From a virus (lineage: Duplodnaviria > Caudoviricetes), in IMG/VR virus record IMGVR_UViG_3300032030_000005, positions 128,001-192,000 of that record: DNA of 64,000 nt, one strand, 5' to 3'. How positions within the stretch are numbered: position 1 is the first letter of the stretch; the number at the start of each line of letters is the position of its first letter. Of this stretch, positions 1-64,000 are shown in pieces. The notes beneath the pieces are model-generated. The model saw only the letters and a program-made list of their open reading frames with translations. It had not been told where the DNA came from and made no database searches. A program made the translations under genes and the position numbers.

Positions 1-2
1 AT

Positions 3-3000
3 AATGATAGAAAGTCTATTATACCAAGAAATCCTGAATTAAATGATTATAATGATAGACAATATGAAGATGAATTATTCTTGGATTCTAATGGTAATGT
101 ATCTATGGTTACTAAGGATTATTCTACAAGTAAAGACAATTATTATTTATATAAATTTACTGAAATAATCCAACACTATATGAACTTCTCTGACTACATT
201 GTAGATAGCGAACAATATTTATTCGAAAAGAACTATCAAGAAGTGTTACATTATTATAATATAACAAAAAATCAATATATTGATTTCTTAACAAATGTTA
301 ATAATAAATTAAATAAATCTACTGGTGAGATATATAATCTTATTGATAACATTCAGGAAATCTACTTCAAATCATTTGATGCTGAACTAGAAGATATAAA
401 TGAGTATTTAAATAATGGTGAACAAACTCCATCTTCTCCATCAACACCATCTAACAATTTTAAACGCAGATTATTTAATGATGATGGTATATTATTTGAA
501 TATAAAACTTTCAACATAGCCCATGTAACAGATACTACATTAATATCAGATTTTGAACTTCAAATATTCTCTGAAAATGAATTTGATTATAATCGTGATA
601 AAGATAAACATTATATAGTTACTAATGAATCAATATCTACAGATCCAACTATATATGTAGTACCATTAATTCAGGAAGTCAATAGTGCTAATGTTATAGA
701 ATTAAAGAATTTATTCGTTAAAGATAATTTAAATAAAAAGTTAGTACTTAAACTAAGAGATATTTTTGACAATCCTCATATATCCTCTGCTGAAAATTAT
801 GCTATATATGCAAAGGTTAATTGTAATTTGTATTCGTATGTACTTATATTTAATTTATATAATAGTGAAAACTGTTTATCTTTAAATGATACAAGTGATT
901 TTAAATTATCTTATGCAGATGTATGTGAACGTTCAATAACTAATAATACCAATTCAACAATTACATTTTCTATATCATTTCATAATAATTCTGCTAATAG
1001 AGATACAGATTTAGAACCAGATAAAGTTTATACAACATCAGATTTAGGATTTACATTAGCATCGGGCCAGTTAAATTCTACAATGTGTGTAGAATACCAT
1101 TCAGCTATGGGTATGCATGAAAATAATTCTGAAATAATAACATTACCACCTTATGCATCATGTACTTTTAAAATTTATGGTGGTTTTGCAGATGGTCCAA
1201 TTAAAACAGTAACTCCTAAACCTATAAAATTTGATGATAGTCAAACAACATATGAACAAACATTATTAGAAGTTATTACAAAATATAAATTTATAAGTGG
1301 TACATTAAATATTAAATTACTTTCAATTAATCATGAAGAAGTAGATAATTTATATAATTATAATAATAATGGTGGATTAACAACTATATCGAAAAAATTT
1401 ATTTATATACCTTATCCAACTGTTTTCATTAGTGATTTATATGATGATAATAATCTTTATGATATTATTCAGTATAAAAAAGTTGCTAATTTAACAGATT
1501 CATTATTATTAATTATTAATGATTTAAGTACAAATATTGAAGGTAACTTTACTGTAAATGGTAATCTTAAAAATGTTGAACTTAATTCTGATGAATTTGA
1601 TAGTTATCTACCATTAAGAACGAACCATATATTCTCAACAACAAGACTTCCATCAGATGATAATAACTTTAGTACTAATCCAAATACTTATAATGATAGT
1701 TATAAAATATTATATTCAGATATAACAGCTCTTAATGATACAATTACTTTAGATAGAGTATTTCCGATTATAATATCATCTAATTTAAATACTATTAATA
1801 AACCTTCTTATACTTTCACTATTCATAAAACAGTTTCATTAACAACTAGAACAATATTTAAGAATATTGAAAACTTAACATATCAGACACATGATTTTAA
1901 TAGTCCATACTATCAAACAATATCAGATCTTACAGATATATCTGTATTTGATAATACTAATAATTTATGTGAAGGTTCTATTCATAGTATTCCAGCATCA
2001 CCAGACTTCTATGGTTATAATTCATTATTGAGTAATGCAAATGAATATATTTCAAGTTATATAGAATCTTATCATATTAATGATGAAGATGGTATATTCT
2101 ATATTTATCCAGTAGAAATTTCAACTCTCCCAACACCAAGCTCTAGTACTTTTGAAGGAAATCCAGATACACATGGTACTGTACCAGTTGTAAACTTTAA
2201 TGGCAATGAATATGTAATTATTGATGATCTTGTTACTGGATTATATGACATGCCATTTGATGGAGAACATTTATTAAGAGATCAAATGTTAAACCCTAAT
2301 GGTGATTTTGATAACTTATCAAAAGTTTATAGCTATATTATTGGAAATGTTAATAATTTATATAAAGATCATACTATTGATGTATTAACAGAAAATATTA
2401 GAACTCTTATAAAATCAATTTATAAGATTAAATCTGATTTAGCTACATTACAACAAAATATAAACTATCAAAATACTGAATTAAGTAAAAAAGCTGATGT
2501 TAAAGAATTTAAAGAATGGATAAATGAAAATGTCTTTGCATTAGCAGAATACGAATATAGTATTCAAGAATTATTCGCAGATATTTATTATTTATCCAAT
2601 AAGGGTCTTAAGCCAAGTGAAATAACTAAAGAAATTGATGGTACTATTGATACAACTTTTACAAAAAATATTTCATTACGAGAATCATTACCGTTAATTA
2701 ATGTATATCGTGAATATGCTGATATTAAATATTATTCTGGTGATAATTCTGATAATACAATTATTTTCTATAAAGATAGAATGAGTGGAAGCACAATTTT
2801 TAATACTAATAAAACTAGTCCATTTATTACAACAACCGAACCAGCTAACACTATTCCAATTGGATATACAAATCTTATGGGATATTATTATAAAAAATAT
2901 TGGATTAATTCTATAAGTGATAATGTACATTCAATATGGTATAAGAAAAACTTTATAGAAACTTCAAAATTATATAATATAACACAACCATTACATGAGG

Positions 3001-3032
3001 AAAATAATATTAATTATTATAATCATGCTTAA
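3..3032 (+). CDS. Large hypothetical protein, probably virion structural; 5'-truncated by the window
   Basis: Frame is open from position 3 (NDRKSIIPRNPE...), so the TTG at 81 is not the true start; N/T/D-rich composition like the other structural ORFs. Confidence 0.6.
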   Translation, partial: NDRKSIIPRNPELNDYNDRQYEDELFLDSNGNVSMVTKDYSTSKDNYYLYKFTEIIQHYMNFSDYIVDSEQYLFEKNYQEVLHYYNITKNQYIDFLTNVNNKLNKSTGEIYNLIDNIQEIYFKSFDAELEDINEYLNNGEQTPSSPSTPSNNFKRRLFNDDGILFEYKTFNIAHVTDTTLISDFELQIFSENEFDYNRDKDKHYIVTNESISTDPTIYVVPLIQEVNSANVIELKNLFVKDNLNKKLVLKLRDIFDNPHISSAENYAIYAKVNCNLYSYVLIFNLYNSENCLSLNDTSDFKLSYADVCERSITNNTNSTITFSISFHNNSANRDTDLEPDKVYTTSDLGFTLASGQLNSTMCVEYHSAMGMHENNSEIITLPPYASCTFKIYGGFADGPIKTVTPKPIKFDDSQTTYEQTLLEVITKYKFISGTLNIKLLSINHEEVDNLYNYNNNGGLTTISKKFIYIPYPTVFISDLYDDNNLYDIIQYKKVANLTDSLLLIINDLSTNIEGNFTVNGNLKNVELNSDEFDSYLPLRTNHIFSTTRLPSDDNNFSTNPNTYNDSYKILYSDITALNDTITLDRVFPIIISSNLNTINKPSYTFTIHKTVSLTTRTIFKNIENLTYQTHDFNSPYYQTISDLTDISVFDNTNNLCEGSIHSIPASPDFYGYNSLLSNANEYISSYIESYHINDEDGIFYIYPVEISTLPTPSSSTFEGNPDTHGTVPVVNFNGNEYVIIDDLVTGLYDMPFDGEHLLRDQMLNPNGDFDNLSKVYSYIIGNVNNLYKDHTIDVLTENIRTLIKSIYKIKSDLATLQQNINYQNTELSKKADVKEFKEWINENVFALAEYEYSIQELFADIYYLSNKGLKPSEITKEIDGTIDTTFTKNISLRESLPLINVYREYADIKYYSGDNSDNTIIFYKDRMSGSTIFNTNKTSPFITTTEPANTIPIGYTNLMGYYYKKYWINSISDNVHSIWYKKNFIETSKLYNITQPLHEENNINYYNHA

Positions 3033-3035
3033 AAA

Positions 3036-3080
3036 TAAAGCTTGAACTCTAAATAGGGTTCAAGCTTTAGATTTTTTTTT
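3036..3080 (+). terminator. Intrinsic terminator
   Basis: TAAAGCTTGAACTCT-aaat-AGGGTTCAAGCTTTA stem followed by a T9 tract. Confidence 0.8.
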
Positions 3081-3097
3081 ATAAGGAGATGATTTTT

Positions 3098-5206
3098 ATG
3101 TCATTTAGATTAATATCTGTTCCTTTAAATAAACGAACTGAACAAATTGCAAGAAATAATGAATTAATTACTGATACTGTTCATGGTAATGTAGGTATTA
3201 ATATTATTGATGAAAATAATAAATCTGTATATAATTCTGGAACTGAAAAAATTAAAACAGATATAGATTCATTAAAATTAAGAAATGATATGATGATTAA
3301 AAATCTTTCAAAGATTAATTATGGTTCTGAAAATAATGTAGAAGATAAAGATTTTAATATAACTAAAGCTTTAGAAGATAAAGATATATTAGGTAGCCTT
3401 CAATATATAATAAATCAATATTCACCATATGTAAAAGGATTTAATAGTAAGAATAATGTAGTTTTAAATGAAAGAGCTTTTTCATATAAGAATGATTTAA
3501 AGAAAATAATTAATAAGCTTTATGAACCAAATCCAACTAGTTATGAACATCAATTTAAAGATATTATAAAAAATTACACTAACGATATTGATGATAGTAC
3601 TAATTCTAATAATTTTGGAGACAATTTAAAATTACAGAAAATAATAAATGAAGATATTCCTTTATTATATGATTTAGAATCTAAAATCGTTAATATGGAA
3701 AAAACTATATATTCTATAAATAGAGATCTTAATGATAATATTCCAAATATATTAAAAGACTTAGATTCAGATTTAAAATTATTAAAGTATAGAACTAAAT
3801 CTAAGAAATTTAAATCCTTTAAATTTATGGACGAAAATACTAATCCAATTAAATACTATCAAACTGAAAATACAACTGTTGGATATGAAATGCCTGAAGA
3901 ATTAAAGAACTTTGAAAATCTTTCTAACACTTTTGAAGATAACTTTATAACATCTATTCTTGATGATAATTATGATGGAGATATTAATTTACATAAGATA
4001 GATAGTAAATATAATAATCCAACTTTATATAATAGAACTGATATGACTAGAAGTTATAATTTAGATAAACAAAAGTATTTTTATATACCAGATGTTAATA
4101 CACGTTATAGTTTAGTATATGATCCTATTTTAAAAAGACCTATATATAGAACTAAAACGATTGATGATATATATACAACGCCACAAAGCAATCAAAACTA
4201 TAATTCTGATACAGCCATGAATATAAGTTTTTATAATAATGAAAACAATTATATCTTACAAAATATAATGACTAATGATACAGATTTAGTTACATTTGAA
4301 TGTAAAAATATGAAAGATTTAACAAAAATATTTAGATTTCAACCAGATATATCTCATACTATTGGTGTTAATAAATTTGATATCGCTGGATATTATTTTC
4401 CAACAGTATATCATTATTCTGGATTTAATAATTTAGATGTATCAACAGCATTTAATTTTGACTTTAATTCTTATAATTTTGATTATTTTATCGCACCATC
4501 AATAATGACAAATAATATATTATCAGATACTACAAAAATTAATATATTAATTAGAGATACATTAATTGTATATAATGATTCAAGTTCAGATGATGATTTT
4601 GAAATTAATCAAGTATTCTATACAAATAAAAATAATAATCGTTTATCTTTAAATAATAGACGTATTTTAGCTCATAATTATTATTCTGGTGTAAATGTTA
4701 CATCTACTGAATGCACAGGTCTATCGATAGATGATGTTAAAAATGATTTTAATACATATATATCATCATTATCTAATACATTAGATACATTAATAGATGA
4801 TATTGATAATGATGAATATTGTTATCCAAAAATATCTGATACTGATATATTGATAGATGATACTAGTAATTATACGATTATGGGTACAATTGATTATTTA
4901 AGTAATAATTTATCATTATTAGGTATTAGTTATAACTTTGATGATAATATTGATTATGAAAGATTTAATACATCCAGAATATCACAGAATAAAATTGAAC
5001 TTACATATGATGATGTAACTACTAATCCAAGTACAACACATACATTAATATATACATTTACTGATGGGTTTGATGCATCTACTAATTTTACAATTAAAGA
5101 TGCTTTTGTAGATATTATTAATGCATATAATGTAACATCAATACCAATAGATAAATCAACATTAATACTTAATATAAACCATAATTTAAGCACTATAACA
5201 TTTTAA
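3098..5206 (+). CDS. Hypothetical virion/tail-associated protein
   Basis: Long ORF; AAGGAG at 3083-3088 fits ATG 3098 better than 3089; N-terminal NELITDTVHGNVGI motif followed by a coiled-coil region. Confidence 0.55.
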   Translation: MSFRLISVPLNKRTEQIARNNELITDTVHGNVGINIIDENNKSVYNSGTEKIKTDIDSLKLRNDMMIKNLSKINYGSENNVEDKDFNITKALEDKDILGSLQYIINQYSPYVKGFNSKNNVVLNERAFSYKNDLKKIINKLYEPNPTSYEHQFKDIIKNYTNDIDDSTNSNNFGDNLKLQKIINEDIPLLYDLESKIVNMEKTIYSINRDLNDNIPNILKDLDSDLKLLKYRTKSKKFKSFKFMDENTNPIKYYQTENTTVGYEMPEELKNFENLSNTFEDNFITSILDDNYDGDINLHKIDSKYNNPTLYNRTDMTRSYNLDKQKYFYIPDVNTRYSLVYDPILKRPIYRTKTIDDIYTTPQSNQNYNSDTAMNISFYNNENNYILQNIMTNDTDLVTFECKNMKDLTKIFRFQPDISHTIGVNKFDIAGYYFPTVYHYSGFNNLDVSTAFNFDFNSYNFDYFIAPSIMTNNILSDTTKINILIRDTLIVYNDSSSDDDFEINQVFYTNKNNNRLSLNNRRILAHNYYSGVNVTSTECTGLSIDDVKNDFNTYISSLSNTLDTLIDDIDNDEYCYPKISDTDILIDDTSNYTIMGTIDYLSNNLSLLGISYNFDDNIDYERFNTSRISQNKIELTYDDVTTNPSTTHTLIYTFTDGFDASTNFTIKDAFVDIINAYNVTSIPIDKSTLILNINHNLSTITF

Positions 5207-5226
5207 TTGAAAGGAGATAATATAAT

Positions 5227-6147
5227 ATGCCTAGATATAGTTATAAACCACTCGTTGGTTATTTTCCGGGTAAAACTCCTGAAGAAACTGAAGCTAGTAA
5301 ATATGACTTTATACAAGCATATAAGGATTCTTTAACTTCTGGTGAATTATTAGTAGACTTATATAATTATGAAATATACGTAGCTAATAATGGATTAGAA
5401 TATCCAGTACCATCCACTCCAGAATTAAAGAAAGAGATTATAGAATGGATAGAAAGTGATAATGGACCACTTGGAGCATTACAAAAGAATGAATTATTAA
5501 ATGAACAGACGGATGATCCTAGTGATAGCACATTAAAAAGAAAAAAGATCAAGTTACAATTAATGATTAATCAAGTTGAAGCTTATAATAAAGCTTGTAA
5601 GGAAGCTATTGATGCTGATTTAAATAAAGTAGAACGTGTTAATAGAGAAATATCAAACTGGTATGAAAATTTAGCATCATTTACTAAAAAATTAGTATAT
5701 TCTAAAAATATGAGTGGTAATGAAGTAGAAAAAGTAGCTTATATGGTAACTGCTAAATATATAGATTTATACAGACGAATGTTAAATATTTTTAATTTTA
5801 TAAAAAGTATGGGTGTTACTACAGAAATAGATCCAGAAGATATTATTGAAAATTATGATAAAACAATTAAAGATATTTTCCATGAATTAGTAAATAATCA
5901 AATATCTATTGAAAGTAAATTGGATATTACTGAGATTAAAGATAAAGATGGCTATAAAGTACCTGATTATCAATTTAATGTAAGATTTAAAGCTCCATAT
6001 ACTACTGCCGAAAATGAATTAGCTAATAAGCTTACTACATTAAAACGTCTTAACGATGATTCTTATACTAATAACAGATTTGAAAATAGTATATCCTCTA
6101 ATAATGATATTATTACTATGAGAATAAAACAGAAGGAGGCGAATTAA
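5227..6147 (+). CDS. Hypothetical coiled-coil protein, tail-fibre-associated N-terminal motif
   Basis: AAGGAG RBS; GELLVDLYNYEIYV motif; heptad-rich middle. Confidence 0.55.
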   Translation: MPRYSYKPLVGYFPGKTPEETEASKYDFIQAYKDSLTSGELLVDLYNYEIYVANNGLEYPVPSTPELKKEIIEWIESDNGPLGALQKNELLNEQTDDPSDSTLKRKKIKLQLMINQVEAYNKACKEAIDADLNKVERVNREISNWYENLASFTKKLVYSKNMSGNEVEKVAYMVTAKYIDLYRRMLNIFNFIKSMGVTTEIDPEDIIENYDKTIKDIFHELVNNQISIESKLDITEIKDKDGYKVPDYQFNVRFKAPYTTAENELANKLTTLKRLNDDSYTNNRFENSISSNNDIITMRIKQKEAN

Positions 6148-6149
6148 TA

Positions 6150-7868
6150 ATGGATAATAAAATAAGACAGGTATTATCTAATTCTACTAGAAAATCAATA
6201 ATCGGTCCAAAAATTATATCAAGATCTATTGATTATGAATATGAGCCTTCTAATAAAAATGATCCTAAATTCATAATGATTATTGAAAATAAAATGAATT
6301 TTAATTATAAAGTGGATTATGAAGATACAAATCCTAATTCAATATACAATGTTTTTAATGCTTTTAATTATTATCATTCATTAAAGATTAAAGATATTGT
6401 TGATAACAGCAAAAATGTTAGTGATATAAAAACTAATAACTTTAATTTTGCATATCATTATTTTATAGATAAAAAAGGTAATATTTATGAGGGAAGACCT
6501 TTTGAATTAAAAGCTTTTAATTTAGATTTATATGAATATAATGTAGATTGGTTTAACGATCCAGCTAATAAATCATATGATACTATTGTTATAGATGGAG
6601 TTGAAGAACAAAAAAGACATCTTCCATTATTAAATCAAAATGATCTTTTATTCAACGATTGTATTATTATTGAGTGTGAAGAAGCTACACACTCAATAGA
6701 TACTACAAATGCTACGTATTCAGCATTAAAATCTCTTATAGTATATTTAAAGCAAACTTATAGTTTTAAGAAATTCTATGGATATAATGAATTAATGCAA
6801 ATACCTTTTATACAGACAGATACATCTGTAGAAGATATCTATTATTATAATAATCCGGGACTATTCTTTAAGATTAATGAATTACATTCATCAATTGATA
6901 ATACTTCTATTAAGGGTGCTAGATTAAATACAGATAATGATATTATAATTTATAGCTATGGAAAAAGAAAATTACAATATTACAATATAAATCCAATGTC
7001 TGGTAATGATGTAATAATGCTTCAAAAGATGTTATACAAATTAAAATTAATAAAGAAATATTCATATATAACTGGTATATATGATAAATTTACTGAAGAA
7101 GCTGTAAAAGCTTTTCAGACAAAATATTACATTAAACCCGAAAGTAAATATGGTATTGCTGACATAAATACTTTAAATACCTTAAGAAGTCTTATATATA
7201 ATGAAAAAATGGATAATAGTAAGCTTATTGATGATAAATATAAGCCTAATAGAGTCTTAGAATATAATGAAATAAATCCTATGACTGGTTTTGATATACA
7301 ATTAATACAGAATAAATTAAAGCAAATAATTTATCCTATATTAGAACCTAATGGTATATTTGATGGATACACTAAAGATGCAGTTTCTATGTTCCAAAGC
7401 AAATATGCAATATTTACTGATAGTAATATGATAGATGGTAAAATAGGCCCAGCTACTTGGAGAGCTATTTTAGAATGTAAAGATGTCTTATATATTAACG
7501 ATGGATCAGATTATGATGACATGTATGTTTTATATTCTATAACACCTACGCATTGTGCTGTAAGCAAAACTAATATGATTTATTTACAGAAAGCTCTTAA
7601 TGCTATGCTTAAAAAATATAAGGTTGAAATTCCATTAACTGGCGGATATGATGAGTTAACACAGAAATATATACGTATTATTAATGAAAATGAAAATAAT
7701 AGAAAAATTATTGGTCTTGATAAATATATAAATAGAACTAATAATGAGCCTTTAGATTGGAATGACGATTATACTCTTAAGACCTGTTATCCAGCTGAAT
7801 TTATTTGGTTAATAAAACATTATCTTTTAAATGAAGAAATAGAATTAGAATTAGTTCGTCAGAATTAA
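6150..7868 (+). CDS. PGRP/amidase_2-fold protein (apparently catalytically degenerate) with tandem PG_binding_1 domains
   Basis: AYHYFIDKKGNIYEGRP amidase signature; repeats GNDVIMLQKML..ITGIYDKFTEEAVKAFQ and GFDIQLIQNKL..NGIFDGYTKDAVSMFQ..IDGKIGPATW. Confidence 0.8.
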   Translation: MDNKIRQVLSNSTRKSIIGPKIISRSIDYEYEPSNKNDPKFIMIIENKMNFNYKVDYEDTNPNSIYNVFNAFNYYHSLKIKDIVDNSKNVSDIKTNNFNFAYHYFIDKKGNIYEGRPFELKAFNLDLYEYNVDWFNDPANKSYDTIVIDGVEEQKRHLPLLNQNDLLFNDCIIIECEEATHSIDTTNATYSALKSLIVYLKQTYSFKKFYGYNELMQIPFIQTDTSVEDIYYYNNPGLFFKINELHSSIDNTSIKGARLNTDNDIIIYSYGKRKLQYYNINPMSGNDVIMLQKMLYKLKLIKKYSYITGIYDKFTEEAVKAFQTKYYIKPESKYGIADINTLNTLRSLIYNEKMDNSKLIDDKYKPNRVLEYNEINPMTGFDIQLIQNKLKQIIYPILEPNGIFDGYTKDAVSMFQSKYAIFTDSNMIDGKIGPATWRAILECKDVLYINDGSDYDDMYVLYSITPTHCAVSKTNMIYLQKALNAMLKKYKVEIPLTGGYDELTQKYIRIINENENNRKIIGLDKYINRTNNEPLDWNDDYTLKTCYPAEFIWLIKHYLLNEEIELELVRQN

Positions 7869-7890
7869 AATTTTAATTTTTAATTGAAAA

Positions 7891-7900
7891 TATATATTAT
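7891..7900 (+). promoter_or_regulatory. Putative early phage promoter TATATATTAT (representative copy)
   Basis: Same 10-mer lies intergenically upstream of genes or RNAs at + 9426, 12933, 15132, 17278, 17947, 36336, 36834, 62797 and - 22323, 23837, 32030, 43581 (9/10); resembles the phiKZ early motif TATATTAC. Confidence 0.65.
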
Positions 7901-7932
7901 ATACTTGCATAAAATATAAAGGAGGATAACTT

Positions 7933-9357
7933 ATGCACTTTAATATCTTAAACTTTGATACTATTTTTAATCCCGATTATGTAATTAGTTCTACTGATTA
8001 TATAACAAACATTGGAAAGACTAAAGAAGTCTTTAACGATGATGGATTATTCTCCGAACGAATATTCGGAGAAAATTCAGATGATACACCAATTGATAGA
8101 GTTGGTTGGATTGTATTTGAAAAATTTAAGATAATTAGTCCTCTATTTTATGAGAGAATGAAAAAGGTGTTCACTAACAAACGTTTAAATGCAATGTTAA
8201 CGTTTGAAATCAAAACAGACAAGAATGGTAATTTGATAAGTGATGAAGATTCTTTGTTTGTTAAACCAGACAAGAATGGTGAATATCCAGATACGTTTGA
8301 TCCTCAGAATATTGGACTTCCGGGATTCATTAAACATTTCGAAGAAATACTAGATCTCTATGGTAATAAAGATGTACCAGAGTATGCAGTAGTAAAAAAT
8401 GCTTATGATAATGGATTACTCTTTATTGACAAAATGCCGGTCATATCCTCTAAACTCAGACCGGGTAAAATTATTAAAGGCTCTAAAAATAAAAATAAGA
8501 ACAATCAGAGAGCCACAAAAACAATTGTAAAGTATGATGATATTAACGGTCATTATAACTTCATATTACAGTATAGTAATACAATAAAAGAATTATTAGA
8601 AATGCATTCATTTACATCTATAGATGATTTAAATGATCAGTTTGAAGAAGACAAATTAAATGCAAATGATACTGTATATGGAATTTATAAAATATTATAT
8701 TCTTTACAAGAAGAAGCATATCAAATTATAGTATATATTATCAACAACTTTTTAAAAGATAAAAAGGGTGTACTGAGAAAATTAATAGCTTCTACACGAG
8801 TAAACTATTCAGCCAGAAATGTATTAACTCCTAGACTTAAGGGTAAAATTGACGAAGTTGAATTACCTTATTTAACATTCTTAGAGTTATATAGATTTCC
8901 ATTAACAAATCTTATAGTAAAGGCTGAAGGTATAACATATAATGAAGCTGATGAATACATTCAGAATTGTAAAAGAAGATTTGACAATAAATTATTTAAA
9001 TATATGAGAGAACTTATTGTCAATAGCAAGAAAGTAGAAAATCCTATCTCAATACTTCTTAATCGAAACCCATCCATAGCTATTGGGTCTATTCTTGAAT
9101 TAGAAGTAGCGAGAGTTAAAGATAATTTCAATGACTTAACTATATCTGTAAGTAACAATATTCTTACTAACCTTAATGCCGATTATGACGGTGATGTATT
9201 GAATATATTCGCTCTTTTAACTAAGGAAGAGAAAGAATACTTCAAGAGACTTAAGCCTTCTAATCTTATTATAGATAAGAATAATGGAAAATTTGATAGA
9301 GGATTTAGTATAGGTCATGATGGTCGTATTGGACTTGAAATATTGACTAAGATTTAA
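7933..9357 (+). CDS. rpoC: Phage multisubunit RNA polymerase beta' N-terminal/catalytic subunit (likely non-virion RNAP)
   Basis: DGLFSERIFG, RVNYSARNVLTP, LLNRNPSI and catalytic NADYDGD motifs; preceded by the early-type motif. Confidence 0.9.
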   Translation: MHFNILNFDTIFNPDYVISSTDYITNIGKTKEVFNDDGLFSERIFGENSDDTPIDRVGWIVFEKFKIISPLFYERMKKVFTNKRLNAMLTFEIKTDKNGNLISDEDSLFVKPDKNGEYPDTFDPQNIGLPGFIKHFEEILDLYGNKDVPEYAVVKNAYDNGLLFIDKMPVISSKLRPGKIIKGSKNKNKNNQRATKTIVKYDDINGHYNFILQYSNTIKELLEMHSFTSIDDLNDQFEEDKLNANDTVYGIYKILYSLQEEAYQIIVYIINNFLKDKKGVLRKLIASTRVNYSARNVLTPRLKGKIDEVELPYLTFLELYRFPLTNLIVKAEGITYNEADEYIQNCKRRFDNKLFKYMRELIVNSKKVENPISILLNRNPSIAIGSILELEVARVKDNFNDLTISVSNNILTNLNADYDGDVLNIFALLTKEEKEYFKRLKPSNLIIDKNNGKFDRGFSIGHDGRIGLEILTKI

Positions 9358-9362
9358 ATATA

Positions 9363-9403
9363 ATAAAGCTTAAAGACATTATAGTCTTTAAGCTTTATTT
9401 TTT
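9363..9403 (+). terminator. Intrinsic terminator
   Basis: ATAAAGCTTAAAGAC-attata-GTCTTTAAGCTTTAT plus T tract. Confidence 0.8.
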
Positions 9404-9505
9404 AATTTTTATTCTAATATTTAATTATATATTATATAAATGTGTATATAGAAATATATACTAAGATAAATAATAAAATTTAAAAATGAAAAGGAGTTGA
9501 ATTAA

Positions 9506-10144
9506 ATGCCACGAAGAAACAAAAGAAAGAAGTTGAAGCCCATAAATCTCAATAATATTCCTTTAAGAGAATTAAATAAGATTATTGATGATGATGTTGT
9601 TATTAAACGAGAAATCAGCAATATCAAATCTAATATTGAAAAGGAAAATGAGGAGATATACCAGCTTCGAAAGGAGAAGGTAACTGTTCTCGAAACTTTA
9701 GTTGATAAGATGTTATTGGATAAGGAAATGACTACCCTAATTAGTCAGTATATTGAATTATCAGATAATATTAGAACTAGAGAACTAAAGAACAGTAATC
9801 GTCGTGCTGATCTTAATTTCAAGAAAGAAAAGATTGGTTACGATGATGAAAAGGATGAAATTATTCATCCAGAGAAAAACTTTTTGACTGCTGATGACAG
9901 TTCAGAACATTACATAGGACTATACAATAAAATATGTCATAGTCCTGTAGCTAAATGTCTAAAGAAGAATGTATATCTTTCTGATTTAGATATTAGATGT
10001 AAGAAATGTCTGAAGCAGAGAAACCATCAGATGTGTAAACATCTGGCATTCTTAAAAGATGATGGTTTAATTTCAAATAGTCATTCATCTTATGAGAATG
10101 AAGAAGATTATGAAGAAAATGATGAAAATTACGAGGAGGACTAA
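9506..10144 (+). CDS. Hypothetical protein (basic N-terminus, coiled coil, Cys/His cluster, acidic tail)
   Basis: ORF with AAGGAG RBS. Confidence 0.6.
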   Translation: MPRRNKRKKLKPINLNNIPLRELNKIIDDDVVIKREISNIKSNIEKENEEIYQLRKEKVTVLETLVDKMLLDKEMTTLISQYIELSDNIRTRELKNSNRRADLNFKKEKIGYDDEKDEIIHPEKNFLTADDSSEHYIGLYNKICHSPVAKCLKKNVYLSDLDIRCKKCLKQRNHQMCKHLAFLKDDGLISNSHSSYENEEDYEENDENYEED

Positions 10145-10146
10145 GT

Positions 10147-10695
10147 ATGAAAAAGATTTTAGCCTTATGTGGAGCTACTTCTAGTGGAAAAACTTATATT
10201 AAGGATTTGCTCTGTAATCCAGATAAAGATATTAATTTTGTGTTTCATGCACCAATTCAGGTAACAACTAGACTTAAAAGAGCTAGTGAACCACTATCAA
10301 CATATAGATACGTAACTCAGGAAGAATATGATGAGTTTGAAAGAGATGGAATACTTACAGCTCAGACATATTTTAATGGAAATAGTTATGGTACATTGAT
10401 GTCGAATTTTATTGTGGGCAAAAATGCTTATAATATCATTTTATGCTCCGCAGAAGGGCTAAATAATCTTAAAAAAAGATTCAAGGATGATGTAACAGTT
10501 AGCATTGAAACAGCATTAGTCCTTAGTGACTTTAATGAAAAACTGATCAATGATCATAACAGAACAATGGAATTTGTAAAAGAAGAATTTATTGGATTAG
10601 CTCAGCAAGAATATGATTATTATATTAGGAATTATTCAGACAATAGAGCTACACTTAATAGTGTTCTTCACGATATTGATAAATGGTTTGCATAA
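10147..10695 (+). CDS. gmk: Guanylate-kinase-like nucleoside monophosphate kinase
   Basis: P-loop GATSSGKT, TTRLKR..E..YRYVTQEE, YGT motifs. Confidence 0.75.
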   Translation: MKKILALCGATSSGKTYIKDLLCNPDKDINFVFHAPIQVTTRLKRASEPLSTYRYVTQEEYDEFERDGILTAQTYFNGNSYGTLMSNFIVGKNAYNIILCSAEGLNNLKKRFKDDVTVSIETALVLSDFNEKLINDHNRTMEFVKEEFIGLAQQEYDYYIRNYSDNRATLNSVLHDIDKWFA

Positions 10696-11285
10696 TGAAA
10701 GAGATATACATATTTTCAGATGGTGGAAGCTTTAACAATGGCTTTAAAGATCCAGATAAGCCAATGTACGGATCTTATGGTTCTATTATTGTTAAGGACA
10801 ATAAGATAGTATATCAGTTCTCAGACTGGTATGAGAATATCACTAATAATCAAGGGGAACTTTATGGATTTATTAAAGCTTATATAGAATTCTTAAAGCA
10901 CTATAAATCTAAAGAACCTTATAAGGTTATAGTAGTATCTGATTCTCAGTATTTAATAAATGGAGTTAATAAATATTTAGAGAATTGGAAAAAGAAAAAC
11001 TGGCATACAGCTTCAGGTGATGATGTTAAAAATTTAGAATTATGGAAAATCATCGATTTCTTAATAAATTTTGAACCAAACATCACTTTAGAATTTGTTT
11101 GGCAGAAAGGTCATAAGGGTAAAAAGGTGACCTTAGAAGAGAATCCATTAATATACTTCAATGAAGTATGTGATTCTTTAGCAACAGATCAAATCAATAA
11201 GGCTGTTAAAGAAGGAGAAAATTATATTCCTCCAGATGTATTTAAGAACCTTATTGATAATTTAATAAAAAAATTTAATCTTTAA
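10695..11285 (+). CDS. rnhA: Ribonuclease HI
   Basis: IFSDGG, TNNQGEL, SDSQY, VKNLELW, WQKGH, NEVCDSLA motifs; start MKEIYIF overlaps the previous stop. Confidence 0.9.
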   Translation: MKEIYIFSDGGSFNNGFKDPDKPMYGSYGSIIVKDNKIVYQFSDWYENITNNQGELYGFIKAYIEFLKHYKSKEPYKVIVVSDSQYLINGVNKYLENWKKKNWHTASGDDVKNLELWKIIDFLINFEPNITLEFVWQKGHKGKKVTLEENPLIYFNEVCDSLATDQINKAVKEGENYIPPDVFKNLIDNLIKKFNL

Positions 11286-11301
11286 TAACGGGGGAAGAAA
11301 A

Positions 11302-12087
11302 ATGACAGAATTCATGAACTTCAAAAATCAGCCAATGGTAATTTACGGTCATATATATAATGACTGTACTGTAACAACAGTTGCAGATAAGTACATACAG
11401 ATTTTAGTTAATGATTTGAATGATAAGTTTATAGATGATAAGATCATCATAAACTCAACAAAGACATTTAACTTACCGATGACTGATTGTGGTCTTAATC
11501 CAGATGCTAAAATAACTATTTTAAATTATTTTAATTTCTGGATGCCATTAAAGGACTTTATGTCTATTAACTCAAAGAAAGAAGAAAAGAAAGCTGCTCC
11601 AAAGGATGATAAGGATAGCTTATTTAAGACAAAAATAATCGATAGCCATATACCGAATAATATTAAGGGAGAAATCCTTGGAGAACTTGAATCACCTATT
11701 ACAACAGGTAAGTTAAGTTTTAGTACTTCAATTGATTTAATTCTTGTAAGATTTGGTGATCCAGATCCGAAGGAAGTTAATATTGTTGGATTTGATAAGG
11801 AGAAAGAATTACTAATTTTCTCTGATAAGAATGAATTCAAGTATTATAGAGTTAGACTTGATGATTTCGTTACAGGAAAGTCAAAATTAACAGAAAAGAA
11901 AAAGGAAAATAAAGAAGAAACAAGAAAAACAACTCCAACATTAAAGCCTAAGAAGGCAACTGAAAAGAACGTTGTAAATGAGAAATTTAATGATGATGAC
12001 GTTCAGGAAAAGTTTGTCGACGAATTAGCCGACATGATAAAGGAAATATTTGGCGATAATAAAAATATCACTATTAGGAGAATATAA
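11302..12087 (+). CDS. Hypothetical protein
   Basis: 261-aa ORF with GGGGGA RBS in operon. Confidence 0.6.
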   Translation: MTEFMNFKNQPMVIYGHIYNDCTVTTVADKYIQILVNDLNDKFIDDKIIINSTKTFNLPMTDCGLNPDAKITILNYFNFWMPLKDFMSINSKKEEKKAAPKDDKDSLFKTKIIDSHIPNNIKGEILGELESPITTGKLSFSTSIDLILVRFGDPDPKEVNIVGFDKEKELLIFSDKNEFKYYRVRLDDFVTGKSKLTEKKKENKEETRKTTPTLKPKKATEKNVVNEKFNDDDVQEKFVDELADMIKEIFGDNKNITIRRI

Positions 12088-12088
12088 T

Positions 12089-12358
12089 ATGGAATATGAT
12101 GCTTCATCATTTCATATTCCAGAGGAAATAAAGAAAATTTTATTCAAAGGTCAATTTAATATAATAGAAGACAAAAATGGCCTTATTAAATTGACTTTTA
12201 AAACAGACTTTGGATATGAAACTGCTCCAATGATAATGACAAAAACAAATCCCATAATTGAAGAGCTTAGAAACTGTTTAGAATTTAGTAAAGCTCTTGA
12301 AGAAAATAAGAAAATAACCGCTGAGTATGAAGATTTATCTTCTACTGAATGGAGGTAA
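12089..12358 (+). CDS. Hypothetical protein
   Basis: AGGAG RBS before ATG (MEYDAS...). Confidence 0.55.
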   Translation: MEYDASSFHIPEEIKKILFKGQFNIIEDKNGLIKLTFKTDFGYETAPMIMTKTNPIIEELRNCLEFSKALEENKKITAEYEDLSSTEWR

Positions 12359-12364
12359 AATAAA

Positions 12365-12868
12365 ATGACTGAAGAATTCTTTAGAATTTCTACTTCAGTC
12401 ATACTTATAATAGTTGTGCTGGTCCTTCTGGCACAACTATTTTTTTCGTATAAGATTGCTAATTTTTTAGTATCTTTTATTGAAAAAGATGATAAAAGTA
12501 TGGCTGAATTAAATTATCAAAAAATTATTGATGATTTAGATAAAATTGTTACTAGAAAATGTTATACAGCTTACAGAAGAGTTTTACAACCATATGTTAG
12601 TAAAGCATTAAAGAATAAACCATTAATTAATGATAAAGTTGTAAATGATATAACGTTACAGATTACAACAGAAATATTAGAAGAAATGTCTGATGATTAT
12701 AAACAGAAATTACTATTAGTATATAAAGAAGATTTACTGGAAGATATTATTCTTGAAATGGTGTATAACACTGTAACTGAAATGTCTTTGACTATTAACA
12801 AAAATTCTATTAAATCAATGAACTTTGTTAAAACTATGAGGCATATGAATAATATAACAGAAGACTAA
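12365..12868 (+). CDS. Membrane-anchored hypothetical protein
   Basis: N-terminal hydrophobic helix VILIIVVLVLLAQLFF; GGAGG RBS. Confidence 0.65.
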   Translation: MTEEFFRISTSVILIIVVLVLLAQLFFSYKIANFLVSFIEKDDKSMAELNYQKIIDDLDKIVTRKCYTAYRRVLQPYVSKALKNKPLINDKVVNDITLQITTEILEEMSDDYKQKLLLVYKEDLLEDIILEMVYNTVTEMSLTINKNSIKSMNFVKTMRHMNNITED

Positions 12869-12872
12869 AAAT

Positions 12873-12904
12873 ATCCCTAAAGGTTAATAACCTTTAGGGA
12901 TTTT
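12873..12904 (+). terminator. CCCT(T/A)AAG-family hairpin terminator
   Basis: ATCCCTAAAGGTT-aat-AACCTTTAGGGAT-TTT. Confidence 0.8.
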
Positions 12905-12946
12905 ATTAAACGTATTGAATATATGTATTAAGTATATATTATAATT

Positions 12947-13138
12947 ATGGATTAAAGTATGCTATCCGGAGAATCAATGTAAATCTTTTCACCTCATCAT
13001 GCATTGATATAGATATTTTAATCTAAAAATCGAACAGAATAATAACCAAAAACACACTACTTTAAAAAGGAGATAATGGCTACGGACCATTCGAAAAAAT
13101 AATGTTTCTTCAAATAAGGCCATTATCTCTTTTTTTTT
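12947..13138 (+). ncRNA. Candidate small RNA with an anti-Shine-Dalgarno-like loop
   Basis: Early motif at 12933; long G-U-containing stem 12949-13024 with loop AAUCUUUUCACCUCAUCA; closing stem AAAAGGAGAUAAUGGC/GCCAUUAUCUCUUUU plus U tract. Confidence 0.5.
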
Positions 13139-13895
13139 ATGCTGCAGGAATATCTTCAGTATCTAATTTAACTTTCTCTAAGAAATCTACATCTCCCATA
13201 TCGAGATATACTTTCTTAATTCTAAGCTTATCTAAATCTAATTCAGTATCACCATCAAGAATTTCATTAGTCTTGTTATTAATTAAATTAAGCACTTCCT
13301 TATAATTACCATATTCTTTAGCATTATATTCATCTATAAAATCATGATAATTACCAAATACATATTTATTAGTTAATGGTATAAATAATTCACCAGCATG
13401 GTATAATTCATGAGGAGTTACTGATAAAGGAACTAAGCCAACTTTTCCTTCATAATGAAGTCTTAATACTTCCTTAGAAATAGAAAATGGATTTAAACAT
13501 CTATCAAACAGCTTTTGATTAGATGGATCTTCCATTTGATTCTTCATTCTATTTTGAATAACTATTGAAGTTATATCAAATATAGTAAAAGGATAATGAT
13601 GCATTTCAAATGAAATCTTACAATTATCAGATATGTCTATATTTTTAAAAAAAGCACATTTTGTTAAATCAAATTCAGTTTTTAAAATCTTTATATATTT
13701 TCTATATTCATAACTAGAACGAATCATCTTTACAATCTGTTTTGTATAATCCGAAAGAGATTTTTCATCTTCGAATATATCCATATATAATTCTCTAAAA
13801 TCTGTATAATTGTGAGCATCTACTGAAAGTACTATATGACCATCATCTTCTACTGTATTATTTTTTAAAGTTTCTGATAAATTTGGTACTAACAT
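13137..13895 (-). CDS. Hypothetical protein with an HNH-like Cys/His arrangement
   Basis: CAFF...EMHHYPF...GLVPLSVTPHELYH; late-type motif at 13921-13932. Confidence 0.55.
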   Translation of the reverse strand: MLVPNLSETLKNNTVEDDGHIVLSVDAHNYTDFRELYMDIFEDEKSLSDYTKQIVKMIRSSYEYRKYIKILKTEFDLTKCAFFKNIDISDNCKISFEMHHYPFTIFDITSIVIQNRMKNQMEDPSNQKLFDRCLNPFSISKEVLRLHYEGKVGLVPLSVTPHELYHAGELFIPLTNKYVFGNYHDFIDEYNAKEYGNYKEVLNLINNKTNEILDGDTELDLDKLRIKKVYLDMGDVDFLEKVKLDTEDIPAA

Positions 13896-13920
13896 AGTAT
13901 CACCTTCTTAATAATTAATA

Positions 13921-13949
13921 TAATGTAAAGTTTAAAAAACTAATTATTA
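13921..13949. promoter_or_regulatory. Back-to-back late-type promoters AAC[ATG]-N6-TA (representative)
   Basis: - copy 13921-13932 and + copy 13938-13949; other copies upstream of genes at - 15090, 17250, 22021, 29208, 32712, 35307, 57250 and + 39476, 43621, 57238, 59751, 62833, 63864; matches the AR9 late consensus AACA-N6-TA. Confidence 0.6.
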
Positions 13950-13984
13950 TATTTTTACACTATAATAGAAAGAAGGACATTGAT

Positions 13985-14452
13985 ATGAATTATGAAGAAT
14001 TATTTTTAGAAGGTTATTATGATGCTTTAAATGAAATAGAAGAAGATTCTTATGATGAATATGAAGCTTATAATGAAGAAGATTTAGAAGAAGCATATCT
14101 TGAAGGTTATTATGCAGCTTTAAATGAAGCTAATAAATACGAACAATATATGGGTATGACTAAAGGTCAAAAGCAACAAGCAAGATATGATAGAAATAGA
14201 GCTGAAGATACAACAAAATATATAACCTTAAAAAATGGAAAAAAAGGTGCTATTGGAAGGGCTTCAAACTTTATGTATCATAATATGAACGGTAGAAAAG
14301 TTGGTTCAGATTATGGTTCAAATTCATACACTGTAATGCAAAAAGGATTTAATAACGCACCTGAAAATAGAGAAAAGAATATAAGTTCAGTTTCTTCTAG
14401 AAATTTAAGAAGAGGTAGTGCATCTAATAGTTGGCATAATATTGATAAATAA
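13985..14452 (+). CDS. Acidic-leader / basic-cargo protein A (candidate internal head protein)
   Basis: Acidic leader with two LEGYYxALNE units followed by a K/R/N/G-rich domain. Confidence 0.7.
   Translation: MNYEELFLEGYYDALNEIEEDSYDEYEAYNEEDLEEAYLEGYYAALNEANKYEQYMGMTKGQKQQARYDRNRAEDTTKYITLKNGKKGAIGRASNFMYHNMNGRKVGSDYGSNSYTVMQKGFNNAPENREKNISSVSSRNLRRGSASNSWHNIDK
13991..14128 (+). repeat. 138-bp perfect inverted repeat, arm 1
   Basis: Reverse complement of 14919-15056; both arms encode the same 46 aa. Confidence 0.9.
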
Positions 14453-14496
14453 AAATATATCCCTTAAGACTAATTAGTCTTAAGGGATATATTTTT
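14451..14496. terminator. Bidirectional CCCTTAAG hairpin terminator
   Basis: AAAAATATATCCCTTAAGACT-aatt-AGTCTTAAGGGATATATTTTT between convergent genes. Confidence 0.85.
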
Positions 14497-14501
14497 ATTT
14501 A

Positions 14502-15071
14502 TTAAAAATCTTTTTTCTTTAAACCATTTTTAGTTTGTACATATTTACCTTTATTGGTATAATATCTATGCTCAGTACCATCACTAGTGGTAAAAGTTGC
14601 TCTACTTGGCTGACCACCATAGTATTTAACTGATGAACCAAGCATATCATGCATTCCTGCAGAATTTGGATTAACTGATTTTCCATCTATTGTAGCACTA
14701 GTTATATATTTACCTTTAGTTGATGGATTTACACCTTTATTATGAATTAATCTTCCTTTAGTCAGTCCTCTATATGATTTACCTTTTTCTTTAGACATTT
14801 TTCCCGGATGCATAAGTGCTTCTATTTTTCTTCCTTCATGAACATTACCAGCTTTCATTTGTTTTCTCCATTCACGAGCTAAAACTTTATTATGTTCTTG
14901 TTTATTATACTGACTTGTTTCATTTAAAGCTGCATAATAACCTTCAAGATATGCTTCTTCTAAATCTTCTTCATTATAAGCTTCATATTCATCATAAGAA
15001 TCTTCTTCTATTTCATTTAAAGCATCATAATAACCTTCTAAAAATAATTCTTCATATGTCATTATAGACAC
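14502..15071 (-). CDS. Acidic-leader / basic-cargo protein B (candidate internal head protein)
   Basis: Same 46-aa leader as 13985..14452; unrelated Lys-rich C-terminal domain. Confidence 0.7.
   Translation of the reverse strand: MSIMTYEELFLEGYYDALNEIEEDSYDEYEAYNEEDLEEAYLEGYYAALNETSQYNKQEHNKVLAREWRKQMKAGNVHEGRKIEALMHPGKMSKEKGKSYRGLTKGRLIHNKGVNPSTKGKYITSATIDGKSVNPNSAGMHDMLGSSVKYYGGQPSRATFTTSDGTEHRYYTNKGKYVQTKNGLKKKDF
14919..15056 (-). repeat. 138-bp perfect inverted repeat, arm 2
   Basis: Reverse complement of 13991-14128. Confidence 0.9.
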
Positions 15072-15163
15072 ATCCTTTCTTTAAATTAATAATTTATAGT
15101 TTTATAATTCGTATCAAAATAAAATTATATATATATATTATAATTGTAGAAAGGAGGAATATT

Positions 15164-15277
15164 ATGATTAAAGATATTCTTAAGGTCTTGGTAAAGACCT
15201 ACTCAGTAGCGTTGGCTGTTACAGGTATAGCGCTTCTGATATTAAATGTCATATCCTCACAAAAAGAAAAAAACTAA
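15164..15277 (+). CDS. 37-aa single-TM micropeptide MIKDILKVLVKTYSVALAVTGIALLILNVISSQKEKN
   Basis: AAGGAGG RBS, early motif at 15132, hydrophobic core and charged tail; below the ORF-track cutoff. Confidence 0.7.
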   Translation: MIKDILKVLVKTYSVALAVTGIALLILNVISSQKEKN

Positions 15278-15312
15278 TAATCTGTTAATCACATGAAAGG
15301 AGGTGATATAGT

Positions 15313-15441
15313 ATGACAGATATTATATTAAACTTTTTTAAAGGTTTACTCTACGCACATGAAGTAGGGTTAGCTATTAGTGTTGCCTGTCTTGCATTGA
15401 TAGTGGTTTGCTGTAGACAGAATAACAAAGAAGATAAATAA
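15313..15441 (+). CDS. 42-aa single-TM micropeptide MTDIILNFFKGLLYAHEVGLAISVACLALIVVCCRQNNKEDK
   Basis: AAAGGAGGTGA RBS; followed by hairpin AATGATCGCT-gtga-AGCGATCATT. Confidence 0.7.
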   Translation: MTDIILNFFKGLLYAHEVGLAISVACLALIVVCCRQNNKEDK

Positions 15442-15489
15442 AAAATGATCGCTGTGAAGCGATCATTGTAAGAAAGAAGGTGATTAAAA

Positions 15490-15555
15490 ATGATTAAAAC
15501 AATTATTTTAAGATTTATTTCTGAAATTATTTACAGGTGTAACAACTTTAGATAA
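15490..15555 (+). CDS. 21-aa micropeptide MIKTIILRFISEIIYRCNNFR
   Basis: GAAGGTGA RBS at normal spacing. Confidence 0.45.
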   Translation: MIKTIILRFISEIIYRCNNFR

Positions 15556-15592
15556 TATAATTTCAGATAAGATTCAATAAGGAGGTGATAAA

Positions 15593-15682
15593 ATGTATGA
15601 GTACACAATTGTATTCTTAAAAGCAGTAACAACTGCGATTTATCTTATAGAGCTATTGGGGGTATGCTTTAAAGGTAAATAA
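15593..15682 (+). CDS. 29-aa hydrophobic micropeptide MYEYTIVFLKAVTTAIYLIELLGVCFKGK
   Basis: AAGGAGGTGA RBS; followed by a second GCT-GTGA-AGC hairpin and T tract. Confidence 0.65.
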   Translation: MYEYTIVFLKAVTTAIYLIELLGVCFKGK

Positions 15683-15718
15683 AAAAATAATGATTGCTGT
15701 GAAGCAAGCGTTATTTTT

Positions 15719-16471
15719 TTAGTTTACAACATCATAAAATACTTCAATGTAACTATTATTTAATTTTTTAATTTTAGTTAAATTAAGAATACCTATATCA
15801 CTTAATTTTTTAACATCACTTCCACCTATTAAAGAAGATGTATTTGTACCACCAACTAATATCGGACATATAACAATATTGACTTTGTCTATTAAATGGT
15901 TTCTTAAAAAGATATTATTTAAAGTTGAACCAGTTTGTATTGTAAGTTCTTTGCATCCATACTTATATAATTCTTCAAGCATATTTTTTGGATTAAATTT
16001 TCCATTATATTCTATAATAGTTAAATTATCTTCGTTAGATAAATATGCTGGATGATTTTTATTACTTGTTACTAAATAAAAATGATTGAATACACTACAT
16101 GTATAAGATACACCATGATCTGTTAAATGATTATTATCTATAATAACAAAATTAACTGGACATCTTTCTTTAGCAAATGGCTTTGAATTATAACCGACTT
16201 TTGCCATTACTCTACCACTATTTAAACTCCATAAATCCGTTTCTTGTTCTGCTTCATAGTATTGATGTAATCCTTGTGCTGGGTTACCTGATAATTTAGG
16301 AATATCTTTATCTACATCAAAATTATCAGTAGGACCTGTACTTATTTTTCCATCTAAGCTTTGTAAAAGAAATAATGTTGTAACAGGTCTATTTGACGGA
16401 TTCTGCTGTTCGTTTAATATTTCATACATATATGCATCGAAATAACCTTCTAAAAAAGCTTTATTTAACAT
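15719..16471 (-). CDS. RibD-C / dihydrofolate-reductase-family reductase with an added FLEGYFDA leader
   Basis: RPVTTLFLLQSLDGKIS, IQTGSTLNNIFLRNHLIDKV, PILVGG motifs. Confidence 0.8.
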   Translation of the reverse strand: MLNKAFLEGYFDAYMYEILNEQQNPSNRPVTTLFLLQSLDGKISTGPTDNFDVDKDIPKLSGNPAQGLHQYYEAEQETDLWSLNSGRVMAKVGYNSKPFAKERCPVNFVIIDNNHLTDHGVSYTCSVFNHFYLVTSNKNHPAYLSNEDNLTIIEYNGKFNPKNMLEELYKYGCKELTIQTGSTLNNIFLRNHLIDKVNIVICPILVGGTNTSSLIGGSDVKKLSDIGILNLTKIKKLNNSYIEVFYDVVN

Positions 16472-17217
16472 TATTTCTCCTCCCTCAGATCATTTATTCT
16501 ATCAACTAATTCATCATACTTTTTATCATATATTTTAATATAATGAACTTTCTTATTTTTTATATCATCCTGAACTGCTTCTTCTTTAAGTACTTCTAAC
16601 TGATAATCTCTATCACGATATCCATGACCACTTTGAGTACCTTTAACTTCAATAAGTAAATTAATATCGGCTAAGAAAATATCAGGAATATAAAAATGCT
16701 TCTTTCCTTCATAAGTATAATTATAAATCTGAGGAGCTGGTGCAAATACTTCACAGCTTGGATACTGCATAATCTTATCTAAATACTCTAATAAATCTTT
16801 TTCATATGTTCCTGTATATGTAAACTCTTTTCCATCAGACCATTTGTATTTTCCAGATATTTTTCTATGTTCCAGCATTTGTTTCTGTCTAACTGGATCC
16901 TGTAACTGCGTTAAAGGATCTTTACCTTTAGCCAACATTCTAGCTCTAAATTTAGCCACATAAGCTTCTTTACATTTAGGATTCTTACAAAGTCTATCAT
17001 ATTTTTCAGTTTTTTCATTAAAGAATGTTTCTTTGCCACATTCTGTACATTTCCCTTTATGTGTAGCATTATGATTTCTATAATCAAAATAATAATGTGC
17101 TGCAGATAATCCCAATAATTGATCTTTATGTATATTGTCCATATGATCATATAATGACTGTTTGGATACATATTTTTTATCACATAATGGACATTTAAAT
17201 GATTTAGTATTAATCAT
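16471..17217 (-). CDS. Zinc-finger plus PD-(D/E)XK (TnsA-like) nuclease-domain protein
   Basis: C2H2 CPLC..H...H, CTEC..C...C, and YIPDIF..LLIEVKG. Confidence 0.7.
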   Translation of the reverse strand: MINTKSFKCPLCDKKYVSKQSLYDHMDNIHKDQLLGLSAAHYYFDYRNHNATHKGKCTECGKETFFNEKTEKYDRLCKNPKCKEAYVAKFRARMLAKGKDPLTQLQDPVRQKQMLEHRKISGKYKWSDGKEFTYTGTYEKDLLEYLDKIMQYPSCEVFAPAPQIYNYTYEGKKHFYIPDIFLADINLLIEVKGTQSGHGYRDRDYQLEVLKEEAVQDDIKNKKVHYIKIYDKKYDELVDRINDLREEK

Positions 17218-17325
17218 AATAGTTATTCACTTCCGTTTCTATATTTTAATAATAAATCGTTTAATTAACTTTTTATTTATATATTATCTTTTTGTTTAAT
17301 ATATTTTATTAATGGAGGTATTTTT

Positions 17326-17730
17326 ATGAAATTAGTATTAACAAAAGAAGAATTTAGAAAACTCGAAGACTTTATACATAAAAGAGCTGAATTTGAAGTT
17401 TTCGAGAAATTAGGCCATCCATGCTCAAATAATTGTCCGGGCATGGAAATTTTAAAACACTTGGATGGCGAGAATGATGAATGTATATGTAAATTAATCA
17501 ATGATTGCCACACATATAAAGAATATTGTGAAAAATGTAAAAAATTATATGATATATCGGAAGAAAGCAAACAAAACGTAAATAATATTATTTCTATTGA
17601 AGAAATTGCAATATATGTAAGGAAGGTTATAAATATAGAAAAATCTAAATTAATCATTGATAAAATGGAAAAAGAAAAAACTGCCAATGAAGTTAAAATA
17701 GCAAATTCACATATTATAGAAATAGAATAA
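17326..17730 (+). CDS. Cys-rich hypothetical early protein
   Basis: GGAGG RBS, early motif 17278, hairpin terminator 17735-17779. Confidence 0.65.
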   Translation: MKLVLTKEEFRKLEDFIHKRAEFEVFEKLGHPCSNNCPGMEILKHLDGENDECICKLINDCHTYKEYCEKCKKLYDISEESKQNVNNIISIEEIAIYVRKVINIEKSKLIIDKMEKEKTANEVKIANSHIIEIE

Positions 17731-17777
17731 ATTTAAATGACCTTAAGGAAATATAATCCTTAAGGTCATTTTTTTTT

Positions 17778-17900
17778 TTAATCATGTAATATATTTGGTT
17801 TTGGAAGATCTTTTACCGCATGAATTCCATCACCTATTACAGTAGTTCCATCCGGTAATGATACTAATTCACCATATTCTGGTATTCTATCTTGATCCAT
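17778..17900 (-). CDS. 40-aa protein MDQDRIPEYGELVSLPDGTTVIGDGIHAVKDLPKPNILHD (tail-fibre N-terminal GE..IGDG..DLP motif)
   Basis: Purine-rich RBS; ends at the shared bidirectional terminator; motif typical of Mtd_N/hyaluronidase N-terminal modules. Confidence 0.6.
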   Translation of the reverse strand: MDQDRIPEYGELVSLPDGTTVIGDGIHAVKDLPKPNILHD

Positions 17901-17959
17901 AATTTATACACTTCTTTCTATAGCTGTAATAAACATAATTGTAAAATATATATTATAAT

Positions 17960-18178
17960 TATGAAATATGAGACTTCTATATCCCAGTATAATTAACCAC
18001 AAGGAGGTGATTATAGTGGACTGGGATATAGAATGTGTAGAATAATAAGATAAAAGAATCTTATTACTTACTAAAAAAAAAAAGAAAGGAGGTGGATCGC
18101 CGATGGGCGTTTGTTATATTTTACACCGTAAGGTGATCGAGATCGTGTTATTATTAACCATCCCTTTCTTTTTTTTTT
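17960..18178 (+). ncRNA. Candidate structured RNA or short-ORF mRNA
   Basis: Early motif 17947; 14-bp perfect stem TTCTATATCCCAGT/ACTGGGATATAGAA enclosing ACAAGGAGGT; second long stem A10GAAAGGAGGTGG/CCATCCCTTTCT10. Confidence 0.45.
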
Positions 18179-18222
18179 ATTTTCTCCTAACTATATAGAA
18201 TAGTTAGGAGAAAAATTTATTT

Positions 18223-18378
18223 TTAATAAGTCATACTATAAATAGCTTGTGAACATTCATTTTTAACAGTACGTCTTGTACCACCAGAAACCGTTAATAA
18301 ATAGTTCTTTGTATTAATAATTTCTTCAGCTTCTGCATTAGCTTCCTGAGTATAAACACCTCTTAAAGAAACAGTGTC
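18223..18378 (-). CDS. rpoC: Exon 2 of the second RNAP beta'-N subunit (DTVSLRGVYTQEANAEAEEII...SMTY*)
   Basis: Begins right after the intron omega-G and supplies the last Asp of DFDGD; 51 aa, missed by the ORF track. Confidence 0.9.
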   Translation of the reverse strand, partial: DTVSLRGVYTQEANAEAEEIINTKNYLLTVSGGTRRTVKNECSQAIYSMTY

Positions 18379-19718
18379 CTTGTGTGGACTATATTTTCAC
18401 TTACGTGCCTTCCGTTTGTGGGCTGTTGGATCACCCTTACTCTACTCCCTTCGTGTATGTATTTCAACTTACCTTATTCTCCATATAGAAGTTACATTTA
18501 TTATTTGGTTTCGATAGTCTCTGAACTCATATCCTATCATTATAGGATACTTCGCTGCATCGATTAAGCAAAAATTTAAGTCTTATAACCATACCTAAGT
18601 CTGTTAAACTTCGCCACTATATATATTACTACTATAGTTTGGTAACTTAAATCGTTTAGCTATTCCTGCAATTAGAAAGGTTTAATGACGGCCACACCGT
18701 TTCAAAAAGAATATTTCTTTAATATATCTTTAATAATATCTTCTAAATCATCATATTTTTTATATGATATTCTATATAAATCAATATTATTTTTATTTTT
18801 ACAATATTCATTTTTAATTTTATCTCTTATTTTTTGTTCTTGTAAGTCTTCTTGTGAGTATGGATTTCTTTCATGAAATTCTCCATCATATTCTATTAAA
18901 ATAATTTTTCCAGTATTACTTTCTATTTTAAAATCAAATTTTAAAGGTTGTTTATAAATACAGTCATTAAATATATAATTCTTTTTAAAAGGTATTTGTT
19001 CTTCTTTTAAAATATATGAAATTTTAGTTTCACCTTTAGATTGCCTACAATAAGGGCATCGATATCCTTGTTGAAAATCATTTGGTCTTACTAAATATTC
19101 TTTATTACAATTTTTATGTAATATTTTATGTTTAATTTTATTATTATTTTTATAATTTTCTAGCCATTTATATTCTATACCATCAATTGATTGATTTAAA
19201 AGATTTTCCAAATAATTTTCTTTTATTGCATATTTACCTCTATTTTTATTAGAACAATAAGGACATCTACTTTTTTTAGAATTTAAAAACATATTTGGAG
19301 AAACATTAAAAGTTTTATTACATATATTATGTTTAAGTAAACATTTATCTTTTGTATTTTTAAACCCAGAAATATAACTATACTCATTTTTTGTTTCTTT
19401 ATTCAATCTCTCTATAAATTCTGTTTCAGTAACTTTTTTAGTAGATTTATGAATAATATTTTTACAATTTTGACATCTAGATTTTCCTTCATTTAAAAAT
19501 CCTTTTAATTTACATTTATAAATATTTCCACAATTATGTTTTAAAGTTACTTCAGTTTTAATTCCTTCTGGAAAAATGTTTGTTAAACATTCATACTCAC
19601 CATTCTCAATATTTTTTACTCTATTTAATAATTCTTCGCTTGTATATTTCATAATAAACACCACCTAACTATAAATAATTTGTTAGATGGCGATTCCAAC
19701 ATTTCTTTTTAAATATTG
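18379..19718 (-). mobile_element. Group I intron in RNAP beta' with the homing endonuclease in the P1 loop
   Basis: 5' exon ends GACGGU; IGS GAAACGGUGU-G-GCCGUCA (18686-18703) pairs with both exons, with U-G at the splice site; P7 GACUAU/AUAGUC; terminal G. Confidence 0.9.
18702..19664 (-). CDS. Intron-encoded homing endonuclease (zinc-ribbon repeats plus Vsr/EDxHD-like domain)
   Basis: Repeated H..C...RCPYC units; C-terminal SKGE..FDFKI..IEYDGEFH..RD..KN.YC. Confidence 0.85.
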   Translation of the reverse strand: MVFIMKYTSEELLNRVKNIENGEYECLTNIFPEGIKTEVTLKHNCGNIYKCKLKGFLNEGKSRCQNCKNIIHKSTKKVTETEFIERLNKETKNEYSYISGFKNTKDKCLLKHNICNKTFNVSPNMFLNSKKSRCPYCSNKNRGKYAIKENYLENLLNQSIDGIEYKWLENYKNNNKIKHKILHKNCNKEYLVRPNDFQQGYRCPYCRQSKGETKISYILKEEQIPFKKNYIFNDCIYKQPLKFDFKIESNTGKIILIEYDGEFHERNPYSQEDLQEQKIRDKIKNEYCKNKNNIDLYRISYKKYDDLEDIIKDILKKYSF

Positions 19719-21080
19719 ACCGTCAAAATCCCCTCCCATAGCTTCAAGATAGAAGCTATTAACACGAACGGTATCTACAAAGAAATCATGATTACTATTT
19801 TTATTTTTATCAGGATAATCTTCTAATATTAAAGGATAATCTTCAAAATAATCATTTCCTAATGTCATTGTACATGTTTTCTGTGTTGATAATATCTTAA
19901 TTCTACTAGGATATATATTCTGGAAGTTAGCGATTGGATAACGAGTTACATATACATGTTTAGTTTTTACTACTTCACTAGCTACTATAAATAATAAATC
20001 TGTAATAGTGAAATTTCTATGTAATTCTTCTTGATATAAACCGAGATAATGAATAATTCCTTGGTCATCTTTGAAAGGAACTCTATCAAATCTAGATTCA
20101 TGGTTTTTAATATATGAATTACATAATTTTTTTATATGATCCTCATCAAAATTATCCATAAAATGATTAATTGTACAATTAAAGTTTTTTTCTACATCAT
20201 ATTTAAAATCATCTAATTTTCTTTCAAACCATGCTTGCATTTCATATATTATAAATGGTAAGAATAATACAATTACCTGTGATAAAGGGACACCAGTTTC
20301 TCTAAAGTTTACTTGTGTCTTCTTCCATGTAGGAGCTGTTACCATAGGACAAGAAATAACAGATCTTGTAGAATAGTCTATAGATTTACCTAATAAAGCT
20401 CTATGTATAAGACCTGTTTTCTTAGCTAACTGAGATGTGCAATAATCATATATTTGAACTAATAAATCCTGAATTAAAGAGTCATTTGTGTATGATAAGA
20501 AATTAAAGCTAAAATCATCAGTTGACTGACAATATCTAATAACCTTAGAATACATATCATTTATAGCGTCTACAGAATCAACTCTATCATTATTTTCAGT
20601 AGGCTGAAAGTCCCTAATAAACGGTGGTATTACTAAGAACTTATTAACGAATAAAATATCTTTAGGGGTCTTATTAAGTACTAATATTTTTTCATCTCTG
20701 GTAAATGAATCTGAACTCTTGAATCTAAACTTCTCCCAGTTATCATATAAGAATGATATACCTGTTTGTCCATTTTCATCTTCAATGATTTCACCTTTAC
20801 TATTAACAGAAAAATACTTAGTACCGTTTATGCAACCAGCTAATTTACGATTCATACTAATAAGAATCTTATATGTTAATGGATGTAAAAATCTTTTCTT
20901 TAAATCTATATAACCGAATATTTGTTTTCTATCTTCCGAACCCATTTGTCCAAATAATTCTATAGATAATAAGCCATCAGATGTTGGCTTATTACCAAAA
21001 TTAAAAAGTATAGCATTGGTAACTTCAGGACATTTATTTCTTTTAATGAATTCGTCCATATTTGTTAAATTAATATTCAT
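19719..21080 (-). CDS. rpoC: Exon 1 of the second RNAP beta'-N subunit (likely virion RNAP); spliced product about 505 aa
   Basis: DGLLSIELFG, FGYIDL, GKSIDYSTRSVI, VTRYPI, MGGDFDG|; downstream of a late-type motif (22021). Confidence 0.9.
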
Positions 21081-21087
21081 ATAGATA

Positions 21088-21993
21088 TCACCTACCTATT
21101 TTTTCAAGAATATTATTTTTATCTGGTACAGCGTATCTGTTTAATTCTATAAATTTATTAATATCAATAGGATCATCTTTACCTGCTAAAATATCATTTA
21201 ATTTATAATAATCTTCTTCATATTTAAATTTATACTTCTTTACAAACTGTGCATAATCATTATAAGAAATTAAATTAGAATAATCTCCTTCTAATCTTGA
21301 AACATAGTTTCTATAAAATTTTTTAATATCCTGATCTGTTAATTTATAAATAAGAACGCCAGCACCTACTAATGTAGCACCAGTTGCTATTGGACCATAT
21401 TTAGGGCCTAAAGCATCTTTAATACCATTAGCAACTATTAATGAACCACCAAGCATTAACCCTTTAGAAGCTATATCTGCAAAATCTTCATTATAAGTAG
21501 TATTTAAAGGATGTTCACATAAAGGCTTTCTAGGTTTTCTCCAATTAGAAATACAACCTTTATTTTCATTCGTACATTTAACACCCTTATCAATCTTTTT
21601 ACCATTCTGATCTAAGATGGTAAAGTTATAATCTTCAGGATTATCACTACCGATAGAATCTGTATCAGCTGTTGATTTTAATCCCATATGATTACGATAT
21701 ATAGCATCAAAATCTACATCGCTTCTGTGATTTTTATTTACATTATTGTTATTAGTAAATATCTTCTTATTATATGTGTTTCTAACATCATCATCGTCTT
21801 TTTTATTATTTATTACAGATGCCGTCATTTTGTTATTATAATTATTATTGCTATCATTATAATCAGATACTCTCTTATTCTGATAATTTGCATTTTGAGT
21901 ATTATTTGTTAAATGACCATGCTTAGAACCTAAGATGATTTGCTTATTTTCTATGCCTTCCGGGAAGTCATCATATATCTTCTTATCTGCCAT
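21088..21993 (-). CDS. Hypothetical protein with an Asn-rich N-terminus and a Gly-rich hydrophobic hairpin
   Basis: GLMLGGSLIVANG..IATGATLVGAGVLIY; late motif 22021. Confidence 0.6.
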   Translation of the reverse strand: MADKKIYDDFPEGIENKQIILGSKHGHLTNNTQNANYQNKRVSDYNDSNNNYNNKMTASVINNKKDDDDVRNTYNKKIFTNNNNVNKNHRSDVDFDAIYRNHMGLKSTADTDSIGSDNPEDYNFTILDQNGKKIDKGVKCTNENKGCISNWRKPRKPLCEHPLNTTYNEDFADIASKGLMLGGSLIVANGIKDALGPKYGPIATGATLVGAGVLIYKLTDQDIKKFYRNYVSRLEGDYSNLISYNDYAQFVKKYKFKYEEDYYKLNDILAGKDDPIDINKFIELNRYAVPDKNNILEKIGR

Positions 21994-22058
21994 ATTTAAT
22001 CATTCCTTTCTTAAAAAATATAAATGTTTGTTGAAGGATAAGATTTTTTAATAAAATG

Positions 22059-22318
22059 AAAAAAAAAATATCCACCCTGCAGTGTGGATATTTAAAAACT
22101 CTCACTCTGCAGCGTGAGAGTTTTTACTTCTTCGGGATCATATAAAGCTCCTTTTCTACTCTCATCGTGGATCCCTACTTCATACACTTTGAGAATAAGG
22201 TTTTTCTTTTTACCAGGATTCGATATTTTATCGAACACAGAAAAACTCTCTAAAGACCTGGACAGTGCTAACTATTGAAGAATAACACACGCACTGTCTA
22301 ATATGTATTATTCTTCAC
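22059..22318 (-). ncRNA. Candidate ~260-nt structured ncRNA (5' H-type pseudoknot, two internal domains, twin CUGCAG-loop hairpins)
   Basis: Early motif 22323-22332; several complementary stems whose G-U pairs work only on the minus strand; ends in hairpin plus U tract; no substantial ORF. Confidence 0.65.
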
Positions 22319-22356
22319 GATTATAATATATATTTAATATTATAGTTTATTACGGT

Positions 22357-22977
22357 TTATTTATCATCATCGAATAATAATAGTAAACTAATCTCAGCTG
22401 CAGTAGCTTCATCAGTATCTATTTGTAAAGTTCTTGTAAATTTATTATAAGATACTTTACTATATTGTTTAATGATATTAACATCACCAACGCTATCATA
22501 TAAAGATATTTCAAAATAATTTTTTGAATTTCTGGACCAAGACCAACTATCTATTGTTGGTATCAACTTATCATAATTAGTATTATTCACAAATATATGA
22601 TTAATTGGTACTGAACAAAAGCAACAACTTAATAACTCTTTTAAAGTTACATCTATATCTACATATATAATTACTGATGATAGGGATGTATTTTTACATC
22701 CCATTGCAATTATCTCATCAAAGAATGAATTATTTCTTCGATTAAGATAAGGTAATATTAATGTATTTTGAGATGTAGATGGTATAAACGTATCAAGATC
22801 TTCTTCTATTTCAATTTTTTGATTATATAGTAAAATTATATTTAAATTAGCTATTATTTTTGTAATAATATTACCTTTTAATATTAAATCTCTATAAGAA
22901 TTATTATTCCTTTTAATAATATTGTTAAGGCCTATTAACTCATTCACATTCTTTATCTCATAAGTATTATTATTCAT
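22357..22977 (-). CDS. Hypothetical protein, distant member of the 41011-43576 family
   Basis: C-terminus LQIDTDEATAAEISLLLLF. Confidence 0.55.
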   Translation of the reverse strand: MNNNTYEIKNVNELIGLNNIIKRNNNSYRDLILKGNIITKIIANLNIILLYNQKIEIEEDLDTFIPSTSQNTLILPYLNRRNNSFFDEIIAMGCKNTSLSSVIIYVDIDVTLKELLSCCFCSVPINHIFVNNTNYDKLIPTIDSWSWSRNSKNYFEISLYDSVGDVNIIKQYSKVSYNKFTRTLQIDTDEATAAEISLLLLFDDDK

Positions 22978-22985
22978 ATGATCAC

Positions 22986-23537
22986 CTATAAATTAGCTTG
23001 AAGTAATAATAAGGCTTCAAATTTTTTACTTTCATTTTCAATATACAATGTTTTATCTTGAATGCTATAAGATACCAAACTACCTCTTGGTATGCAAATA
23101 TCTTTAAATTTTGTATGAGATAAAAGACTATATACTGATACAAAAGTAGATGTAGTTTCATGGATAATAGAATTATTAACCATAAATTTTCTCACTATCC
23201 CTTCAGCCGGTAATACTCTAACTATATCTTTACATGTTACAGCATCCATGTTTATAGTAAAAATTATTTTATTAAAGCTTTTATTACAGCAACGTATTCT
23301 TCCTATAGTTTGTTTATACGCATTTATATTTGTACTAGTTACAATAATTGAGAACGGAGCATATAAATTTTCAACAACTTTATCCTTAATCTTGATTATA
23401 GTTTTTGAGTCATATTTTTTACTAGTTAAATACTTATACATAACATATAAGTCACTAACACCTTCTATTAAGAAGGTGTTATTTGGACTTACTTCTAGAT
23501 TATAGAAAGTGTGAAATTTAATTTCTACATCATCCAT
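22986..23537 (-). CDS. Hypothetical protein, paralogue of 22357..22977
   Basis: Shared VSY....TL.I C-terminal pattern. Confidence 0.55.
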   Translation of the reverse strand: MDDVEIKFHTFYNLEVSPNNTFLIEGVSDLYVMYKYLTSKKYDSKTIIKIKDKVVENLYAPFSIIVTSTNINAYKQTIGRIRCCNKSFNKIIFTINMDAVTCKDIVRVLPAEGIVRKFMVNNSIIHETTSTFVSVYSLLSHTKFKDICIPRGSLVSYSIQDKTLYIENESKKFEALLLLQANL

Positions 23538-23710
23538 GTTTCATTATTCTCCTTGTCTTCTTTTGTAAGATCTATTTTTTCCTCTTTAGGATAAAGATAA
23601 GATCTTACCTCTTCGACCATATTTGTAATGGTAACTGCAATATAGATAGTTCCTATTACTGCGACCAATAACAACGCGATAAAGATTGCATTAATAAATG
23701 ACTGGTTCAT
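23525..23710 (-). CDS. Small single-TM membrane protein
   Basis: AIFIALLLVAVIGTIYIAVTI hydrophobic stretch. Confidence 0.6.
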   Translation of the reverse strand: MNQSFINAIFIALLLVAVIGTIYIAVTITNMVEEVRSYLYPKEEKIDLTKEDKENNETWMM

Positions 23711-23823
23711 TTCCTAGACTTCCTTTCATTAATATAAATTGTATATACTTTAATACCAATTAATATGGTAAATAAAATATTCAATAATAAAATGATTAAT
23801 CCAATTGTTTTTAATATAGCCAT
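23707..23823 (-). CDS. 38-aa single-TM micropeptide MAILKTIGLIILLLNILFTILIGIKVYTIYINERKSRK
   Basis: AAGGAG RBS, early motif 23837; ATGA overlap with the next gene. Confidence 0.65.
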   Translation of the reverse strand: MAILKTIGLIILLLNILFTILIGIKVYTIYINERKSRK

Positions 23824-23886
23824 GATATACTCCTTTATAATATATAAATAAAACCCTTAAGAGACTTTATATCTCTTAATATATAT

Positions 23887-24834
23887 TTATAAAATTTTAT
23901 TTTCTATTAAAATATTTTTTATTTCATCTTCAATATTTTTAAATTTAGTATAAGGAATTCTATACAATTTAATATTATTTTCTTTACAATATGTATCTTT
24001 AACAAAATCTCTTTTATTCTGAATCATATCTTTATTATATAAGCATTCATGGAAATGTTGTTTCCCATCACATTCAATTAGTAAAAAAGAATTATCATAG
24101 TTTATCTTAAAATCAAATCTTAATAATTTAATATATTTACAATCATTAAAAATAGCATTATGTATAAAATCAATATTCAAAGACTTTAAATATTCAATTA
24201 CTCTTAATTCACTGTTAGAGATTCGTTTACTGCACATTGAACATCTGTATCCTTGTTGAAAATTATTAAATTTTATTTCAAAAATATTGCCACAAGTTTC
24301 ATGTAATATTTTAAGTTTGTCTTTATTACCATTGTAAACATCAGATATTAATTTATAACCATTAACAGATTCAATCATATTTTTTATATCATTTATATCA
24401 TACTTTTTATTATTAGAATATTCTCGTAAATTATTTATTTTACAAGTAGGACAACTCTTTAAACTTTTTATATTACTTGGTTTAATATCCCAAGTAGTAT
24501 TACATTTTAAATGCTTAATTTTTAATGGTGACTTACTATTATAAGTATCAGATATTATTTTGTATTCATTTTTACCAAATGTATCATCTAAATATTTTTG
24601 ATATTTTTCAATACTACCAGTTCTAGCACTACAATATGTACATTTTTCATCTCTTAATAAACCATGAAAACTTTTTTCAAATATAGTATTGCATTTTAAA
24701 TGTTTAATTTTAATTTTACTATGAGAATTTAAATTTTCATATTCTTCATTTGTTGTTAATACCAAATATTCATTTGGATATTTAGCTTCTAATTGCTTTA
24801 TATAAAAATCTAATGATTTTTTCATTTTAATCAT
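23887..24834 (-). CDS. Free-standing homing endonuclease (zinc-ribbon plus Vsr/EDxHD-like)
   Basis: KHLKC..CPTC repeats; FDFKI..IECDGKQH. Confidence 0.8.
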   Translation of the reverse strand: MIKMKKSLDFYIKQLEAKYPNEYLVLTTNEEYENLNSHSKIKIKHLKCNTIFEKSFHGLLRDEKCTYCSARTGSIEKYQKYLDDTFGKNEYKIISDTYNSKSPLKIKHLKCNTTWDIKPSNIKSLKSCPTCKINNLREYSNNKKYDINDIKNMIESVNGYKLISDVYNGNKDKLKILHETCGNIFEIKFNNFQQGYRCSMCSKRISNSELRVIEYLKSLNIDFIHNAIFNDCKYIKLLRFDFKINYDNSFLLIECDGKQHFHECLYNKDMIQNKRDFVKDTYCKENNIKLYRIPYTKFKNIEDEIKNILIENKIL

Positions 24835-24847
24835 TCCTTTGTTAAAA

Positions 24848-24881
24848 AAACCCTTAAGAGATATTGATCTCTTAAGGGTTA
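24848..24881. terminator. CCCTTAAG hairpin terminator after nrdD
   Basis: AACCCTTAAGAGAT-attg-ATCTCTTAAGGGTT. Confidence 0.8.
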
Positions 24882-24886
24882 ATTTA

Positions 24887-27208
24887 TTAATAGTGAACTA
24901 CTCTGTTATCAATTTCTGTCTTTTTACCTTTATTAATAGGTCTTGAAGAAGCATCTGTCAAATAACCGCTAATTCTACGAATTACTTGCTGATATTTAGG
25001 ATCTGTGTTACCACAATTAGGACACTTATATCCATTATTTGTTGGTTGATGTTCTCCAACATATCCACATTTAAAGCAAGTATCTTCTTTAACATTTATA
25101 GACATATAAGGAACATTTGACTCATAGCAATAATCCCATAATGGTTCAAGAGCCATATAATTATCTTTAAGGCTATTACAATCAATCATACAGGTAATAC
25201 CGCCAGATGAATATTTTGAAAAATTACCTTCAAAATCAATTTTCTCAAATCCAGTAGCTTCTTGAGTTACATCTAAGTGAGAACTGTTAGTATACCAATT
25301 TTTATCAGTAATGCCTTCTATTTCACCAAATAAAGATCTATCATGTTCAAGAAATCTTCCAGCCAAGCTTTCAGATGGTGTACCATATACACTATATGCC
25401 CATGTTTCTTTCTCAGACCATGATTTAGTAGCACCATATAAAACTTTCATAATGTTTTTACCTTTTTCAATCATTTCCGGATTTTTAAACATTTTCTTTC
25501 CATATATAGCCAATATGGTTTCATGTAAACCAATAAAGCCTAATGAAACTGATGCTCTTTTATTAATAAAGGCTTTACCAACTTCTTCATCTGGGTGGAA
25601 GCTAAAACCTGTTGCACCATAAGCATTAACTGTTGAATCTCCATATAATGTTGGTGCAACTGTAGCTTTAACATGTACAAGACTTTCAGCTCTATATTTT
25701 AATCCTTCATGTGCTACATCTAATACTTCGTTAAGCTTTTCGAAGAAGTACTGTTCTCTACCCTTAACAGTTATAGAATGATTTTTAGCTTCTAAAGCTA
25801 TTTTAACTAAATTAACACTAATAACTCCCATATTATTTCTTCCATCATATACTTCTTTACCAGTTTCAGGATCTTTCCATATATGTAAGAAAGAACGACA
25901 ACCCATACAGGCTTTAAATCCAGATGATTTTTCAATATCTACTATCTTATGTTCTTTATCTTTATATTTTACTTCACCTTTTGCAACTTTACAAATATTT
26001 TCATAACAAAGAATATCTGGATACATTCTTTGTGAAGAGCATTTCATAGCTAAACATTTTATATCATAATTAGGATCATCTTTATAGAAGTTAATTCCTT
26101 TACATAATATAAATAATAATTTAGGGAATACTGGAGTTATTTTATTTTTACCCATACCATTAATACGCATTTCTAATATTGACTGCTGTATAAATCTAGA
26201 TGCCATTGAAGTTCCTAATCCAAAAGAAATTGATACAAATGGCGCTTGGCCGTTTGTTGTATATAATGAATTAATTTGATATTCTAAACATTGTATTCCA
26301 TCATATATATCTTTAGATATTCTTTTAAGGCATCTTTCAATAAATTTCTTTAAACCTTTTACATTTAATTCATCTTCAAGTTTATTATTAATCTTTTCAA
26401 TAGAATCAAGACCAGAGATATCAATCGGAAGTTTTTCGTCATATCTATCTTCAAACTTTTCTTCTACTATTTTAATATAACTCTTAATTACATAAGGTTC
26501 TAAACCCTCATCAAGACGATTTAATGTTTGACCTCCATACTGACTAGATGCTACAGCTTGTACTATCTGACTTAATAAAGTGCATGCAACACCAAATGAC
26601 TTAGGACTTTCTACAACTGCATTACCAATAATAAAATTATTTTTAAGCATTGTCTGATAATCAACAAGCATACAGTTATACATTTGGAATAAAGGCGAAT
26701 AGTCCAAGTCGTGCCAATGGATATAATTAAGATCCATATACTTTTGTACTCTAGCCGGTATTAAATAAATATCTTTAGTAATTTCTTTAGCTACTGTACC
26801 GGCAAGTAAGTCTCTCTGGACATAAAGCTTATCGGCTGCCTTATTTGCATTTTCAGCTATAATATCTGGATCAGTATAGTCTAACAGTCCATGAATCTTC
26901 TTAACAAGCTTTGAACTTCTCATTCGTGAAGCATCTCTTGCTCCTCTATAAGAAGTGTATTCTCTTGCAATATCTGTTGAATATGTCATTAAAACACTTT
27001 CAACAGTCTTTTCAATATCAGATATATCAATCTTATCTGTATAGTTAAGAGCAATAATATCTGTGACATCATTTGTTATTTCATAGACAATATCTAATTC
27101 ATCAATCTTATTGATTTTAGTCATTGCCTTGATAATTGCATTTGTGATTTTGTTTGGATCGAAATCTTCAATTCTTCCATCACGTTTAATTACTTTTAAA
27201 TTTTCCAT
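24887..27208 (-). CDS. nrdD: Anaerobic (class III) ribonucleoside-triphosphate reductase with ATP cone
   Basis: VIKRDG ATP cone, HWHDLDY, YNC, MGCRSFL, YGTPSESL, CxxC..CxxC, glycyl-radical RRISGYL; GAGGAG RBS before ATG 27208. Confidence 0.95.
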   Translation of the reverse strand: MENLKVIKRDGRIEDFDPNKITNAIIKAMTKINKIDELDIVYEITNDVTDIIALNYTDKIDISDIEKTVESVLMTYSTDIAREYTSYRGARDASRMRSSKLVKKIHGLLDYTDPDIIAENANKAADKLYVQRDLLAGTVAKEITKDIYLIPARVQKYMDLNYIHWHDLDYSPLFQMYNCMLVDYQTMLKNNFIIGNAVVESPKSFGVACTLLSQIVQAVASSQYGGQTLNRLDEGLEPYVIKSYIKIVEEKFEDRYDEKLPIDISGLDSIEKINNKLEDELNVKGLKKFIERCLKRISKDIYDGIQCLEYQINSLYTTNGQAPFVSISFGLGTSMASRFIQQSILEMRINGMGKNKITPVFPKLLFILCKGINFYKDDPNYDIKCLAMKCSSQRMYPDILCYENICKVAKGEVKYKDKEHKIVDIEKSSGFKACMGCRSFLHIWKDPETGKEVYDGRNNMGVISVNLVKIALEAKNHSITVKGREQYFFEKLNEVLDVAHEGLKYRAESLVHVKATVAPTLYGDSTVNAYGATGFSFHPDEEVGKAFINKRASVSLGFIGLHETILAIYGKKMFKNPEMIEKGKNIMKVLYGATKSWSEKETWAYSVYGTPSESLAGRFLEHDRSLFGEIEGITDKNWYTNSSHLDVTQEATGFEKIDFEGNFSKYSSGGITCMIDCNSLKDNYMALEPLWDYCYESNVPYMSINVKEDTCFKCGYVGEHQPTNNGYKCPNCGNTDPKYQQVIRRISGYLTDASSRPINKGKKTEIDNRVVHY

Positions 27209-27427
27209 ATACAACACTCCTCTTGACTAATTTTAGGGATATATTCATGTTTCCATCCAAATTAATCAAAAATTCCGAGGTTGAACCTAGGAAAACTGAT
27301 GCCTTGAATATTCTATAAATATTCGCAATGTTTTTAATTTTTAATATAAATTTATTAAAACTCATTTTCATCACAAAATATTATAGAAATATCAAGACTA
27401 GTGAATTCCTAGGATTGACCTAAGAAT

Positions 27428-29182
27428 TTATATTAATTCGTTAGCCTGATCATCTTCATCAAGCTTTATTTCATCACTCTTAAACTTCTTATCCTTGAAG
27501 TTTAAAATCTTCTTAGGTTTATTATTGACTATAGATTTAAGCTTTCCTGGAGAATTCTCAATCTGTATAGTATCATCTATATCAGGTTCATCAGATAACC
27601 TAAGCATACCTAATGCCTGTTTATTATCAATATCTGTGGCAATTCGAAAACCATGATATTTTGGATCAGGATCAAAAGGCTGTGCGAAATATTCTACACC
27701 GCTAGCACCCCTCGCCATAATACATTTAAATGTAACGAATTTGTCACCAGATTCAGTTGTTTCTGTGTTTAATATTATTGAATAGTCTGCATTTTCATAG
27801 ACTAATGATGACTCACCAACCTGTGAACCACCAAGTTTTCTCGCTATATCCTTTTTACGTTCGGATTTTGCATTTTCTACAACTCGAAGAGCTTCTCTAT
27901 TTAACTGTGATGCAGTTAATACAGGAATATTTTTAGATTTTGCAAAGTTACAAAATTCATTAACTACTTCACCAAGTTCATCTCTTTTTTGTTCTGTTTT
28001 ATATGTTCTCTGTGAGTGAATTCTCTTTATGTAGTCCTGTACCACACAAATTATTTCCTGATTATCTAATGTAAGATAGTCATCGTATAATTTATCTAAT
28101 ATACCTGTATCAACAGACATATGTGTTTTAAATTCTATACGAAGTGCAACACCTGTTTTCTGTATTGTTTCTCTTTCAATAGTGTCTAAGATATTGTCAA
28201 TATCTTCATCAGTTATTTTATATTTCTTTTTCTGTTTACCACTCTTTGTTGTTACAAGATCAAAATCAAAATCAAATGATAATCCAAGATAGTTATATAT
28301 TCTTTCAAATGTTTCTATCATAGAATTTTCCATTGTAAAATATAATACTGCTGGAGTCTTATCTTTATATTTTAACTCATAATCATCATAGTAACATGCA
28401 ACATTCATTGCTATATTTAACAGTGTACCTGATTTAAATGATTTTGCTACACCTAATAAAAGATAACAGCGTGAACCCTGCATACCACCACCCATCATCT
28501 GATCCAACAGTTGATATCCAGTAGTAATCTTATTGCCCGGATTTAATATAGCATTTATTGATTTTTTAATAATTTTTCTTGCTGTTTTTCTGTCCGCTAT
28601 ATTAAAACTATCCATTTTACTATCAGTGCTATTTTTATTAGAATTGAAGATTTTATTTATTTCCTGTAATGTTTCTTTAGAATCTGCTACATTTTCATCT
28701 AAAGTTTCAAAGTCAGGATTTTCAAACATATCTATGATCTTCTTTAATGAAGGAAGATATTTATTGATAGTAAACATGTTTAATTGTGTTTCCACAAAGT
28801 TATTCCATCTTTCAATTTTTTCTCTACCAAATTCCTTATTTTCTGCATTATTAAAGACGTCTTCGATAATATTGGATGGAACACTTTTATTTAAAGTATC
28901 CTTGGCTAACTGTTTTAAGTCTTCATAATCAAAGTCATCAATGAGTACATTGTCAACTAAGAATTTTAACAGTTTAAGTCTCTGGATTGTAGGTAGTTCT
29001 TTTTCTTCATTATACCTACTGACATCTATTGTATTTAATAATTTCTGAAGATTGAATAGGTTACTTTTAGTTATATTCTCATCTCCAGATAATGTATAAA
29101 AAGTTAAATTTGTAATAGTAGATATGGATAATTTTAAAAATCCTTTATCTACTTTTTTAGATTTTTTATCGATATATGACAT
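27428..29182 (-). CDS. dnaB: DnaB-like (SF4) replicative helicase
   Basis: TGYQLLDQMMGGG, variant Walker A GVAKSFKS, FTMEN, VVQDYI, TASQLNR. Confidence 0.85.
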   Translation of the reverse strand: MSYIDKKSKKVDKGFLKLSISTITNLTFYTLSGDENITKSNLFNLQKLLNTIDVSRYNEEKELPTIQRLKLLKFLVDNVLIDDFDYEDLKQLAKDTLNKSVPSNIIEDVFNNAENKEFGREKIERWNNFVETQLNMFTINKYLPSLKKIIDMFENPDFETLDENVADSKETLQEINKIFNSNKNSTDSKMDSFNIADRKTARKIIKKSINAILNPGNKITTGYQLLDQMMGGGMQGSRCYLLLGVAKSFKSGTLLNIAMNVACYYDDYELKYKDKTPAVLYFTMENSMIETFERIYNYLGLSFDFDFDLVTTKSGKQKKKYKITDEDIDNILDTIERETIQKTGVALRIEFKTHMSVDTGILDKLYDDYLTLDNQEIICVVQDYIKRIHSQRTYKTEQKRDELGEVVNEFCNFAKSKNIPVLTASQLNREALRVVENAKSERKKDIARKLGGSQVGESSLVYENADYSIILNTETTESGDKFVTFKCIMARGASGVEYFAQPFDPDPKYHGFRIATDIDNKQALGMLRLSDEPDIDDTIQIENSPGKLKSIVNNKPKKILNFKDKKFKSDEIKLDEDDQANELI

Positions 29183-29283
29183 ATTATTCCCCTCTCTGTC
29201 AAATTGATATATATCTGTTTTTTACAAATTTTTTAAAAAATGGCATAAAACATCAAAGTTTTATGCCATTTCTCTTTTTATAT

Positions 29284-30417
29284 TTAATTATTTCCAGATA
29301 TCATTTTATTAATAACCTCTAATGGTACTGTTTCATTATCGGTTATTGAAATATACTTTGCTATAGATTTATCCATAGGAAGTTCTTTATTAATAAGGAA
29401 CATTAATCTAGGATCGATAACTTCTTCATCCGGCAGCTTGTTCTTGATTTCTACCTTAACTTCATCGTTTATTACACCTTTTAATAAGTCCTTATTATTT
29501 TCATTGTTATCTATTATGATCTTCACAAAATCATAATTCTTCTTCTCTTTCTCGATAAACTTTAATATTTCATCAGATGTCTTAAAGTTATATTCTGAAA
29601 GATTTAATATCTTATAACTGGAAGCATTTTTATTTTCATAGAATATAGCTTCTGTTTCATCAGTTTCAGGATCAACTCTAGTTAATAAATAACCCTTATC
29701 TTCCTGATCTAAAAAGCTAAATCTCTCAAAACTTCCTGTATAAAATACCTTATCTTGGTCCTTATAGTTTTTAAAATCATGTATGTGACCAAATACAATA
29801 TGATAATTACATAATGATAGTAATTTCTCAACGGAATGAACTGCTTCACTCCTTTTTAATTTTTTAATATCTTCGTCATTTCCGGTAAATGAAATAAAAT
29901 CCATCATACCATGACCAAATATCATATCGTAATTATTTTCATGATTGAAATATTCATGATAATATTTATCATACTTTTCTGGATATTCTTCTGGTAAATA
30001 GAGTATATTATATTCATATTCACCAAGAGCAATAGTTTCAGAGTTTACACTCTTATACATTTTAAATAATGGGTATTTTATTTCAAGATGATCAAAATTA
30101 TTTAATTGATTTGCATCATGCGATTTAGTACCTTTTATCAGTCTAATATAAAAATTAAACCGCTTTGACATTTCACATAATTCACTTATGAATTTTAAGA
30201 CATAATTTGCTGATACCTCATTCATCTTAATGACTCTATCATATAAGTCACCTTCAATGACAACCATATCAAGATGGTCATATTCTTTTATGATGTTAGG
30301 TATCTCGTTTAAAAAACCTTCTTTTAAATCTTTATAGAGTTTTTCATCATTTTTCTTGCCAAAATGTATATCTGCAATATTTAATACATTTAAAGCTCTT
30401 TTAAGACTATTTTTCAT
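29284..30417 (-). CDS. sbcD: SbcD/Mre11-like metallophosphoesterase nuclease
   Basis: IADIHFG, GDLYD, GTKSHD, FGHG, FGHIH, YTGSF. Confidence 0.85.
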   Translation of the reverse strand: MKNSLKRALNVLNIADIHFGKKNDEKLYKDLKEGFLNEIPNIIKEYDHLDMVVIEGDLYDRVIKMNEVSANYVLKFISELCEMSKRFNFYIRLIKGTKSHDANQLNNFDHLEIKYPLFKMYKSVNSETIALGEYEYNILYLPEEYPEKYDKYYHEYFNHENNYDMIFGHGMMDFISFTGNDEDIKKLKRSEAVHSVEKLLSLCNYHIVFGHIHDFKNYKDQDKVFYTGSFERFSFLDQEDKGYLLTRVDPETDETEAIFYENKNASSYKILNLSEYNFKTSDEILKFIEKEKKNYDFVKIIIDNNENNKDLLKGVINDEVKVEIKNKLPDEEVIDPRLMFLINKELPMDKSIAKYISITDNETVPLEVINKMISGNN

Positions 30418-31354
30418 TATTAACCTCCAATATATTTTTATTTAATATATTATTAATATTATTATTTTCTGTATAAGGAATTCTTAATAAAGAAATATTA
30501 TTCTTTTTACAATATTCATTTTTAATATTATCTCTTTTTATTCTTTTCAAATAATCATCTTCTGTATAATCATACCACATTTTTTTAAAATGTTGTATAC
30601 CATCACATTCTATACATAAATTATATTCTTCCAAATAAAAATCAAACTCTAAAGTTTGTTTATATTTGCAATCTTTAAAGTCTGTACAATGCCATATATA
30701 TTTTATTTTATTATCTTCTAACCACTTAGCAACTTTTTCTTCACCTATAGATCTTTTACAATATGGACATAAATGCCCGTCATATAAAATATGCTTAGGT
30801 GTTATTTTAAATTCTTTATTGCATATATTACATCTAACTAAAATTTTATTTCTACAACCAGTATATTTTTCTAAAAATGTAAATTGTGTTATATTAAGTT
30901 CCTTTATTTTATTTAAAAATTCTTCATTTGTTAAAAGTTTGTCAATACCAATTTTTTTATTAGCACATACTGGACATCTATGTCCATTCTTTAAAAAATC
31001 ATGAGCTCTCATCTCAAAAATATTTTTACAGTTAGTATGTAAAAATTTAATTTTATCAGGTTTTTTAGTTCCATCTGATTTATAAGTGTTTAAAACTGTA
31101 TATTCATCACCTACTAAATCATAAACTTCTTTTAGAAAATCTTCATGAGTTCTCTTATATTTTCCAGAACATCTTGGACATCTTGTATTATTGTTTAAAA
31201 AGTTATGTGGTGTAACATCGTATATATTATTGCAAGTATTATGTTTTATTTTAATCTTTGTTTTATTATTTACATATTCTCCTAAAACTATATATTCGTC
31301 TTTAACTAAATCATATACTTCTTTTTTAAATTGATCAGTGGTTTTGTCATTCAT
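30407..31354 (-). CDS. Free-standing homing endonuclease (zinc-ribbon plus Vsr/EDxHD-like)
   Basis: HNTC..RCPRC repeats; SIGE..FDFY..IECDGIQH; stop overlaps the sbcD start region. Confidence 0.8.
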   Translation of the reverse strand: MNDKTTDQFKKEVYDLVKDEYIVLGEYVNNKTKIKIKHNTCNNIYDVTPHNFLNNNTRCPRCSGKYKRTHEDFLKEVYDLVGDEYTVLNTYKSDGTKKPDKIKFLHTNCKNIFEMRAHDFLKNGHRCPVCANKKIGIDKLLTNEEFLNKIKELNITQFTFLEKYTGCRNKILVRCNICNKEFKITPKHILYDGHLCPYCKRSIGEEKVAKWLEDNKIKYIWHCTDFKDCKYKQTLEFDFYLEEYNLCIECDGIQHFKKMWYDYTEDDYLKRIKRDNIKNEYCKKNNISLLRIPYTENNNINNILNKNILEVNNEK

Positions 31355-31359
31355 ACATT

Positions 31360-31980
31360 CTATTCCTTTCCAACTTCAAAATTTCCAAAAAACTCATTTA
31401 CCATACTAGGTATATCGAATTTTTTTACTTCATTCGTTATTGTAAGAGTGTATATTGGATCTAATGCATTTTTAACTATCCAGTGTAAAGGCATTTTATC
31501 AACATGCTCTTCATCCAGAGATCCTAATAAAATTCTATCAAATAAAGCTCTATTATTTTTAATAATCGATAAATCACAATTATCTCTCTGAATAAGTTCA
31601 ATCCAAGTTTTGTTATTCATACAGTAGATAAAACTCAATAATGAACTTATTGAAAATTTACCATCTCTCCATGGATATAAGTCTTTTAAATCTTGAGACG
31701 CTTCTGAAAAGTAGAGATCTATTATTTCCATTAATCCCTGCCTTGAAGCACTTGCAAAATCACCAAGATAACATTTTTCAATATTATATGGATCACCTTT
31801 AAATAGTTTGTCCATATAATATATATAGTAATCATATTTTATACATTTGTCATAAACATCATAATGTTGTTCATGTGTAAGATCATATGATCTTAGATAT
31901 ATAATATCCATTACATGTTTTTCCTTTGCTTCAATTTCTGCAACATTTTTTAAAATACCATCCATATATTTACTTGCCAT
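31360..31980 (-). CDS. Hypothetical early protein
   Basis: AAGGAAG RBS; early motif 32030. Confidence 0.6.
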   Translation of the reverse strand: MASKYMDGILKNVAEIEAKEKHVMDIIYLRSYDLTHEQHYDVYDKCIKYDYYIYYMDKLFKGDPYNIEKCYLGDFASASRQGLMEIIDLYFSEASQDLKDLYPWRDGKFSISSLLSFIYCMNNKTWIELIQRDNCDLSIIKNNRALFDRILLGSLDEEHVDKMPLHWIVKNALDPIYTLTITNEVKKFDIPSMVNEFFGNFEVGKE

Positions 31981-32068
31981 AATTTAACTTCCTTTCTGTT
32001 TTAAGTTAATATAAAGAAATAGCTAAATTATAATATATAAATATTTTCAATTAGAAATTTTAATAAAA

Positions 32069-32098
32069 ATCCCTTAAGACTCTTTGGTCTTAAGGGAT
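32069..32098. terminator. CCCTTAAG hairpin terminator
   Basis: ATCCCTTAAGAC-tctttg-GTCTTAAGGGAT. Confidence 0.8.
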
Positions 32099-32104
32099 AT
32101 ATTA

Positions 32105-32683
32105 TTACTTCTTTAATGTCTCTTCAAGTTCTTTCTTAGCAGCTTCAAGCTCTTCAGCCTTATCACCTTTAATATCCTTAGAACTTTCTTCAAGGATTGA
32201 ATTCTGTTCTTCAAGATACTGTTTAAGAAATTCATTCTTATCTACTTTAGTCATAGCATCATAAATACCAGACTGCTTTTCAAAATTCTTAAAATTAGCA
32301 ACAGCCTTAGTAAGAGCTTCCTTCTTGTCTTCTGGAATAGGAAGAATCTTACCATCTGGACTATTCTTGTCTACTAAGAGAAATGCTAAATTACCAAATA
32401 CAGGTGTTCCAAAGAATCCTAAATTATATTTGATATCTGGATCGAACTGATCATAGTTCATAAACATTGTAAAATCATCAAAAGGGCTTGGAAGAAAACC
32501 TGCATTATTAATCTTTCCCGGCTCTTGATCTTTTGTATGTTCCGTAACTAAATCAATAATCTTGATGAAAGCTTCATTCATACCTTCCTTATCAGAAGTA
32601 TATGAAAAATCTTCAAAGATTACATTATCTTCACCCGGCTTTACTATGCCAATAAAACCAGTATAAGTTGTAACTAAATCCAT
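32105..32683 (-). CDS. Hypothetical protein
   Basis: AAGGAG RBS; late motif 32712. Confidence 0.65.
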   Translation of the reverse strand: MDLVTTYTGFIGIVKPGEDNVIFEDFSYTSDKEGMNEAFIKIIDLVTEHTKDQEPGKINNAGFLPSPFDDFTMFMNYDQFDPDIKYNLGFFGTPVFGNLAFLLVDKNSPDGKILPIPEDKKEALTKAVANFKNFEKQSGIYDAMTKVDKNEFLKQYLEEQNSILEESSKDIKGDKAEELEAAKKELEETLKK

Positions 32684-32746
32684 AATCTTACTCCTTTATT
32701 AAATTATTTAATATTATATAGTTAATAAAAAATTTTATTTTTTAAT

Positions 32747-34153
32747 TTATAATTCTTTATTTAAATTAAAAATATTTTTTATATTTCTCTTTTTAGATTC
32801 CATATGAGTTCTACCAAAATATTCTTCTCTTTCATCTATAAGTTTTTGCATTTCTATAAGAGCTGGATCTATAGGATTATTAACTATATTATTCATTACT
32901 TCTTCTTTATTATAACTAGCAAATCGTTTAAACTGTTGTTCTTGTTTATTAACTTCTTTTCTATTAAATTCATTAATAGGATTATCAGATATATTTTTAA
33001 AAAATTTATTTCTATTATTGCTATAAATCAATACATATAAGCCAATAAGATAACTCATAGTTAAGTCATCATGTTCACCACTCATATGATTAATCTTACC
33101 AGACTTTTCTCTTATTAATTTCTTAAGTTCATCAAAGAGTTCGTTATTGTTAATAAGTTCGGGTCTAGTATTAGCAATCATAAATAATATTTCTTCAGTC
33201 ATTACTTTTCTTGTAGTAGTATCTGTCTGGAAACCATACTTACGAGTTTCAATAGTACTTTTATTAGATTTATTCGTATTAAAGATAGAAGTCTTCTTAA
33301 TTTTCTTTTGTGTATAATCTTTATCTTCTGAAGATGTATAATAAAGATTCTTAGAAATATCAGACTTTTGAATATGTTCAATAAACGCTGAGTTAAAGTT
33401 ACGTTCAGGAATAATTACTGCATTAGGTACATATTTTTGTACAAATTCAATAACTAAATCTGCAAACTCTAATACACCAATATTATTATTCTTAAACTTC
33501 ATTACTTGTTTATAACTCATAGGATCTATTAATGAAAATGCTGAATAGTCTCGACCAAGACCACCACCAATATCTATTGATAAACACCAGTTCTTATACA
33601 TAAGATTGTTAAATGGTTCTAATACATCAATCTTATAATTATTAATATATATTGTTTGTTCATTTTCACGTTTAATATATTTGGACATTGCATCAAGTTG
33701 TTCTTCGGTAAAAATAGACATATTAGAAGCATATGTCCATTCAATAAGAATTTCTCTCTTAACCTTAGACATATCTCCTTCAAGAGCTTTGATTTGAGCT
33801 TTAAGCCATTTTTCATCTTTACCTAATTCATCATAATGATATTCTATATAAATATAATTATTGCCTGAATTCTTTTCTAAATAATCTTCTAATTCTTCAT
33901 CAGATTTATCATAAAAACTAAAATCAAATTTAGCAGCTTTTGTTATCATATCATGACAGAATTTACCTTCTGGTACATCTAAATTGTTAGGAGTAGTCGA
34001 GATTGTGATCCCATATGGTTGTTTTGCCTTTTTTGCTGCATCACTAGCTTTTGTAAGGGCCGGTCTAGCCGACATATACATGACTTTATTCATGTTCAAA
34101 AATGCAAATTCGTCACACCAAAGTATAGGAATATTAAGGCCTCGTCCTAACTT
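32747..34153 (-). CDS. terL: Terminase large subunit, exon 2 (Walker B plus RNase H-like nuclease domain)
   Basis: KLGRGLNIPILWCDEFAF, ISTTPN, SIDIGGGLGRDYS, IPERN, HDDLTMSY; in frame 54 nt upstream of the ORF-track start. Confidence 0.9.
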   Translation of the reverse strand, partial: KLGRGLNIPILWCDEFAFLNMNKVMYMSARPALTKASDAAKKAKQPYGITISTTPNNLDVPEGKFCHDMITKAAKFDFSFYDKSDEELEDYLEKNSGNNYIYIEYHYDELGKDEKWLKAQIKALEGDMSKVKREILIEWTYASNMSIFTEEQLDAMSKYIKRENEQTIYINNYKIDVLEPFNNLMYKNWCLSIDIGGGLGRDYSAFSLIDPMSYKQVMKFKNNNIGVLEFADLVIEFVQKYVPNAVIIPERNFNSAFIEHIQKSDISKNLYYTSSEDKDYTQKKIKKTSIFNTNKSNKSTIETRKYGFQTDTTTRKVMTEEILFMIANTRPELINNNELFDELKKLIREKSGKINHMSGEHDDLTMSYLIGLYVLIYSNNRNKFFKNISDNPINEFNRKEVNKQEQQFKRFASYNKEEVMNNIVNNPIDPALIEMQKLIDEREEYFGRTHMESKKRNIKNIFNLNKEL

Positions 34154-35670
34154 CTAATAAGTCTTAATATTTTATTTTATGTATTTATTCAGTATAACTT
34201 CGATGTTATTAAACTCTTTATATGATATTCTTAATAAGTCATGACCATATTTCTTACAATATTCATTTTTAAGATTATCTCTATATTGATATTCTTTTAG
34301 ATCACCATAATAACTTTCTTCAAAATGTTGAATACCATCAAATTCTATTAACAATAATGAGCCATCTGGATATTCCAATTTAAAATCAAATTTTAATGGA
34401 TGATTTTTAGATTTATGATAAAGATCTTTAAATATAAAATTACGTTTAAACTCAATATTGCGATCGGTTAACCATTTGGCTATACGCTCTTCACCTATAT
34501 AATTATTCTTACAATAAGGACATCTTTGTCCGGCTAAGAAATGATGAGGTGTCATATCAAATGTTCTATTACATTTTTTATGCTTAAATGTAAGCTTAGT
34601 CTCAGTATTTTTATATTCATTTAATACTGTATATGTATCTTTAACTAAATCATTAACTTTTGTTAAGAATTCTTCATTTGTCATAGTTTGTTTCTTTTTA
34701 GAACATACAGGACATCTATATCCTAATAAAAAATTAGATGGTGTTACATCATAAATAGTATTACAAGTATTATGTTTAATTTTAACTTTGGTGGAATTAT
34801 TAATATATTCAGACATTAACTCATATTCATTGTTGGTCAATTGATTTATTTCATATTTAAATATATCTGTATTTCTTTTATTATTTTTAGAACAATATGG
34901 ACATTTATTTTTCTTTTTCAAGAAACCTTGAGGAGTAATTTCAAATGTATTATTACATTTTAAATGTTTGATTTTAACTTTAGTAAAATTATTAATATAT
35001 TCATCTAATACTAAATATTCATTTCCACATTTTTCTTGAAATTCTTTAGTTGTTAATTTTCTATATTTATTACAATATGGACATTTTTTATATCCATTTA
35101 ATATATTAGCTACAATTCCTTCAAAAGTATTATTGCATGTTTTATGTTTAAAAGTTAATACAGATTTATTATTTGTATATTGGCCTGATATAACTATAAA
35201 TTCACCATTATTAAAATTTTCAAATTGTTTTTTAACTTCTTCAAATGTTTTTCGTTTACGGCTATAATGATTTGAATTCATATTAATTACCTCGCATATC
35301 GTTTAATATCCGGTTGTTAACATGAATATTTAAATAAAAAGTGGACTATATCTTCAGACGTATATGGTTAATACGTACTGCTCTCCATTTGGGTGATGTT
35401 TATATAACACCATATAGAAATTATTAAGTTCTATTCCTACTCTACTCCCTTCTTCAATTCTATATAGAATTTATGGTTTCGATAGTCTCTGAACGTTCTT
35501 CTATAATAAGTATAGAAGCTTCGCTGCTGATTGTCTAAGCTTCTTAATTTTTAAGCATTCAAGCTCATCTTTACAGATCACTTTGTAGCTTAAGAAGTAT
35601 AAAGAGTTTCCAGCAATTAGAAGAGTTTATTATAGTGCGAACAAGTTAGGATAGTTTCTGAAAGCTTTTT
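34154..35670 (-). mobile_element. Group I intron in terL with the homing endonuclease 3' of the catalytic core (P9 region)
   Basis: P1: exon AGUGCGGAU pairs GUUCGCACU with U-G; P10: CCUAACUU pairs exon-2 AAGUUAGG; P7 GACUAU/AUAGUC; omega-G at 34154; core similar to the RNAP intron. Confidence 0.92.
34172..35281 (-). CDS. Intron-encoded homing endonuclease (four zinc-ribbon repeats plus Vsr/EDxHD-like)
   Basis: KHKTC..CPYC repeats; FDFKL..IEFDGIQH; own late-type motif at 35307-35318. Confidence 0.85.
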   Translation of the reverse strand: MNSNHYSRKRKTFEEVKKQFENFNNGEFIVISGQYTNNKSVLTFKHKTCNNTFEGIVANILNGYKKCPYCNKYRKLTTKEFQEKCGNEYLVLDEYINNFTKVKIKHLKCNNTFEITPQGFLKKKNKCPYCSKNNKRNTDIFKYEINQLTNNEYELMSEYINNSTKVKIKHNTCNTIYDVTPSNFLLGYRCPVCSKKKQTMTNEEFLTKVNDLVKDTYTVLNEYKNTETKLTFKHKKCNRTFDMTPHHFLAGQRCPYCKNNYIGEERIAKWLTDRNIEFKRNFIFKDLYHKSKNHPLKFDFKLEYPDGSLLLIEFDGIQHFEESYYGDLKEYQYRDNLKNEYCKKYGHDLLRISYKEFNNIEVILNKYIK

Positions 35671-36267
35671 ATCCGCACTTTTTTCATCTTTAGGTGATGA
35701 TAATGATTTTACAGTATTATTTCTTTCAGCAATACGAAGCATATTTATATTATCTGTATCGTATTTAGGATTCATATGAGCTTTTAAATAAGCCGGTAAT
35801 ACTTCAATTACGTCCATAAGACGTTTAAGATTTTCTTGGCTATCCTGAAGCTGTTTATTACTAAATATCATAGTATAGTTTTCAGCTTGGAATAAATATA
35901 CCCAAGAATACCAACATATATTAGACCAAGTTTTATAGTGCTGACGAGGCAAACATATAATAACGTCTCTATTTTTTAACTGAACGAAATGTAATGCCAT
36001 ATTGCCTAAATGTAATTCATAAGGTACGGCACCACCAGTAGAATTAATCTTTATTACTTCTCTGATATAATACCAGAAATTAAGCTTAACTTCTTTAAGA
36101 ATCCGGCCTTGCATCTCTAAAGATAAATTATGACTATTAGGATCTATACCTTGTAATTTAGAATCATATAATTGTAACATAAAATTCCAATTCTTTACGC
36201 CTTTATCTTTAAGCTGTTTAGCCATTTTAATAAAACTTAAATTTGATGTATTGTAATCATAAATCAT
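35671..36267 (-). CDS. terL: Terminase large subunit, exon 1 (Walker A); spliced product about 667 aa
   Basis: NFWYYIREV, LPRQHYKT Walker A; AAGGAG RBS before ATG 36267; ends ...KSAD| and joins KLGRG. Confidence 0.9.
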
Positions 36268-36394
36268 ATAATTTCTCCTTTCTTTCAATATTTATAATCA
36301 TATAGTTATAAACCGAAATAAAATATAAATGTATTTATATATTATTATTGTAATGAAAGAAACCACAACTACTATATTAAAGGAGGTAATAAGT

Positions 36395-36778
36395 ATGACA
36401 AATACTTATGAAACAATTAAGAATCTTATCGCTAGGTGTTCAAAGCCTAGCGAGCTGGATAGGATAATGGAAGAATATATCGATGACGAAATTCAGGAAC
36501 GTCTTATCGATGAATTTGAAGAAGAATACAAGAAGTTTATAGCAACAGATATAAAGGATTTGCCTGAGATTCGAGTTGATGGCCGTAGGATTCTCGATCC
36601 AGGTAATTACCGCATCTTTGCATTTAAAAACTCCCTTGTCCTGAAAGTGGAGTATGTGGTAAGAGGTTATATGGAAAACAACAAGGTAACATTTACACCA
36701 AGTAAGAACAAGTACTATAAGAGCTATCACGTATGCCTCAAGAACTCAGTTCGGTACAAGTTCAATATTGGTTACTAG
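36395..36778 (+). CDS. Hypothetical early protein
   Basis: AAGGAGGT RBS before MTNTYE; early motif 36336; hairpin terminator about 36793-36830. Confidence 0.65.
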   Translation: MTNTYETIKNLIARCSKPSELDRIMEEYIDDEIQERLIDEFEEEYKKFIATDIKDLPEIRVDGRRILDPGNYRIFAFKNSLVLKVEYVVRGYMENNKVTFTPSKNKYYKSYHVCLKNSVRYKFNIGY

Positions 36779-36894
36779 GTGAAAGGAAGTGATAAAAAAA
36801 AAATAATGGTTATGAACCATTATTTTTTTTATTTATATATTATAATAGTGTAAAAAAATTAATATTTTTGTCTAAAGACAAGGGGGAATTAAAA

Positions 36895-37269
36895 ATGGCA
36901 AAAGATTTTTTAAAGATCATTGATGAAGAACTTTTTACGCCAACTGAAATTGATGAATTCGTAACTGAACTTACAAGTGAAGAGTATGAATTATTAATTG
37001 CAATTGCTAAAACATGTGTTGTTCTTATTGACAAGGATGTCTTATATAAAAGACGTTCACATTGTGAAGAGTTCTGTCATGATCTTACATTGAAAATGGA
37101 TTATGTTCTTAAGTCCAGACCATACTATGAAGGAGGAACAGAAGTGTATACGACTGGTATAAAAGGAGGATATAATCCAGAACACAGATGCAACTATGAT
37201 TTAGATGCTTTACCATCTAATACTGATGTTGCTTTTGAATCAGAAAACTTTGAATGGAGGAAATATTAA
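36895..37269 (+). CDS. Hypothetical early protein
   Basis: AAGGGGGA RBS before MAKDFL; early motif 36834. Confidence 0.6.
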   Translation: MAKDFLKIIDEELFTPTEIDEFVTELTSEEYELLIAIAKTCVVLIDKDVLYKRRSHCEEFCHDLTLKMDYVLKSRPYYEGGTEVYTTGIKGGYNPEHRCNYDLDALPSNTDVAFESENFEWRKY

Positions 37270-38018
37270 TGTATAGTACAAATCAGATTTTTAAAAAAAT
37301 TCATAGTCGTATCAATGATATAAAGGATATTACTGTTGAAACTGAATATGAAACAAATAAAAGGCTGTTTATCCGTCCAGGATTTACACCTCTTAGACTT
37401 GGATACGTAGGTGTAGGTGATATATCCTATAGTACAAGTGCATATGTATTTGATTCACTGTTTTATGATGAAACAGGTTTCAAATATGAAGAAAATAAAC
37501 AAAGATTTTTTGAAGGAAAAGCTGCTTATAAATATTGTGATGGCAGAACACTAGCACTTATTGAAAATCTACTTGATATAGTTATCGGTAGATGCGATCC
37601 TTTAGATCTAGACGCATATAAAGATCATTTATATAATAAAGATATAGAATATATAATCTTCAATCTTTCAGATAGTACTTGCATAGATGAGACAATACGC
37701 TCAAATTGTATTTTCTCAATAATTGGTCATGATTATAATCAAATGATTAAAGAAGAATACTATTTTGAAATATCTGTTGATCATTACTATGATGTAATAG
37801 TTGATAAATATTATGATGATAAGCCTTTGTCATTAGTCAAATTATACAAAATCAATAATATTACAAAATATCGTAATATAGATGAATTTGAAGAAAGATT
37901 AAACGATATAGATCCTAATATAGCTAGACTCGTACATAAAGATTATTCATATTTAGCGGAGGAAAGTATAAAACATCTTTTCAACGAAGAAGAAATTGAA
38001 ATTGATTGGAGAGATTAA
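37254..38018 (+). CDS. Hypothetical protein (paralogue trio, member 1)
   Basis: Coupled ORF; true start probably 37269. Confidence 0.6.
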   Translation: MEEILMYSTNQIFKKIHSRINDIKDITVETEYETNKRLFIRPGFTPLRLGYVGVGDISYSTSAYVFDSLFYDETGFKYEENKQRFFEGKAAYKYCDGRTLALIENLLDIVIGRCDPLDLDAYKDHLYNKDIEYIIFNLSDSTCIDETIRSNCIFSIIGHDYNQMIKEEYYFEISVDHYYDVIVDKYYDDKPLSLVKLYKINNITKYRNIDEFEERLNDIDPNIARLVHKDYSYLAEESIKHLFNEEEIEIDWRD

Positions 38019-38721
38019 TATGACTGATAATACTCTTACAGAAAAAATATTTAAAGAAAACTACCAAGAGGAAGCTCTTGGTAGTTATATTAGATACGGA
38101 TATGCACCTTTAAATTATTATAAAGGTAGATTTGTAATAAATGGTGTAGAAACTGAATTAGTAATAACACCTGATAATTCAGCTAATATCCATGAGATAT
38201 TATCATTTTTCAGTTGTGGACATGATATAATATCAGATAGTAGTTGTATATCATTATTACAGATGTTAAAAAGATTACCAAAATATAGTAATTTAGAAAA
38301 TAAAGATATTATAAATCTATCAAAAGTGGGTAATTACTTATCTTTTTATATGCATAAATATGTACCTTGTTCATTTATATCATATGATGAAGAAGAAGAC
38401 TTTATCAATATAGATTCATATATTGGCATAATTGTAGCCGATGGTATTAAGAAAAAATGTTATCAACATTGTTTATCTGTAAATTTTAAAATTTATGCAG
38501 ATCATATTGGATTTTATAGTAATCCAATGTTATTTTTCCACACTGATAGACAATGTTATATTTATGATGATGATGTTGATACATTTTATAATACTGTTAA
38601 ACGTGAAATTATTAGTCATCATAATATAGCACAACATGACATATCACAGTTAGACGCATTTAAAAATATGTATTTACAGACAGTAATAGGCCAATTAGAA
38701 AGGAATCTAGATAATGGTTAA
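37996..38721 (+). CDS. Hypothetical protein (paralogue trio, member 2)
   Basis: Coupled ORF; true start probably 38020 (GGAG RBS). Confidence 0.6.
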   Translation: MKLIGEINMTDNTLTEKIFKENYQEEALGSYIRYGYAPLNYYKGRFVINGVETELVITPDNSANIHEILSFFSCGHDIISDSSCISLLQMLKRLPKYSNLENKDIINLSKVGNYLSFYMHKYVPCSFISYDEEEDFINIDSYIGIIVADGIKKKCYQHCLSVNFKIYADHIGFYSNPMLFFHTDRQCYIYDDDVDTFYNTVKREIISHHNIAQHDISQLDAFKNMYLQTVIGQLERNLDNG

Positions 38722-39427
38722 TACAAAAACGTTATTTGATATGGAATATAAATATCGTAATGATAGTATACGAACACCACGTAACTATTATAATACATAT
38801 GATAATTTGAATGTTAAAGATGGTTATAATTTATTAACTACTTTTCATTATGCATTTACAACAGTATACAAAAGAAATGCTATATTTTCTAATGATAGTT
38901 CAGATCATGCTATTCACTTTTATGATCGTTTCTTAAATTTATTCTTTGATTATAATTTCCGCAAAAAATTACACCCTGAGTTATTTAAAAAAACTTATTC
39001 AGCAACAGTTCCAACAATTCTAAGCGAATTTACCAATGATCAAGAATATTTTAGAATAAGAAAAGATAATGCTAGTTATATTAAATATTATATAGAATCT
39101 AATCCTGGGTTTAGTAGTGATGAATTTGTAGATGAAAAATATGATATTGTCTATATAAAATCAAATATAGCAGTTATATATTTTAACACAGATGATGTAA
39201 TAATAGCTGAAAAATATTTGCATGTATATTTTTCATATTACAATGATTTAATTATATCTAATAATGATATAAAACCAATAATGTTTTATAACGTACACAA
39301 TATAAAGGAAATCCAAGGGTTTGATGATTATATAGCAACATTATCTGAAAAGGATGAAAATGTTATTAATAGTTTAAAACGAGAATATAGAGAAATAGTT
39401 GTCGATAGTTTAGAATCTAATATTTAA
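38714..39427 (+). CDS. Hypothetical protein (paralogue trio, member 3)
   Basis: Coupled ORF followed by terminator 39435-39470. Confidence 0.6.
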   Translation: MVNTKTLFDMEYKYRNDSIRTPRNYYNTYDNLNVKDGYNLLTTFHYAFTTVYKRNAIFSNDSSDHAIHFYDRFLNLFFDYNFRKKLHPELFKKTYSATVPTILSEFTNDQEYFRIRKDNASYIKYYIESNPGFSSDEFVDEKYDIVYIKSNIAVIYFNTDDVIIAEKYLHVYFSYYNDLIISNNDIKPIMFYNVHNIKEIQGFDDYIATLSEKDENVINSLKREYREIVVDSLESNI

Positions 39428-39514
39428 TTTATATAAAGATAAATCCATATAGGATTTATCTTTTTTTTTTATAAAAACTATTCTTTATAGTTTAAAAATA
39501 GAGAGGTGAAAATT

Positions 39515-40678
39515 GTGTCTACATTTTTTAATGATGAAATATATCCTATGATTAGTTCAAATGATAGTCAATCTATTGCTAAACAATTTGAAGCTTATGT
39601 GCAAAAATATATGGATAAAAATTCAGAAGTATTATTCCATAATATTCCTAGTAAACGATTATTCTTTACACCTAATGATATAAAGTATCCATTTGATTTA
39701 TATCATATTAATGTAAGTGATATTGATAATACGGTTAATAAGATTAAGAAGACTAAGGAATGTTATGGTGTTATTAACCAAGTTAACTTCCCATTAAACT
39801 TTTTAATGGTTAATATTATAAGATATTATCATTTAAAGAACAATCAGGCTGCTATGCAAGCTGCATTAATGTATTTGACACTATATCAATATGCTGCTTT
39901 ACATGCTAAGTATTTCCAGAAATTCTTACCTAATGAAGATTGTATGCAGTTTACATTTAATAGAGTATCTGATAAATATTACTTTAGAAAATATCAATCA
40001 GTATTCAAAGCTATATTTGCCACTGTTATTAATGCTCATGAAACACAAAAGAAATCACTAGAATCTAAAAATGATATGGATATATTAAGTTATCTTCTTG
40101 CTATAAGAACAAGACTTAATAACCAGATGAAAGCTTTTGTTAATGAGTATATGAATGACTTTAATAGTAAGAAATATCTTAAATTACAACAAGATAGTAA
40201 TGATGAAGAAAATTATTATGAAACATCAAATCAATCAGCTGAAATGGTTAATATAGTTAATAAAGCTTTTAATAAGTTTAATACACAGAAACTTGATCCG
40301 GTAATATTAAGAACTGCTTGCGGTATATGTAAAGCAGAACAGAGTGTAATGAAATTAGCACTTGAGAATATTAAAGATAATGAATTAGAATCTATTAGAA
40401 TTTTATTATTATCAATCGTTCAGTTATACATCTATAATGAAAATAATAATATAAATGAAATCGGATCACAGAAATTTGTTACTTATATGATAAGTTCATA
40501 TAGTAAGTCTAATAGTAGAAATGATATTAGCTTAAGTATCAAGGAGACTTTAGATAAATTCTTAACTAAGTACTGTAATAGATATTCTAATACAGAAAGA
40601 GAAGCCACTAAGGTTATATATAGGAAAGCTTGCTATATTTACTTTATATTACTTATTAATAAATCTTATAATGAATAA
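39515..40678 (+). CDS. Hypothetical late protein, possibly virion
   Basis: GAGGTG RBS before GTG 39515; late motif 39476. Confidence 0.6.
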   Translation: MSTFFNDEIYPMISSNDSQSIAKQFEAYVQKYMDKNSEVLFHNIPSKRLFFTPNDIKYPFDLYHINVSDIDNTVNKIKKTKECYGVINQVNFPLNFLMVNIIRYYHLKNNQAAMQAALMYLTLYQYAALHAKYFQKFLPNEDCMQFTFNRVSDKYYFRKYQSVFKAIFATVINAHETQKKSLESKNDMDILSYLLAIRTRLNNQMKAFVNEYMNDFNSKKYLKLQQDSNDEENYYETSNQSAEMVNIVNKAFNKFNTQKLDPVILRTACGICKAEQSVMKLALENIKDNELESIRILLLSIVQLYIYNENNNINEIGSQKFVTYMISSYSKSNSRNDISLSIKETLDKFLTKYCNRYSNTEREATKVIYRKACYIYFILLINKSYNE

Positions 40679-40686
40679 GAAAGGAA

Positions 40687-40968
40687 ATGATGAAGATGAA
40701 CAGATATGATGAAATATTTATGGAAGGCTATTATGATGGATTAGCTGCTATTGAAGAAACACCTAAGTGTGATTGCAATCTTAGTAAGAAAGCTAAAATT
40801 AAAGCTAGAGCTACTAGACAGCAAGCAGAAGCTAATGATAGATATTTACAATTAAAGTCTGGAAGAACTGCTAATATTAGAAAGAGATTTGATTATGATA
40901 AGTTTAATCATAACTTCAATCCTAGATCTACAACAGAATATAATTTAAATGAAGAAGAAGATATTTAA
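40687..40968 (+). CDS. Small protein with the YDEIFMEGYYDG leader and a basic cargo
   Basis: N-terminus matches the leader of 13985/15071/16471; cotranscribed with a late gene. Confidence 0.65.
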   Translation: MMKMNRYDEIFMEGYYDGLAAIEETPKCDCNLSKKAKIKARATRQQAEANDRYLQLKSGRTANIRKRFDYDKFNHNFNPRSTTEYNLNEEEDI

Positions 40969-40976
40969 AAAAAAAT

Positions 40977-41006
40977 ATCCCTAAAGACTATAATGTCTTT
41001 AGGGAT
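40977..41006. terminator. Bidirectional CCCTAAAG hairpin terminator
   Basis: ATCCCTAAAGAC-tataat-GTCTTTAGGGAT between convergent genes. Confidence 0.8.
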
Positions 41007-41010
41007 TTAT

Positions 41011-41577
41011 TTATTCTAGATTTTTTATCAAATCAAATTCAATTATTGGTCTATCATCACTAATTTCAAGGCATAACAGATCTATTTTAAAACTTTTACG
41101 CCTATTAGTAGAATTAAGTATAACTGGATAGCTTAAAGTAATTCTATCTCCTTTTTTAAAAGTATATTTTAAATCCAAAATTTCCTTAGTCTTTTCACAT
41201 TCATAGTGGAATCTATAATATTTATTAATATTTGGAGATTTGATTCTTATGGTGTCCAAACAATCACACCATATTAATATATCATATAAATCTTCGACTG
41301 CCATTTTTCGATCTATATTAATAGTTATGTCTAAATATTTCTTAAATCCATTACAATCACAATTATCAATACCAATAATACATTCTTTTATTAATTTTCT
41401 TAATTCTTCCATATTCTTTATATGATGTGAATCTTTCTGTAAAGAGATCGTTCTTAATACAGAAGAATTTATATTTAGATTATTGCAAATCTTATCTTTT
41501 AATTCATTACAAAGAGATACATAACGACGTTCAAAATAAATATCTTTTACATGTTCAATATTATGAAGTTTTTCCAT
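41011..41577 (-). CDS. Hypothetical protein, tandem paralogue family
   Basis: C-terminus RPIIEFDLIKNLE. Confidence 0.6.
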   Translation of the reverse strand: MEKLHNIEHVKDIYFERRYVSLCNELKDKICNNLNINSSVLRTISLQKDSHHIKNMEELRKLIKECIIGIDNCDCNGFKKYLDITINIDRKMAVEDLYDILIWCDCLDTIRIKSPNINKYYRFHYECEKTKEILDLKYTFKKGDRITLSYPVILNSTNRRKSFKIDLLCLEISDDRPIIEFDLIKNLE

Positions 41578-41592
41578 TGAAGTATAACTCCT

Positions 41593-42054
41593 TTATTCTA
41601 AGTTATTATATAATATGAATTCTGTATAACGATTTTCACCAACTAAATTGATATTAATCGTTTGTATTTTTGTATTATTAAAAATGATTTCTACAGAATC
41701 CTTTTCCTCCATTATAAATGTTTTAGGAATATTACTATATGAAATAATATTTCCATTAACAGTTATAATTACGTTATTTAAATTATTTCTTTTAGGACTA
41801 GGATTAGTAGTAGATACTAATAATATATAACTTGCTATAAAATTTCTGATTTGTTCGGTGGCATATTCGCCTTTAAATCTTATTACAAAGTTATTTATTT
41901 TATATCGGATTATATTATTGAGACAAGTATAATATAAAGAAGACGAATCACACTTATTAATTACGTCACCTCCAATGATATCTAAGCAATCAAATCTTTC
42001 TTCCGTATTATATATCTCTGAGTCAATATAACCTAGATAGTCTAACTCTTCCAT
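41593..42054 (-). CDS. Hypothetical protein, tandem paralogue family
   Basis: C-terminus RYTEFILYNNLE. Confidence 0.6.
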   Translation of the reverse strand: MEELDYLGYIDSEIYNTEERFDCLDIIGGDVINKCDSSSLYYTCLNNIIRYKINNFVIRFKGEYATEQIRNFIASYILLVSTTNPSPKRNNLNNVIITVNGNIISYSNIPKTFIMEEKDSVEIIFNNTKIQTININLVGENRYTEFILYNNLE

Positions 42055-42091
42055 TGTTAATATTTTAGTATTAATGGCTAGTCATCTCCTC

Positions 42092-42535
42092 TTAACTTAA
42101 AGAATTAGCTAACATAAATTCAGCAACTCTTACTTCATCATCTAAATGAATTTTCACTTCTTTAAGTAAAAATCCATCAAAAATATATTCTATATTTTCA
42201 GTACTTTTAAACTGAAAGTCTGGATGCGGACCAATTGTTGTATGACCATTAACAGTCATTTTTGTGTTATCATCCCCTCTATACATCATAAATGATTTGC
42301 AGATTAATTTCATAAATGTTCCTCCTTGAAAGTCACAAGTTGTTATAATTCTTAAAGGATCATTAGATCTTACTAAAGCGTCTATTAAATCAATGAGTTT
42401 AAATTCATCATCATAAACCGAATATAGATCGGAAGCTAAATAAAATACCGAATATGTAGGTTTAATTCTACCACGTATAATAGGTGGTATATCCTTCCTA
42501 TCATTTATGAAATAATAATTACTTTTTATCTTCAT
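42092..42535 (-). CDS. Hypothetical protein, tandem paralogue family
   Basis: C-terminus RVAEFMLANSLS. Confidence 0.6.
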   Translation of the reverse strand: MKIKSNYYFINDRKDIPPIIRGRIKPTYSVFYLASDLYSVYDDEFKLIDLIDALVRSNDPLRIITTCDFQGGTFMKLICKSFMMYRGDDNTKMTVNGHTTIGPHPDFQFKSTENIEYIFDGFLLKEVKIHLDDEVRVAEFMLANSLS

Positions 42536-42553
42536 AATAATACCTCTTAATTT

Positions 42554-43075
42554 TTAATTCTCCAAATTATTATACAGTAAAAGTTCAGAAACTCTTGCAT
42601 CATTATTTAGATGAATAATTACTCCTAAAAGTTCTTCTTTTAGAAATTTATATTCTATATATTCGCCTTTTTCAAACTTAAAATCATCTGCTATTTTATT
42701 TACCTTTTTATTACTAGCATATATTTGTAAATTACTTATAAAATCAGCAGCCATTTCTAATATGGTGTGATATATATCTTTAATAATTTCTGATGTTTCA
42801 TCTTCATCAGTTACAGTTATTATTTTGAATATACTATATTCACAATGTAAAACCATTTTATAAATAAATGATCTTAATTCTAGTCTTGAATCAAAACCAT
42901 CATAATCAGCATATGAAAGTTTATTATCAAAAACAAAAATATCATACTTTTGTAAGTCACTAATAAGTTCTTTATTTTCATCCCTATACAATACTAAAGT
43001 TAGATCTAAAAAACTAACTCTTTTTGGTTTAATAAATAAATTATCTTTATATTTTTCTAATTCTCTATCTTCCAT
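42554..43075 (-). CDS. Hypothetical protein, tandem paralogue family
   Basis: C-terminus RVSELLLYNNLEN. Confidence 0.6.
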   Translation of the reverse strand: MEDRELEKYKDNLFIKPKRVSFLDLTLVLYRDENKELISDLQKYDIFVFDNKLSYADYDGFDSRLELRSFIYKMVLHCEYSIFKIITVTDEDETSEIIKDIYHTILEMAADFISNLQIYASNKKVNKIADDFKFEKGEYIEYKFLKEELLGVIIHLNNDARVSELLLYNNLEN

Positions 43076-43084
43076 TTTAACCTC

Positions 43085-43576
43085 CTAAATGTAAGAATAT
43101 CTATCTCCGTCTAATGTATTTAATAGATAAAGTTCAGCCTTTCCAGCCTCTGTTAAATCCAAATGTATATGTATTATATGTCCATCAGCATAAGTTATAT
43201 ACATTTTTTCATCTTTTTTAAAGGCATAATCTGCATCCAGATATGGTATTGGTATCATTAGTGGATCTTTATTAATAGTGATTTTTAGATATTCACTAAA
43301 AAGATTAAATATATTTGCAGTTATATCTATATCAAGATTAACACCTTCAATGTTTTTTAATAGAAATTTAGCACTGAAGCCATAATTATCTTCATAATTT
43401 GAATATGCCACAGTTTGTATAAAATTACTATTAAAATACTCAATCATCTTTTTATTTTCTAATACATAAAGATCTGCCTTTGGCACTTTAAAATTATATT
43501 TATACATGTAATTCATCATTGACTCTGGATAATTACCAAAATTAAATACTGACATATTTATAACACTTCCTTTCAT
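43085..43576 (-). CDS. Hypothetical protein, tandem paralogue family
   Basis: C-terminus KAELYLLNTLD; early-like motif at 43581. Confidence 0.6.
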   Translation of the reverse strand: MKGSVINMSVFNFGNYPESMMNYMYKYNFKVPKADLYVLENKKMIEYFNSNFIQTVAYSNYEDNYGFSAKFLLKNIEGVNLDIDITANIFNLFSEYLKITINKDPLMIPIPYLDADYAFKKDEKMYITYADGHIIHIHLDLTEAGKAELYLLNTLDGDRYSYI

Positions 43577-43668
43577 GGTTATAATATATGCTTAAAATAT
43601 TAAATTAAAATAGTTAATTCAACAAACATTTATATTTTTGTACTATTTTATATAAAGAGGTGTATTTT

Positions 43669-44598
43669 ATGAAACGATTAACTGATTCAGCTATATTCTC
43701 TAAGTTAATTAATAATGGTGAATTAATTAAGAAGATGAAATTAATAGTATCTCAGAACGGTATTACTTTATTAACACCAAAAGATTTAGAGATTCCTTAT
43801 GCTGATATAAATAAAAGAATTAAATATTCAACTAAACAGCCTATCATGAATATGGTTGCTAAGGGAACTATTGTTCCATTTAGAGATGTCGCTACTAAGA
43901 CTCCTTCATATCTTCCAACTGTAACCGGTAAGGGAACTAACGGTGACTATGTAATATATGTTAACCTTGAAAGATATATGAATAGTTCTGGAGAGATTTA
44001 TCCTAAGACATTATTTGCTTTACTTCAGGAAGCCATGGTATCTTATGAATTTGCTAAAAAGTGGGATGTATATACAAACAATCTTGACTTTGTAAAGGAT
44101 ATTAGCTTTATATATTCAAGAATTACTACAAAGATATTAGATAAAGTATTTGCATTAGACTTAGATACCTTTAATTCAGATTTACTTTCATTCATTTTTG
44201 CAAAGTTCTGCATTATTAATATGTGTGAAAGAACTGATAATGATTTAAATGATAATATTGCTTATAAATGTTGTTTTAATAAGTCATCATTAGATATGAT
44301 TAAACAAGAAGAAGAATCTATTAGTCCTAATAGATATAATTCATTCTTTGAATTAATTGATGCCATTAAAGAGATTAAGACAATTAAGAATATTAATTTA
44401 AGAACGTTTGTAGAAAACTTTACTCGTATGTATGGTGAAAGTAGCTTATTAGCGTTAGACTATTTACCAGCTTTAATGCAAGTATTAACAAGTACAGCTA
44501 TTGGTGGTGGATTAACTAAGGACTATATGTACGAAAGTGTTGCAGGTAGATATATTGATAATCTATATATTACTTTCTCAAAATTAATTACTTATTAA
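43669..44598 (+). CDS. Hypothetical late protein, probably structural or assembly
   Basis: GAGGTG RBS; AACA-N6-TA at 43621; first gene of the operon with the giant protein. Confidence 0.6.
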   Translation: MKRLTDSAIFSKLINNGELIKKMKLIVSQNGITLLTPKDLEIPYADINKRIKYSTKQPIMNMVAKGTIVPFRDVATKTPSYLPTVTGKGTNGDYVIYVNLERYMNSSGEIYPKTLFALLQEAMVSYEFAKKWDVYTNNLDFVKDISFIYSRITTKILDKVFALDLDTFNSDLLSFIFAKFCIINMCERTDNDLNDNIAYKCCFNKSSLDMIKQEEESISPNRYNSFFELIDAIKEIKTIKNINLRTFVENFTRMYGESSLLALDYLPALMQVLTSTAIGGGLTKDYMYESVAGRYIDNLYITFSKLITY

Positions 44599-44623
44599 TA
44601 ATTAATAGGAGGTGTAAGATAAC

Positions 44624-47600
44624 ATGAGTAATAAAAAAGATGGTATCTTTTCACTTATCGATGAAAAGAATTTTAGTTATAGAAACTATAATAATGAAAC
44701 CGATCACTATACTTATAAAATAGATAAAATTTTTAATTACGACAGTTATCTTTTCGTCCTTTTTAGTAAGTTATACTTAGAAAATAAATTGATAGGTGAT
44801 TCCGTAACAAGGAATCACCTTTATTTAATAACTATTGAAAAGAATGGAAGGGAAATAACTGATACTACGGCTTTAGAAAAAGAATTATTTGAATTAATAG
44901 ACAATAATAAAGTAGTAGATTTATATGCTGGTAAGTATAAAGCTACTATTATTATAAATAATTCTGCTTTTAATGCTACTATTTCTAAGATTACTTCCGA
45001 TCCTGCAGAAGGTAATCCTTGGGCTAGAGTATATAGAAAGTTAAAGGCGACTTCAGATTTAACAGAAGTTTCATTTAAAAAGATTAATACAAATCTCAAT
45101 GATACTGTACATATTATAGATGATGAGCCAATTACTATCACTAATGAAAAAGATGAATATACATATGCAGACATAGATCAATTCATTACATTATATCATA
45201 ATATACCAACTAATAATGGTACTATAGACATGTATGGTACAAATTCAGGAAGAATTGGTATAAATAATATTACATCTAACACTATTACTGAAGAGGAAAG
45301 AGCTCAATTAACAAATATTAATGACTCTAACAGAATGCTTTATAACTATGAATATTATTGGGATAGTTCTATTGAATCTGAAGACTATTCAGTAGACATG
45401 AAGTTCTTTAATCAGTTCTTATATAATAGAGACTACAATGATAATACATTAATGGGTGATATGAATACATTAAAAATATTCCCATATTATGAAAAGAACT
45501 ATTTTGGTGGATTAACTGTTGATGGTCGTACTAGTACTAATATTCATAATTATACTTATAAAGATAAAGCATTTATCACAGATTGTTTATTAACTACAAA
45601 TATAGATGATAACTATATCAATTTTAAATCATTAAATGCTTGTACATCTCAAGAATCAAAGGATATACCAATAGTATTTTTTAATCCATTATTAATGAGT
45701 CAATCAGAATTACTTGAAGTGGATAGTAAATTAATATATCGTGAAGATGATAAAATTATTGATAATTATATATCTACGGATTATAAAACTAAAACTGCAA
45801 AATATATGCCATATAGTCTTTACTCTTATTCAAGTAAATATAATACATCTGGTATATTACAATATATTGATATAACGGCTGAAATGACAAATGTATTAAC
45901 TTCATTAGAAGTTAAAAATTATTTACAGCCTATAAAAGTATTCTATAATTATTATTTTTTATATGATCCGACAACACATAAGCTTGAACAAAGAAAACTT
46001 TTAAGTAAAATTCACTTTAATAATGAAGATATTAAAATAGAAACGGATTTTGACTGGGTAAATGCTAGTATCTCTAAAATTACTATTAATGAAACAACTG
46101 TTAATATAGAACATTCAACAATAGAAATGAATTATCGTTTAGCTTTCTTTACTGATAGTTTTAATGAAATTTTAGCAGGTAATAATATCTTTATTCTTCC
46201 TAGATTAGATCCAATAACATATAATGACTTATTAGATGATAAGAATTCTCAAGAAAATGCTATGGTTTGTTATATAGAAGAAGTAGATATGAGTTCTGTA
46301 GATAATTCAACATTACCATTCTATACAATTAAACAATACGTGTATAATAGTGCAGATCATGAATGGACATTAGATGATGATATTATAATGATGATTATTC
46401 CAAAGGATTCTAATTGTAATATTAAAATGAATAATTTAAGAATGAACGTTCCAACAACAAGTTCAAATATTAGTGGTTGTAGAGTTGAACGTTTTAAATA
46501 TTATGATCCTAATGAAATAGGTGTATGGGCAGAATTAGATAAACAAACTACAGATGAAACTTTCTTCTATATGAATAATCCGTTAATTAAGAAAGATACA
46601 AAAACATTTATTAATGCAACTTCTGTAGACAATGTATTTTATAATACAAATAATACAACATCTGTTAAATATACAAATAATACGTCTGTGTATAATATAG
46701 AAAGAGAATTAAATGATCTTTATCCAAATGTATCTTATGATAGTCAATTAGTAAACTTTAATAATTTTGGTAAAGATAATAAATACAAGAATACTTCTTT
46801 ACCAGCTTATTTAGTTGATATAGACGGTGAAGGAACATTCTATGATGGTAGATTATTATATAATAATGAAAATGATAATGAGAAAAAATTAAGAAATAAC
46901 TATAATACTACATTTGAAAATATTGTTAATCATTATATGACTGTACCTGGACGTTCTCCATTTGATCGTTTTGAAGAAGTACTTAAAGAATTAAATCCAT
47001 TATTTAACATTAATAAGACTTATTTATATCTTATTTCAAAAGGTGTTAATTGTTCGGGCATATATTATAATACAAGTGGTGTTATAAATACTACAACTGA
47101 TACTTTAGAGTCTGATAAATATTTTATTTTAGATAGAATTAATATATCTAATTTAAAAGAGTTTTCAAAATTAGCAAATATTACATTAGAAAATATAGAG
47201 GATATAACACTTAAAACTAATTATCCAATATATTATAAATTTGAAGATATAACTATTAAAACTATAGCAAATTATTATCAAAGTCTTCTTGAATTATTAA
47301 TTCGTATATCGGCAGATGATAGTATAGAATTATTATTTACTAACAATGAATACGATATGAGTACAACAATAATGAATTCTTTAACAATGAAAACATCTGT
47401 TAAACCATTCGAAAGTATTAATGCTGCATACATTTTAAGTAGACATTATTTTTATGATGGAGCTGTTTCTATTAAAGATCTTATTACATTTGGTATTAGA
47501 GATAATCATTTAATATATGAAGGTATATATAATGAAGAAAATAAATATATCTTAAGAAATAAATTTATCAAATCTAGTAGAGAAATAGATCCTCAAAATC

Positions 47601-50600
47601 AGTCAGATCATGATTTTGTTGAGCCATATTATTGGACTGATACTAATATGAAGCAAGTAAAAAATAATAATCCATTTATTGTTGACACTAATAGGATATA
47701 TTCAAGAGGATATAACTTTAATGAATTTGAATCTAATGGTGTTCCTAAATTAAATGCATATGGTATTTCTGAAGGTTATTTTAGATCTCAAAAGACAGCG
47801 TCTGAATATTTTGAAGACAATAACATTAGTTGTTTAATTAATGTAAACTTAGCAGATGATGTTATTGAAATATATCATACTAAACATACAATAACTGAAA
47901 CTGTTGATCACACTTTATTATTAAATCCAGATATTCCGGCAATTTTCTTAGATGAAGTAAAAAATAATGCTTCAACTAATTCTATTACAAATCAAACATT
48001 TATGGAATTAGCATTTAGCGGATATGGAAATAGTGGTAGCAGTTCTTGCAAAATATGTGCTACTTTATTAGCTCAAGTTGCAGTATTAGAGCAGCTTGAT
48101 AAATTCTATCTTGTTGATAGAAATAATAAAATGTGTGTATATATTGTTGAATATACTGTAAATGGTTCAACTTCTTCATTAAGAATCACTAAATTAATGA
48201 ATGAAGCAAAAGTTGTTGATATTATAGCTAATACTTATTATGGTAAATTAGATATAAATTTAACTAATATGAGCACAACCATTACAACTCCAACAACTAC
48301 AGTTCCAGATCTTGGTTTAAGAACTACATATATTAAAGATACTGGTAAGAAATATATCACTATAAATACAAGTAATTTATCATATAGAAAATTAATTACA
48401 CAATCATATAATAATACCACTATTGATAAAATTAAAGCGGCTAGACATATTTCAATAATAACACCTAATAATGAAAAAGTATATTTCCTCGATCCGGATA
48501 AAGACTTTATAGGATTTGTTAGATTTGAAGACTGGGGAGATGTAGCAGATAAGTCAAATTGGGTTAACTATATAAAACCTGAAGATGCATTACCGTATAA
48601 GGTTGCTCATAATAAAGAATTTTATGTCGCAGGAGACGAGTCAATTGATTACATGTATGTAAATATATTAGATGAATCAACAATAACTCAAGATGATATA
48701 AGATTATCTAGCAAGAATTTTATCGAAGACTATTTATTAAATAGAAAAACATATATAACTTATTATACTAAAGTTGGTAATGATATAGCTTATAAATCTA
48801 TAAATAAAGATATAGATGAAAACTTTAATAAATATGTAATGGCTGTAGATTCAAGTCAACTATATATAACAACAAATGATAACTATGTAGATCATCTTAT
48901 AGGTACAAGTACTCCTAGCGAAACATTCTATATGACTTGTCGTTATGGTAAAGTATATGCTAATTTTGATTTGAATAGTATAACTGAAGATGAAAATTTT
49001 AAGAATTTCTTTAATATTACAGGTTATAGATATTTACCTTATACTAATTTCTATTCAACAAAGTTTATCTTTGTAGATGATAGTAATAGTTCTAGAGAAA
49101 GTTCTAAACAAATAGCAGTCTTAAAGAATAATGGTATCGTAACATTAGACGCCCAACAGTTCTTATTAGATCCGGACACTGCTATTTTTAACTTTAAGTT
49201 CTTACATGAAAATAATGATATCTATAAATACTATACAACATTTGAAGATAAACTATATGCTGTAGATGGTCATAAGAAAACATTATCTAATGCACCTAAG
49301 GCTATATATGAAATAGCCTTTGATGAAAATAATTTATTAACGGCAGATATAAATGTTTATATGACAAATGAAGAAATAGATGTTAAATATAATTATATAG
49401 ACTATTTAAATTTATTAGATAATAATATACCTTTCTATAAGATTAATTACAATTATAGCTCTAATAATGAAGATAGTGTACCAAACTATGTTTATTATGC
49501 ATATTCAGTAAATAATACTATTGTAATAGTAAGAACTGTATTATCTGCTGCACCTAGTGCTGGATATGCTGAAATTATGGCTGTATTAAAATTTGAAGAT
49601 AATATTATCTTAACAGGTACGGATACTTTCATAATGGCTATTCAGGATAAATGGACTTATGATTTAGAAGATAAGAAGTATAGATATAAAACAGCTTATA
49701 GTATTTTAAAGTATGAAGATATTATGCAGAATTTATATGAAAATCTTAATTCTGAAAAATCTTCATTATATAATATTACAACAAATCTTACATTTAAAAA
49801 CAATATGCTTGTTTTAAAGGATACTTTAATCGATGATACTTCTATTATTGATGAAAATAAATCAGACTATTATAATACTGTAAATCAAACTGTTATTACT
49901 GATAATTTATTAGAAATTAACAATGTTACATTATATAATATTCATAAATTTGCTGGTTCTACATCTTCTAAAGAAGAATATAGAATCTTTGTATGTAGTA
50001 ATGGCCGTATTTTAGTTTCTAATACTATATTTAATAATACTAATGAAACTGTAGAAATGGTTGATTTCTATACAATAAATGGTAGAGTTAATAATATTTA
50101 TATGGAAACATGTGATGTTGATAATAATGATATCATGTGTGTGGCATCTGATAAAAATGAACTTTATATCTTTAAGAATTTATTTAAAGTAACAAATCCA
50201 GACTATGCTAACGAATATGAAAAGTATTTTGGTGGCGAATTAACAAAGACTTCATTAAAATATAAATATAATTTTAATAATGAAGCTATTGACTTAAAGA
50301 ATGTAACTCCTGATGATGAAAGATCTGCTTATTATAGAGAGACATTAACACCTACTATATTGAATATAGGAAGTTCTATTGATGATATTTCTGTTTGCGA
50401 ACAATATTTAAATACTCTTAATAAGAGTCTCATAAATGTTACAGATAATAAGATAGAATTCGTTAACAGTATTAAATACTTCAAATTATTAAGTAATGCA
50501 TTTATTTCTAATGATATTAATATAGATAATAATAGTATAAATACAGATGGTACTGATGACGAAGATACTTATATTAAATTAGAAAATGTTGCAAATACAT

Positions 50601-53600
50601 TAAATATTGAAAATACTGATAAAGCAACTTTCTTAAATATGAGAGTTAATATCAATAATAAAAATATCCCTGAAAATGATAGATACTATGAATTTGATTA
50701 TCAGTTAATTTCAACATCAACTCCTATAGATCCTGATGATTATGTATTTAATGAGCACAATCTTGTTAAAAATTCAGTTATCTTTGAAGAAAATGATATT
50801 TATAAGAATGTATATGTATATATGCCTCGTACATTACTTGAAAAAGGTAGCTTTAATTTCATGAAAGATGAGAATGATGCTATTATTAAAAGAAATGAAA
50901 AGACATATTTAATTAACTATAAAAATGTATTAGACCCATCATTCGATAACAGTATCGTTGAAAATTATGCAAATATTATTAAAAATAATACATCTGATCT
51001 TTATAGTATACCAGCTAAACTTAATTATAAGATTATAGATAATTATTTCCCTAATAATGCTAATACATATACAGTTACTAAACTTCCTTATAAATTTAAT
51101 ACTAGAGATTATTTCATTGCTAATATAAATAATGGTATTGAAGATATTAATCGTTTGTATTTTAGATGGAGATATATTGGTGATCTTCCTATTAATAAGA
51201 AAACTACAAGTAGTGATCCTTCAATATACGATGATGATGAAGTTAAAGAAACAGAATATGATTATTATGTGTTATCATATATTCGTAAGGGATATGATAA
51301 TGAAGAAATTAATGAAAAGACAATTATAAAAGATGTTAGCAAAATGTTAAAGGGATATCTTTCAAGAACATTTGATGCTTCATATAGTGCTTATGATTTT
51401 ATGATTAATAAGCTTGATACATCTGAAGATTTTAAATGGGCATATATAAATATTCCTAAGAAAGCTACAAATTGTACTTTATTTAATATTATAGTGGCTA
51501 AACAAAAGTATAATTATGAACAACAAATACAAGGTGATCCACACTTTGATGATTTTAATGATACTTGTTGGTTTGATGAAATCTTATTTGAAGAAAGCAT
51601 AGACTATTCAGTATTTTTAAATATCAATAAACTTAAGAAGATTACTATTCCATATGAAAAAGTAAAAATTACATATGATGAATATATAGACTTCTTAGAG
51701 TATATGGAAAATTCTATAATATTTACTACTAGTAATTATAATTATAAAATAGAATTTGCATACCAACCAAATATTGATTATACTAATAAAAATAATAACC
51801 CTATAAATCTTATAGCTACTGAAAATATTAATAATGATAAAGATACATTAATGAGTAATGTATTTAATAAAATGATATTCATTCCAAAACATGACTTCTA
51901 TTTCCAATATTCAAATTTAGCTGAAGGTTCAGAATATGAATCAAGTTTAATTCCTATCAAAGTATATGGTGCATATAATAATAAGACAACAGATTACTGT
52001 CAATATTTTAATGCTGATTATATGGAATGGATTGGAGGAAGTATCCTTGGTGGAGGATATTATAGGCCATTAAATATTTATAGAGATTTTATTAAATGGA
52101 AATATAAATATAATACATATGATGAGTATGATAACTTCATCTGGAGTTTAATTTTAGAAGAAGCTGATATTCTTAATTTCAAGTTAAATCCTAATGATGG
52201 TTCATTTACTTTATATGATACTAAGATGAGCACTGATGTATGGTGGTATAATGATAATACTAATGAAAATTGGTGGGATAATTCTATTTATAGAAATATC
52301 TGGATAAATGAAAATTATATGCCACTTAAATCTACAACATTCTCAGAAGAAGTAAATGTTTATACTGATGAAATGTATAATAATGGTTTATCTTATAATA
52401 CTAGTGCTATTGGTTTATTAAATCTTTCAACAAATCTTAATGATATAACGCATCATGGTATTGAAAAACGTTTATTACCGACAGTATATATAGACGGATT
52501 AAAATTATTTAATGAATGCTATTATCATAAAGACTTAATGAATAACTGTCAGGATATATACATAGATCCAAGCAATGTTAGAAGTTATTTTGTTGATACA
52601 AATGAATTCCCATTCTTTAGTCGTTTAATAGGATTAATGAATACTGTAAATCAGAATCAAAAAGCATATTTAAAAGCTTATAATAAATGGATTGAAGAAG
52701 GTAGTTCATTATCTGATAAACCTGAAGAACCTAGTCATACAATTAACCTTAAAGATATACTTTCTAATATTGAAGTTAATACTAACTTTGGTTTAATTTC
52801 TGAACAAGAAAAATTAGTAGCTTATATAGAAGTTAAAGATAAGATAAATGAAACTGGAACGGTTACTAGAATTGTTAAATCTTTAAATAATGAAACCGGT
52901 GCATACTTTGTATCAGATTATTCAGAAACTAATATTAATGATGATTTAACAATTGATGAAAATAATCTTGTTGAACCTTCTGAAAATGTAATCTCTAATT
53001 GCTTAAATTTACAATTCGATGATCAATATATTAAGAATATTATTAACAATAATGATAGAATTAATATTTATATTTCTTATAGAAATGATATTGGTGGTAA
53101 ATATGCAAGAAGAATTAATCCTAAGTTTGTAAGCGTTAATATTGAAAACCAGAATATTAATTTACAAATTAGAGGTCTTTATACATATGAACATTTAAGT
53201 ACTATTTATATAGTAACAGGTGATATTAATAATCATAATATGTTCTTCAGGAATATTGATTCTGAAATAGAATATATTGATTTAGTAGAACTTGGTAGTA
53301 TGTCAGATGGTACATTATTTAAATGGTTATCATATGATACAATTGTATCTTCTAAAGATGTAGAAATTAATATGAATGGATATATCTTATATCCTGAAAT
53401 AGATTATACTATTATCAATAGTGAAGATAATGCTAATAACACAAATCTCATCATGTTCAGAAATAAAGTACCTTCAAATGGTAATATCAGTGTTGAAATA
53501 AATCTTAGACCAGACAGTCAATCTAAGTTAGTATATAAGACTAGTCAGGCTAAATCTATGTGTATCAATTATGTCAATAACTCTTATAAGAAAGTACCTA

Positions 53601-55357
53601 TTGCTAAAACTATAACACTTGATAACGATAAGTACCAATTCTTATCATCTACTGTTAACGGTCAAAAGATTAATAAGTTTGAAGTGTTTATTAATAATAT
53701 GAAAGTACCTAATCAGTTTATTAATATTGTAAACTCTAAAACTATTAATTTAACAGTAAATGATAAAGATTATGCTATTGATATGCATAAAACACATATT
53801 GCTAAATGGAATGAAAATACAAAACAATATGAAATTACTACATTATATAATGATGCTGAAAAAGATAATTACAGATATTTCGATCCGTTATATGAGAATA
53901 TTCTTATTGTATTCCAGAATAAGTTTAATCCTTATAATTACGAAACAGAAATAGCTAATAAGTATTCTAATGATAACTTTGCTTCATTACTTGATAACTT
54001 ATTCTTTAGGTTAGAACAAGTTGATAAAAATAATAATTTAGAATTAACTAATAGCTGTTATGTACCTAAGAATAGTAATCATATTTATGATAACTTTGAC
54101 TGGTTATGTAAGAATAAAGAAACTTCTGAAATAGAAAATAATGATAATACTAAAGTAACAGTATTAAATAATGTAGACAATATTATTAACTGTAATGATG
54201 ATAGTTTATCATTTAATATTTCATTTGATAGTAAACCTATTGAAAATAATTTATTAATTGATAATATCTTATTTGACTGTAATCCAATTGATAGTGTATT
54301 AGATAACAGTATGGTGGCTGGTATATTTAAATTTAATAGTTTTGCTTTAAACGCAGATTATTTTAATTATCTTAATAATACAGGTAACTTATTATTTGAT
54401 ACAGTCTATACACAAAAGGGAGATCATAGAGTTAGAACAATAGTTCTTTATATTGCTAGAACAACTAGAGATAGTGAAGATCCTTTAGTATTTGAAAGAA
54501 CTTACCTTGTTCATCATATAGATCCTTCTGATTATATAAAAGATTATACAAATAAGAATTTAGATCCAGCTATTGAATACAATATGGAAAATGAAACAGT
54601 TACTAAAGAAACTAAACTTGTATTTAAATTAATAGCATATGATGAAGATGGTTTTGCTATCGATACTAGTGAAGAAACAGTATATACTGATGAATCTGGT
54701 GAAATTAAACTTCAGGGTGGATTCACTTATGATGTTGAAGATCAGGTATATGATAATAATAGAGGCACATGTTATTGTCTTGCTAACTTCACAGAACATA
54801 ATACTGGTACTAAATTAATTCTCTTAAAGGAAGTAGATGGAGAATTTATAGAAGCTAATGATATTAATGGTAAGAACCCTATGTCTATTAGATATTATCA
54901 GGAAGATAATAGAAATATTTATCTACCAGCTGGTACTAATACAGATAAGGTTGTAGATCCAGAACATCCATTAACTCCAGAAGATGCTCCAAGAAATATG
55001 GTTGTTTATAATGTATTCCCATTAACACCTGCAGACTTTAGTCTTGATGGTATTAGATGTAAATATATTGCAACAACTGCTAATGATCACATAGTTGCTG
55101 AATCTGAAGTATTTAGTTATGTACCAAAAGTATCTAAAGACTTCATTCTCGGTGATAAAGATCCAGTTAATAGAACATGTACACTTATTATGTATATAGG
55201 TGATGGATCTATTACAGAAATCCCTAAGAGAGTTATGGATCCGGTAGACGAAACAGATACTTTATTCTATAAACCAATAACTATTGAAGCAACGTGCTTT
55301 AACTACACTCCAATAGGAAGTCTTGATATTAAAAACTCAATTATTGATATCGAATAA
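44624..55357 (+). CDS. Giant (3577 aa) virion protein, probably tail/baseplate, with a C-terminal BspA-like LRR fragment
   Basis: Uninterrupted 10.7-kb ORF, AGGAGG RBS, beta-rich N/D/Y/T composition; ends TLIMYIG..ITEIP..ITIEATCFNYTPI.S..I.NSI..IE. Confidence 0.7.
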   Translation: MSNKKDGIFSLIDEKNFSYRNYNNETDHYTYKIDKIFNYDSYLFVLFSKLYLENKLIGDSVTRNHLYLITIEKNGREITDTTALEKELFELIDNNKVVDLYAGKYKATIIINNSAFNATISKITSDPAEGNPWARVYRKLKATSDLTEVSFKKINTNLNDTVHIIDDEPITITNEKDEYTYADIDQFITLYHNIPTNNGTIDMYGTNSGRIGINNITSNTITEEERAQLTNINDSNRMLYNYEYYWDSSIESEDYSVDMKFFNQFLYNRDYNDNTLMGDMNTLKIFPYYEKNYFGGLTVDGRTSTNIHNYTYKDKAFITDCLLTTNIDDNYINFKSLNACTSQESKDIPIVFFNPLLMSQSELLEVDSKLIYREDDKIIDNYISTDYKTKTAKYMPYSLYSYSSKYNTSGILQYIDITAEMTNVLTSLEVKNYLQPIKVFYNYYFLYDPTTHKLEQRKLLSKIHFNNEDIKIETDFDWVNASISKITINETTVNIEHSTIEMNYRLAFFTDSFNEILAGNNIFILPRLDPITYNDLLDDKNSQENAMVCYIEEVDMSSVDNSTLPFYTIKQYVYNSADHEWTLDDDIIMMIIPKDSNCNIKMNNLRMNVPTTSSNISGCRVERFKYYDPNEIGVWAELDKQTTDETFFYMNNPLIKKDTKTFINATSVDNVFYNTNNTTSVKYTNNTSVYNIERELNDLYPNVSYDSQLVNFNNFGKDNKYKNTSLPAYLVDIDGEGTFYDGRLLYNNENDNEKKLRNNYNTTFENIVNHYMTVPGRSPFDRFEEVLKELNPLFNINKTYLYLISKGVNCSGIYYNTSGVINTTTDTLESDKYFILDRINISNLKEFSKLANITLENIEDITLKTNYPIYYKFEDITIKTIANYYQSLLELLIRISADDSIELLFTNNEYDMSTTIMNSLTMKTSVKPFESINAAYILSRHYFYDGAVSIKDLITFGIRDNHLIYEGIYNEENKYILRNKFIKSSREIDPQNQSDHDFVEPYYWTDTNMKQVKNNNPFIVDTNRIYSRGYNFNEFESNGVPKLNAYGISEGYFRSQKTASEYFEDNNISCLINVNLADDVIEIYHTKHTITETVDHTLLLNPDIPAIFLDEVKNNASTNSITNQTFMELAFSGYGNSGSSSCKICATLLAQVAVLEQLDKFYLVDRNNKMCVYIVEYTVNGSTSSLRITKLMNEAKVVDIIANTYYGKLDINLTNMSTTITTPTTTVPDLGLRTTYIKDTGKKYITINTSNLSYRKLITQSYNNTTIDKIKAARHISIITPNNEKVYFLDPDKDFIGFVRFEDWGDVADKSNWVNYIKPEDALPYKVAHNKEFYVAGDESIDYMYVNILDESTITQDDIRLSSKNFIEDYLLNRKTYITYYTKVGNDIAYKSINKDIDENFNKYVMAVDSSQLYITTNDNYVDHLIGTSTPSETFYMTCRYGKVYANFDLNSITEDENFKNFFNITGYRYLPYTNFYSTKFIFVDDSNSSRESSKQIAVLKNNGIVTLDAQQFLLDPDTAIFNFKFLHENNDIYKYYTTFEDKLYAVDGHKKTLSNAPKAIYEIAFDENNLLTADINVYMTNEEIDVKYNYIDYLNLLDNNIPFYKINYNYSSNNEDSVPNYVYYAYSVNNTIVIVRTVLSAAPSAGYAEIMAVLKFEDNIILTGTDTFIMAIQDKWTYDLEDKKYRYKTAYSILKYEDIMQNLYENLNSEKSSLYNITTNLTFKNNMLVLKDTLIDDTSIIDENKSDYYNTVNQTVITDNLLEINNVTLYNIHKFAGSTSSKEEYRIFVCSNGRILVSNTIFNNTNETVEMVDFYTINGRVNNIYMETCDVDNNDIMCVASDKNELYIFKNLFKVTNPDYANEYEKYFGGELTKTSLKYKYNFNNEAIDLKNVTPDDERSAYYRETLTPTILNIGSSIDDISVCEQYLNTLNKSLINVTDNKIEFVNSIKYFKLLSNAFISNDINIDNNSINTDGTDDEDTYIKLENVANTLNIENTDKATFLNMRVNINNKNIPENDRYYEFDYQLISTSTPIDPDDYVFNEHNLVKNSVIFEENDIYKNVYVYMPRTLLEKGSFNFMKDENDAIIKRNEKTYLINYKNVLDPSFDNSIVENYANIIKNNTSDLYSIPAKLNYKIIDNYFPNNANTYTVTKLPYKFNTRDYFIANINNGIEDINRLYFRWRYIGDLPINKKTTSSDPSIYDDDEVKETEYDYYVLSYIRKGYDNEEINEKTIIKDVSKMLKGYLSRTFDASYSAYDFMINKLDTSEDFKWAYINIPKKATNCTLFNIIVAKQKYNYEQQIQGDPHFDDFNDTCWFDEILFEESIDYSVFLNINKLKKITIPYEKVKITYDEYIDFLEYMENSIIFTTSNYNYKIEFAYQPNIDYTNKNNNPINLIATENINNDKDTLMSNVFNKMIFIPKHDFYFQYSNLAEGSEYESSLIPIKVYGAYNNKTTDYCQYFNADYMEWIGGSILGGGYYRPLNIYRDFIKWKYKYNTYDEYDNFIWSLILEEADILNFKLNPNDGSFTLYDTKMSTDVWWYNDNTNENWWDNSIYRNIWINENYMPLKSTTFSEEVNVYTDEMYNNGLSYNTSAIGLLNLSTNLNDITHHGIEKRLLPTVYIDGLKLFNECYYHKDLMNNCQDIYIDPSNVRSYFVDTNEFPFFSRLIGLMNTVNQNQKAYLKAYNKWIEEGSSLSDKPEEPSHTINLKDILSNIEVNTNFGLISEQEKLVAYIEVKDKINETGTVTRIVKSLNNETGAYFVSDYSETNINDDLTIDENNLVEPSENVISNCLNLQFDDQYIKNIINNNDRINIYISYRNDIGGKYARRINPKFVSVNIENQNINLQIRGLYTYEHLSTIYIVTGDINNHNMFFRNIDSEIEYIDLVELGSMSDGTLFKWLSYDTIVSSKDVEINMNGYILYPEIDYTIINSEDNANNTNLIMFRNKVPSNGNISVEINLRPDSQSKLVYKTSQAKSMCINYVNNSYKKVPIAKTITLDNDKYQFLSSTVNGQKINKFEVFINNMKVPNQFINIVNSKTINLTVNDKDYAIDMHKTHIAKWNENTKQYEITTLYNDAEKDNYRYFDPLYENILIVFQNKFNPYNYETEIANKYSNDNFASLLDNLFFRLEQVDKNNNLELTNSCYVPKNSNHIYDNFDWLCKNKETSEIENNDNTKVTVLNNVDNIINCNDDSLSFNISFDSKPIENNLLIDNILFDCNPIDSVLDNSMVAGIFKFNSFALNADYFNYLNNTGNLLFDTVYTQKGDHRVRTIVLYIARTTRDSEDPLVFERTYLVHHIDPSDYIKDYTNKNLDPAIEYNMENETVTKETKLVFKLIAYDEDGFAIDTSEETVYTDESGEIKLQGGFTYDVEDQVYDNNRGTCYCLANFTEHNTGTKLILLKEVDGEFIEANDINGKNPMSIRYYQEDNRNIYLPAGTNTDKVVDPEHPLTPEDAPRNMVVYNVFPLTPADFSLDGIRCKYIATTANDHIVAESEVFSYVPKVSKDFILGDKDPVNRTCTLIMYIGDGSITEIPKRVMDPVDETDTLFYKPITIEATCFNYTPIGSLDIKNSIIDIE

Positions 55358-55366
55358 AAAAAAAAG

Positions 55367-55393
55367 ACCCTTAAGGCAATAAGCCTTAAGGGT
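55367..55393. terminator. Bidirectional CCCTTAAG hairpin overlapping the stop codon of 55386..56048
   Basis: ACCCTTAAGGC-aataa-GCCTTAAGGGT. Confidence 0.8.
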
Positions 55394-56048
55394 TATTATT
55401 TTTAAGTTGTTCTAATTCTTCTAGAGTATCATATCTTATTACTGTACATGATGGTGGGAATACTCTATCTTCTATTATAGTAGAATTAGGCACATATGCA
55501 GTTTGAACGCTACTTTCAAAGAAGGATTCAGATTTTAAGATTTGTACCTGTAATGGAATAGTTATTGTAGTTATAGGAGTATGAGCGAAAGCTCCTAAGA
55601 GTTCAGGATGATCTGTATGAGTCTTTAAAACTGTTCCATCATTTCTATAGTTCTCTTCTATATTAAATACATTCCAAGGAAATTCTTTCTTAAAGTATGC
55701 TAAGTCTTCCATATATATGATAGATAATTCATTATCCCTATCAGTAAATTCTTCTAATTTCCAAATATTAAGAGGGAACTTATGTTTAAACTTAGCTAAA
55801 TCTTTTTCTTCAAATATCATTAAACCAGAATCTTCATCAAATTTCCAAGTATTTAATGGAAATTCTTTCTTTAATAATACTACATTTGGCATATAATATT
55901 CTTGTAAATTAGAATCTTCTAATTTCCATGTATTTATAGGAAACTCTTCTTTAAATAATACTATATCTTCTGCTTCAATATTTCTTAAATCTTTATTTCC
56001 TTGACCATCATCATAAATATACCATACTTCACCAGCCATGATAGTCAC
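55386..56048 (-). CDS. Repeat protein (four FKxEFPxNxW units) with a C-terminal BspA-like LRR
   Basis: FKEEFPINTWK, LKKEFPLNTWK, FKHKFPLNIWK, FKKEFPWNVFN; GAFAHTPITTITIP..V..L.SESF. Confidence 0.65.
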   Translation of the reverse strand: MTIMAGEVWYIYDDGQGNKDLRNIEAEDIVLFKEEFPINTWKLEDSNLQEYYMPNVVLLKKEFPLNTWKFDEDSGLMIFEEKDLAKFKHKFPLNIWKLEEFTDRDNELSIIYMEDLAYFKKEFPWNVFNIEENYRNDGTVLKTHTDHPELLGAFAHTPITTITIPLQVQILKSESFFESSVQTAYVPNSTIIEDRVFPPSCTVIRYDTLEELEQLKNNNP

Positions 56049-56053
56049 CTCTT

Positions 56054-57223
56054 TTATCCTTCATCTTCATACATAATTGGGAATCCCATTTGTATTAACC
56101 AGTCTTTGTCTACTAATTGAGCATCTGTAGGAAATTTTATATTTGAATTCCATGATAAATTACTATCCAATAATAAATTTGTGTTAATTAAATTTGTATT
56201 AGTCCAATTACCTTGAACGTTATATACACTATTATCATATGGATGAAGAGTCGTAAATCCAGTATATACTGAAGCAGCAGGTGTTTTTGCTTTAATTTTA
56301 AATACATTATTTGAAAATAAGCCTAAAATTGTTGTACCACCTGCTGAACCTGTATCACCAGTCATATACATATCTAATGATAAATAATTATCATTATATA
56401 AATATATATTAAATTTATTATTTTCTATAGTATAACCTGTAAAACCACCACTAGAAGTACCTCTAAATAACAGATATTTTTTATTTTGAATATCCATAGT
56501 AAGTTTAAAATTATTATTAGTAATTTTAACATTATTATTCCTAATTTCAGCAATATATTTTGTACTATTTATTGGAGTAACAACTCTTATATTAAAACTA
56601 TTATTTAATATATACGCTGGATAATTATTCCCAGTATATATTAATTGTTGGTCGTGTTTATTAATTACTATTGAAATTTTACAATTTTTAAGAATAGCCG
56701 GTTTACCTGATCCACCATCCATTTTAATTATTGCACCCGATTCAGTTGATTGCCCATTATTAAAATAAGCATTTACTATATTTAAATTAGAAATTGAACT
56801 GCCTATTGAATTTTGAGTCACTGTCAAAAAAGGATTATTACCAACATTTGTAATATAGAAATTTTTAATAGTGCAATCATTTCCATCAATAATATCTCCA
56901 TTTGATGTAAATACATGTGTTGCTCCTTCTGGCATAACTTTATTCATATCTATAGTCTTTTTCTTTCTAGATATATCTTCTGTTGTATCACCAGTTTTAA
57001 CAGATTCTTGTTCCCAGCTAGCTATTTCATTTGCAAATTTTATATATAAATTTTTAGTACTAAGATGTGTTAAATAATCAAATAATTCATAGCTATCAGG
57101 TCTAAATGGATTAACTTCAGTACCATCACCGGCAACAGCGTAATATTCCATTGCAATAGGATTCCAACCGTATAATACTCCTTCTTCGATTTTAGGATCT
57201 GGCATATTAATCATTCCTTTCAT
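56054..57223 (-). CDS. Putative beta-helix receptor-binding/tail protein
   Basis: GDGTEVNPF start motif, IDGNDCTIKNFY, repeated I.NN.F.I strands. Confidence 0.55.
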   Translation of the reverse strand: MKGMINMPDPKIEEGVLYGWNPIAMEYYAVAGDGTEVNPFRPDSYELFDYLTHLSTKNLYIKFANEIASWEQESVKTGDTTEDISRKKKTIDMNKVMPEGATHVFTSNGDIIDGNDCTIKNFYITNVGNNPFLTVTQNSIGSSISNLNIVNAYFNNGQSTESGAIIKMDGGSGKPAILKNCKISIVINKHDQQLIYTGNNYPAYILNNSFNIRVVTPINSTKYIAEIRNNNVKITNNNFKLTMDIQNKKYLLFRGTSSGGFTGYTIENNKFNIYLYNDNYLSLDMYMTGDTGSAGGTTILGLFSNNVFKIKAKTPAASVYTGFTTLHPYDNSVYNVQGNWTNTNLINTNLLLDSNLSWNSNIKFPTDAQLVDKDWLIQMGFPIMYEDEG

Positions 57224-57297
57224 TAATTATTTAATAAAACGTATTATTATAATAAAAAGTTTTATTTAATATTTATATAGAAAGTGAGGTTTTAATT

Positions 57298-58539
57298 ATG
57301 GCATATTGTCACGGAAGCAATATATCACCTCAAAATCCAATTATTCTTGAATGTTGGCAGGATTTATTAGATTATTGGATTAAATCAACAGCTACAAAAG
57401 TTCATGATGTAGATAATGATGTTGATGTTAATTTAGTATATTATGTAGATCCTTATAATGGAGGAGATATAAATTCTGTAAATACATTTTTTAAATTTGC
57501 AGATGAAGTACCTGTTGATGAAAGAGAAACTATAAAATCTGGGGATAGTGCAGAAGTTATAGCTCAAAAAAAGAAAACTATAGATATGAACAAAGTAGCT
57601 CCTAGGGGCATTGATACCAGTTTATTAAAAAATAGTTATATTGATCTATTTGAATGTAAAGATGTTGATGTACTTTTAGGATTTTGTTTAGATAGAAACC
57701 ATTTTGGTACTTATCGTGGATTTATATCTTTTGATGGTAATGGTTTAATTATTAAAAATTTATATTTAGTTAAAAATACTACAAAACAAGTAATCTTTTC
57801 AACGCTTATGTCTAATAATATTGCATCATACGTACCAGCTGATAAAATTTATGCAAAAAATTTTAGTTTTTTAAATTGTTATATAAATTATCCGGGAACT
57901 TCAGAAACTCATTTATTTATGTTTAGAGGTTCTAAAGATGCAAATAATGAGCTTGTTGCATTAGAAAATTGTAAATTTAGTGTAATTGTGAATAATGGTT
58001 ATACCAATATGACAATTTTTCCACATGATCCAAATAATATTGAAAATTTAACTAATAGAGGTATTTATAATTCAAGTTTTAATATAAGATTAATAAATGG
58101 AATTAACTGTATAAGTACAATGAGATATCAATCTCCATATACAGCACCTATGTGTAACTGTAATATAAAAGTTTATACACCATCAGTAAGTAGATTATTT
58201 GATGGAAGTGCTTCAGATAGTTCAGCAGCTTTTTTAAATTGTAAATTTTTAGTCAAAGCAACTAATTTAAAAAATTTATATGGTGCTATGGATACAAAAT
58301 TTGCAAATTGTGTAATTGATGTTACCGATTGTCCTAATTTACAAGATTGGAATCCTGATACATTAACGGCTAGTGCTTCTAGTTCGACATTAATAGTATC
58401 TTATAGAGAATATAAATTAAATACTAATTTATATAATATAACAAGAAGCATTATAAAAAATGGTAAAGATGGTAAAACACCAGAAGAATATTTAATTGAA
58501 GTTTGTCATTTCCCTTTATTATGGGAAGATAATGGTTAA
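57298..58539 (+). CDS. Putative beta-helix receptor-binding/tail protein, paralogue of 56054..57223
   Basis: Shares KFA.E...E..K.GD..E.I..KKKTIDMNKV.P.G, DGN...IKN.Y, L.NCK.S, N.SFNIR and the C-terminal FP..(Y/W)ED.G. Confidence 0.6.
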   Translation: MAYCHGSNISPQNPIILECWQDLLDYWIKSTATKVHDVDNDVDVNLVYYVDPYNGGDINSVNTFFKFADEVPVDERETIKSGDSAEVIAQKKKTIDMNKVAPRGIDTSLLKNSYIDLFECKDVDVLLGFCLDRNHFGTYRGFISFDGNGLIIKNLYLVKNTTKQVIFSTLMSNNIASYVPADKIYAKNFSFLNCYINYPGTSETHLFMFRGSKDANNELVALENCKFSVIVNNGYTNMTIFPHDPNNIENLTNRGIYNSSFNIRLINGINCISTMRYQSPYTAPMCNCNIKVYTPSVSRLFDGSASDSSAAFLNCKFLVKATNLKNLYGAMDTKFANCVIDVTDCPNLQDWNPDTLTASASSSTLIVSYREYKLNTNLYNITRSIIKNGKDGKTPEEYLIEVCHFPLLWEDNG

Positions 58540-58547
58540 AAATAATA

Positions 58548-58577
58548 ATCCCTTAAGAGTATATACTCTTAAGGGAT
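58548..58577. terminator. Bidirectional CCCTTAAG hairpin terminator
   Basis: ATCCCTTAAGAGT-atat-ACTCTTAAGGGAT. Confidence 0.85.
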
Positions 58578-58584
58578 ATTTTAA

Positions 58585-59532
58585 TTATGAAAGAACTGCG
58601 TCCTTAAAACCAATAAATACTTCGTTTGATTCCTTCATCTTTTCATCAAAAGGAGCTTCATTAATTGGTCCATAATTCCATGGAAGGTCAATATTTTCAA
58701 TAGAATCCTTACCAACATAAGCCTTGTTTTCTTCTTCATCAACGAAGATTACTGAAGCTGTATCATAGTAATGTGTTTCAAACTTTTCATCTTCCATGCT
58801 CTTATATGTAACCTTAACAAGTCTTGTACATCTTCTATTAATATAAATATCTTCAATATCATATCCATCTAATTCGAGGAATGTCTTAAGCTTATATTCC
58901 TTATTAAGTGTCTTAACATTAACCCAATCTTCTGGATAATTATCATCATCTACAATTGGAGAAAGTGTTGCATTATTAACAATTCTAGTCACTGTATTCA
59001 TTACATTTCTAAGTGTTCCCGGTGTATGACCCTGAGCTGATAATACTCTAAGAACCTGAGATACATCTGTAATAAAGATGCTCATTTCATCATAATAAGC
59101 CTTAAGGTCTTCTTCAGGAATATTTTCCTTGTTATATTCAACAAGTCTTCTAAGTTCAAAATCAGCAAAGATTTCATAATCAATTAAATTTCTTTTACCC
59201 GGAAGAATAAACTTAATAAAGTTTTCATACTTTTCCTTATTATCTTTGCTAATTGAATAGTCAAATACCTTAATAATAAAGTCTTCATCAAATTCTCTAG
59301 TCTTCTTAAGTTCTTCAATTAATGTTTCTAATGTTGCTTCATCATCAATCTTATAATCATACTTACCATCAATTGTCTCATATGTCCAAAGACCATTAAA
59401 TCTTTCAAAGAAATAGAAATAATTACTCTTACTTGGCTGTGGAAGAATATATATTGCTGAAATATTCTTCAGAATAGACTTTTTTAATTCTTCATTATAA
59501 ATATTATAACTGTCTTTTGTAATATCAATCAT
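58585..59532 (-). CDS. Hypothetical phage protein
   Basis: AAGGAG RBS; C-terminal half with QGH..G/LSPI/W/NRRC pattern recalled from uncharacterised phage proteins. Confidence 0.6.
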   Translation of the reverse strand: MIDITKDSYNIYNEELKKSILKNISAIYILPQPSKSNYFYFFERFNGLWTYETIDGKYDYKIDDEATLETLIEELKKTREFDEDFIIKVFDYSISKDNKEKYENFIKFILPGKRNLIDYEIFADFELRRLVEYNKENIPEEDLKAYYDEMSIFITDVSQVLRVLSAQGHTPGTLRNVMNTVTRIVNNATLSPIVDDDNYPEDWVNVKTLNKEYKLKTFLELDGYDIEDIYINRRCTRLVKVTYKSMEDEKFETHYYDTASVIFVDEEENKAYVGKDSIENIDLPWNYGPINEAPFDEKMKESNEVFIGFKDAVLS

Positions 59533-59544
59533 TATTTGTATACT

Positions 59545-59780
59545 CCTTTTAATAAATAATTTAATTATAATTAATATTTTATTTTATAATTTTTTATTAA
59601 ATTTTATTTTTTATTATATTATATTATATTATATAATTTTTTTTTATTAAATTTTATTTTTTTTTTTATTAAATTTATTTATATTTATTAGTTATTTTAT
59701 AAATTTAATTTTTAAAATATTAAGATTTATTATATAAAAATTATAAATTCAACATATAGATATAAATTTTTTAATAAAAA
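59545..59780. other. Extreme AT tract with repeated TTTTTATTAAATTT; candidate replication origin or unwinding element
   Basis: About 235 bp with only a handful of G/C; three copies of the repeat between 59590 and 59675. Confidence 0.35.
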
Positions 59781-59794
59781 GGACGTGAATATTA

Positions 59795-62788
59795 ATGGCT
59801 ACATTGAATATAAGTTCTATTTCTAGTGGACAATATTCTGATATGGTTAATTCAGTAGCATCTACTAGTTCAAATAAAGTATTATTAGATAATATATCCA
59901 ACTATTATAACTATAAAGACATTATACATTTTCCAATGAGCTTTTTAAGGAAATATGAGAATATTCTTAAGTCTAATTTAATGGATTATAAAATAACTAA
60001 ATCAAGATTCTATAGACCAGAATATGTATCATGGGATGTATATGGTACTACAGATCTTTGGTATTTAGTATTATTCGTTAATGATTTAACAAATCCAATG
60101 GAATTAAACTTTGAAGATATTAAATTACCTAATTCATATTATATTATGGAAATTATTAATAAGTTAAAGATGATTGATAATATCAATAATGATAAAAGAA
60201 ATCCTACTAATTTAGTACAAAGTTTAATTAAAGATATTAATTCTTCTTCAAATAAAATATTTAAAGATACTGAAGTATCTAATGCTTTTGTACCAGATCC
60301 TACATTATATTGGAAAGATGATACAGAATTATTTGATGGTACATATCTTAAAATTCAATTTGGAGAATTAGAAAGAGATTATTATAAATGTAAAGATACC
60401 AATCAAATAAAACAGTCACATAATAATTTTGGATTTATTCCTAACTTAGAAATGTATAAAGTATTATCTACTAAATATCGTGATAATCCTTATATGGTTT
60501 TAACTAAAAATTTTGATAGTAACACAAAATATTATATCATGAAAAGATATGCTGGTATAATGAATTTAAATATTACAAGCAAATCTGATGAAGGATTAAA
60601 ATATAAATATAATAAAAATATCTTAGTTAACAGTAAAGTAGATATGGCTCCGACTATATTAACATATGATTTAAGAGAAGCTTGTATAGCACCAGAATAT
60701 CTTACTGAATGTTTAGTATTAAAATTTGAAGATAAAGTATATGAGCCAGAAATACTTAAAGATGATAATGGAAAAGAATATTATGGTATAACTATTGATG
60801 ATCATGATTTTGAAATATTATATGATGGTACAGCTTATTATATTGAATATGAAAACACAGAAGATGAAAGAAGCATTATACTTTTAGAGAATAAAGATGA
60901 TGCTTGTATATTCCATTCTGCTAATGAATGGAAGCTTAATGATTCTGAATCACCATTAATAAGATTAGATGAATTAAGTGAAAATCTTTATTTTAATGAA
61001 GAATACCTTTATAAAAATGGTGAATATGTATATAACCTTAAATATACTAATAGTAACTTAGATAACTTAAATAATATTAGATATCGTATTGATGTTGATA
61101 GAGATCTTAAGTCTAACAGTAATAAATTAAGTAAATATGAATTCTTAGGTGTAGAATTTGAAGTAGGTATAAGTTATACAAATAGTAATATAGATGATTT
61201 AAAAAAGATTATATCTTTCTCACCATTATCAATTACTGTAGTATTAGAAGATCTAAATGATGATGGTAAGAATATTGAATATACATTCTCATATCCTTAT
61301 GGTATAAATGATATAGATGTTGATACTAGCCATCCAGCACATAATTATTTAAATGATTATATAGATGAAGTTAATAATTCAGAATATAATCAAACTAGCT
61401 TATATAAATATAAAAAGATAATTCCAATTATTAAAAACTTTAGAGATAAAGAACACTTAAAGATTAAAAAATTATTAATTGGTCCTCATGTAGAAAGAAC
61501 TAGTGATGATGGTTTTATGGGAGAACTTATTATAAGTTGTGGTAAAATAAAATTATTTGGATTACAATATGAAGATATTATAACTGAATTCATGACTCCT
61601 GAAGCAACCGTTGAAAATATGGATTTTGATATTACATATAATTACACAACTACAGGTACTAAATATTCTGATCCAAAAGAAACTACATATTTTGAACCAT
61701 ACATAGTTCCAGATGTAGATGATATAATGTATTTATTATCAGATGAAAATAATTTAGATCATAATAAATATTCTAATTTAATAATGAATGAAATGTTAAC
61801 TGAAAATATTCATTCAGAACATTTAGAAGATAAAGATGAAAAAGAAAATGATAATGATAATAGTATTGATAAATTTATTGGATATGATTTTTATACTGAA
61901 AATACTTCAGATAGACATATAGATAATAAGTATTCATATAATGATTATATAACAGCTAGACTATATAATGCAGATAACACTAAATTTAATTTAGCAGATA
62001 ATTATAAGCTTGATATTAAATTAATATTTGATGAAGAAAGTTATAAAAATAATAAGAAATATTTAAATGGTTATAATATAGATGAAACAGATAATAAACA
62101 TTTCTTCCATAATAATATTCAATTCTTATTTAATATAGTTGATAAAAATAATTATTATTTACTTAATTTTGGTGAGTATAAGTATTTAACCAATAACTCT
62201 TCAAGAAAAAATGATCCTGACTCTAAATATCATAATAATAATACTTTCTTATCTAACTTTAATTCTTATCCTATAGAGATAGATTTAAAAGAAAATAAAG
62301 TTGATTATATCAAGTTTAGAAATATGTTTGTTAATGAAAATAATACTATAGAAAGACATATTATATATACTAAAGTTGATAATATGGTATATTCTATGCC
62401 GGGTGGTTTATATAAATCAATATATGGAGAAGGAACTAGAAAATATTCTCCTTATTCTTATATAAAGAATTTCTATTTCTCATGTTATCCTATAGATCAA
62501 TCAAATGTATTATCTAACTATTATCATGATATGATTCAATATAATACTATATCATTAAATACATCAAATGAAATAACTATGCCAAAACGTAATATATATT
62601 TATCAATACGAAAATCTCATTCAAATTTTAATATTTATTATAAACTTACTAAAAAAGATAATTATAAATTGTTATATAGCTTTAGTGATTCTTATAAACC
62701 ATTTAGCAATGGTACTATAGGTTTTAATTTTATAAATAATCTTCCTTTCAATAAACTTGAGATATTATCTTATAAAGTTAATAAGTAA
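59795..62788 (+). CDS. Baseplate-wedge (T4 gp53/LysM-like N-terminal domain) protein with a long C-terminal extension
   Basis: YRPEYVSWDVYGTTDLWYLVLFVND motif; AACA-N6-TA at 59751. Confidence 0.7.
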   Translation: MATLNISSISSGQYSDMVNSVASTSSNKVLLDNISNYYNYKDIIHFPMSFLRKYENILKSNLMDYKITKSRFYRPEYVSWDVYGTTDLWYLVLFVNDLTNPMELNFEDIKLPNSYYIMEIINKLKMIDNINNDKRNPTNLVQSLIKDINSSSNKIFKDTEVSNAFVPDPTLYWKDDTELFDGTYLKIQFGELERDYYKCKDTNQIKQSHNNFGFIPNLEMYKVLSTKYRDNPYMVLTKNFDSNTKYYIMKRYAGIMNLNITSKSDEGLKYKYNKNILVNSKVDMAPTILTYDLREACIAPEYLTECLVLKFEDKVYEPEILKDDNGKEYYGITIDDHDFEILYDGTAYYIEYENTEDERSIILLENKDDACIFHSANEWKLNDSESPLIRLDELSENLYFNEEYLYKNGEYVYNLKYTNSNLDNLNNIRYRIDVDRDLKSNSNKLSKYEFLGVEFEVGISYTNSNIDDLKKIISFSPLSITVVLEDLNDDGKNIEYTFSYPYGINDIDVDTSHPAHNYLNDYIDEVNNSEYNQTSLYKYKKIIPIIKNFRDKEHLKIKKLLIGPHVERTSDDGFMGELIISCGKIKLFGLQYEDIITEFMTPEATVENMDFDITYNYTTTGTKYSDPKETTYFEPYIVPDVDDIMYLLSDENNLDHNKYSNLIMNEMLTENIHSEHLEDKDEKENDNDNSIDKFIGYDFYTENTSDRHIDNKYSYNDYITARLYNADNTKFNLADNYKLDIKLIFDEESYKNNKKYLNGYNIDETDNKHFFHNNIQFLFNIVDKNNYYLLNFGEYKYLTNNSSRKNDPDSKYHNNNTFLSNFNSYPIEIDLKENKVDYIKFRNMFVNENNTIERHIIYTKVDNMVYSMPGGLYKSIYGEGTRKYSPYSYIKNFYFSCYPIDQSNVLSNYYHDMIQYNTISLNTSNEITMPKRNIYLSIRKSHSNFNIYYKLTKKDNYKLLYSFSDSYKPFSNGTIGFNFINNLPFNKLEILSYKVNK

Positions 62789-62883
62789 ATTATATTTATA
62801 TATTATATATTTGGTTTAATAAGCAATTATTAAACATAAATATATCAATATATTGCTCAAGGAAATATTAGAAAGGATAAATT

Positions 62884-63684
62884 ATGAAAGTAATTAGAAA
62901 AATGATTAATAAGATTAAGAGAAATTTTAAAATTGACACATTTGTAATAGCTCTTACTCTTACAGTCATGATAGTATTTTTGGTATATAATTTTAGAGCT
63001 CCAGAGTTAAGTGATCACTCATATATGGAAGCTGCTAAAATAATGCCAGTTACTACTAATGAAACTAGTTTAGTTTCTAGTATCACAACAAGCAATACAA
63101 ATACAACATTCACTACAACAATGAGTCCAGTCACTACAACTTCTATAGAAACAACAACTGCTATGACAACTACAGTCATTGAAACAACAATTGTTGAAGA
63201 AATCCCCGTACCTGAAATAGTTGTTGAAGAAAATAACTATGTAGAAGAACCACCTATCGAAGAAAATGTTTATATTCCAGAGGAAGAACCAGAAGAAGAA
63301 GTTTTTTATGAAGAAGAGGTTATAGTAGAACCTGAAGAAGTCATAGAAGAAATTTCTGACTCTGATAAACATTTATTAGCAGAAATTGTTTTCTTTGAAG
63401 CAGGTAGTGATTGGATATCTATTTATGATAAGGCCCAAATTGTAAATGGTGTTATGAATCGAGTAAATGATTCTAGATTTCCAGATACAATTTATGATGT
63501 TCTTACACAGCCTTATCAGTTTTCGGGATTCTGGCCAGGTATGTATGACTATGGCACACAGTATGGTCCAATAACATTAGCATGCTATGATGCTGTAGAT
63601 TATTACTTTGAACATAAATCAGAGTTTGGTAATGAAAATTCATGGTATGGTGATGGATATCAAAATCACTTTTACTATCAGTGA
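62884..63684 (+). CDS. Membrane-anchored SleB/CwlJ-family (Hydrolase_2) cell wall hydrolase
   Basis: N-terminal TM helix, Thr-rich then Glu/Pro-rich linker, LLAEIVFFEAG..VMNRVNDSRFPDTIYDVLTQPYQFS. Confidence 0.85.
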   Translation: MKVIRKMINKIKRNFKIDTFVIALTLTVMIVFLVYNFRAPELSDHSYMEAAKIMPVTTNETSLVSSITTSNTNTTFTTTMSPVTTTSIETTTAMTTTVIETTIVEEIPVPEIVVEENNYVEEPPIEENVYIPEEEPEEEVFYEEEVIVEPEEVIEEISDSDKHLLAEIVFFEAGSDWISIYDKAQIVNGVMNRVNDSRFPDTIYDVLTQPYQFSGFWPGMYDYGTQYGPITLACYDAVDYYFEHKSEFGNENSWYGDGYQNHFYYQ

Positions 63685-63811
63685 GAATATAAGAAAAGCA
63701 TATTGTTAAGAAGATTGCATAATATATGTAAAATTTAAATCTTCTTAAAAATATTTGTCTTGAGCTTATAAAACTAAAATATATTGATATAAAAAATATG
63801 CGGAAAAGAAG

Positions 63812-63849
63812 TGTTAAACCCTGTTGGGGTTTAACAGCTTTTTTTTTTT
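63812..63849 (+). terminator. Intrinsic terminator
   Basis: TGTTAAACCC-tgttg-GGGTTTAACA plus long T tract. Confidence 0.75.
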
Positions 63850-63911
63850 CTAAATTTTTATATAACAAAAATATATCAATATATTGCTCTCAAATATTGG
63901 AAAGGAATATT

Positions 63912-64000
63912 ATGATAAATTTTGAGAATCTAAAAGCAAAAAAGACAAAGTATATTATTGTTATAATATTAATAATAATTATATTAATTGCTTTAATTAT
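63912..64000 (+). CDS. Start of a membrane or secreted protein (3'-truncated)
   Basis: AAAGGA RBS; MINFENLKAKKTKYIIVIILIIIILIALI, a basic then hydrophobic signal anchor. Confidence 0.6.
   Translation, partial: MINFENLKAKKTKYIIVIILIIIILIALI

Follow-up and report, generated by a model that had tools for sequence, protein, structure and literature searches.

How do giant phages select the dozens of proteins that are packed into their heads? The question bears on four genes that begin with the same short acidic motif, all located in a stretch of 64,000 nt (the window) from the complete genome of a metagenomic jumbo phage (306 kb, 27% GC). The phage is a distant relative of AR9/PBS1; its lineage is uncultured and known solely from metagenomes. 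An ORF and motif check confirmed that the four genes described in an initial annotation exist and that each opens with the motif. We consider it about an even bet (probability roughly 0.5) that the motif serves a narrow lineage of AR9-related jumbo phages as a docking and propeptide module in head assembly.

Two of the four genes form a convergent pair:

13985..14452, + strand: 155-aa double-tag gene (ORF, motif profile, alignment A2)
14502..15071, - strand: 186/189-aa double-tag gene (ORF, motif profile)
13985..14139, + strand: left arm of an inverted repeat (leader of the 13985 gene)
14908..15062, - strand: right arm of the inverted repeat (leader of the 15062 gene)

In the 13985 protein, residues 1-48 form an acidic double tag of pI 4.1 with two copies of the motif, behind which lies a basic orphan domain of pI 10.2. 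The gene on the opposite strand likely starts at the ATG at 15062, which has a Shine-Dalgarno sequence; in its product, a double tag of the same kind precedes another, dissimilar basic domain (pI 10.1). The two leaders constitute a 155-nt inverted repeat with 95% identity. In alignment A2 the proteins are invariant through the second motif and collapse beyond it, so the abrupt switch after L-N-E / I-E-E that had been proposed is real. Also as described earlier, the leaders are acidic, with a pI of about 4.1 in all four window genes, and the three small cargoes are basic (pI 9.5-10.2). These three cargoes had no match in Pfam, PHROGs or NCBIfam. Using tblastn among 50,697 phage records, no match was obtained for the 189-aa protein, the N-P-F-P module (P0135) or module A (P0158), and the ESM Atlas yielded no usable match to either the 155-aa or the 189-aa protein. 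Phages with a virion proteome contain no homologue of any of the cargoes. Among longer proteins, of 332-2000 aa, none with the double leader turned up in a word-seeded search. Tiny genes for TM peptides are interspersed among the tagged genes of the window.

The third small cargo is encoded further downstream, in an operon:

39506..40678, + strand: 390-aa conserved AR9-like protein, operon head for 40687 (homology)
40687..40968, + strand: 90-93-aa single-tag gene (ORF, motif; likely start 40696)

The 40687 protein has a single tag closing with I-E-E and then a basic domain. The cargoes had been called unrelated, which does not apply to those of 13985 and 40687, a homologous pair (31% over 51 residues, E 4e-6); the 14502-15071 cargo has no significant match to either. 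Phage phiR1-37 has a homologue of the 39506 protein, g205, with a structural-protein annotation; on sister contigs the 39506 homologue is located in the protease cluster.

The fourth cargo is an unrelated enzyme, for which the original description holds:

15719..16471, - strand: 250-aa tagged RibD_C gene (PF01872 E 1.5e-17, alignment A3)
16409..16471, - strand: 21-residue tag on the RibD_C enzyme (absent in 14/14 aligned homologues)
16471..17217, - strand: Zn-finger endonuclease gene (PHROG 15137 E 1e-58; homologues annotated in AR9-like phages)

The tag (aa 1-21) ends in I-L-N-E and is followed by a short linker and a complete RibD_C/pyrimidine-reductase-like domain (aa 29-250, pI 6.3). The PF01872 match covers residues 32-233 with 64.5 bits against a cut-off of 24.1, all 67 invariant columns of a 15-sequence alignment are kept, and the PDB relatives are 6p8c, 2azn and 2b3z. 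The protein is thus a full-length member of the DHFR-like PF01872 family, from which it differs by the phage tag and by scores below the NCBIfam equivalog cut-offs (62 versus 150 for TIGR00227, 41 versus 186 for TIGR01508). In alignment A3 the N-terminus of the family lies 24 residues into the window protein, and homologues at 52-73% identity begin at the family's own N-terminus. Judged from these sequences, the enzyme has clearly gained a 24-residue add-on, and AF2 places the tag in a helix (residues 4-23) outside the enzyme fold. The claim that the leader is portable is borne out by this addition to an ordinary RibD_C enzyme and by the shuffled cargo modules that the motif adjoins elsewhere. 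The endonuclease gene directly upstream overlaps the RibD_C start and is probably a mobile insertion co-transcribed with RibD_C.

The closest RibD_C homologues, on three contigs of a sister lineage, are encoded two genes downstream of an S77 prohead protease. They lack the motif tag and have instead a conserved acidic C-terminal tail, which is similar both to the internal repeats and to the C-terminal end of an acidic 292-aa protein encoded nearby. With the phage tag here and the acidic tail there, RibD_C has been tagged twice independently, in a head module. This suggests a metabolic enzyme as virion cargo, which would be unusual if true. No RibD_C orthologue was found in sister phage G001, S6, AR9, LPJP1 or BpSp. 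The acidic 292-aa protein has no homologue in the genome of the window's phage and no meaningful Pfam match; a ferritin/Dps-like domain considered for it was consequently unsupported.

All four genes had been placed downstream of a late-type motif. We defined a strict late-type site as AAC[AT]-N5-TTAT; the AR9 late consensus is AACA-N6-TA/G (PMC5312081). The genome contains 75 strict sites, 41 of them 12-80 nt upstream of starts. Those at the tagged genes are:

13938..13950, + strand: late-type promoter-like site, 47 nt upstream of 13985
15089..15101, - strand: late-type promoter-like site, 39 nt upstream of the 15062 start
39476..39488, + strand: late-type promoter-like site, 30 nt upstream of the 39506-40968 operon

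Strict sites precede three of the four genes, 40687 through the operon headed by 39506. For RibD_C there is just a relaxed site, and this lies 79 nt before the endonuclease gene on its upstream side.

A genome-wide search with the motif profile (hydrophobic-hydrophobic-E-G-Y-Y-D-A-L-x-E) found 17 copies in 12 ORFs, three times the number of genes first reported. An exact DNA-pattern search of the genome gave 12 matches versus 0 with a reversed-pattern control; the motif is thus present beyond chance. The scan of relatives that had been proposed found 14 copies in a 265-kb sister phage. In the five cultured AR9-like phages (S6, AR9, LPJP1, BpSp and Internexus) neither the A1 profile nor the DNA-pattern search found a copy, a negative for which the profile may be too insensitive and the pattern search had a positive control. 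Because the motif is absent from AR9, PBS1-type phages, S6, LPJP1 and BpSp, their virion data are not transferable. Among 1.84 billion proteins, matches occurred in 39 clusters only; the motif is restricted to a narrow lineage of AR9-related jumbo phages. A literature search found no mention of the motif string.

The tags are 17-50 residues long and stereotyped in sequence. The leader had been considered N-terminal only, but C-terminal, bi-terminal and inter-module copies are common, and three of the eight additional genes have internal or C-terminal copies only. The N-terminal copies read M-x-Y-E-E-L-F-L-E; six genes in the genome open with M-x-Y-(E/D)-(E/D)-h-h-x-E and a seventh with one residue more (M-N-R-Y-D-E-I-F-M-E). 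In 90 of 108 copies the motif is followed by [LIM]-x-E. The conserved junctions are L-N-E, I-N-E, I-E-E and L-E-E, to which the phiKZ-type S/A-x-E rule does not apply. The motif is predicted to form an acidic amphipathic helix of ~17 residues, with one hydrophobic face centred on a small G...A pair and the other face rich in E/D, and AF2 predicts the tag as a separate helix. For P0153, which is tagged at both ends (alignment A5), AF2 made both copies helical at low confidence (pLDDT 56, pTM 0.20). A complex prediction with two 54-residue copies of the double leader (alignment A2) scored 0.01 without controls and was weighed neither way. One module family has the motif built in as its first helix, sometimes in degenerate form, and not as a detachable tag.

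The genome encodes an S77 (T4 gp21-family) protease (Pfam E 2.4e-9; PHROG head maturation protease E 7e-20), whose gene is interrupted by a group I intron. Tagged genes flank it, with tagged Gly-zipper genes directly after, and such clustering beside the prohead protease is seen in both complete genomes. The gene that directly precedes the capsid gene contains a degenerate motif copy. Directly ahead of their conserved core, the capsid proteins of AR9, LPJP1 and the phage studied here share I-(L/M)-x-E-S without variation. Between the protease and capsid genes of AR9 and LPJP1 are genes whose products combine a TM helix with N-termini of a similar acidic-hydrophobic kind; AR9 g115 carries a virion-protein annotation.

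The closest known system is the capsid-targeting sequence (CTS) of T4, approximately 10 residues at the extreme N-terminus with an aromatic residue and then a hydrophobic one three positions on (PMC8442874, PMC9026906). Residues 4 and 7 serve targeting and residues 8 and 10 processing; the prohead protease gp21, which removes the CTS, cleaves at L/I-X-E, and Alt loses both N- and C-terminal propeptides (PMC9026906). In both phages a short acidic-hydrophobic peptide is common to dissimilar, mostly basic proteins, which in T4 are head-internal (IPI-III, Alt). The N-terminal copies of our phage match the Y-x-E-h-h-x-E spacing (PMC8442874), both peptides end in L/I-x-E, both phages have a protease of the gp21 family, and Alt is a precedent for propeptides at both termini. 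However, the core described here extends further (E-G-Y-Y-D-A-L), is often duplicated and is also found C-terminally and between modules, in an AR9-like jumbo phage that is not T4-like. phiKZ, 201phi2-1 and SPN3US, also giant phages, contain many internal head proteins; their head and ejection proteins have acidic propeptides, mostly over 100 residues, that are cut after Glu at multiple sites (PMC5694885). The cleavage motif in phiKZ-like phages is S/A-X-E (A-X-E in SPN3US) (PMC5694885, PMC9026906), and some mature fragments carry TM helices (PMC5694885). In contrast to these long, protein-specific propeptides, the giant phage studied here has a short, portable candidate head tag shared among proteins, of 17-50 residues with L/I-x-E ends. 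Either-end placement on diverse cargo is also shared with the cargo-loading peptides of encapsulins, although the sequence differs. Those short terminal peptides, found at either end of unrelated enzymes, address cargo to the interior of an HK97-fold shell; they bind the inner face of the shell protein and are uncleaved, and the systems are not phages.

We infer packaging, docking, cleavage and injection or ejection of the tagged proteins as follows. While the prohead core assembles, late proteins with one or more motif copies would attach there to a shared partner. This could be a core protein, one resembling a scaffold, or the capsid protein, through its inner face or its propeptide. Much of the cargo is of the Gly/Ala-zipper type, and its basic charge may also be balanced by the acidic tag. 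The S77 protease would then cut after the L/I/M-x-E that closes almost every copy and free the mature cargo within the head, presumably for DNA binding or ejection. A module active from either end and between modules could be moved by recombination, by which a cellular RibD_C reductase may have become a candidate head cargo. Only tentatively do we propose the full version of this scenario: a position-independent, multi-copy helix, clipped by the prohead protease, would load cargo much as encapsulin targeting peptides do; the lineage would have captured a cellular pyrimidine-reductase-like enzyme for virion delivery, and the sister lineage would tag the same enzyme C-terminally by copying the tail of its own acidic scaffold-like protein.

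The docking and propeptide reading is supported by the copy numbers in this genome and the sister phage, the tag on RibD_C and the separate tagging of its sister-lineage homologue, the S77 protease neighbourhood, the T4 CTS spacing, the L/I/M-x-E endings with the capsid-protein I-(L/M)-x-E-S, the late-type sites, the AR9 and LPJP1 genes between protease and capsid gene, and the predicted separate helix. It is weakened by the many internal or C-terminal copies, unlike the classical T4 CTS, by the integral, sometimes degenerate helix of one module family, by the absence of the motif from the cultured relatives and of cargo-module homologues from the 50,697 phage records, and by gene position: the majority of tagged genes, three of the window's four among them, do not adjoin head genes. 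The [LIM]-x-E endings also count for less because L-x-E is a weak motif, frequent in E/L-rich sequence. If the full scenario holds, the lineage would have a defined address code that can be swapped between proteins to bring any of them into the head of a giant phage. A short, stereotyped tag that acts from either end would offer a direct experimental handle and could be a tool for loading large capsids.

The same helix might instead never be cleaved and act as a structural zipper with no address function, a permanent helix-helix link that joins basic Gly-zipper proteins, together with a few passengers, into an inner-body-like mass or internal core. Copies at both ends, in tandem and between modules would provide the multivalency that fits network formation, the motif is integral to one module family, and the G...A spacing on its hydrophobic face is of the small-xxx-small type typical of tight helix packing. 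We nevertheless consider such a link unlikely, since nearly every copy closes with a protease-type L/I-x-E and the RibD_C tag is set off from the fold by a linker as a predicted free helix.

Alternatively, the family may be outside the virion altogether and consist of small membrane proteins, made late, that act in lysis control, superinfection exclusion or envelope remodelling; in that case the acidic helix would lie in the cytoplasm and serve regulation or oligomerisation. Of 57 family members, 20 have a hydrophobic stretch of at least 14 residues rich in Gly/Ala, several resemble holin/antiholin-type proteins in being small and basic, and the TM-peptide genes lie between the tagged genes. 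This is quite improbable in view of the RibD_C enzyme and the soluble basic cargoes, which have no hydrophobic segment, the tagged genes beside the prohead protease, the degenerate copy before the capsid gene and the position of the sister-lineage RibD_C in the protease cluster.

Fast-evolving paralogy, with the motif a remnant of one ancestral protein, no addressing role and an accidental RibD_C fusion, agrees with the homology of the 13985 and 40687 cargoes, the modules common to several members and the narrow lineage. It is very unlikely, as the motif is on an unrelated cellular enzyme, switches terminus between syntenic genes of two related phages and is surrounded by modules in recombined order.

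Finally, a DNA-level element (a recombination or regulatory site) translated incidentally, as a 17-nt core identical in many copies and the inverted repeat of the window leaders might indicate, is so improbable that we rejected it: every copy is in frame within a long ORF, whichever the strand, and conservation tracks the amino-acid pattern. The copies differ mainly at synonymous third positions (GGT/GGA/GGC/GGG, GAA/GAG, TAT/TAC), which argues for selection on the peptide and not the DNA, and the identical core is expected from the AT-rich codon usage of the genome.

Four genes in the window open with the tag, a short acidic helix of the form h-h-E-G-Y-Y-D-A-L-x-E (h, hydrophobic residue), as the initial annotation had reported. 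The part behind the tag is referred to as the cargo.

13985-14452, plus strand: tagged gene with a small cargo
14502-15071, minus strand: tagged gene with a small cargo
15719-16471, minus strand: tagged RibD_C gene
40687-40968, plus strand: tagged gene with a small cargo

Coordinates 15071 and 16471 are the 5′ ends of the two minus-strand genes. The positions of Shine-Dalgarno sequences make ATG 15062 and ATG 40696 the likelier starts. The leaders have a pI of 4.1, compared with 9.5-10.2 for the three small cargoes and 6.3 for the RibD_C part. The small cargoes are basic, but their description as three unrelated domains overstates the case, since two of them, at 13985 and 40687, share homology (E 4e-6). 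The leaders at 13985 and 15062 form an inverted repeat, each arm 155 nt long and 95% identical to the other; the cargoes behind them differ. Between tagged genes lie two tiny genes (window 15164-15277 and 15313-15441, plus strand) that have strong Shine-Dalgarno sequences and code for 37 and 42 aa; each encodes one hydrophobic helix, and similar terminator-like hairpins follow both.

The parent record, of which the window covers bases 128001-192000, is a single IMG/VR virus of 305,865 bp, rated complete by CheckV, with 27% GC overall. Judging by DNA and protein matches, the phage is distantly related to the uracil-DNA jumbo phages AR9/PBS1, Staphylococcus phage S6 and Listeria phage LPJP1. When a profile made from the motif copies was run on the whole genome, 17 significant copies were found in 12 ORFs; the observation is real and had been under-counted at four genes. 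A degenerate DNA pattern for E-G-Y-[YF]-[DA]-[AG] matched the genome 12 times, compared with 0 for the reversed control. Differences among the copies fall at synonymous third positions, which indicates selection on the peptide and rules out a DNA-level repeat. The motif begins at residue 2-3 in 7 of the 12 genes. The remaining genes have internal copies, each directly preceded by Met, behind a Cys-rich segment, a 133-residue module or a Gly-zipper segment, and further copies in this genome lie at the extreme C-terminus.

The complete 265-kb sister phage (G001) contains 14 copies in 12 ORFs, while a search of the cultured AR9-like phages S6, AR9, LPJP1, BpSp and Internexus did not find the motif. 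Scans of IMG/VR recovered it in low-GC contigs only (23-30%); matches in contigs of 36-44% GC were unrelated proteins. A double-leader profile gave 39 matches among 1.84 billion representative proteins, all but one belonging to this family. In 57 family proteins the copies are N-terminal, C-terminal, at both ends (13 proteins) or between modules, reaching four or five per protein, and cargo modules reappear in varying combinations. In the syntenic Gly-zipper genes beside the prohead protease, the motif is C-terminal in the sister phage and N-terminal in this genome. The proposal of an N-terminal leader that loads effectors into the head is supported in part, and the leader has to be widened to a position-independent terminal or linker module.

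Pfam assigns the tagged enzyme encoded at 15719-16471 to RibD_C (E 1.5e-17), and the enzyme keeps every one of the 67 columns that do not vary across 15 members of the family. Its homologues number over 1,100 and are typically 226 aa long; they align from residue 25-28 onward, which identifies the first 24 residues (tag and linker) as a lineage-specific addition. In an AF2 prediction the tag forms a helix (residues 4-23), followed by coil and then a Rossmann-like fold. The tag is missing from the closest homologues (66-73% identity), which bear a conserved acidic C-terminal tail ending in [DE]-Y-N-x-L-[LF]. These homologues occur on three independent contigs, each time two genes 3′ of an S77 (T4 gp21-family) prohead protease and adjoining a homologue of window gene 39506-40678. 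On two of the three they also adjoin an acidic protein with a C-terminus like that tail, and on one of these two the internal repeats of the acidic protein resemble it as well. Thus the terminal peptide on this enzyme differs between two phage lineages, one of which has the enzyme within a head-morphogenesis cluster. In the sister-lineage contigs L041 and L094, the acidic protein near the protease (L041:13419-14297 and L094:5351-6307) ends in S-Y-N-W-L-F or S-F-S-W-L-F and has internal E-Y-N-D-L-M-type repeats like the tail of the neighboring RibD_C homologue. Judged from these sequences, the acidic protein and the RibD_C tail may constitute a second, lineage-specific tag system.

The gp21-family protease of this phage lies at genome 235025 (Pfam S77, E 2.4e-9; PHROG head maturation protease, E 7e-20). 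Its gene falls into two exons (L001:7025 to about 7480 and about 7850 to 8225) around a group I intron (L001:7481-7849, genome 235481-235849; Rfam RF00028, 75 bits, E 1.3e-18); the AR9 protease gene is also annotated as two joined pieces, and in S6 and BpSp the protease matches at two distinct sites. Directly 3′ of the protease come four genes, two of them with the motif, whose products combine an acidic-hydrophobic N-terminus with basic regions and Gly/Ala-zipper segments; acidic or Gly-zipper neighbors occupy genome 236351-239626. Two further genes were located at the capsid locus:

L092:2111-3475 (genome 291893-293257), minus strand: next gene 5′ of the capsid gene, bearing a degenerate N-terminal tag and a strong late-type site
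L092:184-1983 (genome 289966-291765), minus strand: capsid gene

The product of the former is a basic, K/E-rich protein of 454 aa with the same build as those encoded downstream of the protease, and is a candidate scaffold or core protein. AR9 and LPJP1 have genes with comparable N-termini and TM helices between the protease and capsid genes; among these, g115 of AR9 has a virion-protein annotation. In the capsid propeptide region, a Y...L-x-E-G-[FL]-[DE]-A segment is invariant across this phage, AR9 and LPJP1; its likeness to the core of the tag is faint, and the tag profile did not score it. About 25 residues after it, before the conserved core, I-(L/M)-x-E-S is likewise invariant and is a plausible maturation site of the L/I-X-E type.

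The AR9 late consensus is AACA-N6-TA/G (PMC5312081). The sequence AAC[AT]-N5-TTAT occurs 75 times in this genome, 41 of them 12-80 nt upstream of gene starts. On both strands of the window it is rarer than expected from shuffles (13 observed, 27.7 expected), and most of the 13 sites shortly precede a gene start. Its scarcity elsewhere is consistent with a functional promoter element. All four tagged genes had been placed behind a late-type motif; this holds for 13985, 15062 and the 39506-40968 operon but not for the RibD_C gene, whose sole site is a relaxed one ahead of the endonuclease gene that precedes it.

The T4 capsid-targeting sequence (CTS) is a 10-residue N-terminal peptide (PMC8442874) in which targeting depends on residues 4 and 7, and processing on residues 8 and 10; T4 gp21 cleaves after L/I-X-E, and peptides are removed from both ends of T4 Alt (PMC9026906). 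N-terminal copies of the tag share the CTS spacing (aromatic, x-E, two hydrophobic residues, x-E), and [LIM]-x-E closes 90 of 108 motif copies. In T4, exchanging the closing Glu for Asp prevents processing while targeting persists. In contrast to the CTS, the tag is longer, repeatable and usable at either end. The likeness first drawn to phiKZ-like x-x-E sites does not hold, as the phiKZ/SPN3US rule is S/A-x-E (PMC5694885). The simplest account is that the tag would serve proteins of the head interior as a docking and propeptide module, akin to the CTS in logic and perhaps in origin. This fits its portability, the protease, the gene neighborhoods, the late sites and the basic or TM cargoes. 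No homologues of the cargoes were found in studied phages. We leave room for an uncleaved structural zipper, given that internal and C-terminal copies exist and that the motif is an integral helix in one module family. A family of non-virion membrane proteins, or a plain paralogue family, is less likely, given what is seen for RibD_C and that tagged genes cluster at the protease.

The window also carries virion and RNA polymerase genes, a gene for a giant protein of 3577 aa and a terminase broken by a homing endonuclease. The large terminase pieces (window 35617-36288 and 32747-34099, minus strand) surround the HNH/homing endonuclease gene (34172-35281), so that the whole spans 32747-36288, an arrangement comparable to the intron-split terminase of AR9. 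Members of PHROG 12252 (unknown function; conserved H-H-x-P-F and H-E-L-x-H) are encoded at window 13137-13895 (minus), L001:1911-2546 (minus) and L041:16253-17020 (plus); both in this genome and in the sister lineage, these paralogues and orthologues are repeatedly found beside genes that are tagged or belong to the head cluster. Paralogues of 147-209 aa form tandem arrays at window 41011-43576 (minus) and L001:12115-14440 (plus), and most of them end alike in ...(K/N)-N-L-E, a second terminal module that recurs.

What the first reader, a model, noticed from the sequence alone, without database searches (positions are those of the whole stretch)
22059..22318. Novel-looking structured ncRNA: 5' pseudoknot and twin palindromic kissing-loop hairpins
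Reading the minus strand just downstream of an early motif: a 14-bp stem GAAGAAUAAUACAU/GUGUGUUAUUCUUC (22316-22303 with 22290-22277) has a loop GACAGUGC that pairs perfectly with downstream GCACUGUC (22268-22261), an H-type pseudoknot. Next come a CCAGG/CCUGG domain with an internal UCGAUA/UAUCGA hairpin and a GGGAUC/GAUCCC domain. Two adjacent hairpins follow (22094-22125 and 22066-22093) with different stems but the same self-complementary CUGCAG in 8-nt loops, then a U tract. A second GAGAGUUUUU near 22241-22250 offers an alternative pairing. Palindromic loops drive RNA dimerisation (HIV-1 DIS), and loop-loop contacts assemble phi29 pRNA. Inference: a multimerising phage RNA acting as scaffold, protein decoy or antitoxin mimic, with a protected 5' end.
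Basis: partly seen in the sequence, partly recalled or inferred. Interest (0 to 1): 0.8.

Follow-up and report, generated by a model that had tools for sequence, protein, structure and literature searches.

The report
New folded RNA in jumbo phage
An uncultured giant bacterial virus carries a gene for a ~258-base RNA whose folded shape is preserved by matching mutations in a sister strain and which ends in two hairpins with the same self-complementary loop; it fits no catalogued RNA family, and whether the loops make the RNA stick to itself is untested.

Summary
The observation largely holds. Minus-strand 22316-22059 of a 306-kb AR9-like jumbo phage is a self-contained unit: an exact AR9 early promoter puts +1 on the first base of the 5' stem, and a terminator and a late promoter follow. 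No Rfam match. One sister strain (L138) gave a real test: of 17 substitutions in the middle, the fold predicted beforehand shows 5 compensatory pairs, 2 wobble-kept and 1 end pair lost (0 of 300,000 permutations). The twin hairpins are unchanged in it. Their heads are identical while their stems differ by four compensatory pairs, and they are the only GC-rich palindromic loops among 365 strong hairpins. Corrections: the upstream GAGAGUUUUU alternative pairing is broken in the sister; CCAGG/CCUGG cannot be a nested helix; the MIPKK minigene is not conserved; a paired 5' end is common in this clade's early transcripts. Not shown: transcription, covariation of the 5' pseudoknot, kissing, oligomers, any partner. 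Best reading: a stable early ncRNA whose CUGCAG loops are selected for loop-loop pairing. Found in two strains only. The scan noted ~265-nt kissing-loop RNAs in other jumbo phages; no shared sequence was found.

The parts
22323..22335 (-). AR9-type early (virion RNA polymerase) promoter motif; 6 nt later G+1 = 22316
   Evidence: Exact match to the consensus AAATATATATTAT-(6N)-G of PMC5312081; motif recurs about 50 times in the genome. Transcription itself not shown.
22059..22316 (-). Predicted ~258-nt non-coding RNA, whole unit
   Evidence: Fold z -4.9; no Rfam hit; covariation with sister strain L138.
22277..22316 (-). P1, 14-bp stem starting at +1, 12-nt loop
   Evidence: Pair probability 0.98; not covered by the sister contig, so no covariation.
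22261..22298 (-). H-type pseudoknot stem: 22298-22291 with 22268-22261 (8 bp; loops of 4, 0 and 8 nt)
   Evidence: p about 0.0013; 3' strand unchanged in L138, 5' strand not covered.
22188..22254 (-). Long irregular stem (22254-22239 with 22207-22188, 5-nt bulge) topped by an internal loop and the UCGAUA hairpin (22236-22218)
   Evidence: Two compensatory and two wobble-keeping changes in L138.
22214..22260 (-). Possible second pseudoknot: CAGG 22260-22257 with CCUG 22217-22214, the latter in the internal loop
   Evidence: Both strands invariant in L138; no covariation, so inference only.
22134..22175 (-). GGGAUC/GAUCCC domain with inner 5-bp stem and an invariant 9-nt purine loop (22157-22149) holding a Shine-Dalgarno-like AAGGA
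   Evidence: Three compensatory changes. AGUA (22179-22176) and GAA (22133-22131) flank its base in both strains, the layout of a loop-E motif (own knowledge; inference).
22124..22153 (-). SD AAGGAG (22153-22148) and 5-codon minigene MIPKK (22141-22124); peptide not conserved
   Evidence: In L138 AUG is replaced by GUG and the frame reads an unrelated 12-mer; codons are rare for this phage.
22093..22126 (-). Hairpin H1, 13 bp, loop G-CUGCAG-A (22113-22106)
   Evidence: Pair probability 0.95; invariant in L138.
22059..22093 (-). Hairpin H2, loop A-CUGCAG-G (22083-22076), plus U10: the intrinsic terminator
   Evidence: Stays formed (probability 0.89 or more) in all folding scenarios; a simple terminator sits at this position in relatives.
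22021..22032 (-). AR9-type late promoter AACA-N6-TA for the downstream 301-aa gene and virion RNAP beta' gene
   Evidence: Sequence against PMC5312081; same motif in relatives.

Best explanation
A stand-alone early non-coding RNA of an AR9-like jumbo phage. The injected virion RNA polymerase starts it at 22316 and it ends at the H2/U10 terminator (inferred from motif matches). A paired +1 and the 5' pseudoknot shield it from 5'-end-dependent decay (inferred). Two middle domains fold as predicted (shown by covariation in one sister strain) and hold invariant single-stranded stretches outward, probably for a protein or ribosome partner (inferred). The two 3' hairpins present the same purine-flanked CUGCAG palindrome, which is under selection (shown by identical heads on compensated stems) most likely for loop-loop pairing in the manner of the HIV-1 DIS. 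Because the full stems abut with no linker, pairing between molecules (dimers, rings or chains) is the simplest geometry (inferred). The likely job is a multivalent decoy or scaffold acting on a host protein early in infection; it is an accessory gene, since related phages lack it.
For: Promoter, +1 and terminator positions. Five compensatory pairs, two kept, one end pair lost against a fold fixed before the sister was found; 0 of 300,000 permutations. No change in 61 nt of the twin hairpins against 17 in 133 nt of the middle. Hairpin heads share CAC-R-CUGCAG-R-GUG while stem positions 4-7 differ by four compensatory pairs (sequence). Only these 2 of 365 strong hairpins in three genomes have a GC-rich palindromic loop. 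CUGCAG duplex energy -7.7 kcal/mol against -7.9 for GUGCAC; flanking purines are needed for DIS kissing (PMC7357161).
Against: No transcript data. Covariation rests on a single sister sequence and does not cover P1 or the pseudoknot. An invariant palindrome cannot show covariation, and zero changes in 61 nt is expected 16% of the time at the 3% divergence of the neighbouring gene. The loop is 1+6+1 nt, not the 2+6+1 of DIS (own knowledge). If the A-U bases of the stems fray, a 9-nt linker could allow kissing inside one molecule. No partner was identified.
Confidence: 0.4

Rival explanations
1. Monomeric RNA: the two identical heads are tandem binding sites for a (dimeric) protein, or kiss each other inside one molecule as the twin hairpins of the guanidine-II riboswitch do. 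The RNA is still a decoy or sensor, but does not multimerise.
For: The closing three base pairs are conserved along with the loop, which suits protein recognition. The lower stems are A-U runs that could open to give a 9-nt linker (sequence). Twin identical loops kiss intramolecularly in guanidine-II (PMC7357161).
Against: Protein binding does not need a palindrome. Intramolecular kissing costs about eight A-U pairs; guanidine-II needs a 7-40 nt linker and ACGR loops, both absent here.
Confidence: 0.3
2. The hairpins are just a duplicated, tandem terminator insulating the late operon from a strong early promoter; the palindrome is incidental and the working RNA is the 5' 190 nt.
For: H1 is also followed by five U; H2/U10 occupies the terminator slot of relatives; near-palindromic terminators are common in this genome (54 of 203 strong hairpins have 0-2 nt centres).
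Against: After duplication the stems changed at four paired positions while the loop hexamer did not change at all, the reverse of what terminators usually do; relatives manage with one hairpin.
Confidence: 0.15
3. A ribosome-binding RNA: the invariant purine loop works as a Shine-Dalgarno site that captures 30S subunits, either stabilising the RNA or making a tiny peptide (minigene).
For: AAGGAG with 6-nt spacing to AUG; the SD loop is invariant and a GUG sits at the matching place in the sister; SD sequences without a coding role stabilise Bacillus RNAs (PMC3997798); other early units of this genome carry short ORFs.
Against: MIPKK, its Lys-Lys-stop end and the 13-codon longer frame are all lost in the sister; the start codon overlaps a covarying helix; codons are atypical. 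This rules against a peptide or peptidyl-tRNA trap, not against 30S binding, which could coexist with the best explanation.
Confidence: 0.1
4. A cis-acting attenuator or riboswitch controlling read-through into the downstream genes, or a DNA-level element (tandem palindromic operator or cruciform, centres 30 bp apart).
For: A long-range helix dominates a nascent 205-nt transcript of this strain; the palindromes lie just upstream of a late promoter.
Against: The terminator stays formed in every scenario; the long-range helix is broken in the sister; the downstream genes have their own late promoter; wobble-keeping changes and G.U pairs fit RNA on the minus strand, not duplex DNA.
Confidence: 0.05

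Closest known systems
HIV-1 dimerisation initiation site (DIS/SL1)
   Same: GC-rich 6-nt palindrome in an apical loop flanked by purines; similar computed duplex energy; homotypic extended duplexes are favourable on paper.
   Different: One loop per DIS against two adjacent ones here; 8-nt loop; sits at the 3' end of a small phage RNA and doubles as terminator; no sequence or evolutionary link; kissing not shown.
MuLV SL-C/SL-D tandem GACG hairpins and guanidine-II (mini-ykkC) twin hairpins
   Same: Two neighbouring hairpins with identical self-complementary loops.
   Different: Those use tetraloops and two base pairs; guanidine-II has a 7-40 nt linker and precedes a gene's ribosome-binding site; here 6-bp palindromes, no linker, a terminator.
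Ornate bacterial and phage RNAs that self-assemble: ROOL, GOLLD, OLE, ARRPOF (255 nt), manA, EGFOA
   Same: Structured RNA of unknown job with loop-loop potential; ARRPOF is of similar size.
   Different: No match to any Rfam model even at E 10; far smaller than ROOL, GOLLD and OLE; found in only two strains.
phi29 prohead RNA (pRNA)
   Same: Phage RNA with two loops able to pair between molecules.
   Different: pRNA uses two complementary non-palindromic loops head to tail; no Rfam match; most related phages lack this RNA, which argues against an essential packaging role.
Structured 5' UTRs and early transcripts of phage AR9
   Same: Same promoter class; AR9 has long UTRs with predicted motifs of unknown function (PMC5312081).
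   Different: This unit has no conserved ORF and is closed by a terminator; neither covariance model finds it in AR9.

Membership tests
Any Rfam 15 family (incl. pRNA, ROOL, GOLLD, ARRPOF, tmRNA, RNase P, SRP, riboswitches, small ribozymes) | Score at or near the family's gathering threshold | tested here: not met
   No hit at gathering; best E-value hit 23.6 bits against a threshold of 55; ARAGORN finds nothing.
DIS-type palindromic kissing hairpin | GC-rich hexamer palindrome in an apical loop flanked by unpaired purines | tested here: met
   Both loops are R-CUGCAG-R.
DIS-type palindromic kissing hairpin | Palindrome swaps to another palindrome among homologues | tested here: inconclusive
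   Loops identical in the only sister sequence.
DIS-type palindromic kissing hairpin | Mg2+-dependent dimer lost by loop mutation and restored by compensation | not testable with these tools
   Needs native gels or cryo-EM.
Guanidine-II riboswitch | Two hairpins with ACGR tetraloops, 7-40 nt linker, upstream of a gene | tested here: not met
   8-nt loops, no linker, terminator follows; no Rfam hit.
phi29 pRNA | Complementary non-palindromic left and right loops; present in all members of the phage group | tested here: not met
   Palindromic identical loops; absent from a complete relative G001.
Stand-alone AR9-type early transcription unit | Early consensus with G at +1, terminator, no conserved ORF | tested here: met
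Stand-alone AR9-type early transcription unit | Transcript detected with matching ends | not testable with these tools
Toxic minigene (lambda bar type) | Conserved SD, start codon and short frame ending in the starving codon | tested here: not met
   Frame and Lys-Lys end lost in L138.
Retron or other RT-associated ncRNA | Reverse transcriptase gene in the locus or genome | tested here: not met
   No PF00078 match in the genome.
Seven-copy early leader family of relative G001 | Match to its HMM or covariance model | tested here: inconclusive
   A 29-nt piece scores above 1000 shuffles but the CM does not hit the RNA and that piece has diverged in L138.

The most novel reading that the evidence does not exclude
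A short natural phage RNA that uses two back-to-back palindromic loops, one of them its own terminator, to polymerise into rings or chains early in infection, displaying many copies of its invariant loops to soak up a host defence or translation factor.
Probability: 0.2. Interest if true: 0.85.

Novelty: new variant of a known kind. Interest (0 to 1): 0.55.

Why it matters
Natural RNA-only oligomers are rare and the known short ones are few. A 258-nt RNA with two DIS-like loops is a cheap, direct candidate for native gels and cryo-EM, and an arrangement with two homotypic loops could give open chains as well as dimers. It also adds a covariation-supported example to the early non-coding RNAs of AR9-like jumbo phages, a class with no known function. 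The limit: only two strains carry it, so it is an accessory element and its reach may be narrow.

Tried and rejected
Homologue searches that found nothing real: blastn against 50,697 phage records; pattern scans of viral, metagenome and genome contigs (all hits lacked the twin hairpins); DNA and covariance-model searches of 14 related records including a complete 265-kb relative and AR9; own-genome paralogue search. The metagenome scan used one exact pattern, so absence there is weak. A weak CM hit in G002 (E 0.03) did not survive the two-sequence model. The flanking 206-aa and 183-aa genes are orphans and gave no route to relatives. A helix at 22198-22191/22163-22156, favoured by unconstrained folding (probability 0.84), would turn GGGAUC/GAUCCC into a further pseudoknot; rejected because the nested fold explains more of the substitutions. 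Attenuator, retron, minigene and DNA-operator readings: see rivals. The 'H1core 0.0' column is an indexing slip of mine; the printed structures show H1 formed. The MAFFT alignment misplaces one gap, so pair counts were made on a pairwise alignment in Python.

Full report
Context. The window is part of a 305,865-bp virus record. The gene at 19683-21080 is an RNA polymerase beta' N-terminal half whose best cultured matches are Bacillus, Listeria and Staphylococcus jumbo phages at 40-48% identity, AR9 and PBS1 among them; the AR9 match is annotated as the virion polymerase subunit. The phage is therefore AR9-like. A Bacillota host is my inference from those relatives, not a result.

The unit. AR9 early promoters read AAATATATATTAT-(6N)-G with the G as +1, and late promoters AACA-(6N)-TA/G (PMC5312081). 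The motif alone is not enriched over shuffles in this AT-rich window, but its extended form recurs about 50 times in the genome, mostly just ahead of genes. The second CUGCAG hairpin is followed by ten U, then by a late promoter at 22032-22021 and the 301-aa gene. In the relatives fetched, this site holds only a plain terminator or another small cassette before the same gene.

The observation. The region folds at z = -4.9. The 8-bp loop complement arises that close in 26 of 20,000 shuffles. The pseudoknot has loops of 4, 0 and 8 nt; eight nucleotides must span a 14-bp stem, which is tight and may need the base of P1 to fray (inference). The middle 130 nt were not significant alone (z -1.1) and had alternative folds within 0.3 kcal/mol. 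Rfam gave nothing.

The sister strain. A variant of the 301-aa protein led to Logan contig L138 (SRR30832625), about 97% identical in the gene and carrying the element from 22275 on; its first 28 nt are unrelated sequence at the contig end, so P1 is not covered. There are 17 substitutions in 133 middle positions. Against the minimum-energy fold computed earlier from the window alone with the pseudoknot fixed, five pairs changed on both sides and stayed paired (22245:22201, 22243:22203, 22175:22134, 22172:22137, 22159:22147), two became G.U, one terminal pair was lost, and four changes fall in loops; none of 300,000 permutations reached five. This is one comparison and the permutation treats changes as independent, but the model was fixed beforehand. 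It establishes a long irregular stem (22254-22188) and the GGGAUC/GAUCCC domain as selected RNA structure on the minus strand.

What the sister corrects. The upstream GAGAGUUUUU carries two changes that break its pairing with the H1 arm: it is the 5' strand of the long stem, not a switch. CCAGG/CCUGG crosses that stem, so it can form only as a second pseudoknot stacked on the first; both strands are invariant, which neither proves nor refutes it. The SD plus MIPKK minigene, which another reader of this stretch also noted, loses its AUG and frame, though the purine loop that holds the SD is invariant and a GUG remains.

The twin hairpins. They show no change in 61 nt: significant against the middle of the RNA, not against the 3% background of the next gene. 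Stronger is the comparison of the two hairpins with each other: the heads share CAC-R-CUGCAG-R-GUG, while stem positions 4-7 differ at all four pairs and all four are compensated (sequences). They are a duplication whose loops were kept while the stems turned over. Among 365 strong hairpins in this and two related genomes they alone have a GC-rich palindromic loop. The hexamer duplex computes at -7.7 kcal/mol, close to the DIS hexamer GUGCAC, and homotypic extended duplexes are favourable while the mixed one is not. In HIV-1 DIS the palindrome needs flanking purines (PMC7357161); both loops here have them. Adjacent hairpins with identical self-complementary loops pair between molecules in MuLV and within one molecule in guanidine-II, so the sequence cannot tell which applies.

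The 5' end. Pairing of +1 to +3 with probability above 0.8 is seen in 37%, 61% and 62% of early transcripts of the three genomes against about 10% in shuffles, and two other early leaders of this genome have H-type pseudoknots by the same scan. Bacillus RppH needs unpaired 5' nucleotides and 5' occlusion stabilises RNAs (PMC3997798). The protective reading is sound but generic to the clade.

Distribution and comparison. Covariance models from one and from two sequences found nothing in 14 related records, including a complete 265-kb relative and AR9. A 29-nt piece resembles a seven-copy early leader family of that relative, but the leader CM misses it and the piece has diverged in the sister, so this stays a weak lead. 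The RNA works, if the best reading is right, like a DIS or an ornate self-assembling RNA, but it is a member of no such family by any test run here.

Verdict. That this is a real, selected, structured RNA: about 0.9. That the CUGCAG loops pair loop to loop in some form: about 0.55. That they build multimers in the cell and the RNA acts as decoy or scaffold: about 0.4 for the mechanism as stated, 0.2 for the polymer case. Interest 0.55: new and directly testable, but confined to two strains, with no partner and no expression data.

Noticed in passing
G001 (loci L069, L070, L072, L074, L078; e.g. L069:4634-4817, +): A seven-copy family of 150-195 nt structured 5' leaders of small early genes: 5' hairpin, covarying H-type pseudoknot, then a domain with a UGAAAAGAUA loop and AGUA/GAA strands. 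One diverged copy in G002 (L079 14684-14837, -). No Rfam hit. Worth its own study.
   Followed up: partly
L079 17190-16940 (-), relative G002: At the end of a tRNA operon, four short hairpins each with a GAAAGGA loop, then a terminator: looks like a CsrB-type or SD-decoy array.
   Followed up: no
L079 17440-17290 (-): ORF-free folded spacer between tRNA-Arg and a tRNA-like stretch, with a small hairpin whose 8-nt loop also holds CUGCAG.
   Followed up: no
own genome G000 at 234474, 286248, 298094, 228021, 68869, 115730 (outside the window): Early 5' leaders with short H-type pseudoknots and A-rich linkers just before the ribosome-binding site; two passed my scan.
   Followed up: partly
own genome G000 43927-44757, 52563-53055, 55733-56105 (outside the window): Five more ORF-free, folded units with their own early promoter and terminator; none is a paralogue of this RNA by blastn, nhmmer or CM.
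   Followed up: partly
window 17963-18200 (+): Early unit with a 9-codon ORF containing Asp-Trp-Asp; the matching site in G001 encodes a 15-aa acidic peptide also ending in Asp-Trp-Asp-Asp, hinting at a real micropeptide.
   Followed up: no
window 12949-13140 (+): Early folded unit with an 8-codon ORF; the same slot in G002 holds the tRNA operon, so these sites look like exchangeable early-promoter cassettes.
   Followed up: partly
window 18380-21080 (-): The virion RNAP beta' gene is interrupted at the catalytic DFDGD motif by a likely group I intron with an endonuclease ORF (18702-19664); several relatives lack the intron. The Rfam scan at gathering threshold did not flag it.
   Followed up: no
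window 22357-22977 and 22986-23537 (-): Two orphan ORFs (206 and 183 aa) with no relatives among 1.8-5.8 billion proteins; weakly alike in their C-terminal halves (E 0.07), possibly old paralogues.
   Followed up: partly
window 13985-14452 (+) and 14502-15071 (-): Two convergent ORFs share a near-identical acidic N-terminal ~50 aa ending in Ala-Leu-Asn-Glu, like prohead-protease-cleaved propeptides of phiKZ-related head proteins (comparison from memory).
   Followed up: no
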